64,000 bases of DNA from Scenedesmus sp. PABB004 (taxonomy: Eukaryota): assembly GCA_014905635.1 (NCBI GenBank), contig JABVCE010000018.1:434001-498000 (forward strand), written 5' to 3'. The notes under the pieces are model-generated. The model saw only the letters and a program-made list of their open reading frames with translations, was not told the DNA's origin and did not search any database. Shown here in pieces: positions 1 to 64,000 of this stretch (positions are counted from its first letter, which is position 1; each line of letters starts with the position of its first letter). The position numbers were made by a program, and so were the translations under genes.

Positions 1-230
1 GCGTGCTCTGACCGGCCGAGCTGCGGCGGCCGCGCGCTGCGACGCGCGCGCGCGGGCGGCGCTCGCGGTTGCAACGCCACGCAGTCCCGTTCGCCCCAGC
101 CTGGGCGTAGCACACAACCCCGGGGGCGCGGCGCCGCGCAATTTGTGCAGCGCTGCCCCGGCAACGGCACCTGCAACAACGCCCCAGTGCTGGAGGAGCC
201 CCCCCTTCCTGCCGCCGCGGCGGCGCACCA

Positions 231-267
231 TCACCAGCCGTCGTCGGCCGGCACGTGCTGCGCCGCA

Positions 268-298
<31 letters not shown>

Positions 299-1851
299 GC
301 CAGCTGCTGCTCCGGCTCACGCTGCGCCCCTTGCGCCCGCCGCTGCTGCAGCTGGGCGCCGCGGCGCCCCACGTGTCCTCGCTGACGGGCGCCGACGCGG
401 CCGGCCCGCGCGCTGCGGGCCAGGTGTCGCCCGCTGCGGGCCAGGCGTCGTCCGCTGCGCAGGCGGCCGCCGCTGGCCGCGCCGCGGCGGCGGCGGCGGC
501 CGCCTCGTCCTGGCGCAGCGCGTCCTGCAGCTGCTGCAGCTCAAACCGCCGCGCCGCCCGCAGCGCCGCTCGCTGCTCGTGCGGCCAGCCCTCCCGCATG
601 GCGTCGAGCTGGCGCTGCACCGACGGCACCGCGTCGCGCAGCCACGCGAACTCCAGTGCGCCCGTCGGGCTCGGGCGCCGCGCGGGGTCGCGCTGGAGCA
701 GCGCGCCGAGCAGCTCCGCGGCGCCGGGGTGGGCGATGTGCCGCTCGATCTCCGCGCCCCAGTCCAGCTCCGCGGCGCGCTGCAGCGCCTCGGCCGTGCG
801 CGCCGCGCTGGCCGCCGCGCCGCGCGGCGGCACGAGCTGCCGCGGCAGCGACCCGGCGATCAGCTCGTAGAGTGTAAGCCCCAGGCCATACATGTCGACC
901 GCGCTCGTCGTGCGCGCGGCGAGCTCGGGCAGCTCGTGCAGGCGCCACGGCGGCGGCCCCGACTCCCGCCCCTGCTCCTGCCCCGGCTCGGGCCACGGCG
1001 CGCCGCCGCCCTCCCACGGCGCGATGATGTACTCGGGTGGGATATACTGCAGGTCAAAGCCTGTCAAAAAGCCTGCGGCAGGAGGCAGCACGCGCGGCGT
1101 CGACGCGGGCGCGCCGTGCCGCGCTGCGCCGCGGGTCGGCGGCGCCGGCCCGCGCAGCGCGCCGCTTTGACTTGACTGACCCCGCCCGGGCCGCCGCCGC
1201 GCCGCACCCGCGAGGCTGCCTGCGCGCGCCATCAGCCCGCAGTCTGACAGCCACGCCCAGCCCGCGCCCTCGGGCTGCACGTCACGCACGAGCACGTTGG
1301 CGGGCTTCACGTCGCGGTGCACCAGGCCCTGCCGCGCGCCCGGCCCCGCGGCTCAGCCCGCGCCGCCCGCCCGGCGCGCGCAGCACGGCCGCGCCCTCAA
1401 AACCGAGCCGCCCGAGCCTGGCCGCCGCCGCTGCGAGGCGCCGCACCCGCTGCGCCAGCTCCGCGAGCGCGAGCGCGACGTGCACTGCGACATGCTGCGC
1501 GAGCGAGACCGCCGCGCCCAGCAGCGCCTCGCCGTCGCCGAGCTCGGCCGACAGGCGGCGCCGCCACTCGGCCGCGCTGGGGCCGGCGTGCGCGTAGACC
1601 AGCTCCGCGCCGTGCTCGTCCAGCGTGAGGCGCAGCGGGACGTTGACGTTGGGAACGTCGGCGAGGTCGAGCATCGCGCCGTACTCGCTCAGTGGCTGCT
1701 GCCGGTTGCCGGCGAACAGCACGCGGCTGCGGCGCCAGCGCTTGAGCACGCACGCGCCGTCGGGCGTCTCAACGAGCAACACGACGCTCGACCGCGTGCG
1801 CGACGCCGACAGCTCGCGCGTGCGCACGTCGCCGCCGCCGCGCGCCGCCAT
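231..1851 (-). CDS. Divergent Ser/Thr protein kinase (about 2 introns)
   Basis: Spliced translation gives CVLK (VAIK lysine), HRDVKPANVL catalytic loop, DCG (for DFG), YIPPE, DMYGLGLTLYEL and DPARRPS. ATG at 1851, TGA at 231. Confidence 0.8.
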
Positions 1852-2658
1852 GGCGCCGCCGCGACCGGCGCCGCCGCGACCAGCGCCGCTGCCGCTGCGA
1901 CGCGGCCCGCCGCTGCTGGCGCCGCTGCTGGCGGACCGCTGCTGCCGCTGCTGGCGCGCGCTCCCCGACCCACAGCTGCTCTGACGGGGGCTCCGCGAGG
2001 CGCCTGGAGCGACGGGCGCCGGCCTGGCGGTGGTGGCGGCGGCGGCGGTGCGGCGCGGTGCGGGTGGCGGCCTGCGCTGGCGCCGCGCGCGCTCGAAGCA
2101 GTCGGCGCTTGCGGCTGCGGGTCTGGTGAGCGGTTCGAGAGTCGTGTGGGGGCTGCTCGCTCCGGCGCGGACGTGTCGGGGCGGCGGGCGGCGGCTTCGC
2201 GTCGCTGACGACCAAACGCACGCCGTCAAAAGAAGGCCCCCCGTCCTCCCGGCCCATGCGATTTCTATAGGCCGCCCCCACCCGCAACCAAGGCAAGTGC
2301 GGCCCACCCTCAAAACGTGATGCCCGGCCGAGCGGCTTGCCTGTCCCGCACGCACGGGTCGCGTGGCACGCACATCCTGCGCCTAGACACACAGAGCCGC
2401 ACAGCACATATGTCTAGAGAGAGAGCCCCGAGCCTCGGCCTGAGCTCAGGCCGGTGTTTATTGCGTTTGCGCGGCAGTGCCGCACCCGGCAGCCGCGCCG
2501 CCGGCGGCGCCGCGCGCGCGCGCGCTGCGCTGCGGCGCCGGCACCGGCGCCGCGCCGCGCGCTGCGCCGCGTCCGTCCCCCCTGCCCCCCGTGGCGGGGC
2601 CCGCCCCTGGCGGGCATGCAATGGAATGGGAGCGTGCGCTCACGCCTGCCGCGGGCGC

Positions 2659-4420
2659 TCACTTGTTCACGCGGTACTTCTTGGGCACGTGCTCCGACAC
2701 GTACAGCTGGATCGCCTCCTCGATGATCTCGTGCGCCTTGTCGGCGCCCAGGATCTCGTCCACGCGCACCTCCTGCGCGCCACCAGCGCGGCAGGCGGCG
2801 CGGTCGGCCGCGCGCGCGGGCAGGCGGGGGGCGCGCCGCCGCGCCGCCCTCCCGCTGCCCCCGACGCGCACGCTGCCACGCGCCCCGCGCCCCACGCTGC
2901 ATGCCCCGCGCCCCACGCTGCATGCCCCGCGCCCCGCGCCACCACGCGCGCCGGTCCGCGCCTTGTGCTCGTTCTTCTTGTAGTCTTCGAAGAACGACCG
3001 AATCTCGGCGAGGCGGTGCGCGGGGAGCTCGGAGATGTCGTTGAAGTTTTTGAACGCCGGGTCGTGGCAGTGCACCGCGATGATCTTGTCGTCGCGCTCG
3101 CCCTGGTCCAGCATCTGCAGCACGCCGATCGGCTTGACCTGCGCGGCGCGCCGCGGCGCCGGCGGCGCGACGTCGGCGCGGCGCCGCGGGCGCGTCGGCG
3201 GCGAGCGCGGTCCGGCGCGTCGGCGCTGCTGCCGCGCGCCTGCATGAAGCTGAACGGCGCCGTCTGGCTCTGCATGACCACGAGCACGTCGAGCGGGTCG
3301 TTGTCCTGCGAGGCGGCGGCGCAGCAGCACGGCGGCGGCCGCGTGAGCGCCCGCGTGAGCGGCGCGCAGCGCGCGCAGCGGCCCGCGCAGGCGCGGCGCG
3401 CGGTCGGTGCGCGGCGCGTGCGCGGTCGGCGCGCGGTCGGCGCGCGGTCGGCGCGCGGTCGGCGCGCCTCGCAGAGCGTCTGCGGGATGAAGCCGTAGTT
3501 GTGGGGGTAGCGCACGCTGCTGGCGAGCACGCGGTCGACGTAGAGCATGCCCGTCTCCTTGTCCAGCTCGTACTTGACCTTGGAGCCCTTTGGGGTTTAG
3601 GGCGGGGGTGTGGGCGCGGCGCGGTGTGCGTGTGTTGGTGTGTGGGCGCGCGGCGGCGGTTCAGGGCGGGCGTGCGCGGGGCGGGGCGGAGGCGCGTTCG
3701 CACGCGCACGTGCGAGGAGGCGCGCCCCGCACGCGCCGCGCCTCTGCCCGCCGCGCTGCGGCGGCTCGCGCAGCCCTGCCGCCGCCGCGCCCGCGCAGCC
3801 CCGCGCGCGCGCGCGGCGGCGCGCACCGCGGGGATTTCGATGATGCAGTTGACCACCTCTGGCGCGCGCTCGCCGACGGGGACGTCGTGCCAGGGGTGGC
3901 TCGCGACGCCGCGCACGTCGACGACCTCCAGGTTGCTGTTGCTCGGCACGCGCGGCACGCCCGGCGCGCTGCTGAAGCCGCCGCCGCCGCTGAGGTTGTC
4001 GCGGCTCGGCGCGCGGTAGAGCGTGCGCGGCGGGCCGGGCTGCTGCTGCGGCGACGCCGCGCCGTTGAGCGCGGCCGCGGGCGGCGCGGGCGCGGGCGCC
4101 TCGGCCGCGGCGCACTCCTGCGCGCGGCGCGCGGCGCGCGGCGGCGGCGGCGGTGGCGCGCTCGGCGGCGGCGGCGGCACGCCCGGCGCCGGCGGCGCCG
4201 CCGGCGGCGGCTGCAGCAGTTGGCCGCGCCGCGCCGGGCCGGCGCCGCGGCGCGGCGCGGCCCCGCGCCGCCGCCGCCGGTGGCGTGGAGGTCCGGGGCG
4301 CCTCGAGCCGCCCGGGGGCGCGGCCCGCGGGCGCTGCGGGGGCGCGGCCGCGCGGGGCCAGGCGCGCGCCCCCGGCGAGGCGGTCAAGCCGGCCCGCACC
4401 TGCTCGATGACGGACTCCAT
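2659..4420 (-). CDS. Soluble inorganic pyrophosphatase, family I (5 introns)
   Basis: HPWHD...[49 protein letters not shown]...[14 protein letters not shown]...FFEDYKKNE. Confidence 0.93.
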
Positions 4421-4889
4421 GACGCCTCGCACGACGTTCAGGGGCGCCTGTGTCCGGGCCGAGCTCGCTGGCGCGCCGGGCGCTGGCGTCGGGGGCGCGC
4501 GTTTGGTGATGCGGGCGCGGGCGCGGGCCTGGCGGGCGGTGCTTGAGGCGGTGTGGGCAGCTGCGAGCTCGGGTCGAATCGAGAATTGGCGTCGCGGTTT
4601 GGGCGCAGCAGCAGGGTGCGGCTCCTTGGTGCCCGGCGCGGCACCCCGGTCCGCACACGCGCGCGCGGCGTCGCGACGACGTCCACCACGACGAGCAGGC
4701 ACTAGCGCAGGCGCGCGCAGACTAGCAGCAGCGCAGCCGGGCCCAGGGGAGCAGCTGGGCGCCACCGCGGGCCGCGTTCCGGGCGCCCCCCGCTCCCTCG
4801 CTCGACGCCCGCTGCCGGGCGCGGGCGCCGGCATGGCGCGGGCGGGGAGGCGCTGCTGAGGACGCGTGCGCGTGGCCGTCGACGACAAA

Positions 4890-6545
4890 ATGCAGCGCCC
4901 CCAGCGGCGCACGGCCGTGGGGAGCTCGCTGCACTCCTCGCCCGACAGCGTGGGCGGCTTTGCCGACGGCGGCGGCCTCGCCCTGGCGGCGGGGGCTGTG
5001 GGGATGCCGGGGCGCCTCCCACAGTGGCCCCCGGGCGCCGGCCCGGGCCCGGACGGCGGCGAGCTGCTTGACATCTGGGACACCATGTGGTGCGCGGGCG
5101 CTGGCGCGGCGGGGCGCGGGGGCGGCGCGCACGCGCCGCGCGCGCCGCCGCTGTCGCCGCTGTCGCCGCTGCCGCTCACCCGCCCGCGCGCCGCGCGCGC
5201 CAGGTTTGGCGTGGGCACCTCGCCGCCGGGCAGCTACCCGCCGCGGCGGCGCCCGACCCGCGCCGCCAAGATCGCCGACCCGCTGGCGGGCATGCCGCTG
5301 CCGCCGCTGCAGCAGCACGCGGCGCAGCAGCACGCGGCGAAGCAGGCGGCGGCGGCGGCCGCGGCGGCGGCAGCGCAGCAGCAGCGCGGCCCGTCGCCCG
5401 ACCTGGGGCAGCCGGGCACGCCGAGCGAGGAAGACCTGCAGCGCCTGCGCCCGGTGAGCGCGAGCAAGGCGGCCGGCGCGGCGCGCGGCGGCCGGCAGCT
5501 GCAGCAGCAGCAGGCGGCCGCGGCGGCGGAGCAGGAGCAGGCGCTGCAGGCGGCCGCGGCGCAGCTGCTGCAGGCGCAGCAGGAGCTGCTGCAGGCGCAG
5601 CCGGCGCAGCCGTACGTGCTGGGCACGTGGACGCAGCGGCAGTTCAAGATGCCTCAGGCGGCGGCCGCGCAGGCGGCCGGGCTGGCGCTGCCGGGCACGT
5701 CGCTGGCGCAGCCCATCCCGCTGCTCGCGCGGCCCGGCTCGAGCGGCGGCAGCGGCGGCGCCGGCAGCGGCGGCGCCGCCGCGGGCGGGGCCGAGGCCGG
5801 CGCCGAGCAGGCGCACGGCGGCAACGCGGCGGCGCTCGCGGCGGCGGCGGCCGCCGCCGCCGCCGACGCGGCCGCCACGCTCGCGGCGGGGTCGCGCACC
5901 TCGCGGCGCAGCCTCGGCACGGACGACGAGGAGGAGGCGGTCGCGCAGGCGGCGTGGCGCTGGCGCTTTGCGCGGCGCTGGCAGGCGGAGCAGGCGCGGC
6001 CGCCGGCCGACCCCGCCGCGCCCGCGAGCGTCGGCGACGGCGGCATGGAGGACGCGCTCGCGTACCTCGCGGCGTGCGGCGAGAACTGGCACCTCGCGCG
6101 CGCGGCGTCGGCGGAGGACGCCGGCGGCACCGCCGAGTCGCGCATGCTCGGCACGCTCGGCACGCCGTCGCTGCTCGGCGCGGAGCTGCTCGTCGGCGAC
6201 GGCTCGTTCTCCGCGGCGAGCCGCGGCAGCGGGCTGCTCGCGGGCGCCGAGTCGGGCGGGCTCATCATGGGCGGCCTGCTCAGCTGCGAGGCGAGCCACA
6301 CCGGTGGCGGCGGCGCCAGCGGCGGCGGCGGCGGCGGCGGCGCGGGGCGCGGCGCGGCGACGCAGGAGGTCAGCGGTCTGACCAAGCGCGCGGCGCAGCT
6401 CCTCGCGGCGCAGAGCGACATTGACAAGGCGGTCGCGGCGCGGTGCGCAGGCCGGGCGCGCGGCGGGGCGCGGCGCTGCGCAGGGGGCGGCGGCCGCGCC
6501 GCGCGCGGGGCAGGGCGTGCGGAGGGCGCTGCCGCCGCGGCGCCG

Positions 6546-6579
<34 letters not shown>

Positions 6580-7182
6580 ACCCGCGCACCCGCCGCCGCC
6601 GCCGCCGCGGGCGCAGCTGGCGCGAGGTGCACGCGGCGACGTCGAGCGAGCTGTGGGTGGGCGCGCTGCTGGAGAGCGTGCAGGTGGACGACTGGGGCAG
6701 CTACAAGTTCCTGCTGCTCCGCCTGCGCGACCGCGCGGGGCGCACCAAGCTGCTCGTGCGCGGCGCCAACTACGCGAGCGATGCCAAGCTGGTGGAGGGG
6801 CTGCACCGCCAGATGATGGCCGCGTGCGCGGGGCACGACGTGCGCGCTGAGACGATCGAGGTTGTCGGCGGCGGCGTCATGGAGTGGCGGCGCCACCGCG
6901 ACCGCCACCTGCACATTAGCGGCGGCTACGTAGCGCCCGCGAGCGGCGCGGGCGGGCCGAGCACGGCCGGCGAGGTGATGAGCCTCGCCGCGGTGCTGAC
7001 GAAGCAGCACCTGCCGATGCACTACAAGGTGCGCGCCGCGCGCCGCCGCGCTGCGGCGCCCCGGGCGCGCGGCGGCCGGCGGGCGGGGGCGCCCGCGGCA
7101 GCGAGCTCAGCGCGCGTGCCGCCGCCGCGCTCGCCCCCGCCCGCGGCCGCAGGTGACCTCGGAGGGCGGGAAGGCGCTGTGA
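4890..7182 (+). CDS. Low-complexity protein with a C-terminal Janus/Ocnus (PHPT1-like) domain
   Basis: C-terminal VQVDDWGSYKFLLLRL..KLLVRG...EVVGGGVM..LHISG...KQHLPMHYK|VT follows the PHPT1/Janus pattern. Last exon 7153-7182. Confidence 0.65.
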
Positions 7183-8103
7183 GGCGCTGGCGCCGGCGGA
7201 GCGCGCCGCAGCAGGCCCAGTTGCTGCAGCAGCAACGGCGGCTCGCAGGACTGGCGCCCGGCACCTGAGCGTGCCGTGGCGCGGCCGTCAGCGTGTTTCG
7301 TGTGTGCGTGCGTGCGCGCGTTTTCTGTGCGCGCGCGCATGTGTGTGCGTGTGTGTGCGTGTGTCACAGGGCAGCGGGTAGGCAGCTGCTGGGGCAGCCT
7401 TCGCGAGAGCTGCAGCAGTGGCAGGCAGCGCCGTGCCGTGCGGCCGGCCCGGCTGAATCGCCGGTCATTCCTTGCCGCTCGGCCCCGGGCAGCGGCGCCG
7501 CCTCCTGCTGGCGGCGCCCTGCCCGCGCCCCTGCCCGGCCGCCCCTCTCGGCGGCACCCCCGGGCGGGGCGCGCGCGCTCCCAGCGAGCCGGGCGCCGCG
7601 TGGCCGGCGAAGAGTTGCACCGGTTGGCGTTGGCGCGCGCTGGCGGCCCCAAACGGCGCCAGCGGCGCGGCGGCCGTGCGGGCGGCGCCCTCGGGACGGC
7701 GGCGGCAGCAGCCGCGCTGCACATCGTCTCGGCGCGCCAGCAGCGCGGCGGCCCCCCCTGCGCGGAGCGGAAAGTTTTGAAGATTGTGTGGCGGGCGGGA
7801 AGTGCTGGCCGCGTGGGTGAAGCCCCCGCGCGTGCGAGGGCTGGGGCTCCTCCTTAACGCACCCTCCCTCCTCGACGGGCTCGGCGAGTTGCGCGCGGCG
7901 TGTGGCAGCACTGCGTGCGTGTACACTGGCATGCGTCCTCGGGCAAGCACTTGCGAGAGCGGCAGCGGGCAGGTGGTGGGGGGACCAGGGTTTCCGGCGG
8001 CGGCGCCGCGTGGGTTGTCCACGCAAGTGCGGCGTTAATGTTAACGGCCGTCTGTCTGTCGCTGCGCTCGTCGAACAGCATCGCTCGCGTGCGCGTCAGC
8101 CGC

Positions 8104-11100
8104 TCAGACCCCCTCCAGCAAGTCCAGCGCCGTCGCCGCGCTGCACGCCAGCTGCTCCAGCCACCAGCTCGTGCCGCCCGCCGCCGCGCCGGGCGCGAGG
8201 CTCGCGGGCCGCACCCACACCGCCGGCGCGCCGTCGGCGGCGCCGCGCTTGCCGCTCAGGCGGCTCGGCAGCTTGCCGGCCCCCGGCAGCGCGGCCCCCG
8301 CGCCGCCGGCCTGGTCCGCCGCGCGGCCCGCGTCGGCGCCGCCGCCGCCCGCGTCGCGCCGCTCCTCGAGCAGCGCCGCCGCGTGCGCGCGCACCGCCGC
8401 CAGGCGCGCCGCCGCGCCGGGCAGCTTGCGCAGCGCCGCCTTAACGCGCTCGCCCTGCCACATGAGCGCCCACAACGCCGACACGGCGTAGGCCGCGGCG
8501 CACACGTTGCCCGACGCGGCGGGCACGAGCGCCGCGCCCTGCCCGCACGCGGAGCCCGCGGGGCTGCCGGAGGTGAGGGGCTTGCCGTACAGCGGCGCCC
8601 AGCCGCCCGCGCCGCCGGCGGCGCCCGCGGCGGCGCCGTCGCCGGGTGCCTCTGGCGCGCGCGGCGGCTGCAGCGCCTCCGCCGCGGCGAGCAGCAGCGG
8701 CAGCAGGCCCGCGCTCGCGACCGCGGGGCTGAGCAGCTCGGCGCTGAACGCGAGGTTGCGCAGCGCGAGGAGCCCCGCCGCCGCCGCGCCGGGCGCGCCG
8801 GGGAGCTGCACTGCCTCGACCAGCAGCTCCAGCAGCGCCGGCGCGACCGACGCGCGCAGCATCGCGCGCTGGCCCTCGGGCCGGCCCGCGACCGCCGCGA
8901 GCGCGCCGAGCAGCCCCGCGGCGCGCTCCGCCTGCGCGGCGCGCTGCGCCGGCGGCTCGGCCTCGCGCCGCGCGGAGAGCAGGCAGCCGCGCAGCGCGAG
9001 CTGCGCGTCGCCGAGGAACGGAGACCCGGCCTTGACCAGCTGCGCCGCGCCGTCGCGTGTGCTCGCATAGTGCTGCAGCGCGACGCACGCGCCCGCGACG
9101 ACCTCCGGCACGCCCGCGGCGCCCGCGCTCGCGGCCGCCGCGCTCGCGGCGGCGGCGGCCGCGCCGCCGCCGCCGCCGTCGGCGCCCGGCGCCGGCGGCT
9201 GGGGCGCCAAGACGAGGGCGAGGACCCAGGCGAGCAGCGGCGCGCCACACGGCTGCTGCGCCGGCGGCAGCGTGGCCGCGGCGAGGCGCGCCTCGTAGCA
9301 GGTGGGCAGCAGGTTGTCCAGCACGCGCAGCAGCTCCAGCAGCAGCGGCGTGTGGCCCAGGCCGAGCGGCCAGAGGCGCAGCAGCAGGTCGACCTGCGGC
9401 CGGCGCGGCGGGGGGTGAACCGCGGGGTGAGCCGTGCGAGGGGGCGGCGCAGGCGCCGGCGCGCCCCGGCCGCGGCGCGCGGCTCACCAGGCCATCGCCC
9501 ACGAGCGCCGCCTGGGTGTCGTGGCAGCCGAAGGCCATGTGGCGCAGCAGCATGACACACGACTGCAGCTTGCGCTGGTTGGCGGCGCGCGCCGCGGCCG
9601 ACGCCGCCTTGGCCGCGCCGCTGGTCGCGGTCGCAGGGCGCGCGGGCTCGGCCGCCGGCTCCGCCTCGGGCGCGGGCTCGGCCACCGGCTCCGCCTCCGG
9701 CGCAGGCGCGGGCTCGGGCGCGGGCTCGCAGCTGCTCGGCGCGGGCTCGGCAGCCGACTCAGCAGCAGCCTCCGGCGCCGCCTCGCCCCCGTGCGGCGCC
9801 TGCTGCGCCGCCTGCTGCTCCCGCCGGCGCTTCGCGTGCTCGCTACGCAGGCTGCCGGCTGCCCTGGGCCCGGCCGCGCGGCGCGGGCCCGCCGCCGCCG
9901 CGGCGATGCCCTGCGCGGGCGCGCCCCTGGGCGCCGGGGGCGCCGCGGGGCCGCCGCTCCGCCCAAACGCCACGCCGGCGGCGCCTGTGCCTGGCGCCTT
10001 GGCTGCGGCGGTGGTGGCCACCGCGCCGGAGAACCAGCGCGCCCGCACCCTGCCGGGCTGCGCCGCCGATGGCGGGCCGCTGCCGCTGGGCGGCGCGCTG
10101 CCGTCGCGCGGCGCCGCCGGCGGCGGCGCGACCGCGGCGGCCATCGCCCGCGCCGCCTGGCTCAGCAGCCTGTGCAGGCCCACCTCCACCGCCGCGGCCT
10201 TGGCGCCCCGGCTGAAGGCGAGCAGGTTTTGGAGCGCAAACACCACCGCAAGGCCCTCCGGCGGCGCCACGCTCGGCGGCGCCCCGCCCTCGCCCGCCGC
10301 CGCCGGCGGCGCAGGGGTGAAGAGGCCGTCCGGCAGCGCCGCCGCGAGCTCGCGGCACAGCGCGGCGCCAACGGGCGCGCCGCCGCAGCAGGCCTCCGGC
10401 GCGGGCGCCGCCGGCGCGGGCGGGCCCCACAGCTCGCCCTCGTCGTCCTCCGCCTCGGGCTCCTCCTCGGGCCGCTGCGGCGCTGCTGGCGCGTCCGCCA
10501 CGCCCAGCGCCGCCGCCGCGACGGCGGCGTCGCTGCACAGCAGGCCCACCAGCTGCGCGGCGGCGAGCTTCAGGCCGCCGCTGGCGGCCGGGCCGCACGC
10601 AAGGCAGGCCGCCAGCCCCACGAGCACGCCGCCCGGGGCGCACGCGCCGGAGCCGCCGCTGGCCAGCACCAGGGCGCCGCGCCGCTCGCCCGCCGGCGAG
10701 CCGTGCTGCTGCCTGGGCGGGCCGCTGGCCGTCTGCAGCAGCTCCAGCAGCTGCTGCCGCCGCGCCTCCGCCGGCAGCGACGCGAGCGGCGCAGCGAGCA
10801 CGCCGGCGGCAGCAACGTGCACGAGCGCCAGCTGCTGCCGCAGCAGCGCGACGGCCGCGCTCGGCGCCGCCGGCCCCCGCGCACGTCAACGAGGCTGCCG
10901 CCGATGGCGCTGATCGCGCGCGCCAGCACGCCGGCCGCGCCCCGCAGCACGTCCTGCACAGCTGCGGGCAGCAGCAGCAGCCCGCCGCCGGCAGACGCCG
11001 GCGCGATGGCCAGCGCCAGCAGCTGCGCGGCGCCGGCCGCCGCGCCGGCGCGGCACGCCGCGTGCTGCAGCCGCACCGTGGCCGCGAGCGCCGTGGCGTT

Positions 11101-14100
11101 GGCGCCGGCGTCTGCGTGCAAGCAGCGCCCCGCCGCCAGGCCGGCGCACGGCGCCACGAGCCGTGCGCAGGCGTGCGGCTCGGCCGCGAGGCCCAGACGC
11201 TGCAGCAGCTGCACGTACGCGCCCGCCTGCCGGGCCGCGAGCCCCGCCGCGCCGCCGGGCGGCTCCGCCCCCGCCGCGGCGGCCAGCTGCGCCGCCGCCG
11301 CCGCCAGGCCCGGCTGCAGGAGCAGCTGCCGCCCCACGCCGTCGGGCTGCGCGGCCATCGCGGTCGCCGCGAGCGCCGCCGCCGCGGCCACCAGCACGGG
11401 CGGCAGCTGCACCCACGCCAGCAGGCACCCCGGCACCAGCTCCGCCCAGAGCTGCTCCAGCTGCAGCAGCGGGCCCAGGCCGAAGCAGTGCACCTTCCTC
11501 GCCGGCGCGGCGCCGTCAGCAGACTGCTCCTCCGCCTGCCCCGCCGGCGCGGGCAGCACCATCGCCGCCGCCAGGCCGCGCAGCGCCGCGGCGCGGACGC
11601 CGTGCGCCTCGCACGCGTCGCACGCCACGCGCGCGAGGCGGTTGGCGCAGTCTGGCCAGTGGTGCGTGACGAGCGCCTGCGTCGCGCCCGCGGCCGGCGC
11701 GAGCAGGTGCGGCACCAGGCCCAGCGCGAGGCGCCGCACCGCGGCCTCGCGGTCGCGCGCGAGGCGCGACAGCCAGAACGTGCCGCCGATCGCCGCCCAC
11801 GCCGGCGCCCAGGCCGCCGGCCGCACGAGGCGGCCCTCGACCAGCCCGCTCAGCGCCTCCAGCGCCGCGCGCACGAGCGCCTTGCCTCGGAAGCCCGGCA
11901 GCTGCTTGCCCGCCACGGGCATGAGCACGCGCGTGATCAGCGGCTCCACCGCCTCCAGCAGCGCCGCGGCCGCGTCCTCCTCCCGCTCGTCGCCAGCGCC
12001 GGCGCCGGCGGCGCCTGCTGCTGCTGGCAGCGCCGCGCGCAGCGCCGCGGCGTCCTGCAGCGCGCCGCCCAGCTCGCCCAGCAGCAGGCCGGCGAGCAGG
12101 CGGCAGGCGTAGTCAGCGTCGTCCGCCGCGCCCAGCAGGCGCGTGGCCAGCAGCCGCACGAGCGCGGCCGGCTGCAGCGCGCCCAGGCCGGCGCACGGGC
12201 GCTGCGTGCGCTGCGCCCTGACGGCGCGGACGAGCGCGAGCAGCACGCGCAGCGCCTGGCGGCTGACCCGCAGCGCGAGCAGGCCCTCGGGGCTCGACGC
12301 GGCCACGGCGGCGACGCCGGAGCTGGCGCCGCCGCCCAGCAGCTCCGCCACAGCCGCCGTCGCCGCCGCCGAGCTGGGCCGCCGCAGCGCGTCCCAGCCG
12401 CCGCTGCCCGCCGCCAGCGCGAGCGGCGGGCGCGGCACCGCGCGCGCCGCGGCGGGCTGCGCCAGCCAGGCGCTCACCGAGCGCTGCAGAAGCACCTGCA
12501 GGTGCGTGAGCTGCACCTGCGGCCGCGGCCACGGGCGGGCGGGCAGCGCAGGGCAAGCATGGCACAAGTCAGCACCGGCGCGTGGCGATGCGCCGCCGCG
12601 GCCGCAGCAGGCGGAGCGCGCGGCTGCGCCGAGCGCCACGCACCTCGCTCAGGGGCGCCGCCGCGAGCAACCGCTCAACCAGCCCCAGCAGCGCCAGCCA
12701 CAGCCGCTGGTCGTCGGCCGTCACGGGCGCAGCGCCCAGCAGCCGCTCGCACGCCGCGAGCCAGGCGGCTGGCGCCGCCGCCGGCGCGTCTGCCGCGCCC
12801 TCGCCGTCGCCGTCGCTCTCGGCCTCGCCGCCGGGGGCCGCGGCGATGGCCGCCAGCCCGGCCGCGCTGCTGCCGAGCTGCTCCAGCGAGCGCAGCGCGC
12901 GCTCCGCCTCGGCGTGGCTGCCGGCGCGGGCGAGCGCGGCCAGCAGGCGCCCCGCCACGGCTGCCGCGTCGACGTTGAACAGCTGGTTGGCGGTCGCGGA
13001 GCGCACGCGCGCGCTCACGTGCGCCAGCGCCGGCGGCAGCACGTCGCCGAGCAGCCGCCGCGCGCCGGCGGCGCTGCCGCCGCCCGCCTGCAGCAGCTGC
13101 TGCTGCTCCACCAGCTGCTGCACCCGCGCCGCCTGCTGCTGCGCGCGCTGCGCTGCGCCCGGCGGCGCGGCGGCGCCGCCGTCGCCGCCGCCGTCGCCGG
13201 GCGCCGCCGGCGGCGGCGCGAGCGGCACCGGGAGCACGCGGAAAGGGAACTTGAACCGCGCCAGGAAGGGCTCCGGCAGCAGCAGCCCGTCGGCGCCGGG
13301 CGGCAGCAGCGCGCGCCGCTCGCCCGCCGCCTGCTCTGCCTCGAGCTGCTCCGAGCCGCGCTCGCCGCCGGCCGCGGCGGCAGCCGCGGCGGCGCCGGCG
13401 GCCGCGTCCCAGCCGGCCCAGCGCTGCGCCGCCGCGCTGAAGAGCACCACCGCCAGCACGCGCGCCACCGCGCGCCGCACCGAGTGCAGCGAGTGCAGCG
13501 CCAGCGGCAGCAGCGGCACCAGCAGGCGGTGGGTGTCGCGCAGCACCCAGGCCAGCGCCCCGGGGCTGCGCGCGAGCAGGCCGGCCAGCAGCTGCAGCGC
13601 CGCCACGGGCAGGCCCATGTCAAAGATGCTCCCGCTCGGCGGCCCCGCGCCCACGCGCGCTCCGCGGCCGGGCGACGGCGCGCCGTCGTGCCTGCGGCGC
13701 GCGGGGACAGCGGCGGCGGGCCGTGAGGGGACGGGTGGCGCGCGCGTGGCTGCGCGCCCAGCCAGCCGCTGGGTGTCCGGCGCGCACCACGTGGGCACGG
13801 CGAGGCGCCACACGTCCTCGAGCGCCCCCGGCCCGTCCATGGCCCGCAACAGCTCCGGCCGCGCGCTCAGCGCCAGCAGCTCCTCCGCGGCGGCGCGGCG
13901 CAGCTCCTGCGCCAGGCCGTCGTTGCCCAGCACGCGCAGCAGGTTGGCCACGTCCTGGGACGAGTGCGGACGGGGGCGGCGGCCGGGGACTGGTTGGGCC
14001 GGGCGCAGCCGGGCCGAGCTGCGCGCGCCCGCGCCGGTCGGCCGCGCACGCAGGCGGCAGCGGCGGCCCCCGCGGCGCCGCACCTGGGGCGTGAAGTTGG

Positions 14101-17100
14101 CCGCCAGCGCGGGCGACGCGTCGGTCAGCGGGTCTGGCGGCAGGTGGGCCTGGCGGCCGCCGCGCGCCGCCGCCGCGGGCGCCTCCAGAAGGCCCCGGAA
14201 CGGGTCGTCTGCGGCGGCGCGCGCGGCACGCGTCGGCGGCGGCCCCCGCGCGGGCGGGCGGCGCACTCCCAGCGCCGCGTGCTGCGCCGCGTGCTGCGCC
14301 ACGCTGTGCTGCGCCGCACCCGCGTGCTCCAGCAGCTCCTCGTCGGGTCCCTCCGGGCCGTCGCCGCCGAGCAGCAGGTCCAGCAGCGCGCGGCCCGCGG
14401 CGCGGCGGGCGGCGGGCTCGGCGTTGAACAGGTCCTGCAGCAGCGGGACCGCGGGGCCCGACCAGAACGCCTCGCCCCCGAACTCGTCCAGCCCCTCGGC
14501 CGCACGCGCCGTCAGCGCGGCCGCGCAGTGCGCGTCGAGCGCCTGCGCCAGGCCGGGCGCGTCGCCCGCGCCGGCACCGCCGGACAATGCCGACGCGACC
14601 CAGGCGCGCCAGGGTGTGAGCGCCGCCGCGGCGGGCGGGCCGTCGCCGCGCAGGAGCGACAGCAGCAGCGCGGAGGCCCCCGGCCGCAGCGCGGGGCTGC
14701 CCAGCCCCTGCACCACGAGCGCCTCGGTGACGGCCGGCAGGAGCAGCAGCGCCCGCACGGGCTCCGCCTGCCGCCCGCCGGCCGCCGCCGCGCCGCCGAG
14801 CAGCGCCAGCAGCGCCTGCGGCACCTGCGCCTGCTCGTGCCCCAGCAGGCGCACGAGCAGCGAGTCCGCCTGGAGGCGCTCCAGCTGCGCGGGGCTCGCC
14901 GCGCCCGCCAGCGCGACGAGGCCGTGCAGCACGCACTGCAGCAGGCGCGCGTCGGACCGGGGGCCGACCCCAAGGCACGGCAGAGCCGCGTCCACGCGCG
15001 CGAGCCAGCGCGGCGCGGTCTCCAGCGGCTGCGCCTCCAGCTGCGCCAGCAGGCCGGCCGCCGCCTCGCCCGCCGCCGACGCGCCATGGACGCGCGCCGC
15101 CGCCGCGAGCGCCTCCAGCGCGGCGGGGCGCAGGCGCTGCAGCAGGCGCTCCGCGGCGGGGCGCAGCTCCGGCATCAGCAGCGCGACGGCCTCGTCGCAC
15201 GCCGCCGCCGCGGCCGCGTCAGCCAGCGAGGGCGGCACGACCGCGCTGCTGCACCAGGCCGCCGGCACGGCATTGATGAGCCTGTCGGGGCGGGGGCAGG
15301 GTCAGCAAGGACGGACAGCAGGGCTCTCTGCGCTGCGCGCCGCTGGCGCCGGCTCACCGCAGCGACAGCAGCAGCAGGTTGAGGCTCTGCGTGTCCCAGC
15401 AGCATGGCCCCGCGGCCGCGCCGGCGCCGCCCGCAACGACGGTGGACGCCGCCGGCGCGGCGTCCTCCAGGCCCGCCGCGGCCGCCAGCACAACTGAGGC
15501 GGCGTCGCCGGCCACGAGGCCGCCCGCCGCCGCCGCCGCAGCGCCGGGGCTGCCCGACAGCGCGGCCGCAAGCGCAGCCGCCCTGTCGCCGGCGGCAACT
15601 GCCGCGGCGGACGCGAGCGCGCGCCCCAGCGCCGCCAGCAGGCCGCGCCACACCGCCTGCAGCGCCGCCTCCGCCGCGGGCTGGCCGCCGCCGTCGCCGT
15701 TGCTGGCGCCGCCCTCCTCGAGCTCCGCCAGCGGCGCGACCAGCAGCGGCAGCGCCGCCTCCAGCAGCGGCAGCAGCTCGAAGTGGCGCTCGGGCTGGCT
15801 CAGCAGCTCCGCTGCCTGGCGGCGGCGTGGGCGGCGCGCGCGGGGGCGGCGTGAGCGGGCGGCATGAGTGGGTGGGCGGCGCGCGGTGCTCTGCTTGGCT
15901 CCTGCACGCGCACCCCCCGCGCGCACCTGCAGGCAGATGCTGATGACGGCTGCCGTCACGTCCACGCGCTGCGCCTCGTCGTCGCCGCAGGCCAGGCCAG
16001 CCCACGCCGCCTCGGGCCCCGCGTCCGGGAGCGGCAGCTGCGGGTAGGTGATGGGGCAGCTGGGGTCAAACATCGCGGCCCGCGCCGCCGCGAGCGCGGC
16101 CGCCGCGGCGCCGCCGCCCGGCGCGAGCCGCGCCGCGGCCAGCAGGCTGCCGGCGCCGCTGCTGCCGGGCCGCGCCACGCCGGGCGGGCGCCACGCCGCA
16201 AGAGCGCCGGCGGCCGCGTCGCCTCCGTCGCCGCCGGGCAGCATGCCCGCCGCCGCCGCGGCCGCCTCGCTGGCGCGCGCGTCGCCAAACTCGGAGCGCG
16301 CGAGCTCGGGGTGGGCGGCCAGCGCCAGCGAGTGCTTCAGCCCCACCAGCAGCTGCAGCAGCACGCCCGACGCCGCGCGCTGCACGTCGCGGCTGGCCCG
16401 CTTGCTCGCCAGCAGCGCCAGCACGTTTGTCTGCGGGCGCGGCGGCGGCCGGCGTCGCGCGCGCGTGGGCTGCGCTGGCGCCGCCCGCGGCGCTGCCGGT
16501 CGGCGCCCCGCGCCGCAGCCGCCGCGGCCGCGCGCGCGGCGCGCACCAGCACGCTCTGCCGCGCCAGCAGCGCCTCTGCCGGCATGTCCAGCGCCGCGGC
16601 ACCGCCGAGCTCCAGCAGCGCCGGCAGCAGCAGCCGCTCGTCGTCGCTGTACTGCAGCCGCACGTTGAGCTCAAACAGCGCCTGGTCGTCCGCCGCTGAC
16701 AGCGACACCAGCGGCAGCGTGAGGTGGCCCGCCGGCGGCGGCGCGTCGCCGGGGCCGGGGCAGGGCAGCGGCGGCGCGTCGCCGCCGACGCCCGCGTCAC
16801 CGCGCTGCGCCTCCTGCTGCCGCCAGTCGACGCGCGCCCGCGCCCGCAGCAGCCGCTCGTCAAACGGCGCCGCGCCGTCGCCGGCGGCGGTGCCGGCGCC
16901 GCCCGGGCCGCCGCCCCAGCTGCCGACGAGCGAGCTGCGCACGTCGGCGCCGGCAGCGGCCGCCGGCGCTGGCTGCCCGGCCGCCCAGAAGCCGGCGGCT
17001 GCTGCCGCGCCGGCTCCGGCGCCTCGCCAGCCGCCTGGCGAGCCAGTCGAAGCCACAGACGCGCGCAGCCCGGCTGCCGACGCCACGGAGCCGCGCAGCC

Positions 17101-18037
17101 CGGCGGCCGCGCCCGGCCGCGGCGACTGCGCCGACGACCAGGCGGCCGACCCCGGGCGCGTCCCGGCCGCGCCTGGCTGCGGGCGGGCCATCGCCGGGTG
17201 CGTGGGGCCCGCGTCGCCGCGGGCGCGCGCGCGCGCGCCTGCTGCCGCCGCGGCGCCGGCCTCGGGCGCCGGCGCGAGCAGCGCGTCCACCAGCGCCTCC
17301 ACGGACGGCAGCAGCTCGTCGGGCCACACGCCAGGCGTGATGAACACGCGCGGCTGCTGCGCGGGCGGCGTGCCGTCGCCGGCGGCGCCGCCGCCCGCTG
17401 CCGCGGCCGCGGCCGCGCTGCGGCCCGTGAACGCGTGCAGCTGCTGCAGCGCGCCCAGCTCCAGCAGCGCCGTCGCCAGGCGCGGCTCGGCGGCGGCAAG
17501 CTTGCGGAGGAGCAGCAGCGCGACTGCGCTCGTCTGCATGCCGTCGCCCAAGCTCAGCAGGCCTGCGCGGCGCGGGCGGGCGCGGGCGGCGTGAGCGGCT
17601 GCCGCCGCCCGCGGCGCCCGCCAGCCGCGGCGCGCGCGGCAACTCACTGAGCAGGCCCCGGAGCACGCGCCGGTCCTGCGGGGACGAGGGGCGCGGCGCT
17701 GCCGCGTGAGGCGCCGCGGCCGCAGCGGCGGCGCGCCCACTGCTGGCGCGGCGAGCCCCCGCACCGGCCCCCTCTGATCCTCAGGCAGCTGCCCAGCTCG
17801 CACGCCCGCTGCCGGGCCCCTGCCATGCGCGGCGGCGCACCTGCAGCAGCTCCGCCGCGCCGACGAGCCCGTACTTCCATTTGAAGTCCAGGCTCTCCAG
17901 TGCGCGCGCCCTCACCTCGGGAGAGGCACTCCCTGAGCGCATGCGGGCGGGGCGGGTCAGCCGGGCCCCCCAGCGGCGAGGAGGGCCCTGGGGAGCTGGT
18001 GATGCTGCGCACCGAGCTTGTCGGCGATGTACTCCAT
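8104..18037 (-). CDS. RTTN: Rotatin (centriole/basal body ARM-repeat protein), multi-exon
   Basis: N-terminus MEYIADKL|GSASPEVRARALESLDFKWKYGLV resembles the rotatin N-terminus. C-terminus has LLALRNLAF and ALWALMWQGERVKAALRK. About 10 kb of Leu/Ala-rich helical coding sequence. Confidence 0.75.
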
Positions 18038-18437
18038 GGTTCGCCTTTTCCCTGCGCGATCTGGGTCAACCTGCCGCTTCCGTCATCGCGCCGCACCCCC
18101 GCGTGCCCGAGCGCGGCACTGGCGCGGCAGCAGCAGGGGCAACAACAGGCGCCGGGGGGAGCGCACCTGGGGTCCGTGCGGGAGGAGGAGCTCACTCACG
18201 CGCTCCGGGCACCGTGAATGAGCTAAGAATTCAAACCCAGCCGCCGCCGCGTGACGGACGGACGCGCCGCGCGGCGTGACGTTGACCGACGCGCAGCCAG
18301 CACCCCCTCGCCTCCCAGGGCGCGCCTCCTGCCCTCAGGCAGCACCTCCATGTCCACACAGCCCTGATCGCACAGCGGGGCACGTGCGCCACCGCCGGCC
18401 GGCCGGGGCCTGCCGCCGCTGGTGCGCGCGCGCCGCA

Positions 18438-20808
18438 ATGGCGCCTGCAGCCAGCGCCAGCGCGCCCGCAGCAGCGCCCGGGCGCCAGGGCCGGGTCTGG
18501 GGCATGCTGCTCGCGGCGCGGCTGTCGATCATATCTCTGGTCAATGCACGGTTCCTGAAGTTCCGCTGGGCCCTTCTGCTGGCCGTGCTCGTCGGCGTGC
18601 TCACGCTCGGCGGCGTCGCGGTCATCGCGTGGCTGCTGGTCACTCACTGCGACAACGTCTGCGCGTCGGTGCCGCTCGCGCTGGTGCCGCGCGCGCCGGC
18701 GGGCCTCGCGTCGCGGTCGTGCGTCGGCTTCAAGACGCGCGCGCTCAGCATCTCGCCGGCGCCGCGCGACGCGAGCCGCGCGCTCTACACAGACACGCTC
18801 GGCGACACGACCGACAGCCGCCCCGACCCCGTGTGGGACGCCTTCTCCTGTTCCTCCCCCTCCGCGACGCTCGGCAAGTGCAGCTTCCAGCACAGCGCCG
18901 CGTGCGGCTTGCAGGAGTGGCTCGCCACCTTCCAGGCGCGCGGTCGCAGGGCCAGCTGCCGATCGGCAGCTGGCCTGGTCGCGACCAGGCCTCGGGGCGG
19001 CAGCCTCCGAGGGCCTCGCCTGGCTGCCGCGCAGCCAGCTGAGCTCACGCCGCGCGCGCGCGCCGCACGCGCGCAGGGCCTGGCGGCGCTGGCGGCCGTC
19101 GCGGGCGGCAGCGCCAACGTCGCGACCGCGGACTGGCCGAACGCGGCGGGCTTCTACACCTTTGCCGGCGACCTGGAGGCGCAGACGGCGGCCGTGATGG
19201 CCGCCGCTCACGGCAGCAGGCGCTTGACGCGGGCCGGCACGCAGCGGCTGCTCGCAGCTGGGGGCAACGTCACCCTGGGCGGCGAGGCCGCCACGCTGTT
19301 TGTGGCGCCGCCGTGGGCAGCCTGCTGCGACGTCACGACCGCTGGCACCAAGCTAGGCAGCTTCGCGGGGCGCAACAGCCGGTTCGTGGTGCAGCTCGCT
19401 GGGCGGCGCGGGCTGAGCCTGGAGACCGAGATGTGCACCACCACGGCCAGCAGCAGCAACACCACGGGGCGCTGCAGCTGGACCGAGCTCAGCGCGGGTG
19501 TGGCGCTGCCTGGCGGGCTGCCGCGCGGTGGCTTGCCGCTGCCGTCAGCCGCCGCACCCGGCGCCTGGCCGCACAGCGCGCGCGCCGCCGCCTGCGCGCG
19601 ACCGCAGCGCTGGTGCTGCCGCCGGTCGAATGGGTGAACCAGGAGCTGTGCGGGCCCTTTTCCTACTACTCAGCGGCGGGCGGCTTCAAGGCGCGCCGCC
19701 GCCCAGCCAGCCCGCGGCAGCACCGCACCGTGCCGCCGCGCCGCTCCGGCCGCGCGCGCGCGGCCGAGCGCCGCCGCCGTCGCTGCCGGCGCAGGTGCCG
19801 GTCGGCATGAGCGCCTCGGTCTGCCAGTTCCTGGGCGTGCGCGCCGCCCCCGGCGGCAACGCGACCGCGCCGCCCGCGCCGTACCAGATCTGCCTCAACG
19901 GCAGCATGCCAGACATCCTGGTGAGCGCCACCGGCCACGCGCCGCGCGCTGCGCGCTGCGCCTGGCATCGTGGGTCAATGCCATCTAGACTGACCGAGCG
20001 CAGCCGCCCGGACCGCCCTGGCCGCCGCGCGCCCACCCGCGCCCGCCCGCCTGCAGGTGCCGCTGGCGCCGTTCTTTGACCTCACGGGGGCCTGCCCGAC
20101 GCTGGCCAGCCCCAACGCGACCGCCGTCGCGCGCGCGCGGCCGCTCGCCGAGCAGCAGCTGGCGGCCACACTGACGCTGCTGCCGCTCGCACACGAGTTT
20201 GGCATGGCGGTGTCGGCCTTCCTGAGCCAGGCGTACGTGGACGTCGAGGCCGCGGCACAGGTGGGGGCGGCGGCGGTCGGCGGGCGGCTGACCGCCCGCC
20301 GGTCAGCGTCCAACCGCGCCGGTCTGCGGCAAACCACAAACCACAGCGCGTCACGCAGGGGCGCGACGCGATGAAGGGCGACCTCGAGGCCGCATCGTGG
20401 TGGCTGGAGAACCAGCTTTTCTGCTGCGACCGGACCTGCCCCTCCTGGCTGAGCAGCGTCGGCTCGGCGCTCGGCTACACCACGTATGTCGAGGGCGGCG
20501 TGGCGTTGGTGGTTCTGCTGGTTTACCTAACCCTCCTCTCCCCGGAGCGCCGGCGGCTGCGCAATGGGCTGCGCGGCGTGGCGGGCATCGCATTCCAGTC
20601 CTCCGCGCCGCCGTCCGAGGCCGGCGGCCGGCCGGCGGGCACCACCGCGGTGGTGCCGCTGGGCGCGGCCGAGCTCTCGTGCGACGGCGCGGGTGCTGGT
20701 TCTCGGGCCGGGTCGGAGGCCGGTGCCAAGCCGTCGTCTGCCAGGGTCTCCGGCCGGGGCCTGGCGCGGCTGCCCGGCTCGGCAGTGGTCCGGGCGTGGG
20801 CCGAGTGA
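18438..20808 (+). CDS. Uncharacterised membrane protein: two TM segments flanking a Cys-rich, N-glycosylatable loop (5 introns)
   Basis: TM1 WALLLAVLVGVLTLGGVAVIAWLLV; TM2 region SVGSALGYTTYVEGGVALVVLLVYLTLL; many Cys and NxS/T sequons; splice junctions join in frame. Confidence 0.7.
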
Positions 20809-20975
20809 CCGCGGGGCTTGTTACATGGTCGAGCGTGGGCCGGGCAGCCAGGGCGCGGTGGGGTGGGTGCGGGTGCGGCGGGACGGCGGCGTGCAGCGCG
20901 GCGGGGCGGGGCGCGCATGTGGGCAGCAGCACAGAGCGCCCTGACAACTGTTTAAACCTGCGCAGCCAGCGGCTG

Positions 20976-21088
20976 GCAGCAACGTCACGGGCGCGCAGCA
21001 CACGCTGCGGCAACTCAGGGACAGGCTGCCAAAACCCAGCGCAAGCACACAGCAGCAGTGCCGCGCCCTCGATCGAGCACCCCCGCCG
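20976..21088. repeat. Dispersed repeat, copy 1 (in BTB gene 3' flank)
   Basis: 30-nt and 20-nt perfect blocks shared with 63891-63999. Confidence 0.85.
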
Positions 21089-21112
21089 CGCGCCCCCAGA
21101 TCGCATCGCAGC

Positions 21113-22735
21113 TCACAGCACGCGCGTCACCACGGCGCGGCACGCCAGGCCGCCGTCGGCGTGCAGCAGGCCCGCGCCCCGCAGCGCCGCCTCTGCGTCC
21201 GCCCAGCTCGTGATGTGGCCGAGGCTGAACATGCTCGGATAGCCCCAGCTGCTTGATGTGCTGCTGAAACCAAAGTTGCAAGGCCCCTTCACCACGTCGA
21301 CGTGCTGGCCACCCGGCGCATCGAAGTCCTGGCCACCCGGCGCCACTCGCAGGCTCAGCGAGCTCGTCTCGGCGCTGACGACGGCCCCCTCGGGCAAGTC
21401 GGCGACAGACAGGTAGAGGCCCAGGTTGGTGAATGGCAGCCAATCCTCCTCCTCGACGCGAGCCTTTGAGACGCTCACGCGGAGGGACAGCGGCACGCCC
21501 GACCACGCGCGGGCGCGGCTGTGATCGCTGTAGGCTGGCTCGCGCCCCTGCTGCAGGTACTGCTCCACCAGCGCGCGCAGCGCGGCCGCACTGACGCACC
21601 AGTCCAGCGTGAGCTACTTCGTGGACGCCGGGCGCGCCGGCGCGCTCCAGGCGGGAAAGCTGGGCAGGCCAGGCAGCTTGGTGATCGCGGCGAAGTGGGT
21701 TGCTGCTGGCGCGCCGCGGCTGCACAGCGCGGCCGCAGCCATGAGCTCGCCGGGCTTGAAGCCCGCCTGGAACAGGTCGCTCTGGCTCGCGACGCTGCAA
21801 AAGAACAGCTGGGTGACGTGGCGCATGCGCACCAGCGCCACCAGCTCCTTGGCCAGCGCCGCCTGCAGCGGCTCGGCCTGGCGCTCTGCCCACTTGATGA
21901 TGGTGTAGCACACCGTGTTCTCGCTCGCCACGCGCGTGCGCTCGTCCGCCAGCAGCCGCTTCAGCGCGCCGTGCGGCAGGGCCAGCAGTGCCTGCTGCCT
22001 GACGCTGCTCTTGCCCTCGCCCCACACCAGCTCCAGGTCGCCCAGCTCTGCCTGCACCTTGTCCGCCGTGGCATTGAAGATGCTGCGCAGCGCCGGCAGC
22101 TCTGCGCAGCCCAACGGCAGCGCGTGCACCGCCGCCACGGTGCGCCAAGCCAGCTGCTTCAGTGGCACCGCTGCCAGCGCGTCGCCCGCCGCCGCTGTCA
22201 CCTTGGCGACCTCATAGCGGTCCGCCAGCACCAGCAGCTGCAGCAGCCGCTCCTGCTCGGCGCCCGCCAGCGTGCTGGCCGGCTCCGCCGCGTACGCGGC
22301 CTGCAGCAGGAGGCGCCCCACCTCGAGCTGCCCACGCGGCACCGCGAGCTCCAGGCTGTGCTGCTGCTTGCCAGCCCCAGCAGATGCGCTGGCAGTCGTG
22401 CTCTTGCGCGCCGGCTCAGCGTCGCTCCAGTTCTCCAGCTGCGCGCGGGCGCATGCCGGGGCAGAGCGAGCGTCAGCGGTCGCGCGGCGTGCTGCACCGT
22501 GCGGCGCCAGGGCGCGCCAGCCATTTGTGCCCACCAGCCGGGGCCCCCGCCACACCTTGGCCTCGAAGACGGGCGACAGGACGGCCAGGAGCATCGAGTG
22601 CCCCGGCAGCACGAGCTCCTTGAGCTGCGGCTCGCCGTCGCCGTCACCGTCGCCGGGCTCCTCCACCAGACGAATCTTGCAATCGCTGAACGTCTGGGAG
22701 CCGAAGTAGCGGCTGCAGTCGGCCCCGGCGGCCAT
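21113..22735 (-). pseudogene. BTB/POZ-BACK-like protein with C-terminal beta-sandwich (MATH-like) domain, interrupted by in-frame TAG at 21614-21616 (pseudogene or read-through)
   Basis: FSDCKIRL...LPGHSMLLAVLSPVFEAK, LLVLADRYEV, LLADERTRVASENTV. ORFs 21614..22801 and 21113..21568 are in the same frame and separated by one TAG. Confidence 0.7.
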
Positions 22736-23313
22736 GGCGGCGCGGCGACGCACGGCGGGCAGGCGCGCCCGTCTCGCTGCGGTGAGGCCGCGAGGCAGCA
22801 AGGCACGGTCGGCCGCGTTCGGTACCGCTCTCTCGTATCACGTTCTCGGGGACGCGCCCAGCGGCGAGGCGACCGCGCCGCAGCAGCTCCCTGGAGCGCT
22901 CGGAGCGACCGGCAGCAGCGGCGCAGCCAGCGGCGCGGGGCGGCGCGAGCGGCGGCCGCGGCGGTTGCGGCTGGGCTCCGGTGAGTGTCTGGTGAGTGGG
23001 AGCGGCGCCCGGCCAGCGGCACACGCCCTGAAGCCTGCTGCTTGGACCGCGCCGCTGTGCCGCCACGGCGGCGTCGCGCCGTCGCGCTCCTCAGCACCCG
23101 CCCGCCTCCAGCCCAATGCGTCTCCGCCCCAGACCGGCCCGAGCACCCCGCCAACGCGCCGCATCGCCCTCGAGCGGCAGCCGCGGCGCCCAGCAGCCGC
23201 TCGGCGGCATCTCCCGGCCCCGCCCCCGCGCGCCCCGGCGTCGCGGAGCCCCGCTCGGCGGCAGATCCCGATCCCGATCCCGATCCCGATCCCATCCCAA
23301 TCACCGACACGCC

Positions 23314-25389
23314 ATGGCGCTGGCGCAGCGCCTGGCGTCGGGCGGGCAGGCCTCCACCAGCGGCGGCGCAGCGCGGCGGCCGGCGGCGCCGCGCCGGCCC
23401 GCCCCGGCGCCGGCGCCGGGCCCCCGGCGGGGGGCGCCGCCCTGCCGCGCCGCCGCCTCGTGGCAGCGCCGGCAGCCGCCGCGGACGGCGGCGCTGAGGG
23501 CGACGCCGGCGACGGCGACTCGCCGCTCGAGCACCGCGACACCGTGTACGAGCGCCTGCCGCGCAGCGCGGAGGCGTACCCCGACTACGAGGACGAGGAG
23601 TGGGTGTCCCGCGTGACCAACTGGGAGTCGTTCTGGTACGAGGACGAGGACGTGCTGGACCTGGAGGAGGGGGGGCTCTCGCCGCTCGAGGCGGCGCGCG
23701 CCTCGCTCGCGCGCGCACGTGCGTGCCGCGCGGCCGCGCGTCGCGCGCCGGCGACGGCGCGCCGCGCCGCCGCGCGCGCGCGCCGACGCCGGCCGCGACC
23801 CGCACCCCGCGGGCGCGTCCGCCGCACCCGCGCGCAGGCGCGCTCGCGGGGCAGCTGTCGGACCTGCACAAGCGCGCCGACGTGGAGCAGATGATCGCGC
23901 CGCGCGTGCGCCCGACGCAGGGCTTCGAGGACATGTACACGACGGAGGAGCAGCACGTGGTGCGCGGCGCGCGGGCGCCCGCCGGGCGCCGGGCGCGCCG
24001 CCGCCCGCCCGCCGCCCTTTTGCCGCCCCCGCGGCGCGCCCCTCCACGCCGCCGCCGCCGCCGCCGCCGCCGCCGCTGCTCTCCGCCGCCGCCCTCCGCT
24101 GCTCCCCGCGCCAGTCTGAGATGGAGATGAATCGGCTCGACCCCAACCCCGACTGGGACGCCGTCGACGCGCGCGCGCTCGCGGAGAAGCGGCGCCGCCA
24201 CGCGCTGCTCGACGCCGAGTGGGAGCGCCAGAAGGCGCTGCTGGCGCGGCCGACCAGCTTCACGCTCCGACTCGACAACGACGCGCGCCTGCAGGCGCGC
24301 CGGCCGCCCGGCGCCCCGCGGCGGCGCACCCGCGCCGCCGCCGCGCGCGCCCGCGGCGCCCGCGGCGGCGCCCCGCCCCGCGCGGCCCCTGCTGCGCCCG
24401 ACGCCCGCCCCGCGCCGCGCCGCGCCGCCGCGCGTCTCGCCAGGGCGCCGACAAGGACTGGATCCGCGAGGAGTGGACGCACGAGCAGATCATGGACCTC
24501 ATCGTCGGCGGCGGCAAGTTTGTGCACCCAGACAAAGTCCCGGTGCGCGGCCGCGGCGCGCCGACGCGGCCCGCGCCCGCCCGCGCCCGGCGCCGTCGCT
24601 GCGCGCGCGCAGCCCGCCTCGCTGGCCGCCCTCACCCGCGCGCCCCGCGCCCCGCCGCCGCCAGGGCGTCGTGCTCAACCCGCTGCTGCCGGCCGACTAC
24701 GCCGCCGCGGGCGTGCGCGCGGTGCCCGACACCGAGGAGTTCCTGGCCGCCATCGGCCACCTCGCGACGGAGGACGAGATCGGGGCCCTCTCCGCGGGCG
24801 TCGCGCTTGGCGAGGCCGACTTTGCGGACCCGGGGCTCGTGTTTGAGGACGCGGGTGCGGCGGCCGCGCCGCGGGGGCCGCCGCGCGCGGGTGGCGGCGT
24901 GCGCGGGCGGCGTGCGGGAGGGGAGACGTGGGGGAGGCGCGCAGGCCGACCGCCGCCGCGCCGTCCGCGCCGCGCGCCGCAGACGGGACGCTGCACGCCG
25001 AGGCGCCGCCCAACCCGTGGGCGCAGCGCTCGCGCGCGCGCACGTCGAGCGACGTCGCGCTGTTTGAGGCGCTCGTGGACCGGCTGGCCGCCAAGCAGGC
25101 GGCGCGCGCGGCGCGCGCGGACGCCGAGCCCGGCGATGGCGACGCCGCGGCGGCGGCGGCCGCGGCCGACGCGGGCGTCGGCCCGGGCGCCGACGAGGGC
25201 GGCGGCGGGCGCGGGCTGGATGACTTGATGGGCGAGGGCTTCACCGCCTTTATGGAGGATGACCCGTCGGTCACCGTGTACTACGACGACAACGCTGGCG
25301 AGGACGGTGGCGGCGAGGACGGCGAGGACGAGGGCGAGTGGTGGTGGGAGCGGCAGCAGCAGCAGCAGCAGCAGGGCGGCGGCGCGTGA
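23314..25389 (+). CDS. Putative plastid-targeted acidic protein, weakly pTAC12/HEMERA-like
   Basis: Transit-peptide-like N-terminus (needs +1 nt near the C5/G6 runs at ~23421-23434). Coding exons include YPDYEDEEWVSRVTNWESFWY and EEWTHEQIMDLIVGGGKFVHP. Acidic tail. Confidence 0.6.
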
Positions 25390-25490
25390 GCGCGGCCGCG
25401 GCCGCGCGCGACGGACGCGCGGCGCGGGTGGTTACCCAGGGCCGCCGGCAACTCCTGTCGCGCCCGCCCGCAACTCCCGCCGCGCTCACA

Positions 25491-28328
25491 TCACGCGTAC
25501 ATCAGGTCCGCGTCCAGCCCGCCGCCCAGGCCGCCCAGGCCGCCGCCGCCGCGCTCGCGCATGACCAGCTTGCCCAGGTAGCTCCGGTCCAGCAGCAGCC
25601 CGTCCTGCACGCTCTGCGACGGCGCGGCGCGGGCGCGGGGCGCGCCGCGGCGGTCGGGCGGCGGCGGCGGCGCAGGGCGCGCGGCACGACCGCCGACCGC
25701 CGACCGGGGCGCGCCGGCGCCGGCGCCGATCCGGGTCACACGCACCTGGACCTGGCCTGCCAGGCCCATCACGGAGCGGATGGTGCCGTCGATGCGGCGC
25801 GCCATGTCGGCGCTGTTGTACTGCTCCGGGTCCTGCGCGCGGCGGGCGGGCGGGCGGCGGGCAGGCGCGGCGCGGTGGGCGGGCGGCGCGGGGCGGGCGC
25901 CGCTGCTGCTGCCGCACAGCGCCGCGGTGCGGCGCGCGGTGGGCGTGGCCGGCTGGGCGTGGCCGGCTGGGCGTGCCCCGCTGGGCGTGGCCGGCTGGGC
26001 GTGGCGGGCTGGGCGCGGCCGGCTGGGCGTGGCGGGCTGGGCGCGGCGTGCGCGGCGCGCGCCTGCATGAAGGTGACCATGCCGTCGCGGTCGTTGATGC
26101 GCGCAAACACCTGCCGGCACGACACCATCCTGCGGCGCGCGCGCGCGGGCCCGGGCCCAGGCGACACGGCGCGCGCGTCGGCGGGCGGCGCGCGCGCGCG
26201 CCGCGCCCCGGCCGGCGCGCGCGGGCGGCGCTGCGGGCACGCAGCGCGGGCGGCGCTGCGGGCGCGCAGCGCGGGCGGCGCATGCGCGCGGCGCCGCGGG
26301 GCGCGTCCGCGCCTGAGGATGACGGCCTCCGCCTCGGCGGGCCCGCTGAGCCCCGCGGCCTTGGCGATGTCGGCGAGGGAGAGCGTGACATACGTCTGCG
26401 TGAGCCGCTGGATCGTGCGCGCGGGCAGGCTCGCCAGCACCTGCCGCACCAGGCCCACGTTGCGGTCCTGGCGGCGGCCGAGGCGGCGGCGGGGGCGTGG
26501 GCGTGGGCGCGCGGCGGGCGCGGCGGGCGCGGCGGCGCGGCGGGCGCGGCGGCGCCGGGGCGCGCGCGGGCGCGCACCGCCGCAAACACGGCGCTGTGCT
26601 GCTCCGCCACGCGCGCGAGGCGGTCGTGGCTCTTGGCCGCGTACGCGCTCGCCAGGTCTGCGGGCCGCGGCGGTGCGGACGGCTAGCCGTTGAGCGGCGC
26701 GCTGCGGAGCGGCACGGGGGACGACGGGCCGCGCCGCGCCGCGCAGCGCCGCGCAGCAGCGGGCCCGCCCACCTGCGTAGGGCTTGGCGTCCGGCGCGTC
26801 GGTGAGCTGCCGCACCTTCTGGCTCGTGAACTTTGGCAGTGCCGGCACCGCGCCTGCGCGCCCGCGGCGGCGGCGGCGGCGGCGCCGTGGGGGCCGCGCG
26901 CCGACGCCGCCGCGCCCGCGCCGGCGGCACGGCGCTCGCCGCTGTAGCAGCGCCGCGGCGCCGCAGCAGCCGCACCGCTGTGGATGAGGCTGACCAGCAC
27001 GTACTTCCTGTAGGTCGCCGCGGTGATGGCGCTGCACACGTACGTCGGCGCGGTGAGGCCCTGCAGGAACAGCTCCAGCGCGCGCGCCAGCTGCTTGCGC
27101 CCTGCGGCGGCGGCGGCGGCGCGACGCGTGTGGGCGTCCGCGCCTTCCGCGCCCGCCGCGCCCGCGCCCGTGCGTGTGCCCGTGTGTGTGCATGTGCGTG
27201 TGCATGCGCGCGTGCACGCGCGTGTCGCGCCCGCCTCACCCGCGGCGACCATGCCGCCGTAGTAGCAATAGAGCTGCAGGTCGGTCGGCCCCACCGCCGT
27301 GCGGGTGGGGTCCACCTCCGTCAGCTCGCCGCCCAGCAGCGCCGCCGCGGCGCCGTACGTCTTGGCCAGCAGGCAGCTGCGGCGGAGCGCGCGGCGGCGC
27401 GGCGGCGCGGCGCCCGTCGGCGCGCGGCGCGGAGGGCGCGGCGCGAGGCGCGCGGCACGCGGCGCGGAGGGGCGCACGGCGCGGAGGGGCGCGGCGCGCG
27501 GGGCGCGGAGGGGCGCGGCGCGCGGGGCGCGAAGGGGCGCGGGGCGCGGAGCGCGGCGCGCGCACAGCTGCAGTACGTCGGCGTGGATGGGCGTGAGGTG
27601 CTCGGCGCTCGGCGCGAGGCGCTGCAGCGCGGCCAGCAGCGGCGCGACGCCCGAGCGCGCGGCGCGCGGGTCGCCCAGCAGCTGCTCCTTGTACTTCCGG
27701 CAGAGCTCGCAGACTGCGGAGACAGGGAGACAGAGGAGGGAGGGGGTGAGGCCAGCTGGCGCCGCAGCAGTCGCGCCGCGCCGGGCCTTGCCGCGGCCGC
27801 GGCCCCGCACGCGCCGCGCCGCGCTGCGAAGTGCGCCGCCGCTCACATGCGTCCGGCACGTGCTGCACCTGCGCCGCCGAGCAGCTGCGCAGGAACTGCG
27901 CCGTGTACTCCGCGAAGGCGCCGTCGGCGTTGGGGTTGGCCCGCCGCGCGTGCGCGTTCCTGCGGCCGGCGCGGCGCGCGGCGGCCAGTCGGCGCGCGGG
28001 CGCGCCTCCCCGCCGCGGCGCTGCAGCGGCGCTGCGGCGGCCGTGGCGCGACGGCCATGCTGCTGCCGCGGCGGCGGCGCAGCGGCCGGGGCGCGGTGGC
28101 CGTGGCGCGGCGGCGCGGCGGCGGCGGCGGCTGCGGCGGCGCGCACAGCAGGAACACGATGCCGACCGAGTGCTGCGCCGCGTCCAGGTGCTGCGCCGCG
28201 GTGAGGCAGTTGTTGGCGGGGTTGTCCAGCACGCTCTCGGCAACCTGTGACTTCAGGTAGGTCGCCAGCTGGCCCAGGCCCTCCGCCGTGGCCGAGAGCG
28301 CGGCGATGCTGTTCACCAGGGTCTCCAT
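25491..28328 (-). CDS. CSN3: COP9 signalosome subunit 3 (PCI domain)
   Basis: LTPIHADVLQ..CLLAK.Y, YCYYGGMV, YRKYVLVSLIH, IQRLTQTYVTLSLADIA, VFARINDRDGMVTF, DPEQYNS. Confidence 0.88.
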
Positions 28329-29060
28329 GGCGCGCCCAGCGCGCTGCGGGGCCCACCGCGCGCTCCCGGCGAGGCCAGACGCGCGATCTGCGGCGCGTCG
28401 AGGCGCAGGCGCGCCGCGCAGGGCGTGGCGCCCGGCCCGGGCGTCTGCTGCTGCTGCGCGCGCGGGCGGGAGGCGCGCGAGAGGGGCCCCGTCAGCGGTG
28501 GCGGGGCTGCGTCGGGGCGATCTCACCGGGCCTGATGCCCCGACGCGAGCGCTGCCTCGGCCGTGCGGCGGCGGCGGCGGCGGCGGTGCAGCGCGGCGGC
28601 GGTCTGCGCGGTCGCGGCGCGCCGGCTGCGCTGCATCCGCCGCCGCTGGCCCAGTCCCACTGCACGCCCGTAGTCGTCGCGCATCCCGCCGTCGCGCGCG
28701 CTCCAGTCGCTGTGTCCAGAGGTGCGCGCGCACGCCTCGCTGCCGCCCCGCGCGGCGCGCAGCAGCCGCTCCGGGGCCGCCAGGCGCCCGCACGGATCGG
28801 ATCGGTGGCGCGCGGCGCGCGCCGGGCCCTGGGTGCTGCGTGCAGCGGCCTCAGAATGCGCGCGGCCTCCCGCGAATTTGCCGGCCTCCCAGGGCCCGCA
28901 CGCCCGCCCAGCGTGCCGCCAGCCCCGGGCGCGACTGGGGAACGCCGCGACGGGGGCTCGGGCATCGCAATGCGCGCGCCGCTGCTGACCGGCCGCTGCC
29001 GCTGCCGCTGCCGCTGCCCGCCGCCTGCCGCCCGCGCGCCGCCCAGGCCGCGCCGCCAGG

Positions 29061-29183
29061 ATGACGCCCACCGACACCGTGGCCCTGGCCGTGTGCGTGA
29101 GCTGCTCGGTGATCGTCGTCGTGGAGTCGCTCGGCATCACCGCCGCCGCCGCGGCGCGGCGGCTCTTCCCGGGGCTGCACTGA
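29061..29183 (+). CDS. Candidate 40-aa single-TM microprotein (or last exon of a small gene)
   Basis: [40 protein letters not shown]; strong GC3 codon usage; preceded by ctgac branch motif and cag acceptor (29057-29059); TGTAA at 29554. Confidence 0.5.
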   Translation: MTPTDTVALAVCVSCSVIVVVESLGITAAAAARRLFPGLH

Positions 29184-29553
29184 GCGGCGATTGCGGCGCG
29201 CCCGGCGCGGCGTCGGGGGCCGCGGGCCGGCGCGCGGCTGAGCCTCGATGGGGGACCAGTGATCGGCCCGCGCCGCCTGGCCGCGGGTCGGACCAATGAC
29301 GGCGCCCGGCTCGCGGCGCTCGCGGCGCTGCGCGCCGCAGCCTCCGCGCTGTGCGCGCCGACGAACGCATGGCACCTCGCCCCGCGCGTGGCCGGCTTTT
29401 GATCCCGTCCGAGCTTTTTTGTGATGCCCCACCCTGGCGGCGCCTGCTGGCGGGGGTGTGCTCGCTCGCGGCTCTCGCGAGACCGGGAGCGCCTGTACTC
29501 AAGAAAATTTTGCCCACACTCACTCACATGGTGCCCTCTGTATGTGTACCCGA

Positions 29554-29558
29554 CGACG
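29554..29558 (+). promoter_or_regulatory. Putative TGTAA polyadenylation signal of the micro-ORF gene
   Basis: TGTAA is the known chlorophyte poly(A) signal. Similar motifs lie downstream of other genes at 30910 (+), 46248 (+) and 20821 (-). Confidence 0.4.
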
Positions 29559-30101
29559 CAACCTGTAACTCTCAGCGCCGCACGCGGCCCTGGCTCTGGA
29601 GGCACACACACCGGCGGCGGCCGGCAGCAGCAGTAGCGTCACTCGGCAGGCGGCCGGGCATCACTGCCGCCGCTGCCCCGCCCCACGATCCAGTCCCCGT
29701 CCGCCTCGCCCGCCACTCACAAGCCCTTCTCCGCTGCCTCCCGCGGCCTCCCTCGCGCGCAGCACCACACTCCACACCAAAGGTGAGCCCTCCCCGCCGC
29801 GCGGCGGGCCGCGCGCCGCGCCCTGGGCGCGGGCACATTACGGGCAGCGCGCTCGGCGAGCGGCAGGGGCGGCCACGGCCCGGGCGCGGCACTGGGCGCT
29901 CGATACTGCGCGGCGCACCACAGGCCCGGCCGCGGGCGCCCCGCCGCCCATTCGGCCGGGCGCGGTGCCAACCACGCGCAGCAGGGCGCGCCCGCGGCCG
30001 ACACGGCGCGGCCAGGCCGCTCGCGGCCGCGGCGGCGAGCCGGTGACGCTAGCTGCTGCTCACCCCAGCCCCGGCGCCGCCGCCCCGCAGTCAGTGACGC
30101 C

Positions 30102-30708
30102 ATGGCCAAGCTCGCCGCCGCCCTGGCCCTGGTGCTGGCCTGCGCCGGCGTCGCGTCGGCCTACCCGAGCTTCTGGGCCTCGGGTGCGGCAGCGGCGCGC
30201 GCGCGCGGGGCCGCCGCGCGGCCGCGCCGCCGCCCGGGGCGCGGCCCCTCTCCCCTCCGCCCTCACAGCGCCGCGCTGCCCCTCGCTGCGCGCCGCAGAG
30301 TACGCGCCGAGCTGCACGGCCGTGCCGACGGCGGGCAAGGCCTGCCACAAGGCTCCCATGATGGACGCGCGCACGGTCGTGAGCCTCGTGCCCGCGGCCG
30401 GCGGCGCGCCGGTCAAGACCGCGTGCGCGGGCAAGGCGTACACGGTCAAGATCTCCTTCCCGGAGGCCCGCCTCGCGTACCTCACGCTCAGCGGCGGCGC
30501 GGTGACGGTCAAGAACGCGCTCAACTCGGCCAAGTGCCCCAACACCTTCACCTTTGCCGCGCCGACCGGCTTCTCGCCGTCGCGCACCTTCTCCACCTCC
30601 GCCGTCGCGCCCGCGTCGGGCTCGTGGGTGGTGTCGGTCGCGTCGGCGACGGGCGGCTGCGCGCCGTTCATGATCACGCGCGCGACCGTGCCCGTGGCGC
30701 GCTGCTGA
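30102..30708 (+). CDS. Small secreted Cys-containing protein, Reeler-like beta-sandwich (1 intron)
   Basis: Signal peptide MAKLAAALALVLACAGVASA, then YPSFW..C..VP....H...ACAGKAYTVKISFP. Confidence 0.7.
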
Positions 30709-31396
30709 GCGGCCGCGGGGGCCCGGGGCGCGCGGTTCCTTCATTTCACACCCCCTCACCTGACTTGCCGCACCTGACTTGCGTGGTGCACACGACTGTG
30801 CACGTGGCTGGGTGACATCATCATGGGCTCACGGCCGTGCGACGGAACGGGGGCGTGCGACGCGCGGCAGCTGCCCCGTGCCGGGCGCTGACGCAGGGCT
30901 ATCTGCGAGTGTAAATCTGTGCTCGCTCGTGCGCGCGACGGCCGCGCGGCGCTGCGGTCGCCAGGTCTGGCTTGAGGGCGCTGCATGCAGCGAGCCGTCG
31001 GCGACCGGGCAGCGATTACCTGAACCCCTCTCCCCCTCGTTCGCGGCTGCCCGCTCAGTCAGCAGCTGCTGCAGCGCTGCACTCGCTCGCTAGCTCCGCC
31101 GGCACGTCGCGCCGCCGCCGCCGCCGCGCGCGCAAGCTGTGGGCTCGTGTGGGCGCTTGCGCGCGCGGCGGCGGCGGCGCGCGCGGTGCAGTGCGCACGG
31201 CACGCACGCACGCGTTGCGTTGCGCTCCGCCAGCTGGCTCTGCACCTACACGCGCACGCCTCCTGCTCCGCCCCCGCCCCGCCCCCGCCCGCTGCGACAG
31301 CGTTCCAGCTGCTGTGACAGCAGTCGCCGAGCCGCCCCCGGCGGCGCGCAGCTGCGCACCGCCGGCAATCCGCAACCTCAACCCTTGCGGTTGGAG

Positions 31397-31525
31397 CTAG
31401 TTGGTGTCGTCCCCGCCGTCGCGCTGCGCTCGCCGGCGCTGCTGCTGCTGCTGCTTCTGCAGCAGCGCTTCCAGCGTCTGCCAGGGGTTGAGCGTGGCGC
31501 CGTGCGCATACGAGCGGCCACCGCC

Positions 31526-31559
<34 letters not shown>

Positions 31560-33510
31560 GCGCTGCTCCGGCCGCCGGCCCCGCCGCCGCTCCCGCCGGC
31601 GCTCGCGCCACCATCCGGCAGCACCGCGACGCCGTCCGCGACCTCGAAGCGGGGCGCCGCGGGCGCCGAGGGCGCTGCGGGCGCCGCGGGCGCCGGCGCG
31701 CCGAGCAGCCAGGCCCAGAAGCCGCGCCGCGCGCCGGGCGCGGGCGCCGCGGGCGCCGCGTGCGCCGCGTGCGCCGCGTGCGCCGCGTGCGCCGCGTGCG
31801 CCGCGAACCACCGGTCGAGCGGCAGCGGCAGCCCGTAGTGCGCCTCGTCGCGGTCCAGCACCGACGCGCAGCCGGGGCGCCGCCGCTTCGCGCCGCGCCA
31901 GTTGTCGACCGGCCGCACGCCCGCGCGCGCCCACGCGCCGCGCAGCGCCCAGAGCCAGAGCTGCGGCGTCGAGGGGTGGCAGAAGTGGCTGCACTCCTGG
32001 CCGTCAAAGTTGGTGCGGTGGTACTCCCACGCCGTGGCGGTGGTGTTGTAGATGGGCACGATCGGCAGCCCGTACTCGCCCAGCACGCGGCGCGCCGCGA
32101 TGTTGCGCCACGCGCCCGCGGCGACGTACGCCGCGACGGCGTCGCCCTCGGCGGCGCGCAGCGCGCCGCGCGCGTCCATGCTCAGCCCGCGCACGGGCTG
32201 GCAGGCCCACGGGCCCTTGCGCACGCCGATCCAGGGCACCTTGTAGTCGCCGTCGGCGCTGTCAAAGTGCTGCGCATGCCGCGGCGGCGGCGCGGCGGCG
32301 GCGCGGCGGCGGCGCGGCGGTGCGTGGGCGGTTGTGCGACGCGGCACGCCGCGGCGCGGCGTGGGGGCGCTGCCGCCGCCGCGAGCCCGCCGCGCGCGCG
32401 CCTCGCCCGCGGCGCACCTGCTTGGGCGTCTCCAGCCAGAAGAGGTTGGGGAACTTGGCGCGCGTCGCCGCGAAGAAGCGGCCGAGCTGGTGCAGGGAGG
32501 CCTCGTATTCGGGCTGCTTCGTCTCGCCGTGCCACAGCCCAAAGTTGACGACAAAGAGGTCGTGCGGCGTCGCGAGCGACGCGTGCAGCAGCGGCAGCAC
32601 GCCGATCGAGGTGCGGTTGCCCGCCACAAACAGGTCGCCCTGGATCGCGTGCACCTGGCGGGTAGAGCGCGGGGGCGTCGGCGGCGGCGCGCGGGCGTCC
32701 GCGGCGGCGCGCCGGCGTCGCGCCGCTGCGGCCGCCCGCCGCGGCCGCCTGCCGCCGCGGCCGCCTGCCGCCGCGGCGCGCCTGGCAGATGCGCGTGTGC
32801 TGGGGCATGTGCATGCAGTGCGGCTCGCCGTAGCCGGGGATGGCGTCGAGCAGGTGCATCGCTGTGTAGTTGTTGCTCGCGTGGTAGGTGGCGAGGTCGG
32901 TGAACTCGACCATGAAGCACCGCAGCGCCTTGAACAGGTCCTTGCTCATCGAGTCGCTGCGAGGCAAAGGGGTGGCACGGGCGCGGCGCGGGCGGCGCGG
33001 CGTGGGCGGCGCGGCAGCGCGCGCGGCAGGTGCGGAGCTGCGCCCGCCGCCGCCAGGCTGGCTGCGCACGGCGCCGCACCCGACGATCCAGGTCGTGCGG
33101 CCGCGCATGAGGGCCCACAGGTCGCAGGGCGTCATGGTCAGCAGCTCGGCGTCGTCCTGGCCGAGCGTGCGCGCGAGGAACTGCTGCACCGTGCTCGCGT
33201 TGCAGAGCTGGTGCCCCCAGAACGGCGCCTTCTGCACGCGGTCGTCCTTGCGGTGCGAGCAGAAGCTGCTCCACAGCCCGCCGCGCTCGCAGTTGGGGCA
33301 GGGGCGGTCCCGGTTGGCGTAGATGCCGCCATACAGGTATGGCGTCTCCCGGCCCGCCCGGATGTCGGCCAGCGCGTGGCGGCGATAGGGCAGCGGGCAC
33401 TGCACGCCGCCGGCGCCCTCGGCCTTCTCCGGCGCTGCTGAAGCGCCCACGACCGCCAGGGCCGCCAGCAGCAGCGCCAGCGCGCCCGGGCGGGCGCGCG
33501 CAGCCCACAT
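31397..33510 (-). CDS. Secreted/Golgi SGNH-type PC-esterase / TBL-like O-acyltransferase, copy 1
   Basis: Signal peptide; RGRTTWIVG|DSM (GDS motif); NFGLWH; C-terminal ECSHFCHP (DCxHWC-like). Confidence 0.75.
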
Positions 33511-33810
33511 GCGCCTGCCTCACAGCGCGCAGGCCATGCCGCGGCGCGGGACGGATCGTGACGGCCGCCACTGACAGCGGTGAGGAGTGTGGGCGCGGGC
33601 AGGGCGGGCGCCGACCAGCGCAGCGACAGTTGGCGAGCCGGCAGCGCCCTGGTTGTCACAAAATGATTGGCCCGGCCCCGATCGCGACTCCACTCGAGCG
33701 ACTTCCTGAACGCCGCGCCGCGCCGCGGCGCCGGCGCCGGCCGCCCGCGCCGCCGCCGCCGCTGCTCCCGCGCGCTGGACCTGCGAGGTCGCTGCCGCTG
33801 CTGCCGCTGC

Positions 33811-35621
33811 TCACAGCTGCACGAGGCCGAGCCGGACCTGCTCCTTCACGAACAGCACCTGCTGCCGGAACTGCTCCGGCAGCGAGTTGATCTGCTCGTC
33901 GCTCAGCCCGTTGACCTGCGCGACCATCGCCCGCATCGCGGCGGGGTCCATCGCCGGCGCCGCGGGCGCCGGCGCTGCCTGCTGCTGCTCCGGCGGCGCC
34001 AGCGGCTGCAGCGTGAGCGTCTGCGGCGGCTGCGGCTGCATCATCACCGGCTGCGCGACCGGCTGCATCTGCAGCACGCCGCCCGGCTGCATCGGCACGC
34101 CCAGCGGCTGCTGCTGCGGCTGCGGCGGCGGCTGCTGCTGCGGCAGCAGCACCGCCTGCTGCTGCCCGGTCGTGGGGTCGACCATGACCACCTGCACGCC
34201 CGGCGGCGGCGCGGCGAGGCCCATGGGCCCGCCCGACGCCGGGCCTGCGCGGCGACGGCGGCGGCAGCGGGCGTGAGCGAGCGGAGCGCGGGCACGCGCC
34301 CCCAGCCGCCGCCGCCGCTGCCGCACCTGGCATCATGCCGCCCAGGCCGATGGGCCCCTCCTGGAAGTGACCCGGCGGCTGCTGGCCGTAGCTGGGCGGC
34401 CCGCTCACGCCCGGCGGCGGCTTGACCATGCCTGGGAGCAGCGGCGGCGCCGCAGGCACGCGGCGGTGGGGGTGAGCGGGCGTCCCGCGGCGGCGGGAGC
34501 TGCCCGCCCCCCTCGCTCGCAACTCGGTGTCGTGCGGCAGCCACTCGCTCGTGCGCTCGCGCGCTGCTGCTGCCCCTGGCGCTGGCTCGGCCGCGCGCGC
34601 GGTGCTCGCAGGTCGGGGCGCGGCCGCCGCCGCGCGCTCGCGCTCGTTGCACGCCTGCACGCCAGAGGGCGCGCCACCGTCGCGGCGCCGCGACTCACCC
34701 AGCAGCACCTGCGCCTGAAACACCGCCTTTGCGAGCCCCGGGCGCGCCGCAAAGTAGGCCTTGGCCGCCTCGCGGTCGCCGCCAAGGAACTCCTTGAGCA
34801 GCCGCAGCACCTCCCACAGCTCCGGCCGCGACTGGCTCGCGAGCAGCTCATTCAGCTGGTCCTGCGCGCGCCGGTCGCTGCTCGGCGGGCCGCCGAGCAT
34901 CGCCGCGACCGTGCCCGCGCTCTGCGCCGCCGCGGCGTAGCCAATCATGCGCGGCGCCGGCGGCGGCGGCCCGGCACCGGGCGGCGCCGCGCCGCGCGGC
35001 TCGTCTGCGGGCGGCGGCGCGGCGCGCGGACGGTCGGCGCCCACGTGGGGCGGCGTCGGCCGCGCCTGGCGCCAGGCGCCGCGGTCCCGCCGCCGCCGCC
35101 GCAGTCGTGCCGCCGCCGCCGCTGCCCGTGCGCCTGCCGCTGCCCCCGCGCCGCGCGCCGCACCGCGCGGCTCGCGCCGGGCGCCGAGCGCCTCCTCGGC
35201 AAAGTCGATGCGAATCTGGCGGCCCATGAAGTCCTGGCCGTTGATGTTGCGGTGCGCGCTCTCCGCGGTCGCCTTGTCAAAGTACTCGCAGAAGGCAAAG
35301 CCCTTTGGCCGCCCCGTCTCGCGGTCCACGATGAGCCTGCGCGGCGGCGAGGGGCGACCGGGTCGGAGGCGGCCCCGGCCGGCTGCGGCGCCGCCGGCGC
35401 GGCAGCAGCGGCGGCGGCCGCGCGCACCGCAGGCTCTTGATGGGCCCCACGGTGCCCATGAAGGCCGTGAGGTCGGCCTCCGTGACCTCAAACGGCAGGT
35501 TGCCCACTGCGGGAACGGCGGGCGCGCGGGGGTGGGCGGGCGCCCGGGGTGCCCGCTGCTGCTGCGTGATGATCGAGCGCCGCCCACCGAACAGCGTGGC
35601 CGTCGGCGGCCGGCCCGCCAT
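33811..35621 (-). CDS. CSTF64: Cleavage stimulation factor 64 kDa subunit
   Basis: RRM (LFVGNLPFE...DRETGRPKGFAFCEY), hinge (AKAVFQAQVLLG), C-terminal LSDEQINSLPEQFRQQVLFVKEQ. Confidence 0.9.
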
Positions 35622-36040
35622 GGCGCTCCGTTCTCTGTGACTTCGTGGCGCGGCCCTGGCCGGGCCGCGGGCTCGTGCGCGCGCGGGAGCGGGCGCTGGG
35701 CTCGGGCGTGCGCGGGGCGAGGCGCGGAGGGGAGTCGGGGTCACGCGGGGTGGTCACCCGGGATCACGGCGAGCGCGGACGAGCGGCGGCGACGCGGCGC
35801 CCGCGCCGCACGGGGCGTCGAGCGTTGCGACAGCTGCGCCCTGCGCCGCCGCTGCCGAGGGCGCCGGCGACCCCCGCACGCCCCTCCCACTGCTGCCGGT
35901 GCATACGCACCACCACGCCAGGCCAGGCCGTGCCCGCGGCGCCGCACGCCGCCGCGCGAGCGCCGCCGCTGCTGCCGCGCGCGCGCCCGCGTGTGACGTG
36001 CGAGAGCGCCGTCGGCAGCGCGCGCCATCGGCAGACGCCG

Positions 36041-39000
36041 ATGGCCGACGCCCCCGAGCAGGCGGGCGAGGGCGGGACGATGCAGGACTGGCCGCTGCTG
36101 GTCACGCACGCGCTCGAATACGCGAGCAAGTGGCACAAGGTGCGCTGCTCCAGGAGCAGGCCCCGGCGCGGGCGGCGCAGCGGCAGCGGCGGCGGGCAGC
36201 GGGCGCGGGCGCGGCGCAGCGGCGGCGGGCCCGGCAGCGCGAGAGGGCTCGCCCCGCCCCTCGCCGCCGCAGGACCAGCAAGTCATCTGCCGCACCGTGG
36301 AGGGCCCGATCAGCGTGACCACGTACGCCGACCTCGGCGCGCGCGCCAAGCTCTGCGCGCTCGCGCTGTCTGGCCTGGGCGTCACCCGGGGCAGCGTGGT
36401 CGCCACGCTCGCGTGGAACACCACCCGCCACCTGGAGTCCTGGTACGGCATCATGGGCATCGGCGGTGAGTCAACCCTCCAATTGCTTTTGTTTGAACCA
36501 CAGCTGACCCTCAATCGAGACGCGGCGGCCGCGGTGGCCGCAGCGGCTGAGCAACACGCGCGCCGCGCGCAGGCGTGTGCCACACGCTCAACCCGCGCCT
36601 CGCCGACGCCGACCTGGCGTACATCGCCGACCACGGCGAGGATGATCTCATCCTGGTGGACCACACCCTGCTGCCCACGGTGGCGCGCATCGCGGCGCAC
36701 CTGCCGCGCCTGCGCGGCGTCGTGGTGCTGACCGACAGGCGCGGCACGGCGCGGAGCTGCGCCGCGCCGCGCCGCCCGCCGCGCCGCCCGCCGCCCGCTC
36801 TTCGCTGCCCCGCCGACCCGCTGCTGCGTTCCCACCCGCCGGCCCGTGCCGACGCGTGCCGCCCCCCGCCGCCAGGCAGCACATGCCGGCGCGTGACGCG
36901 GCCGCGGCGCTGGGCGTGCCGGTGCACTGCTACGAGCAGCTGCTGGACGGCGCGGCGCGAGCGGCGCGGCGCGGCGCTTTGCCTGGCCGCGCCTGCCCGA
37001 GGACGCGCCCGCCGGGCTGTGCTACACGAGGTGCCGCGCGCGCGCGCGACGGCGGCGGCGGCGCGCCCGGCGCCCGCGCGCCCGCTCACGCCCCGCTCGC
37101 GCGCCCGCTCTGCCCTCCCCGCCCCCCAGCGGCACAACCGGGCGGCCCAAGGTGGCGCGCGCACGCGCGGTGGCGGCGGCGGCGCTCGCGCCTGCTCGCG
37201 CCCGTGCTCACGCCCCGCTCGCGTCCACGCTGCCTCCTCCTCCGCCACCCCTGAGGGCAGGGCGTGCGCTACACCCACCGCAGCAACATGCTTCACGCCC
37301 TCATCACCGCGGCGCCCGACGCGCTCTGCCTCGGCGCCGACAGCACCATCTTGGTGGTGGTCCCCCTCTTTCACGGTGGGAGCCGCGCGCCGCGCGCCGC
37401 CGGGCTCTTTTTGTTTGGGGGCGTCAGGGAGTCGCGGGCCTGAGCCCCGTCGGGCCGCCGCCGCCGCCGGACACGCGCGCCGCCGGCGCGCAGCCAACTC
37501 GTGGGGCCTCGCCTTCAGCGCGCCCGCGGTCGGCGCGCGGCTGGTGCTGCCGGGGCCCGCGCTGGACGGCGAGAGCATCTGGGGACTGATGGACACCTAC
37601 AAGGTGCGCGGGGCCCGCGTGAAGACAAATACACATGAAACTGCGACCTGAACTGTGACACGGCCTGTGGCGCTGACCGTTGACCTGGCGCCCCGGCGCA
37701 GCGCGCCGCGGGGCGCGCGCGCGCGGCGCGCGCCCACGCCCGGCCGCCGCGCCCCGCGCGCCGCGCCGCGCCGCGCGGCGCCAGGTCACGACGAGCGCGG
37801 GCGTGCCGACGGTGTGGCTGCAGCTGCTGCAGCACGTCGAGAAGCACGGCCTCGCGCTGCCGCACCTCAAGCGCGTGTGCATCGCCGGCTCCGCGCCGCC
37901 GCGGAGCATGATCGCGGCGCTCGAGCGGTGCGCGGGGGCGCGGGGGGCGACGGCCGCGCCGCGCCGCGCCGCGCCGCGCCGCGCCGACGCGCGCCGACCG
38001 CCGCGGGGGGCGCGCGCCGCGCCGCGCAGGCATGGCGTGGACGTGCGGCACCTCTGGGGGATGAGCGAACTCTCGCCGCTGGGCAGGTGCGGCCGCACCG
38101 CGCGCCGGCCGGCCCGTGCCGCGCGCCCACGCCGCGCGGGCGCGCGGGCGCACCGCGCGCGCGCCCGCCCCACGCCGCCGGGCGCCGCGCCGCAGCCTCG
38201 GCACGCTGACCATGGCCCAGGTGGGCGACGGGCTCACACAGGACGAAGTGCTGACCATCAAGGTGGGCGCCGCACCACCAGGGCCACGCGCGCCGCGCCG
38301 CGCTGCGCCGTGCCGCGCCCGGCGGCCGCACACGCGCGCGCCCCCGCCGCCGCGCTCGCAGGAGGGCCAGGGCCGGCCGCACCTCTTTTGCGGTGGGCGC
38401 GCTGGCGCCGTTGCCGGCGCGGCGCCCGAGCTCGGCGCGCTGCGCTCCGCCCGCGCGCGCGGCCGCCGCCCCGCCTGCCGGCGCAGCCGCCAGCGAGCGC
38501 GCCCGCCGCCCGCCGCCCCGCCCTCAACCTCCCCCTCCCCCGGCTGCCCATGCCTGGCGCCAGACATGCGCATCGTGGATGACAGCGGCCGCGAGCTGCC
38601 CCAGGACGGCGCGGCCGTGGGCCACCTGCAGGCGCGGCGGCGGCGCGGCGGCGCGGCGCGCCGCCCGAGGGCGGCCGGCCGAGGCGGCAGGCCGGCCGCC
38701 GCCGCGCCGCGGCGGCCGCCGCGCGCGCGTGCCTGGGCGGCGCGGACGCGCGCGAGCGCTCTGCGCCCTGCCCTGCCCCGCCCCGCACCACACACCGCGG
38801 TCAGGTGCGTGGGCCGATCGTGGTGCAGCGCTACCACCGCCACGCGTCGCCCGCGGTCGACGGCGACGCCTGGTTCCACACCGGCGACGTCGCGAGCATC
38901 GACGGCCACGGCCTCATGCGCATCGCCGACCGGTGCGCCCTGGGAGGAGGGTTTAACCAGGGGCGAAGCGACAGCGAGCCACGGCCCCTCCCTGCTGGCA

Positions 39001-40295
39001 GGGTGGGCGCACGTGCGACACCCAGACGCGCGGGCGCCGCCGCCGCGCGAGCGATCGCCCACGCGCCCCGTGCGCCGCGCGCCGCTCCGCCCGCCGCGCG
39101 CCCGGCAGGTCCAAGGACGTCATCAAGAGGTGCGGCCGCGCGCCGGGCGCCGGGCGCGCGCGGGCGGGCGCTCCGCGCCGCGGCCGTGCGGCTGCTGGCT
39201 GCAGAGCGCGCGCGCGCGCGCGCACTGCCGCGCCGACGCGCGCGCGCCGCCGCACCTGCCCATGCGTGCGCGCGGGCGCCCAGCGGCGGGGAGTGGATCA
39301 GCAGCATCAGCCTCGAGAACGCGGCCATGGGCCACGCCAAGGCGCGGCCACGCGGCGGCGCGGCGCGGCGCGGCACAAAGGCCAGGGCGGCCGGCTGAGG
39401 GGGCGCTGCAGCGGGGCGCGCGCCCGGCCCGAGCCGCCGCACGCGGCCGCTGCGCGCAGGTGCTGGAGGCGGCGGTCGTCGGCATCCCCGACCCCAAGTG
39501 GGGCGAGCGGCCGCTGCTGGTCGTCGTGCCGCGCGCCGGCGTCGCGGGTGGGCGCCGCCGCCCGTGCGGCGCCGCGCCGCGCCGCGCACGCCGCCGCGCC
39601 GAGCCACGCCCGCCCCGCCGCCGCGCCGCGCGGCGCCAGGCGACGACGCGCTGCGCGCGGAGCTTCTGGCATACGTGGTGAGGCTCGCGGCAGGGCCCGC
39701 GCGGTGCTGCGACGCCGCCGCGCCGCGCCGCCGCGCCGACGCCGCCAACGTCAACACCGCCGCCGCGCCGCCGCGCCGCCGCGCCCTATCGCCAGGCGGC
39801 CCAGCCCGGCGTCGCGCGCTACGCGGTGCCGGACGACGTGCAGTTTGTGGACGAGATCCCTCACAACAGGCGCGGCCGGCGGCGGCGGCGGCCACGGCGG
39901 CGGCTGCGGGGGCCGCGGCCGCGGCGGTCGCGCTGGCGCCGGCCCACGCCCACGCCCACGCCCACGCCCACGCCCACGCCCACGCCCACGCCCACGCCCA
40001 CGCCCACGCCCACGCCCACGCCCACGCCCACGCCCACGCCCACGCCCACGCCCACGCCCACGCCCACGCCCACGCCCACGCCCACGCCCACGCCCACGCC
40101 CACGCCCACGCCCACGCCCACGCCCACGCCCACGCCCACGCCCACGCCCACGCCCACGCCCGCCCGCCGCGGCGCGCCGCCGCCGGCGCCGACGCTCGCC
40201 GGCCCCGCCCGCCTCACAGCACGGGCAAGGTGAGTAAGCTCACGCTGCGCGCGATGTTCAAGGACTATGTGCCCCGCACGCGCGCGCGCCTGTGA
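36041..40295 (+). CDS. Acyl-CoA synthetase / acyl-activating enzyme with PTS1 (peroxisomal), about 16 introns
   Basis: [20 protein letters not shown]-loop, [36 protein letters not shown]; ends RARL*. Confidence 0.9.
39943..40158 (+). repeat. Perfect (CCCACG)36 hexanucleotide microsatellite in the last intron of the acyl-CoA synthetase
   Basis: Direct reading: 216 bp of uninterrupted CCCACG. Confidence 0.97.
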
Positions 40296-40956
40296 GGCGG
40301 GCGGGGCCGGCGAGCGTCGGCGGCGGCGGTGGTGTGGGCGCAGGCCGCAAGCCCGGGCGGGGGCGCGGGGGGTGTTGTGGTTCCGCGCAGGGAGCGCGAG
40401 TGGGGGTGGTCGGTTGCTCACAAACAGCTCAGAGCTGGAGTCCATCGCACCTCGCACACGGCCTCGTCAAGCACTGCACCACCCGCCACACGCACGAGCT
40501 GGGCTGCACTGCACGGCGGCGACGAGGTCGGGCTGGCGCAGGCCGCTGGCCGCGGCTGGGTCGGCCGCGGCAGCGGGGGGGGGGCGCCGCCGCCTGGCGG
40601 TCGACCAGGCGGGACGCAGGGCACAGCGAGCAGAACCCCGCGCCGCCTCTGGCGCTAATGCCCGCCGCCGCCGGGCCCACCACGGGAGAGCAGCCCTCCA
40701 CGGCTCTCGTGACTCTCGTGACACTCGCACCGCGCGCCGGCAGCCGCAAGCGCCGACCGCAGGCCCGCGCCGCTCGCGTCGCTCCGCGTCCGCCGCCCCG
40801 CGTCCGCGCCGCGTGCTGCCAGGCTGCGAGCTCGCACCGAGCCAGGCATATCGCGGAGGCCCCAGCAGAGAGCGGCTGCGGGCCCCGGAGCGCGCCGCGC
40901 GCGCCGGCGGCGCAGCAGCGGCAGCTGCTGCTCGCCGCGCCGCGCCGGCGCCGGCG

Positions 40957-41092
40957 ATGCCCGTCGCCTGGCGGACGACCGACCTGGTGGGACCCGCAGG
41001 TGCGGCGGGGACGCGGACGCGGGGGCAGCAGCCCCTGCGCGCTGGCTCGCGCGCGGCAGCGCGGCCAGACGACGGACGCGCCGCTGCTGCGC

Positions 41093-41123
<31 letters not shown>

Positions 41124-41765
41124 AGCGCTGACGGGCTACATCGGAGTGATACTGGGCAGCGGCTTCGCGCTGGGGTGAGGGCAGGCCCGCCTCCCGACCG
41201 CCGCCGCCGCGTGCCCCGCAGCGCCGACGACCGCCCCACCCGCCCGCGCGCGGCGCCGCGCAGCGTCAAGGGCCTGCCGCCCTGGTACCAGGCGCTGGTG
41301 GGGCTCGCCGGCGCGCTGGCGCTGGCGGGGCTGTGGCTGACGTTTGCGGCGGACCCGGGCAGCCTCGCGCCGCGCGCGACGCCGGGTGCGCGCGGCGCGG
41401 CGCCGGCGCCGAGGCGGCGGCGGCGGCGCTGGCGGCGCTGGCGGCGCTGGCGGCGCCCGCGCCGGCGGCTGGGGGCCGCGCGAGCCCGCCCGAGCCCCCC
41501 CCCCCCCCCCCCCCCCCCGGCGCAGATGCGATCGCGGAGCAGCTGGACGCGGGGCTGGCGGTGCCGGACGCGCACCTGTACTCGCGCGACGCGCGCGGCG
41601 CGTGGGTCAGGCTGGGCCCGAGCGGCGCGTCCAAGCACTGCGCGACCTGCCACATCTGGCGCCCGCCGCGCTCGCACCACTGCTCCGCGTGCGGCGCGTG
41701 CATGGTGCGGCGCGCGCGGCAGGCTGCCGCGGCCGGCAGCGCGCCGCGGCGGCTGGGCCGCCGCT

Positions 41766-41796
<31 letters not shown>

Positions 41797-42682
41797 TGAC
41801 GCCGCGCCCGCGCCCGCGTCCGCGCGCCCCCGCGCTCCCGCCGCCCGCAGCTGCACTACGACCACCACTGGTGAGCGGGGCGCGGGCCGGCGGGGGCTGC
41901 GCGCGGGGGCTGCGAGCGGCGCCGGCTGCGCCAGCGGCGCGGCAGCTCGGACGCCGCCCCGCCCCGCGCCCGCCCGCGCCGACCATCGCCTTGAGCAGCG
42001 GCGTTGTGGGCAACTGCATCGCGGGCGGCACGCACCGCTTCTTCGTTGCGTTCCTCGTCTCCGCCCAGGCCGGCTGCCTGCTGCTGCTCGGGGGCGCGGT
42101 CTGGCGCCTGCGTCGGCGCGGCCTGCCCAGGTGCGGCGGCGGCCGCGCGCGGCCCCGCGGGCCCCCGCGGCCCGCCGCGCGCGGCACGGGGCAAGGTGGC
42201 GCCGCGCGCCGCGGCCCGCGCGCGCCGCCAGGCCGGGTGAGGGCTGGATGGGCGCGGAGAGCCTGCTGCTCATCTTCCTCGCCGTGGTCTACGGCTACCA
42301 CGCGACGGTGCTGCTCTTCGGGTCGAGCCACTGCCTGGCCCTCGCGCTGGGTGCGTGCGCCGCGCGCCGCATGCGCTGCGCCGCGCGCCGCCAGCGTCCC
42401 GCGCGCCCGCCAGCCGGCCAGCCCCGCCCCGCCCCGCGCCGGCCGCCGCCCGCCGGGCCCGCAGACGTGACGACCAGGGACCTGCTCACCGACCGGCGCG
42501 CGCTCTGCCGCGACCCGCCCTGCTGCCCCGGCGCGCGCAGCCCCGCCGCGCTCGCGCGCGCGTGGCGGCAGCTGTGCTGCGGCCCGGTCGCGTGGCGCGC
42601 GCGCGCGCCGGCGGCCTGGCGGCCGCTGCCCGCCGCCGCCGAGGACGGCGGCGGTGGGCCGCCGCGGCCGGCGGCGGTGTAA
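40957..42682 (+). CDS. DHHC protein S-acyltransferase (palmitoyltransferase)
   Basis: ADPG after TM2; CATCHIWRPPRSHHCSACGACM|LHYDHHC|GVVGNCI..THRFF; VTTRD motif. Confidence 0.88.
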
Positions 42683-45353
<2,671 letters not shown>

Positions 45354-46379
45354 GCGCGCGCCGCCGACCCCCGGGCGGCGCGCCGCCGGGCCCGCCGCCG
45401 CCGCCGCTGCGCCCAGCGGCGGCGGGCCCCGCGCCGCCGCCGCCTCGGCAGCGCCCCGCCGCTGCCGCCGTCGCTGCTGCTGCTGTCTCGCGCGGCGCCG
45501 CCGCCGCCGCCCCGCTCGGGCGGCGGCGCGCCGCCGCGCGCGGTTTCCCTTCTTGACTGCGTCGCCGTCTGCGTTGTCGCGCGCGCGCTGCTGCTACATA
45601 TGTGCATCGTCATGGGCGGCGCCCGCGCGCGCCGCCCGCACCGTGTGTGTCTGTGTGCCTGCACGCGCGCGCTGGCCGTGGCTGCCGCGCCTGACTGGCC
45701 GCGCACGGGGCGCGCGCGCGCGCCGCAAGGCCCGCGCGCCGCCCCGTCTGACCCTTGCGCCCGCACGCGTGCTTGTGCGCGCGCGGCCCCAGCGGCACGG
45801 CGTGCTGCCGCCGCTGCGGCGCAAGCACTTGACCATTGACCTCGGCTCCCCCGGCGGGTGTGGCTGGGCTGCGTGTGGGCGGACAGATGGACGGCGGCGC
45901 GCGCGGTGCCACAGCCCTCGCTCGCTCGCGCGCGCGCGCCGGTGCCCCTCGCGCTTGTTTGGCGGCGGCGCGGCGGCCAGCGTGTGACGTACGCTGCCCT
46001 GGCCCCTGGCCGGTGTATAGTTGCAGAAGCGGAGCGGCACGCGGCGCCGCCGCGCCCGCGCGCCCGGCGGCGGCGCGCGGGCGGGCCCGGTGCGCACAGG
46101 TGGAGGGCGCCGCGCGCGCTCCCGCGCGCGCGCGCCCAAACATAATGCCCCGGGCTGCCGCCCGCGCCCCCGCCGCGGCCGCGGGCTGCGGCCGGTGGGC
46201 GCCCGTGCCTGGTCCCTGTCGCATGCGGCCCACGCGGACCCCACTCGTGTAAATCTACGCGCATACAACGACGCGAGTCGGCAGCGCCGGGCCCCGCTCG
46301 CGCGCAGTCTGCTCGGTTACCCTCGGCGGCGGAAGCAGCGCGCAGCCCAGCCAGCCCTCCCTGCCGCGCGCGCGCGTCC

Positions 46380-47487
46380 TTAGTCGACGTGCAGGATGAG
46401 CACCGGCTGCTTGCAGTGGTGCGCGCAATAGTTGGTGACCGACCCGACAAAGAACTCCCTGACGGCGGCGGCGCGTGCGGGCGAGTGAGCGCGGCGCGGC
46501 GCGCTGGGGGCGGGCGGTGCGGCGCCAACCGTTCAGGCAGCGGCGGGCGCCGCGGCCTGGCGTGCGCGCACTTGATGGCGCCGCGCGAGTGCTTGGCCAT
46601 GACGACCGCGACCGCGCCGACCTGCTCCGCGCGGCGGCAGACGAGTGCGCCGATGCTGTCGTTGTCGACGCAGCCTGCGCGGCGCGGCGGCCCGGGCGCT
46701 CCTGGTCGGGCCCTGGTGATGGCGCTGCAGCGCCACCCACCAGCTGCAGCTGGCGCGTGAGCGGCGTGCAGCTGGCGCGCACGTGGTCACCGGCGCGCTG
46801 CTGCTCGCGCGCGCACTCACCGCGCACAATGTCGACCTGGAACGGCACCTTGAGCGACTCCAGCCGCCTCTCAAAGCGCTCGCGGATAAAGTCCTGCGCG
46901 TGCTGCTCCTGCGGGCGGGCGGGCGCGAGCGGCGCGCCGCCGGCGCCGCAGCCGGCGGCGGCGGCGGTGGGCCGGGGCGCCGCGCGCGCGGCGGGGGGGG
47001 GCGCTCCGCGCGCGGCCGCGCGCCGCGTGGCACGGCGCGCGCGCGCCCGCGGCGGCACGCACCACCTTGCGCTTGGTCTCCTCGTCGTCCTCGATCACGC
47101 CCTCCAGGCCCTGCGCGGCGCGGCAGCAGCTCGGCGAGCGCGGGGCGCGGCGGCAGCAAGCCGCCCCGCCAGGCGCCCGCTCGCGCGCGGCGCGCCGCGG
47201 CGCGGCGCACCATGTCGGGCGTCACGACCAGGCGCCGGCTGGGGGCGATGATGTGCAGGATGTGGATGACGTCGCCTGGGCGTCCCGGCGGGGGCGGCGC
47301 GTGGGAGACGCGGCGGCGGCGTGCGGCTCGCAGCAGCGGCGAGCTGGCAGCGGCAGCGCGCGTGCCGGGGGTCCCGCCGTCCCGCCTGCAGCGCACCGCT
47401 GCGGTAGAGCTCGGAGACGGCGTACTCCAGCACCTTGTCACTGGCGGGCGACTCCTCTACAGTCAGGAGGATGGCCCGGCCCCCCAT
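46380..47487 (-). CDS. Universal stress protein A-like
   Basis: RAILLTVEES...GDVIHILHI...AVVMAKHSRGAIKEFFVGSVTNYCAHHCKQPVLILH. Confidence 0.9.
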
Positions 47488-48615
47488 CGCGCGCGCGCGT
47501 GCTGCTGGCTTCCGGCGGAGCTGCGCTTCAGACCTCCGGCGGATCACGACGCGTGGGGCGGTGCGGCGGACGGCGCTGGGCGGTCCGGGCGCTGCGGGCG
47601 TGGCGGAGGGCGGTGTCGGAACGCCGAACTGGCGGAGTCGCGCGGTGCGTTGCGGGAGACTGTTGAGGAGAGCTCGCGGGCAGCTTGGGCAGCTGCGCGG
47701 GCGGCGGCGGCGGCGTTGCGGGCGGGGCCGCTGCCGCGACGCAACGCTGTCTGTTGCAGGCCCCGCGCGCCCCTGGCACACACTCCCATGGTCAGCACAC
47801 TCCCCACGCACGCACGCTCCCGCGGCGCAAGCAAACGCAGACAGAGTCGGCCGCGCGCCCGCGCGCCCGCGCCGCGTCGGCCGGGGGCGCGCGCGCGCCT
47901 GGCGGGAAGCCCTCTCGCTCTCCCTCCCTGCTGCTGGCCCCAGCTGCTGGCCCCAGCTCCTCCTCCTCCTCCTCCTCATCCTCACCACCACCAAAGCAGA
48001 CGACGACCACGACGATGACCACCATGACTGACCACCGGGATTTTTGACGACGAACGACAGACGACAGCGGCACCACACCACCACGTGGTGCCGCGCGGCA
48101 GTGCTGCAAAGGTCAAGTGCGCCCGGACAGGCAGACGCGCGCCGCGGTGCGCCTCTGGCCCCTCAACCCCTCCACGCGCACGCGCGCCGCGCGCCCGCCG
48201 GCCAGCAGCCGGCGGTGCACGTGCGCAGAGTCCCCTCCCCTCGGTGGCGGCGCGCGCGCTCGAGCGACGCGGGCGGCGGCGGCGTGCGCGCACATGGGAT
48301 GCGCAGCCCGCCGGCCGCCCCACCCTCACGCCCGCGCGCGCCCGCGCGGCGGCGGCGCGGCCGCCCGCGGCCGCGGCGTTGGCGGCGCGCGGGCGCGCCC
48401 CGCGCCTGCCGGCCGCCGCCCGGCAGTGCACGCCCCCCTCGCACGTCGCTACTCGCTAGCAGCCCCGCGCGCTCCCGCCGCGCGCTCGCAGCGCGCCGGC
48501 GGCCCGCGCCTCTCCCCCCTCTGCGCTCCCCGGGCCGGCGCTGGCTGCGCTGCGCTCCCCCCGCCCCGCCCCGCGCCGCCCCGCCCGTCCCCGCGCCGCC
48601 CCGCGCGCGCGCGCC

Positions 48616-51600
48616 TCACGCCGCGACGGGCGCGGGCGCGCGCGTCTGCGCGCCGACTGGGATTGCGGTGAAAGCGTGGCCGCTGAGCCCGCCCGTGTCG
48701 AGGCTGACGTGCTGCATCTTGACCTTGTACGCCTCGCCCGCGGGGTGGGCACCAAACTCGACCACGTCGCCCGGCCGCAGGCCGCGCGCCTCGCCGGGCG
48801 GCAGGCGGCGGCCGTTGACCCACGTGCCGCTGCTCGCGGGCAGGTCCTGCGGCGCGGCGGCGCGCGGGGGCGCGGGCGCGGCGCGGCAGCGCGGGTGAGC
48901 CGGGCGCGCGCGGCGCGGGGGCGCGGGCGGGCGCCCTAGGCGGGCCCCCGCCTCTCCTCTCCGCTCGCTGCCGCCGCCGCCGGCGCGGCGGCGCGGCGCG
49001 CGCACCTGCACGAAGCAGTCGCCGCGCTCGTCCCGCCACACGCGCGCGTGCTCGCCCGCGGCGCCACCGCCGGCGACGAGCAGCGCCGCCGCGCGCGCGT
49101 CCGACCCCACGACCGCCGCCGGCGCGCCGGGCGCCAACACCACGCCCTTGGCCTCTGTCACGCTCGTCGCGTCGACGCTGCCGCAGCTCGGGGGCCGCTC
49201 CGTGAGCAGCAGCCAGCGCGCGTGCGCCGCGCGGCGCAGCTCGGTGTCGTCACGCATGAAGGTCGCGAACTCGGCCTCGCTGAACACCTTCGGGCGTGGA
49301 TGGTGGGTGGGTGGGTGGGTGGGTGGGTGGGTGGTGGGTGTGTGGGGGGGGGGGGGTGAGGCGGCGGCGGCGGCGAGGCGGCGGCGGTGAGGCGGCGGCG
49401 CGCGGCGCCGAGCTGCGCAGGCCCCCGCTCCCTCGGCCCCCGCTCCCTCCCTTCCTCACATCGCTCCCCGCGCCATTCCCCCCCCCCCCCCGCCGCGCAC
49501 GCGCACGCACACACACACGCGCACACACACACACACACCTTGAGCCGGTCCTCGATGCGGCAGCTGCTCGGCCGCGCGGCGGCCAGGCGGTCGTTGTTCC
49601 CGCCGAGCACCCAGTCGAGCACGGCCGGCATCGTCGCGCCGAGCACGGCGCGGCCGACGACGCGGCCGGGGTGGGGGATGTGGAGGTCGCGAATGAAGGA
49701 GAGGGGGCCGAGGCCCTCGCCGAGGTAGGCCTTGTACGTGGAGGCCATGATCGCGGCAAAGCCTGGGTTCAGGGTTCAGGGGCACGGGGGCACGGGGGTT
49801 TAAGGGGCCGGCCGGGGTTTAGCGGGCAACGGCGGGGGCGGGGCGAGGAGAGGGTGGGCGTGAGCGGGAGGGGGTGAGAGGCGGGGCGAGGGGGCGCGGG
49901 GAGCAGGGAGAGAGGGAGGGGGAGGCCGGCCGCAATCGCGGCGCGCGCGGGGACTCACGGGCCATGCCGTGGATCGCCGCCGCGCGCACGAGGCGGCTGC
50001 CCTGGTACGTGCCCCACAGCCGCCGCACGTCCAGCGCCGCCGCGTCGCCGCCGACCTGCGCGCACCCGGCGCGGCGGCGTGGGCGCCGCGCGCCGCGCGC
50101 CGCGGCCGCTGCGCGCCGCGCAGCGCGGCGGCTGCGCAGCGCGGCGCGTGCTGCCGCTGCTGGCGGCGCGCGCTGCCGGCGGGGAGCGCACCGCGGCGAG
50201 CGCGGCGGCGACGTCCTCGCCGAGCTGGAACGCGTCTTCGATCGCCATGCACCCCCCCTGGCCGAGGTTGGGCTGCATCGCGTGCGCGCTGTCGCCGAGC
50301 AGCGCGACGCGGCCGCGCGCCCAGCTGAAGATGGGCGGGCGGTCGCTGATGTCGCGGCGCAGGATGTCGGGCTCGGGCGTGGCCTTGATCAGGTCCGTCA
50401 CGTCCTCACACCTGGGGGTTCAGGGTTTTGGGAGGCGGTAGGGTTTAGGGGGGGGGAGGGGGCAGGGAAGGCAACAGGGGAGGTGGTGGGGGCGTGCGCG
50501 CGCGTTGGTGTGCGTCAGGGTCGGGCACGCTCACGCGTGCCTGAGGGTCAGGCTCACGCGTGCCTGAGGGTCAGGCTCACGCGTGCCTGAGGGTCAGGCT
50601 CACGCGTGCCTGAGGGTCAGGCACGCGTGACCCTCAGGCTCACGCGTGACCCTCAGGCTCACGCGTGCCTGACCCTCAGGCACGCGTGAGCGTGCACGAC
50701 CCTGACGCAGCAGCAGCGAGCGGCGGCGGCGACACGCACCAGTGGCCAAAGATCTCCAGCAGCCGCGCCTTGCGGCTCGCGCCGGGCGGGTCGGTGCCGC
50801 CGGGCGGCTCCTTGTGGAAGGCGTACCACTGCTGCTTGCCGCCGCCGACGTCGCTCGACACAAAGTACTGCAGCGCGCCACGTGGCGCGACGGCGGCGGC
50901 AGGACGCGGCGGGGCGCTCAGCGGCGCACGGGGCTCGGCGGCGCGCGGGGCTCGGCGGGCGCCGCTGCGGCCTGCTGCCGCGCCTGCCCGCGCCCTGCCC
51001 TCCCATGCCCCTGGCCCCGCACCCTCTGCCCCCCCCCCCCCCACACACACAAACACCGCCCCGGCACCTGTCCGTTGCCCAGGAAGACGCGGTAGCCCAC
51101 GATCTCCAGGTCTGGCGGCGTGAAGTCGCTGATGCCGGTATAGCAGGTGTAGCCGCTGTACACGGGCGACCCGCCGCCCACGAGCTCGCGCCGCACCTGC
51201 GCGGTGGGCGGGTGGGTGGGCGTGGGCGGTGTGGGCGCGTGGGTGTGAGTGGGAGGGGGGAGTGTGTGGCGAGGGGGCGGAGGCGGCGCGGGCGCAGGGG
51301 GGCGCGCGCGGGGCGGCGGCGGGCGCGCCTTGCTGTAGATGCCGTCCGCGCCGATGAGCAGGTCGGCGGTGTCGCTGCGCCCGTCCTCGAGCGACACACG
51401 CACGCCGTCGCGGCCTGCGGCGGGGGGCGCGGCGTCAGCGCTGACCGCGCCGCGAGCGCGCACGAGCACCCTCTGCCCCTCTCCCTCCCTCCCTCCGCTG
51501 CGAGCGCGCGCGCCGCCCTGCCCTCCCGCGCCCGCCGCCCCGCGCACCGGCGTGGCCGCGCGGCACCTCCTCAAAGCCCACCACGTTGGCGCTGTTCTCA

Positions 51601-52696
51601 ATCACCTCCGGCCCGCCCAGGCGCTCGACCGCGTCAGCCAGGATCTCCTGCGCGGCAGGCGGCACGCGGCAGGCGGCAGGCGTCGGCGGCGCTGCTGCTG
51701 CTGGCGCCACCGGCGCTGCTGCCACTGCCACTGCCGCCACTGCCGCCGCGACCGCGGCCGCGCGCCCGCGCCCGCGCCGCCGCGCCCGCGGCCGCGCGCC
51801 TGCAGCGTGACGCGGGAGATGACGCGCGTGACGGGGAGGCCCTTGTCCACCGCGGGGTGGAAGGTGTCAAACTTCACATACCTGACGCACGCAGCGGCGG
51901 CGGCAGCAGCGGCACAAGCCGGCGGCGGCGGCGGCCCGCGCGGGTGAGCGCAGCAGCGCGGGCGGGCGTGCTGTGCGCCGTCGGGCGCGCGGCGCCGCGC
52001 GCGGCGGCGGAGCGGCCCTGGCGCTCGCGTGCGCGCGGGCACGCGCACCAGTCGCCGGTCTCGCCGTCGCAGAGGCCGTTGATGCGGTCGCCCGTGATGC
52101 AGCCGCGCGCGAGCACCTCCTCCGCGACGCCGGCGTCGATCGCCTCCAGCGCGGCGAGCGCGTTGCTCTGCACCTGCGCGGCCGGGCGCGCGCGGTCGCG
52201 CGCGCGGTGTCGGCGCGACGCGGCGGGCGCGGCAGCGGCGGCGGCGGCGCGGCGCGGGCGCGGCGGGCGCGGCGGCGGCAGGCCGCCAGCGCCGCACCTG
52301 GATCGGCCCGCGGTACTTGCCCTCGCCGCGGATGGCCGTCAGGTCGCGCTCGTACACCTTGACGTCCACGCCGCGCTTCAGCAGCGCCACGGCGAGCACG
52401 AGGCCGCCGATGCCGGCGCCCGCGACGATGACCCGCAGCGGCGCCCGCTGCTGCGCCGCCGCGCCGCCCGCGCCGTTGCCGTTGGCGGGCGCGGTCGGCC
52501 GATCCGCCACCATGGCCGCCCGCACCAGGCGCCGCGCGCTCCGCCCGGCCGCGCGGGGCGCGGGGCGGGGCGTGGGGAGGGCCGGCAGCAGATGGCCCCC
52601 GCCCGCTGCGCGCACGTGGGTGCAGGCGCCGCGCGGGCTGGCGGCATGCCGCCTGCCGCCCAGGCGGCCGCCGCAGGGCGCGGTGCGGGCCTGCAT
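48616..52696 (-). CDS. ZEP: Zeaxanthin epoxidase (FAD monooxygenase plus FHA domain), plastid-targeted
   Basis: VAGAGIGGL, RGEGKYRGPIQ, GCITGDRINGL, LLGDSAHAMQPNLGQGGCMAIED, STYKAYLGEGLGPL; FHA motif DLPASSGTWVNG. Confidence 0.95.
50511..50709. mobile_element. Foldback/MITE-like element in a ZEP intron, with 43-bp inverted termini and internal 23-bp repeats
   Basis: Left arm TGCGTCAGGGTCGGGCACGCTCACGCGTGCCTGAGGGTCAGGC matches the reverse complement of the right end with 1 mismatch; internal unit GGGTCAGGCTCACGCGTGCCTGA. Confidence 0.6.
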
Positions 52697-52932
52697 GCCG
52701 GCAACGGGCGCGCGGCCGGGGCGACCCGAGATGCGCGGGTGCGCGGCGACGCGGTGGGTCCGGCGGGCTTCGAAAGGTCTGGGCGTGGCGCGGAGACGCC
52801 GGAGCTGCCGGCGGGGCGGGCCCCTGTCGCGCAGCGGGACATTAACAGCTGCTGCACCTCGACGCCCTCGGCAAGCGCAAGAGGCTGCCGCTCGCCGCTC
52901 CCGGGCCGACAGACGACCAAGATCGCCCGCCC

Positions 52933-54697
52933 TCACGCGCCGCCAACCGCCGGCACGAGCGCGGGCGGCGGCGCCGAGCCGCGCCCGTCCTTGGCCGCGG
53001 CGGCGAGGCCCTTGCGCCAGAGCTTGATGGTGCGGTCCACCTCGGCGGCGCGCGCCTGGAGCGCGGCCTCGTCCGCGCCGGCCTGCGCCGCGGCGAGCGC
53101 GTCGCACGCGCCGAGCCCCGCCAGCAGCGCGGCCTGCGCCTCGGCGTCGTCGCCCGGCGGCTGGCCCCCCTGCCGCTGCCCCTGCTGCCCCTGCTGCTGC
53201 TGCTGCATCCCCTGCTGCTCCGCCGCCGCGGCGGCGGCCTGCTCGCGGCTCGCGGCGAGCGCGCGGCGCGCGACGTGGCCGAGGAACTGCGCGCAGCTCA
53301 GCTGCACGCTGCGCAGCCCCGAGCGCAGCGCCGCCGCGGCGAGCAGGCCCGGCGGCTGCAGCAGCGGCGCCTCGGTGAGCATGAGGACGTCCAGCCCGGC
53401 GCGCGCCTTGGCGCCGCCCGCCGCGAGCCGCTCCGCGGGCGCCTCCAGCAGCGCGCCGTCGAGCAGCGCGCTGCGCGCGCCGCGCAGCTCGTCCAGCTCC
53501 TGCGCGCCGCGCCCGCGGCGGGCGGGCGGGCGGGCGGCGTCGGCGCGCGGGCCGCGCGCACGCGGCGACGCGACGCACGGCGCGGCGCGGCGCGCCTTGA
53601 GCAGGCCCGCGAGGGCGCGGTATGGCGAGTGCACGACGAGGTCGAAGCTCAGGCCCTGCAGCAGCGGGACCTCGCTGCGCAGCAGCGCGGCCGGCTCGAT
53701 GCCCATCGAGCGCGCGAGGCCCTCCGCGCTGCGGTACGCCTCCTCCACCTGCGCTGCCCACGCGCGGCGGCCGCGGCGGCGGCGGCGTCAACACTGGCGG
53801 CGGCGGCGGCTCACAGCCAGCAAGCGGGCGCGGCGTCAGCGTCGGCGTCGGCGGCGCCGGCTGGCGGGTGGTGCGCGCCTTGCAGGCGAGGTAGATGCAG
53901 GTCGGCATGATGCGGTTGGGGTCGTGCTCCAGGCAGCTCGCCTGGCTGTAGAAGCGCCGGAAGAAGGTCATGCTGCTCGCCTGTGCGGGACGGCGCGCGC
54001 AGCGCGGCGCGGCGCGGCGCGGCGCGGCGCGGCGCGGGCCCAGCAGGCGCCTGGGCGACGGCGAGCGCGCGCGCGGGCGGCAGCGCACGGGCGCAGCGCA
54101 CGGCGGGGCCCGCCGCCCGCTCCTCCGGTGCCGCCGGCCGCGCCGCGCGCACCAGGACTTTGCTGGGCAGCTGCAGCTGCTGGCAGATCGCCTTGAGCTT
54201 GACCGCATAGTACGCCGTCAGCGCCGCCTCGTCCTCGACGCTGATCGGGCAGTCCGCTGCGGCGGCGGCGGCGGCGGCGGCGCGCACCGGAGCGTGAGCG
54301 GTTGCCGGCCGCGCGCCGCAGCGGGGGCGCGCCGGCGTCGCCGCGACCGCCCGCGACCGCACCGCGCTGCTTCTTGGCGTCCGGCGCGGCGCCGTCGGCC
54401 GCCGCCACGTCGTCGGAGGACGCCCGCAGCGACTCCAGGGCCGCCTGCTGTGCCGCCGCGTGCTTCTCCCGCTGCGCGCGGCGCGCAGCAGCGTGCGCCG
54501 CCGCTCACGCGGCCGGCCCCGCGCGCGCCGGCGCGCGGCCGGCCGCCAATCGGCGCGGGCTGCGAGCTCGCGGACCGTTTCCCGTCCCAGCGCCTGCGCC
54601 GCGCCCTGGCGGCGCCCCGGCGGCGCGGTGAGGGCCGCACCAGCGTGGCCTCATCAAACAGCCACTCTCGCTTGTGGGTGGATGTGGCGAAGTTCAT
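52933..54697 (-). CDS. CYCH: Cyclin H (CAK/TFIIH)
   Basis: MNFATSTHKREWLF; FFRRFY....LEHDPNRIMPTCIYLACKVEE; LLQGLSFDLVVHSPYRAL. Confidence 0.92.
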
Positions 54698-55254
54698 GCT
54701 GCCCCCACGGCACTCCCGCGAGCCCCCCGGTTGCGACCGCGCGTGGCGCAGGCTGCGCAGCCTCGCACGGCGGCGGAGCAGTGGCGGCGGAGAGCGGCGG
54801 CGGCGAGCGGCGCGGAGAGAGCTGCGCGATCGCTGGCCTCTGGTCAGGGCTGCTCTGCCATGGCCGAGGAGGCTCGAAGTCCGCACCGCGGTTGCGCTCC
54901 GCGGCGGCTGGCTGCGGTTCAAGCGGTTGGCCGCACGGGCTCGGGGCGCCGCTCGTCACCGGGTGCGTTGCACGCGCGGCAGCCTCTCCCAGCTGCCGCC
55001 GGCACACCCCACGCGCTGCTGCCCACACCGTGTTCACAGGGCGCCCTGCACGTCGCAGCAGGGCGCCCTCGTCAATCATGGCGGCCCACCAGACAGCCCA
55101 CCGCCCACACAGCACGGCAGTTCAGTACGACAGCTGTGCCACAGCGGCAGCAGCAGCAGCAACACGCAGGCCCACCCTTTCTGACGCAAGCCCCGGCGGC
55201 CGCCCACGCTCGCCCACGCCTGTTCTACTCTCTACCTGCTGCCAAGCGCCGCTC

Positions 55255-57129
55255 TCACGCACCGGGCGGCTGCGCCCGGCGCGGCCCGCTCTGCTGCTGC
55301 GCCTGCGCCTGCACCTGCTGGCGCGGCCGTTGCTGGCGTCGCTGCGGCTGCCGCTCCTCCCGGCCCTGCCGCCGCTCGCTCACCGCGGCGGGCGTGGGCC
55401 CGCCGCGCTGCGCGAGCTGCTCTCGGAGCTTCTTGTTCTGCACCTGCAGCCGCTCCAGGCTGGCGCGCAGCGCCGCCAGCTGCTGCCGCAGCGCGCTGTC
55501 GCCGCCGCCGCCGCCGCCGCCGCTGCTGCTGCTGCTGCTCCAGAGGTCGCTCCAGAAGGCGCTGCCGGCGCGGGCCCTGCCGCGCCGCCCGGCGTCGGGC
55601 TGGCTGGGGTCGCCCAGCTTGCCCTCGTCCCGGTCGTGCACGGCCGCGCAGCCCCAGGCGTGCCGCGCGCGCTGCCGCGCGCGCGCGTGCGGGTCGGCCA
55701 CTGGCCGGACGCCGTGCGCCGCCAGCGCATCGCGCAGCACGGGCAGCCAGAGCTGCGGCGCCGATGGCATACAGAAATGGCTGCACTCCGTACCTTTGCT
55801 GTTGTTGCGGTGCCACGCCCACGCCGCCACGGTGGTGTTGTAGATCGGCACCAGCGGCACGCCGTACTGGCGCGACAGGATGTCGCGCGCCGCCACGTTG
55901 CGCCACGTGCCGTTGGCGACGGCCGCCGCGACGGCGTCGCCCGGCGCCGCCCGCGCCGCGCCGTCGCGCCCGCGCGACACGCCCGGCACGGCGCGGCAGG
56001 CCCAGGGGCCGTCGCGCGTGCCGACCCAGGCCTCGTCAAAGTCGCCGTCGGGGCTGTCGGCAAAGTGCTGCTTTGGCATTTCCATCCAAAACACGTGCGG
56101 GAAGGCGGACCGGCGCGCCGCCACGAAGCGGCCGAGGGCGTGCAGCAGCGCCTCGTACTGCGCGCGCCGCGACGCGCGGTGCCAGAGGGCAAAGTGCAGG
56201 ACGAAGACGTCGTCCGCGCGCGCGAGGCCGTCCTGCAGCACGCGCAGCACGCCGGGGCCGGTCCGGTTGCCGCGCGCCCAGCTGCCGACGAAAAGGTCGC
56301 CCTGCACCGCGTGCACCTGCGGCGCGGTGTGCGGTGTGCGGCGTGCTGCCGTCGCCCCGCCCCGCAGCCCCGCCGCGCCACGCCGCGCGGCGCGGGCGCA
56401 CCTGGCACAGGCGCGTGTTTTGCTTCATGTGGGCGCACCAGGGCTGGCCGTCGCCGGGGATGGCGGACAGCGCGTGCATCGCGGTGTAATTGTTGCTCGC
56501 GTGGTGCGTGCGGAGGTCCTGAAATTCCAACAGGAAGCAGCGAAGCGCGCGGAACAGGTCCTTGGCCATCGAGTCGCTGCGAGGCAAAGGGAAGGCAAGG
56601 GCGCGGCGTGGGCGGCGCGGCGTGGGCGGCGCGGCAGCGCGCGCGGCACGTGTGCAGCGGCAGCCGCCGCCGCCAGGCTGGCCGCGCACGCGCCGTCGCC
56701 GCACCCGACGATCCAGGTCGTGCGGCCGCGCAGGTGCGCCCACAGGTCGCAGGGCGTCATGGCCAGCTGCTCCGCGCCGCGCTCGAGCGCGAGCGTGGCG
56801 TTGATCACGGCGCGCAGCAGCGGCGCGGGGCAGAGCTGGGCGTCCCAGTGCGCCAGGCCCGTGCCGCCGGCGGGCGCGAAGCCGCACCAGGTCGACCACA
56901 GGCCGCCCGCCGCGCACGCCGGGCAGGGCCGCCGCCCCGCCGCCTGCGCGGCGTGCGCGCCGCCGAGCAGCCAAGGCACAGTGCCGCCCGCAAGCTGCTC
57001 GGCGCTGTGCCGCGCGTAGGCCACAGGGCACTCCGGCTCCGGCGCAGCGGCGCCTCCAGCGGTCAGAGCGACGACGAACACGAGCGCAGCCAGGGCCGTA
57101 GCCCGGCGCTGCGAGCTGCCGCGCGCCAT
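55255..57129 (-). CDS. Secreted/Golgi SGNH-type PC-esterase / TBL-like protein, copy 2
   Basis: Paralog of 31397-33510: signal peptide, RGRTTWIVG|DSM, HFALWH, ECSHFCMP. Confidence 0.75.
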
Positions 57130-57277
57130 CAAGCTGACAGCGCCCGTGTGCTCACGGACGGCTCGCTCGCGGCCCCATGGCACGCCCGTCGCGACCGCGG
57201 GTCGGCTGGGGTCTCGGATCGCGGCAGCGCAGCGGGCAGCGATGGTCACCGGCGGCGGGCAGCGGCGCGCAGAGACC

Positions 57278-58730
57278 TCAGCCGCCGCCGCCGCGCCGCT
57301 GCACGTGCGCGAGCAGCCCGGCCGCCGCGTCGTCCAGCAGGTCCAGCACGCGCTCGAAGCCCGCCGCGCCGCCGTAGTACGGGTCTGCGCGGCGCGGCGG
57401 GGCCGGCGGCAGGTCGCTGACCTGCCCCGCCGCGGCGAGCCGGGCGCGTGCGGGCAGGGCTCAGCGCGGTCGGTCGACGCACCCGGCACCTCGTCCGCGC
57501 CCGCAAACTTTGAGCAGTAGTCCGTCATCAGGCTGGTCTTGGCCCGCACCTGCGCGGCGCCACGGGCCGCCGTCGGTGCGCCGGCGCCGGTGCCAGCGCG
57601 CACAGCGCGCGCCCGCGGCGCACCGCGTCGAGGCCCGGCAGGCTGCCGTCGGCGGCGGCCCAGTGGCCGGCGGCCTTGAGTATGTCGCGCACGTTGCGCG
57701 CGTCCATGCCGACGATGTGGTCGAACCGCGCCAGGTCGGCGGGGCGCAGCGGGCGGCTCGTCGACGTCAGCACGACGCCGCGCTTTGCGGCTGCGCGCGC
57801 GCGGGCGGGCGGTGTCGGGGCGCGTGCGCGCGTGTGTGGGCGTGGGTGTGCGTGGGAGTTGGAGGGAGCCAGCGCGGCGGCGGCGTGGCCGCTGGGCGCC
57901 ACCTGTCGCCTTCATGCGCGGGTCTGACTCGTCGCCCTCGTGGTAGGAGAAGCCTCCGGGCAGGTACCTGCCGCGTGCCGACGCAGGGGCGCGGGGGTGA
58001 GGGCGGCGTGGGCGTGGGCAGGGCGGCGCCGCTAGCGGCGGCACCAGCGCTGGTGCCGCGGGCGCGGCGGGCGTGGGCGCGGTGGGCGCGGGCGCACCAG
58101 TTGGACGAGCCGCCGCCCGTGCCGCAACTGTCGATGTCAAACGCATCCGCCAGGCCCGCCCTGTCCACGACGCTGCGGAAGACCGCCTCCGCGCTGGGGC
58201 TGCGACAGATGTTGCCTGCAAACGCGCAGCGCGGCGGCGGCGGCCGCGTCGCCGCTTGCAGGGCGCGCGGGCCCGGCAGCGCGAGGCGGCGGGCCGCAGC
58301 CGCGGGCGCGCACCGAGGCAGACGAACAGCACCGACGTCTTCTTGCCGCCTCGGCCGCTGCCGCCCGCGGCGGCTGCCTGCGACGGTGCAGGGCCGCGAC
58401 GGCGGTCGAGCTCACGTGCGCTGCTGCCGCGGCCGCGGCCCGCCGCCCGCGCGCCGCCCGAGGCCCGCCGTCGCCCCTCCCATTGGCGTAGATGGCCAGC
58501 TGCTACGTCGTCGCGCCCCGCACCTGGGCCCGCGTGGTCATGCCGCTGCGGAGCGGGCCGCGCCGCTGCCGCTGCTGCCGCGCCGCCGCGCTGCCCGAGC
58601 GCGAGCCGGCGCCTCTCCGCGCCGCTGCTGCGAGAACTCTGTGCACGTCCTGAGGCGCGGCCGAGAGCGCGGCCGCGGGGGAGACCCGAACGAGCGTGGT
58701 GGGGCCGCCACGCACGGCGCCGGCGCGCAT
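57278..58730 (-). CDS. Low-molecular-weight phosphotyrosine phosphatase, probably organelle-targeted (start uncertain: 58730 or 58541)
   Basis: VLFVCLG|NICRSPSAE P-loop, IDSCGTGG, FDHIVGMD, DPYYGG. Confidence 0.9.
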
Positions 58731-58959
58731 CGCGGCTCGCGGGGAGAGGCCGGCGCGGCGCCGCCTGGCCAGCAGCGTGCGCACTGGAGTCCCGGACGCG
58801 TCTGACGCTTGCAGGATGGCGCGGCGGCACGCGGAGTTGAAGCGGCGCCACGCCCGCCGGCCTGACGCCGTAGCCGGCAAACGCGGCGGGTCGGAGCCCG
58901 CGCCGCTGCCCTCCAGCCGCCGCCCTCCAGCCGCCGCCCGCCCCCACAGCGGCGGCCGC

Positions 58960-59236
58960 CGCCGCACCCGACGATCCAGGTCGTGCGGCCGCGCAGGTGC
59001 GCCCACAGGTCGCAGGGCGTCATGGCCAGCTGCTCCGCGCCGCGCTCGAGCGCGAGCGTGGCGTTGATCACGGCGCGCAGCAGCGGCGTGGGGCAGAGCT
59101 GGGCGTCCCAGTGCGCCAGGCCCGTGCCGCCGGCGGGCGCGAAGCCGCACCAGGTCGACCACAGGCCGCCCGCCGCGCACGCCGGGCAGGGCCGCCGCCC
59201 CGCCGCCTGCGCGGCGTGCGCGCCGCCGAGCAGCCA
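58960..59236 (-). repeat. 277-bp near-identical duplicate of the TBL copy 2 exon 1 / donor region (56697-56973)
   Basis: Same orientation, offset 2263 bp; only one mismatch noticed by eye. Confidence 0.92.
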
Positions 59237-59687
59237 GAGTCTGGAGGCCCCACCTGCCGGCTCGCCCATAGGCCACCACCGCCGAAGCTGAAGCCGCGCG
59301 GGCGCGCCGCCGCGCCCTGAACCCCACCGGTTGCCGCGGTTTGAAGCGGAGCCGCCCCTACGCCCACCGCCGCAGTGGCGACAGACGCACACCCCACCCG
59401 CGCCCACTGCAGCCTCCCAGCGCGGCAGCCAGCCCGAGCAGCGCGCGCCGGCGCGCAGCAGCAGGTGCGGCGCCGCGCCCTCCCCCGGACGCTGGCCGGG
59501 CCTGTGCGCGTCGCGGCGCGCCACCGACGATGCTGAAGACCTTGCGCTGCGAATCTGCCGTGCTGGGGCCCGCAGCAGCCCGCGCACGGCCCAACCGCCG
59601 CGCGCCGCTGCTGCGCCGCCTCACGCCCCCGCCCCGCGCGCCCCGCCACGCAGCCGCAGGCCCCCGCCCACCCGGAGCCCAGGAGCC

Positions 59688-62600
59688 ATGGTGAGCGCCA
59701 GCGCGGCCACGCGGCGCCGCCGCATGTGGCGGCGGCGCCGCCGCGCAGCAGCGGGCGCCAGGCTGCGGCGCGCGCGAGCGCTCCGCCGCCCGCCCGCCGC
59801 AGGCCAAGGGCAAGGCGCAGGCGCAGGCCCAGACCCAGAAGACGGCGGGCATCACGCACATCGAGAGCTCCACGCTGGTGCGGCGCCGCACGGCGCGCGG
59901 CGGGCGCGCGGTTTGCTTGCGCGCGCTGATCGGCCGTCCCCGCCCCGGCCGCCGCGCCGCAGGTGTCCGCCCTCATCCGCGTGGTGCGCGCGCCGCGGGG
60001 GCCGCCGCACCGCGCGGCTGCCCCCCTGCCCCCGGCCGGCGGGATGCATATGCGTGCGCTCCCTCGCGCTGCGGTGCCCCTCGCCCCAAACCGCCCCGTG
60101 CCGCGCACAGAGCGTGTACCACGTGTGCTGGATGCGGGGCCTCTTCCCCGAGGAGGCGTTCAGCGGCCACGACATGAGCCAGCTCGACAGTGCGTGCGCC
60201 TGGCGCGCGCCGCGCCGCGCCGCGCGCGCCGCGCAGCGGCCGCCCCTCACACACGCGCGCGCGCACGCAAGCCTGCCGCCCGCCCGCCTGCCGCTCACGC
60301 GCCTGCCGCCGCCCGCCCTGCTGCCGCTGCGGCTGCAGAGATGCACATCAAGGTGATCGCAGGGCTTGCAGGACTCGCAGGACGCGCGCGCGCGCGCGCG
60401 CACGGCGCGTGCCCGGCGGCGTCCCGCGTGCCCAGTGCCCCCTGCCGCTGCCGCCGCCGCCGCCGTCGCCGCCGCCGCCGCCGCAGCTGCTCAAGCCCTC
60501 CGAGGACGAGGAGGCCGCCACGCTGCGCAAGTGGGTCGAGGAAGGTGCGCCGCGGCGCGGCGGGGCGGGGCAGGCGCGCGCCGCGCCCCGCCGCTGCGCC
60601 CCAGCCGCCGCGCGCCACGCCGCTTCACATTCGTGCGCCGCCGCCGCGCACGCGCAGGCGTGCTGCACGCCGTGGAGCAGGGCTACCTGCGCACGATGTA
60701 CTTTGGCGTGGCGCGCGACGCCGCCGCGACGCAGCTGCTCGAGGCGCGCGGCGCGCGGCGCGCGGCGCGCGCTGGGCGGCTAGCAGGACGCACGTGCGCG
60801 CCTCGCCGGCCGCCGCCGCCGCGTGCGCCCCCTCACACTACCCCCCTCTAAACCACTCCCCCCTCTAACCCCGCACACACCCTGCCCCCTAAACCCCTGC
60901 CAGGAGTACATCTTCAGCTTCAGCTACGGCGACGACGGCGGCGTCACGCTCGAGCTCGACGCCGGCGCGGCCGGCGGCCGCGGCCGCGACCGCTTCAGCA
61001 GCGCCGACGCCAAGGCACGCCCCGCGCGGCGCGGCCGGGGCGGGGGCGCGCGGGCGCGCGGCCGCCGCCTGCCTCGCGCGCCGCCGCCGCTGGCGCGCGT
61101 GGCCGGCTCCCCGCCGCCGCCGCCGCGGCTCGCCACTGCCGCCCCGGCCGCCGCGCAGCGCAAGGCGCCGCCGGGCGTGGACGTGGTGCGCTACCAGATC
61201 GTGCGCCTCATGCGCCTGCTGGTGCAGGTCTGCCAGACGCTCGACGCGGTGCCGGACGAGGTGCGGCGCGCGCGCGCGTGCTGTGCGCCTCGCCGGCGCG
61301 CGCAGCCGCCGCCGCCCCGCACGCGGCCCAGCCCTCTCTCTCTGACCCTGCGCCCCCCTCGCCCCTCTCGCCCCCCCCCCCTCCCCCCAGCGCTTCCTGT
61401 TCATCAAGCTCACGTGCGCGGCAGCGGGCGAGGAGGAGGGGGGGGGCACGTGGCCCGCAACACGCCGCGCGGCACGCGCCCAGGGCGGCGCCCTGCAAGC
61501 CGAGCGCGCTGCTCCCCGCCACGCACGCACACACGCCCCCCCCCCCCCCCACCCACCAGGTACCACGACCACACGCCCGACAGCTACGAGCCGCCCAACT
61601 TCCACGCCGTCGCGGAGGACGGCATCGGCCACTTTGCGCGCCGCCCCTTTGCCATGTGCGCGGCACAGCTGCTGCACCTGCTGCCGCAGCGCGCTGCCGC
61701 GGCGCGCTGCTGCTGCGGCGGCGCGCTGCCGCGGGGCGCCGAGGCGCAGGGCTGACAGCCCCTGGCCGCCGCCGCCGCCGCTGCCGCGCGCGCGCCGCGC
61801 GGGGGCGGCGCAGGGACGTGGGCGCGGTCGACACGCGGCACCACACGGTGAGCCTGCGCGTGAAGAGCGTGCTGGACTCGTGCGGCGACATGGACGACGC
61901 CGCGGACGACCAGGACCAGGAGCTGGAGGGCTCGCAGCAGGCGCGCGCCGCGCGCGCGCGCTGTGCGCTGCGCTCACGCTGCGCCGCGGCGCTCACGCAG
62001 CCCCCCGCCCCTGGCTCCCCGCCTCCCTTCCCGCGCCGCAGATGTCTGGCCTCAGCGACCAAGAGATGGAGGACGCCGCGGCGCCCGGCGGCGGCTGCCC
62101 CACGCCCTGCGACGAGGGTGCGCCGCGCCGCAGCACGCCGCGCGCGCCCCGCCCCGCACAACGGCGCCGGTGCCGGGTCGGGCGCACTCGAGGCCGCGCC
62201 TGACCCGCCGCCGCCGCCGCCCCCGACCCGCCGCCGCTGCCGCCGACCGCCAGCGCACCTTGCCATGCTGGTCGCGAGCGAGCCGCAGCGCCTGCCCGCG
62301 CCCACGCAGCCGCCGCACGCCGCGGCCGACAGCCAGCTGCTCATCGAGCCCACGCTCGCGCCGCCCGGCTCCGCGGCGGGCGCCGACCACGCGGCGGGCG
62401 CCGGCGACGCCAGCGACGACGACGAGACGTGCGACACGCGCGGCGACAGCGCCGCGCCGGCGCCGCCGCCGCGCAGCGCGCAGCCGCTGCGCAGCAGCCC
62501 CAGCGCCGGCGCGAGCGGCGGCGCCGGCTATGAGCGCGTGCGCGCGTTTGTGCTGGCGCGCGCGGGCGGCACGCTGGGCTTCGTGGACCTGCTGGCCGCC

Positions 62601-63658
62601 TTTTACGAGCTCACCCCCGAGCAGCTCACGCGCGCGGTGGAGGGCATGGGCCGCGAGGGCCTGATCAAGGTGGGCGCAGCGCGGCGCGCGGGGCGGGCGC
62701 GCGCGCCGGCGCTGCGGCTGACGGCCGTCGCGCCCTGTCAGGCTTGACCCGGCCGCCGCGCCGCGCCGCCGCCGCGCCGCAGCCCGGCGCGCAGCGTGAC
62801 ACGTACGTCGTCGTGGCCGCAGCGCCGGCGCCGCCGGCGCCCGCGGCGCCCAAGGCCTTTGCGCGCGGCGGCGCCGGCCGCGGCGGCGGCGGCGCCGCAG
62901 CGGCGGCGGACGCCGGCGCCGAGGCGGCGGGCGACACGAGCCAGCTCGCGGGCGGGGGCGGCGCCGCGCGGCCGCGCGGCGCCGCGCTGCGCCAGGGGGA
63001 GCGCGCAATCAGCGACATGATGACCGGACTCTCCATGGGCGGCGGCGGCGGCGGCGCCTCGGCGGCGGCGGCGGCGGCGGCGCGGCGCGGGCAACGCGAG
63101 CGTGCAGGGGCGCAGCGTGCACGCGGGTGTGTGTGCGCACGCGCGCTCGAGGGCGCCGCGCGCAGCCCGCGCTGCGCGCCGCCGCCTCTGCCGGCTGCGC
63201 TCACGCGCAGCCCGCGCCGTGCCGCAGGCTCCGACGCGTCGGGCGCGCCGCCCGCGGCGCCGCGCGCGCCGCCCTTTGCGGCGCAGACCGACGCCGCCGG
63301 CGCGGACGAGCCGAGCGTGCAGCTGCCGCAGGACCGCGAGCACCGCGGCATCTGGTTCGAGGGCAGCCAGCAAAGCTTCCGCGGCCCGGCCGCCGCCGCG
63401 GCGCAGCTCGGCGTGCCCGCCGCGCCGCCGGGCGGCGCCGGCGCCGGCGCCGGCGAGGCGCCGCCGCGCAGCCGGCTGCGCAAGGCCTCCTACGTCAACA
63501 GCCCCATCCACCAGCGCAGCGGCAAGCGCGACGGCGCCAGGCGCGGCGCGGGCGCGGGCGAGCCCGGCGCGGCGGCGGTGCACAAGACGGCCAACAAGGC
63601 CGCGCGCAAGCCCACCGGCGGCGGCGGCAGGGCCGTGCGCACGGCGGCGATGAAGTGA
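59688..63658 (+). CDS. HOP1: Meiotic HORMA-domain protein HOP1/ASY1
   Basis: SVYHVCWMRGLFPEEAF, WVEEGVLHAVEQGYL, LEEYIFSFSY, MRLLVQVCQTLDAVPDERFLFIKLTYHDHTPDSYEPPNF, HHTVSLRVKSVLD; winged-helix-like segment; closure-like RKASYVNSPIHQ. Confidence 0.9.
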
Positions 63659-63890
63659 GGCGCGCCAGGGGCGGCGGCGCGCCTCTGGGGCGATGCGGGG
63701 GTGTGGGCAGGGTGCGGGGGGTGGCTGTGGCGCCGGGTGGTGGCCGCTGGTCGGTCGCCTGAGCTGCAGGAGGCTGGCTGTGGGCAGCGATGCGAGTGAG
63801 GGGTGGGCAGGCTCCGGGGCGGACGTGCGACGCGGGGGTCGGCTGGGCAGGGCAACCACTGTGCATGCACGTGGTTACTCGCCGGCAGGC

Positions 63891-63999
63891 GCAGCAACGT
63901 CACGGGCGCGCAGCACACGCCTCGCCAGCTCAACGCCAACCTGTCAAACCCAGCGCCAGCGCACAGCCGCCGCCTCACGTCGATCGAGCACCCCCGCCG
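63891..63999. repeat. Dispersed repeat, copy 2 (homologous to BTB 3' flank at 20976-21088)
   Basis: Shares GCAGCAACGTCACGGGCGCGCAGCACACGC and TCGATCGAGCACCCCCGCCG. Confidence 0.85.
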
Positions 64000-64000
64000 T

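Follow-up and report, generated by a model that had tools for sequence, protein, structure and literature searches.

GC-AG introns of the major (U2) type account for about 1% of introns in animals and plants. As PMC2490688 and PMC7072748 describe them, they carry GC at +1/+2 and AG at the 3′ end, their donors resemble AG/GCAAGT (the slash marks the splice junction), and the other donor positions lie nearer the consensus as compensation. Much higher shares of GC donors, 14-60%, are given for GC-rich algae (PMC4028052; bioRxiv 10.1101/2024.10.30.620910). In the haptophyte Emiliania huxleyi, according to PMC4028052, GC donors reach 56-60% at a genome GC content of 65%, the acceptor is AG, nine GC junctions were verified by RT-PCR and the shift was attributed to genome GC. 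In Aureococcus anophagefferens and Pelagomonas calceolata, intron-poor stramenopiles with less than one intron per gene, about 14-17% of the predicted introns are GC-AG, which was also attributed to high GC (bioRxiv 10.1101/2024.10.30.620910). The green alga Ostreococcus lucimarinus, also intron-poor, has GTGCG rather than GTRAG donors, and a matching snRNA change was suggested; the text available from PMC2483917 describes the GTGCGTG consensus without mention of a high GC-AG share.

Here we analyzed a 64-kb window (the whole stretch of DNA studied, 64,000 nucleotides) of the green alga Scenedesmus sp. PABB004. Its GC content is 75-82%, and 78.5% was reported for a strain with an identical CSN3 protein (table in PMC12571836). 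Frequent GC-AG introns are real in this window, but the deviation is of a type known from other GC-rich algae. The share, about 15-20%, is lower than that of E. huxleyi, at a GC content of about 79%, and the junctions are known from sequence alone. Compared with the pelagophytes, the window is dense in introns (about eight per gene in our models). Compared with animals and plants, the share is far above 1% and the motif is AG/GCGCG. Our literature search found no publication on GC-AG introns in strain PABB004 or in Scenedesmus, and the words "splice" and "intron" do not occur in the available text of PMC12571836.

Donor motif and share of GC-AG introns

Genes were modelled with a two-strand Viterbi gene finder whose only input at donors was the GT or GC dinucleotide, GC being charged more. 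A second run used the same models plus a self-trained position weight matrix (PWM). About 139-142 introns were predicted in the window by the PWM-free and PWM runs. Among about 139 predicted introns, 20-22 were of the GC-AG type, near 14-16%. The sequence-only reading had counted about 20 such introns among very roughly 120; its observation holds, with a predicted denominator of about 139-142. In the three genes that were checked in full (acyl-CoA synthetase, CSN3 and zeaxanthin epoxidase), GC donors occupied 8 of the 37 model junctions.

All 20 GC donors of that reading follow an exonic AG on the strand given for them, as it had claimed, with AG/GCGCG at 19 sites and AG/GCACG at one. The acceptor was CAG in all modelled introns. 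AGGCGCG is common in the window (82 copies on both strands), so the motif by itself is no proof of donor use. The PWM-free gene finder chose 31 GC donors from 27,510 GC dinucleotides, and 15 of them were claimed sites (binomial P ~4e-29 at a background rate of 96/27,510). These 15 all carry AG/GCGCG or AG/GCACG, and every pick with such a motif was a claimed site. With the PWM, all 20 sites were recovered. The accompanying claim that GT donors are mostly GTGCG rather than GTRAG was also confirmed: GTGCG was found at 75 of 107 GT donors with the PWM and at 63 of 111 without it, and GTRAG at 16 of 107 (all GTGAG; PWM run).

The context of C at +2 was restricted. An exonic AG preceded 20/20 GC donors and 32/107 GT donors (PWM run; Fisher 1e-9), and C at +4 was present in 100% of GC donors compared with 72% of GT donors. 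At these positions (-2/-1 and +4), GC donors are thus nearer the consensus than GT donors. Among donors in the AG/GTGCG or AG/GCGCG form, T (n = 22) and C (n = 21) were near parity, but this parity, like the other donor statistics, was obtained with self-trained ab initio models of one 64-kb window and is partly circular. Outside the AG context there were 75 GT donors and nine doubtful GC donors (contrast with the AG context, Fisher 4e-6); the contrast was weaker in the PWM-free run (Fisher 0.012). The non-AG GC calls at 20687, 46733 and other positions were regarded as doubtful, with GT alternatives close by. On the sense strand, 21 of 43 copies of AGGCGCG served as donors, compared with 22 of 27 copies of AGGTGCG (Fisher 0.011). 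Therefore, GC still looks like the weaker signal.

Homology and reading frame at individual introns

Of the 20 introns, 15 had external homology in support of the junction, where removal of the intron restores a conserved protein in frame, and one more had support from a paralog within the window. For the remaining four (18936, 19691, 24295 and 53595) our own gene models were the sole basis. Intron length was not divisible by 3 in 13 of the 20 cases; the other seven would stay in frame if retained. Two sites lack any GT-AG alternative that keeps the frame, and at the others the closest such alternative differs by 12 nt or more. When GC donors were forbidden, similarity to foreign homologs dropped in all four genes tested, with bit scores falling from 651 to 614 for CSN3, from 954 to 884 for zeaxanthin epoxidase (ZEP), from 815 to 678 for acyl-CoA synthetase (ACS) and from 327 to 285 for HOP1.

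The PPase and CSN3 introns are as follows.

3306..3467, minus strand: PPase intron, donor GAG/GCGCGCC
3139..3239, minus strand: PPase intron, donor CAG/GCGCGCG
2773..2961, minus strand: PPase intron, donor AAG/GCGCGGA
26130..26312, minus strand: CSN3 intron, donor CAG/GCGCGGA
25833..26062, minus strand: CSN3 intron, donor CAG/GCGCGCG, junction FMQ/DPEQYN without gaps

Against Pfam PF00719, the exon upstream of PPase 3467 matched profile positions 8-47 and the next exon started at 48. Residues 1-21 of this 22-aa exon covered positions 48-68, and the exon after the 3239 intron matched from 70. The intron 3306..3467 contains a single GT, and its nearest GT alternative deletes 48 nt; that of 3239 deletes 39 nt. 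For 2961, a read-through query against PDB 4lug_A ended the exon at chain residue 146, and a second stretch (weak, 0.6 bits) placed an intron-derived Q at 146 and the first E of the next exon at 147. All residues of the CSN3 model (432/432) match those of a deposited protein, P0065, which NCBI lists under Scenedesmus sp. PABB004 and which already implies two of the GC-AG junctions. The 26312 junction aligned without gaps to P0069, P0070, P0071, P0079 and P0081. The stretch around 25833..26062 was intronless in the genomic DNA of a distant relative (L001). Our metagenome scan found just two distant loci; in L001 a nearby intron lies 4 nt off and starts with GT.

Four introns of the acyl-CoA synthetase gene have GC donors.

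36739..36875, plus strand: donor CAG/GCGCGGC, VVLTD/RQHMP without gaps against 11 homologs
38632..38804, plus strand: donor CAG/GCGCGGC, GHLQ/VRGP without gaps against 11 homologs
39342..39459, plus strand: donor AAG/GCGCGGC, GHAK/VLEAAV without gaps
39870..40219, plus strand: last intron, donor CAG/GCGCGGC, junction without gaps against 10 of 11 homologs

The intron 39342..39459 contains no GT. The exception at 39870 is P0003, with a two-column gap before the junction. A (GCCCAC)x36 repeat lies at 39942-40157 inside this last intron. A further GC donor of the gene models, at 36955, was rejected as wrong; homologs show exons missing from the model, including a 22-nt micro-exon (37130-37151) with GT donors on its flanks. 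An apparent frameshift is also present near 36955-36975.

In the zeaxanthin epoxidase, cyclin H and HOP1/ASY1-like HORMA genes, the support varied among introns.

51648..51799, minus strand: zeaxanthin epoxidase intron, donor CAG/GCGCGCG, RVTLQ/EILAD without gaps against 11 homologs
51197..51328, minus strand: zeaxanthin epoxidase intron, donor AAG/GCGCGCC, GIYSK/VRREL without gaps against 11 homologs
53749..53878, minus strand: cyclin H intron, donor AAG/GCGCGCA
53500..53595, minus strand: cyclin H intron, donor AAG/GCGCGCC, PWM gene finder only, length divisible by 3
60744..60903, plus strand: HOP1/ASY1-like HORMA gene intron, donor GAG/GCGCGCG, TQLLE/EYIFSFSY without gaps against nine homologs
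61015..61158, plus strand: HORMA gene intron, donor AAG/GCACGCC, weaker homology support, variable-length loop
61941..62041, plus strand: HORMA gene intron, donor CAG/GCGCGCG, weaker support, variable region

No GT occurs inside 51197..51328. Upstream of cyclin H 53878, the alignment of the exon with 6z3u_A 113-145 and human cyclin H 84-114 extended to the last exon residue. The downstream read-through matched from 6z3u_A 144, with two intron-derived residues ahead of the exon, so that the exon would start at 146 if the read-through start is ungapped. At 53595, the spliced model has a loop of 36 aa, compared with 23 in human (PDB alignment). The loop at HORMA 61015 has 31 aa in the model and 24-35 in four homologs (counted by eye); with GT alternatives it would shrink to 7 or grow to 59 aa. 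At 61941, the closest homolog, P0222, was the only one to align across the junction without gaps.

The remaining introns come from gene models or a paralog. The last two below are candidates beyond the original 20.

18936..19076, plus strand: membrane-protein gene intron, donor CAG/GCGCGCG, gene finder only (both runs), length divisible by 3
19691..19794, plus strand: membrane-protein gene intron, donor AAG/GCGCGCC, PWM gene finder only
24295..24443, plus strand: intron of a gene earlier named pTAC12-like, donor CAG/GCGCGCC, both gene-finder runs
32655..32781, minus strand: intron of a gene with weak PC-esterase/SGNH leads, donor CAG/GCGCGCC, paralog
16999..17238, minus strand: candidate GC-AG intron, donor CAG/GCGCGCG, PWM gene finder only, low-complexity protein
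47457..47898, minus strand: candidate GC-AG intron, donor CAG/GCGCGCG, PWM gene finder only, many GT alternatives

At 19691 the PWM-free run picked a GC donor 4 nt off. The intron 24295..24443 has no frame-compatible GT-AG alternative, and 32655..32781 has neither a GT inside nor a GT-AG alternative. The paralogous intron at 56317-56401 has the donor CAG/GTGCGCC and follows a 175-nt exon equal in length to that of 32781; the two donors differ only in T or C at +2. The exons of the gene called pTAC12-like in the sequence-only reading had no meaningful match in PDB and none in Pfam or the atlas, which leaves this name unconfirmed. For the gene it called TBL1 (32781), the PC-esterase/SGNH family leads were weak, with scores of at most 0.80.

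Recognition of GC donors

We consider it probable, at roughly three in four from the sequence evidence, that these are genuine GC-AG introns of the major (U2-type) spliceosome, making up roughly 15-20% of the introns of the window in the nuclear genome of a green alga with about 79% GC, and that they are recognized by the ordinary U1/U6 route plus compensation, with no new mechanism. The local donor consensus would be (A/C)G/GTGCG(C/G), and the T at +2 would have been replaced by C under strong GC-biased substitution. This C may be tolerated only if pairing with the readers of the 5′ splice site is maximal at the other positions (A at -2, G at -1, G-C-G at +3 to +5). In the AG/G-GCG context, +2 would then be nearly neutral, and GC donors elsewhere would be purged. 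The exonic AG before every GC donor, present at only 32 of 107 GT donors, matches the classic compensation described where U1 is ordinary (PMC2490688).

The sequence-only reading proposed a spliceosome adapted to extreme GC pressure. Such a re-tuning, in which a changed U1 5′ end, U6 ACAGAGA box or U1-C reads G(U/C)GCG and makes GC as good as GT, seems unlikely. It would fit the GTGCG consensus in both runs and the near parity of T and C in the strong context, and the same idea was put forward for the GTGCGTG donors of Ostreococcus (PMC2483917). However, the GC donors still need the exonic AG that most GT donors lack, and sense copies of AGGCGCG are used less often than those of AGGTGCG. An Rfam search of the 64-kb window gave no matches and no snRNA. 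It is similarly doubtful that the 5′-splice-site readers co-evolved with genome composition, so that U or C at +2 hardly matters once A at -2 and G at -1 are present. One candidate would be a U1 whose 5′ end is able to pair with the C at +4. If true, donor recognition would have been re-tuned in this lineage, which would also account for the GTGCG consensus found in other green algae too.

The commonness of AGGCGCG, the seven introns divisible by 3 and wrong calls such as 36955 might suggest that the GC donors were wrongly modelled, and that nearby GT sites are the real donors or the segments are retained coding sequence. This is very improbable, considering that foreign homologs agree with the models at or next to 15 of 20 junctions, that GT alternatives cost 12 nt or more and that the GT-only models fit the homologs worse in each gene tested. 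Errors of assembly or polishing that replaced T by C at +2 in GC-rich sequence are even harder to credit. The acyl-CoA synthetase gene, with its apparent frameshift, indicates that the sequence may contain errors, but a context-driven error would be expected at GTGCG whatever the exon end, whereas C was found 21 times against 22 T after AG and in nine doubtful cases against 75 elsewhere. The coding sequence also aligns cleanly with homologs (CSN3, zeaxanthin epoxidase). As the donors are not GT, minor-spliceosome (U12-type) or other non-conventional introns might be considered, but we give this reading almost no weight: the donors are GCGCG or GCACG with CAG ends, none has the consensus U12 donor box, and they match the local GT consensus except at +2.

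With this window, a core-chlorophyte green alga joins the haptophyte and pelagophyte cases of a high GC-AG share. The rule here is that C at +2 requires a preceding exonic AG and is then near parity with T, which would make the selective cost of this C measurable under extreme GC pressure. Gene predictors that forbid or heavily penalize GC donors would get a fifth of the junctions wrong in the conserved genes of this genome.

Homology at the GC donors

The GC content was 75-82% along the entire length of the window, and the exons formed islands of lower GC (GC3 ~0.95). The sequence-only reading had reported 20 introns starting with GC instead of GT, always after exonic AG. On the strands it stated, we found AG|GCGCG at 19 of these 20 sites and AG|GCACG at the other (61015; bar, exon/intron boundary). 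The heptamer AGGCGCG is frequent, with 82 copies on both strands of the window. The motif by itself is therefore no proof, and the junctions had to be tested one by one.

Homology at GC donors (coordinate of the first intron base, strand where assigned, gene, evidence)
3467 and 3239, minus: PPase; exons cover PF00719 positions 8-47, 48-68 (22-aa exon, residues 1-21) and 70-127
2961, minus: PPase; in a read-through query, plant PPase 4lug_A is matched to residue 146, the exon end, and 147 is the next exon's first residue (second aligned stretch weak taken alone)
26312 and 26062, minus: CSN3; both GC junctions and 8/8 GT junctions gap-free against relatives
26062, minus: CSN3; L001, genomic DNA of a distant relative, has no intron and reads through
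36739, 38632, 39342 and 39870, plus: acyl-CoA synthetase (ACS); no gaps against 11 homologs, except protein P0003 at 39870
51799 and 51328, minus: zeaxanthin epoxidase (ZEP); 2 GC and 9 GT junctions agree with 11 homologs
53878, minus: cyclin H; upstream exon matched through its last residue (6z3u_A 113-145)
60744, plus: HORMA gene (HOP1/ASY1-like); no gaps against 9 homologs
61015, plus: HORMA gene; variable loop, 31 aa in the model and 24-35 aa in 4 homologs counted by eye
61941, plus: HORMA gene; agrees with the closest homolog, P0222, only
32781: PC-esterase-like gene; a paralog in the window has an equal upstream exon (175 nt), followed by an intron in the corresponding position

The claim that conserved frames call for GC donors thus gained external homology at 15 sites (13 strong, 2 moderate) and a paralog at one more. 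Homology support was not obtained for 18936 and 19691 (in a putative membrane protein), 24295 (putative pTAC12-like) or 53595. The closest proteins came from Scenedesmaceae and other Chlorophyceae. In PPase the PF00719 ranges adjoin, so the junctions at 3467 and 3239 are continuous. The 11 ACS homologs include a transcript-derived protein and bacterial enzymes, and all 12 predicted GT junctions of this gene were likewise gap-free. The CSN3 model was identical at 432 of 432 residues to P0065, which NCBI names CSN3 of Scenedesmus sp. PABB004. At 53878 the downstream read-through begins at 6z3u_A 144, two intron-derived residues early; the exon start is 146 if that start is ungapped. The loop at 61015 would be 7 or 59 aa under GT alternatives. 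The donor at 32781 is CAG|GCGCGCC and the matching donor of its paralog is CAG|GTGCGCC.

In ACS, CSN3 and ZEP, where each junction was checked, GC junctions made up 8 of 37 confirmed model junctions, or 8 of 39 when two hand-found GT introns are counted. For such a share under an expectation of 1%, binomial P = 3e-9.

Several other features were seen in these genes. Two PPase introns contain short tandem duplications in the raw sequence at 2860-2935 and 3405-3465, with units of ~21 nt and ~11 nt. ACS has a 22-nt micro-exon (37130-37151), missed by the gene finder, which codes for SGTTGRPK within the AMP-binding motif and has GT-AG introns on either side. Its last intron holds 36 copies of a (GCCCAC) hexanucleotide repeat (39942-40157). 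ACS also shows an apparent frameshift at 36940-37030, where YEQLLDGA in frame 0 is followed by frame 2 within ~30 nt of GC-rich sequence; this span is too small for an intron, and the frameshift may be an assembly indel. In the CSN3 locus of the lower-GC distant relative (L001, 1039-1440), a GT intron (GTTAGT) lies 4 nt downstream from the position of the 26312 donor. Together with the lack of an intron at 26062, this indicates that the lineages differ in intron positions. The paralogous genes at 32418-33514 and 55409-57004 (GDSM...), for which PC-esterase/SGNH leads were weak, have one intron in common. Only the 32-kb paralog carries a second intron, which follows ...ETPKQ; the 55409-57004 copy reads through.

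Gene models with and without GC donors

Gene models were built from the window only by a purpose-written two-strand Viterbi gene finder. Its first version scored a donor as GT (-1.7) or GC (-4.85) and ignored flanking bases. It predicted 142 introns, with 111 GT and 31 GC donors, and 15 of the 31 were claimed sites. These 15 were exactly the GC calls bearing AG|GC[G/A]CG, a context found at 96 of 27,510 GC dinucleotides (binomial P ~4e-29). The second version, with self-trained donor and acceptor position weight matrices (PWM), predicted 139 introns (107 GT, 32 GC) and recovered all 20 claimed donors. The earlier estimate of 20 in roughly 120 introns was thus close: 20-22 of ~139 predicted introns, ~15% in this one window.

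Among the 12 unclaimed GC calls of the PWM version, exact AG|GCGCG was found at two only, which are candidates absent from the sequence-only reading:

16999-17238, minus: predicted GC-AG intron, donor CAG|GCGCGCG
47457-47898, minus: predicted GC-AG intron, donor CAG|GCGCGCG

The call at 9997 reads AAG|GCGCC. That at 36955 was wrong, as homologs reveal two exons absent from the model there, one of them the 22-nt micro-exon at 37130-37151. Among the others, 20687 has a GT donor at a distance of 6 nt and 46733 one at 3 nt. The gene finder merged a tubulin gene with the DHHC palmitoyltransferase gene upstream of it, and it also joined CstF-64 to the PC-esterase-like gene; gene boundaries of the ab initio models are therefore unreliable. 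The tubulin gene (43163-45353; Pfam Tubulin and Tubulin_C, beta by reading of the sequence) has GT-AG introns.

As a control, every GT...AG pair keeping both exon frames open was enumerated for each claimed intron. None was found for 24295 and 32781; for the remaining introns the least change was 12 nt (51799), typically 15-80 nt. In 13 of the 20 the intron length is not divisible by 3, so retention would break the frame. When GC donors were forbidden, the total score of the trained model fell from 5237 to 4829, and the BLASTP match to a foreign homolog scored lower in all four genes compared.

BLASTP against a foreign homolog, GC donors allowed -> GT only
CSN3: 651 -> 614 bits; 2 -> 17 gap columns
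ZEP: 954 -> 884 bits; 11 -> 44 gap columns
ACS: 815 -> 678 bits; 33 -> 90 gap columns
HOP1: 327 -> 285 bits; 101 -> 160 gap columns

Donor context and the origin of GC donors

GT donors were mostly GTGCG rather than GTRAG, as had been noticed: 75 against 16 of 107 in the PWM models, the latter all GTGAG. The counts were 63 and 15 of 111 without the PWM, and 17 and 5 of 29 in ACS, CSN3 and ZEP. Exonic AG preceded 20/20 claimed GC donors versus 32/107 GT donors (Fisher 1e-9). Predicted AG|G[T/C]GCG donors had T in 22 cases and C in 21; comparatively, the remaining contexts had 75 GT and 9 doubtful GC donors (Fisher 4e-6). On the sense strand of modelled genes, 22 of 27 copies of AGGTGCG served as donors, compared with 21 of 43 copies of AGGCGCG (Fisher 0.011). 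The GC form is thus accepted yet defines a donor less well. All these statistics are partly circular because self-trained models underlie the counts, and the contrast between AG and other contexts was weaker without the PWM (Fisher 0.012).

The ordinary share of GC-AG introns is ~1-2% (PMC7072748). GC donors amount to 56-60% in Emiliania huxleyi, where RT-PCR validated 9 GC junctions (PMC4028052), and to 14-17% in Aureococcus and ~14% in Pelagomonas (bioRxiv 10.1101/2024.10.30.620910); both groups of authors explain this by genome GC content. Scenedesmus sp. PABB004 has a genome of 39.8 Mb with 78.5% GC (PMC12571836); in the accessible part of that text, 'splice' and 'intron' do not occur. No published account of the GC-AG feature for this alga was found in the literature searched on GC-AG introns in Scenedesmus or green algae and on the strain.

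The sequence-only reading attributed the frequent GC donors to an adapted spliceosome. For Ostreococcus, whose donor consensus is GTGCGTG, matching snRNA changes have been proposed (PMC2483917). Such an adaptation is not needed here, although it may have occurred. It is established that GC donors lie nearer the consensus at the remaining positions (PMC2490688). This window itself shows both the junctions and the AG rule. The best reading is that these GC-AG introns are spliced by ordinary U2-type splicing and became frequent through GC-biased substitution at the second intron base (+2). We infer this bias, which would raise the frequency of GC-AG introns, as well as the snRNA pairing: C at +2 would be tolerated solely where -2A, -1G and +3 to +5 lend full support. 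The AG rule would then be the visible signature of compensation for C at +2.
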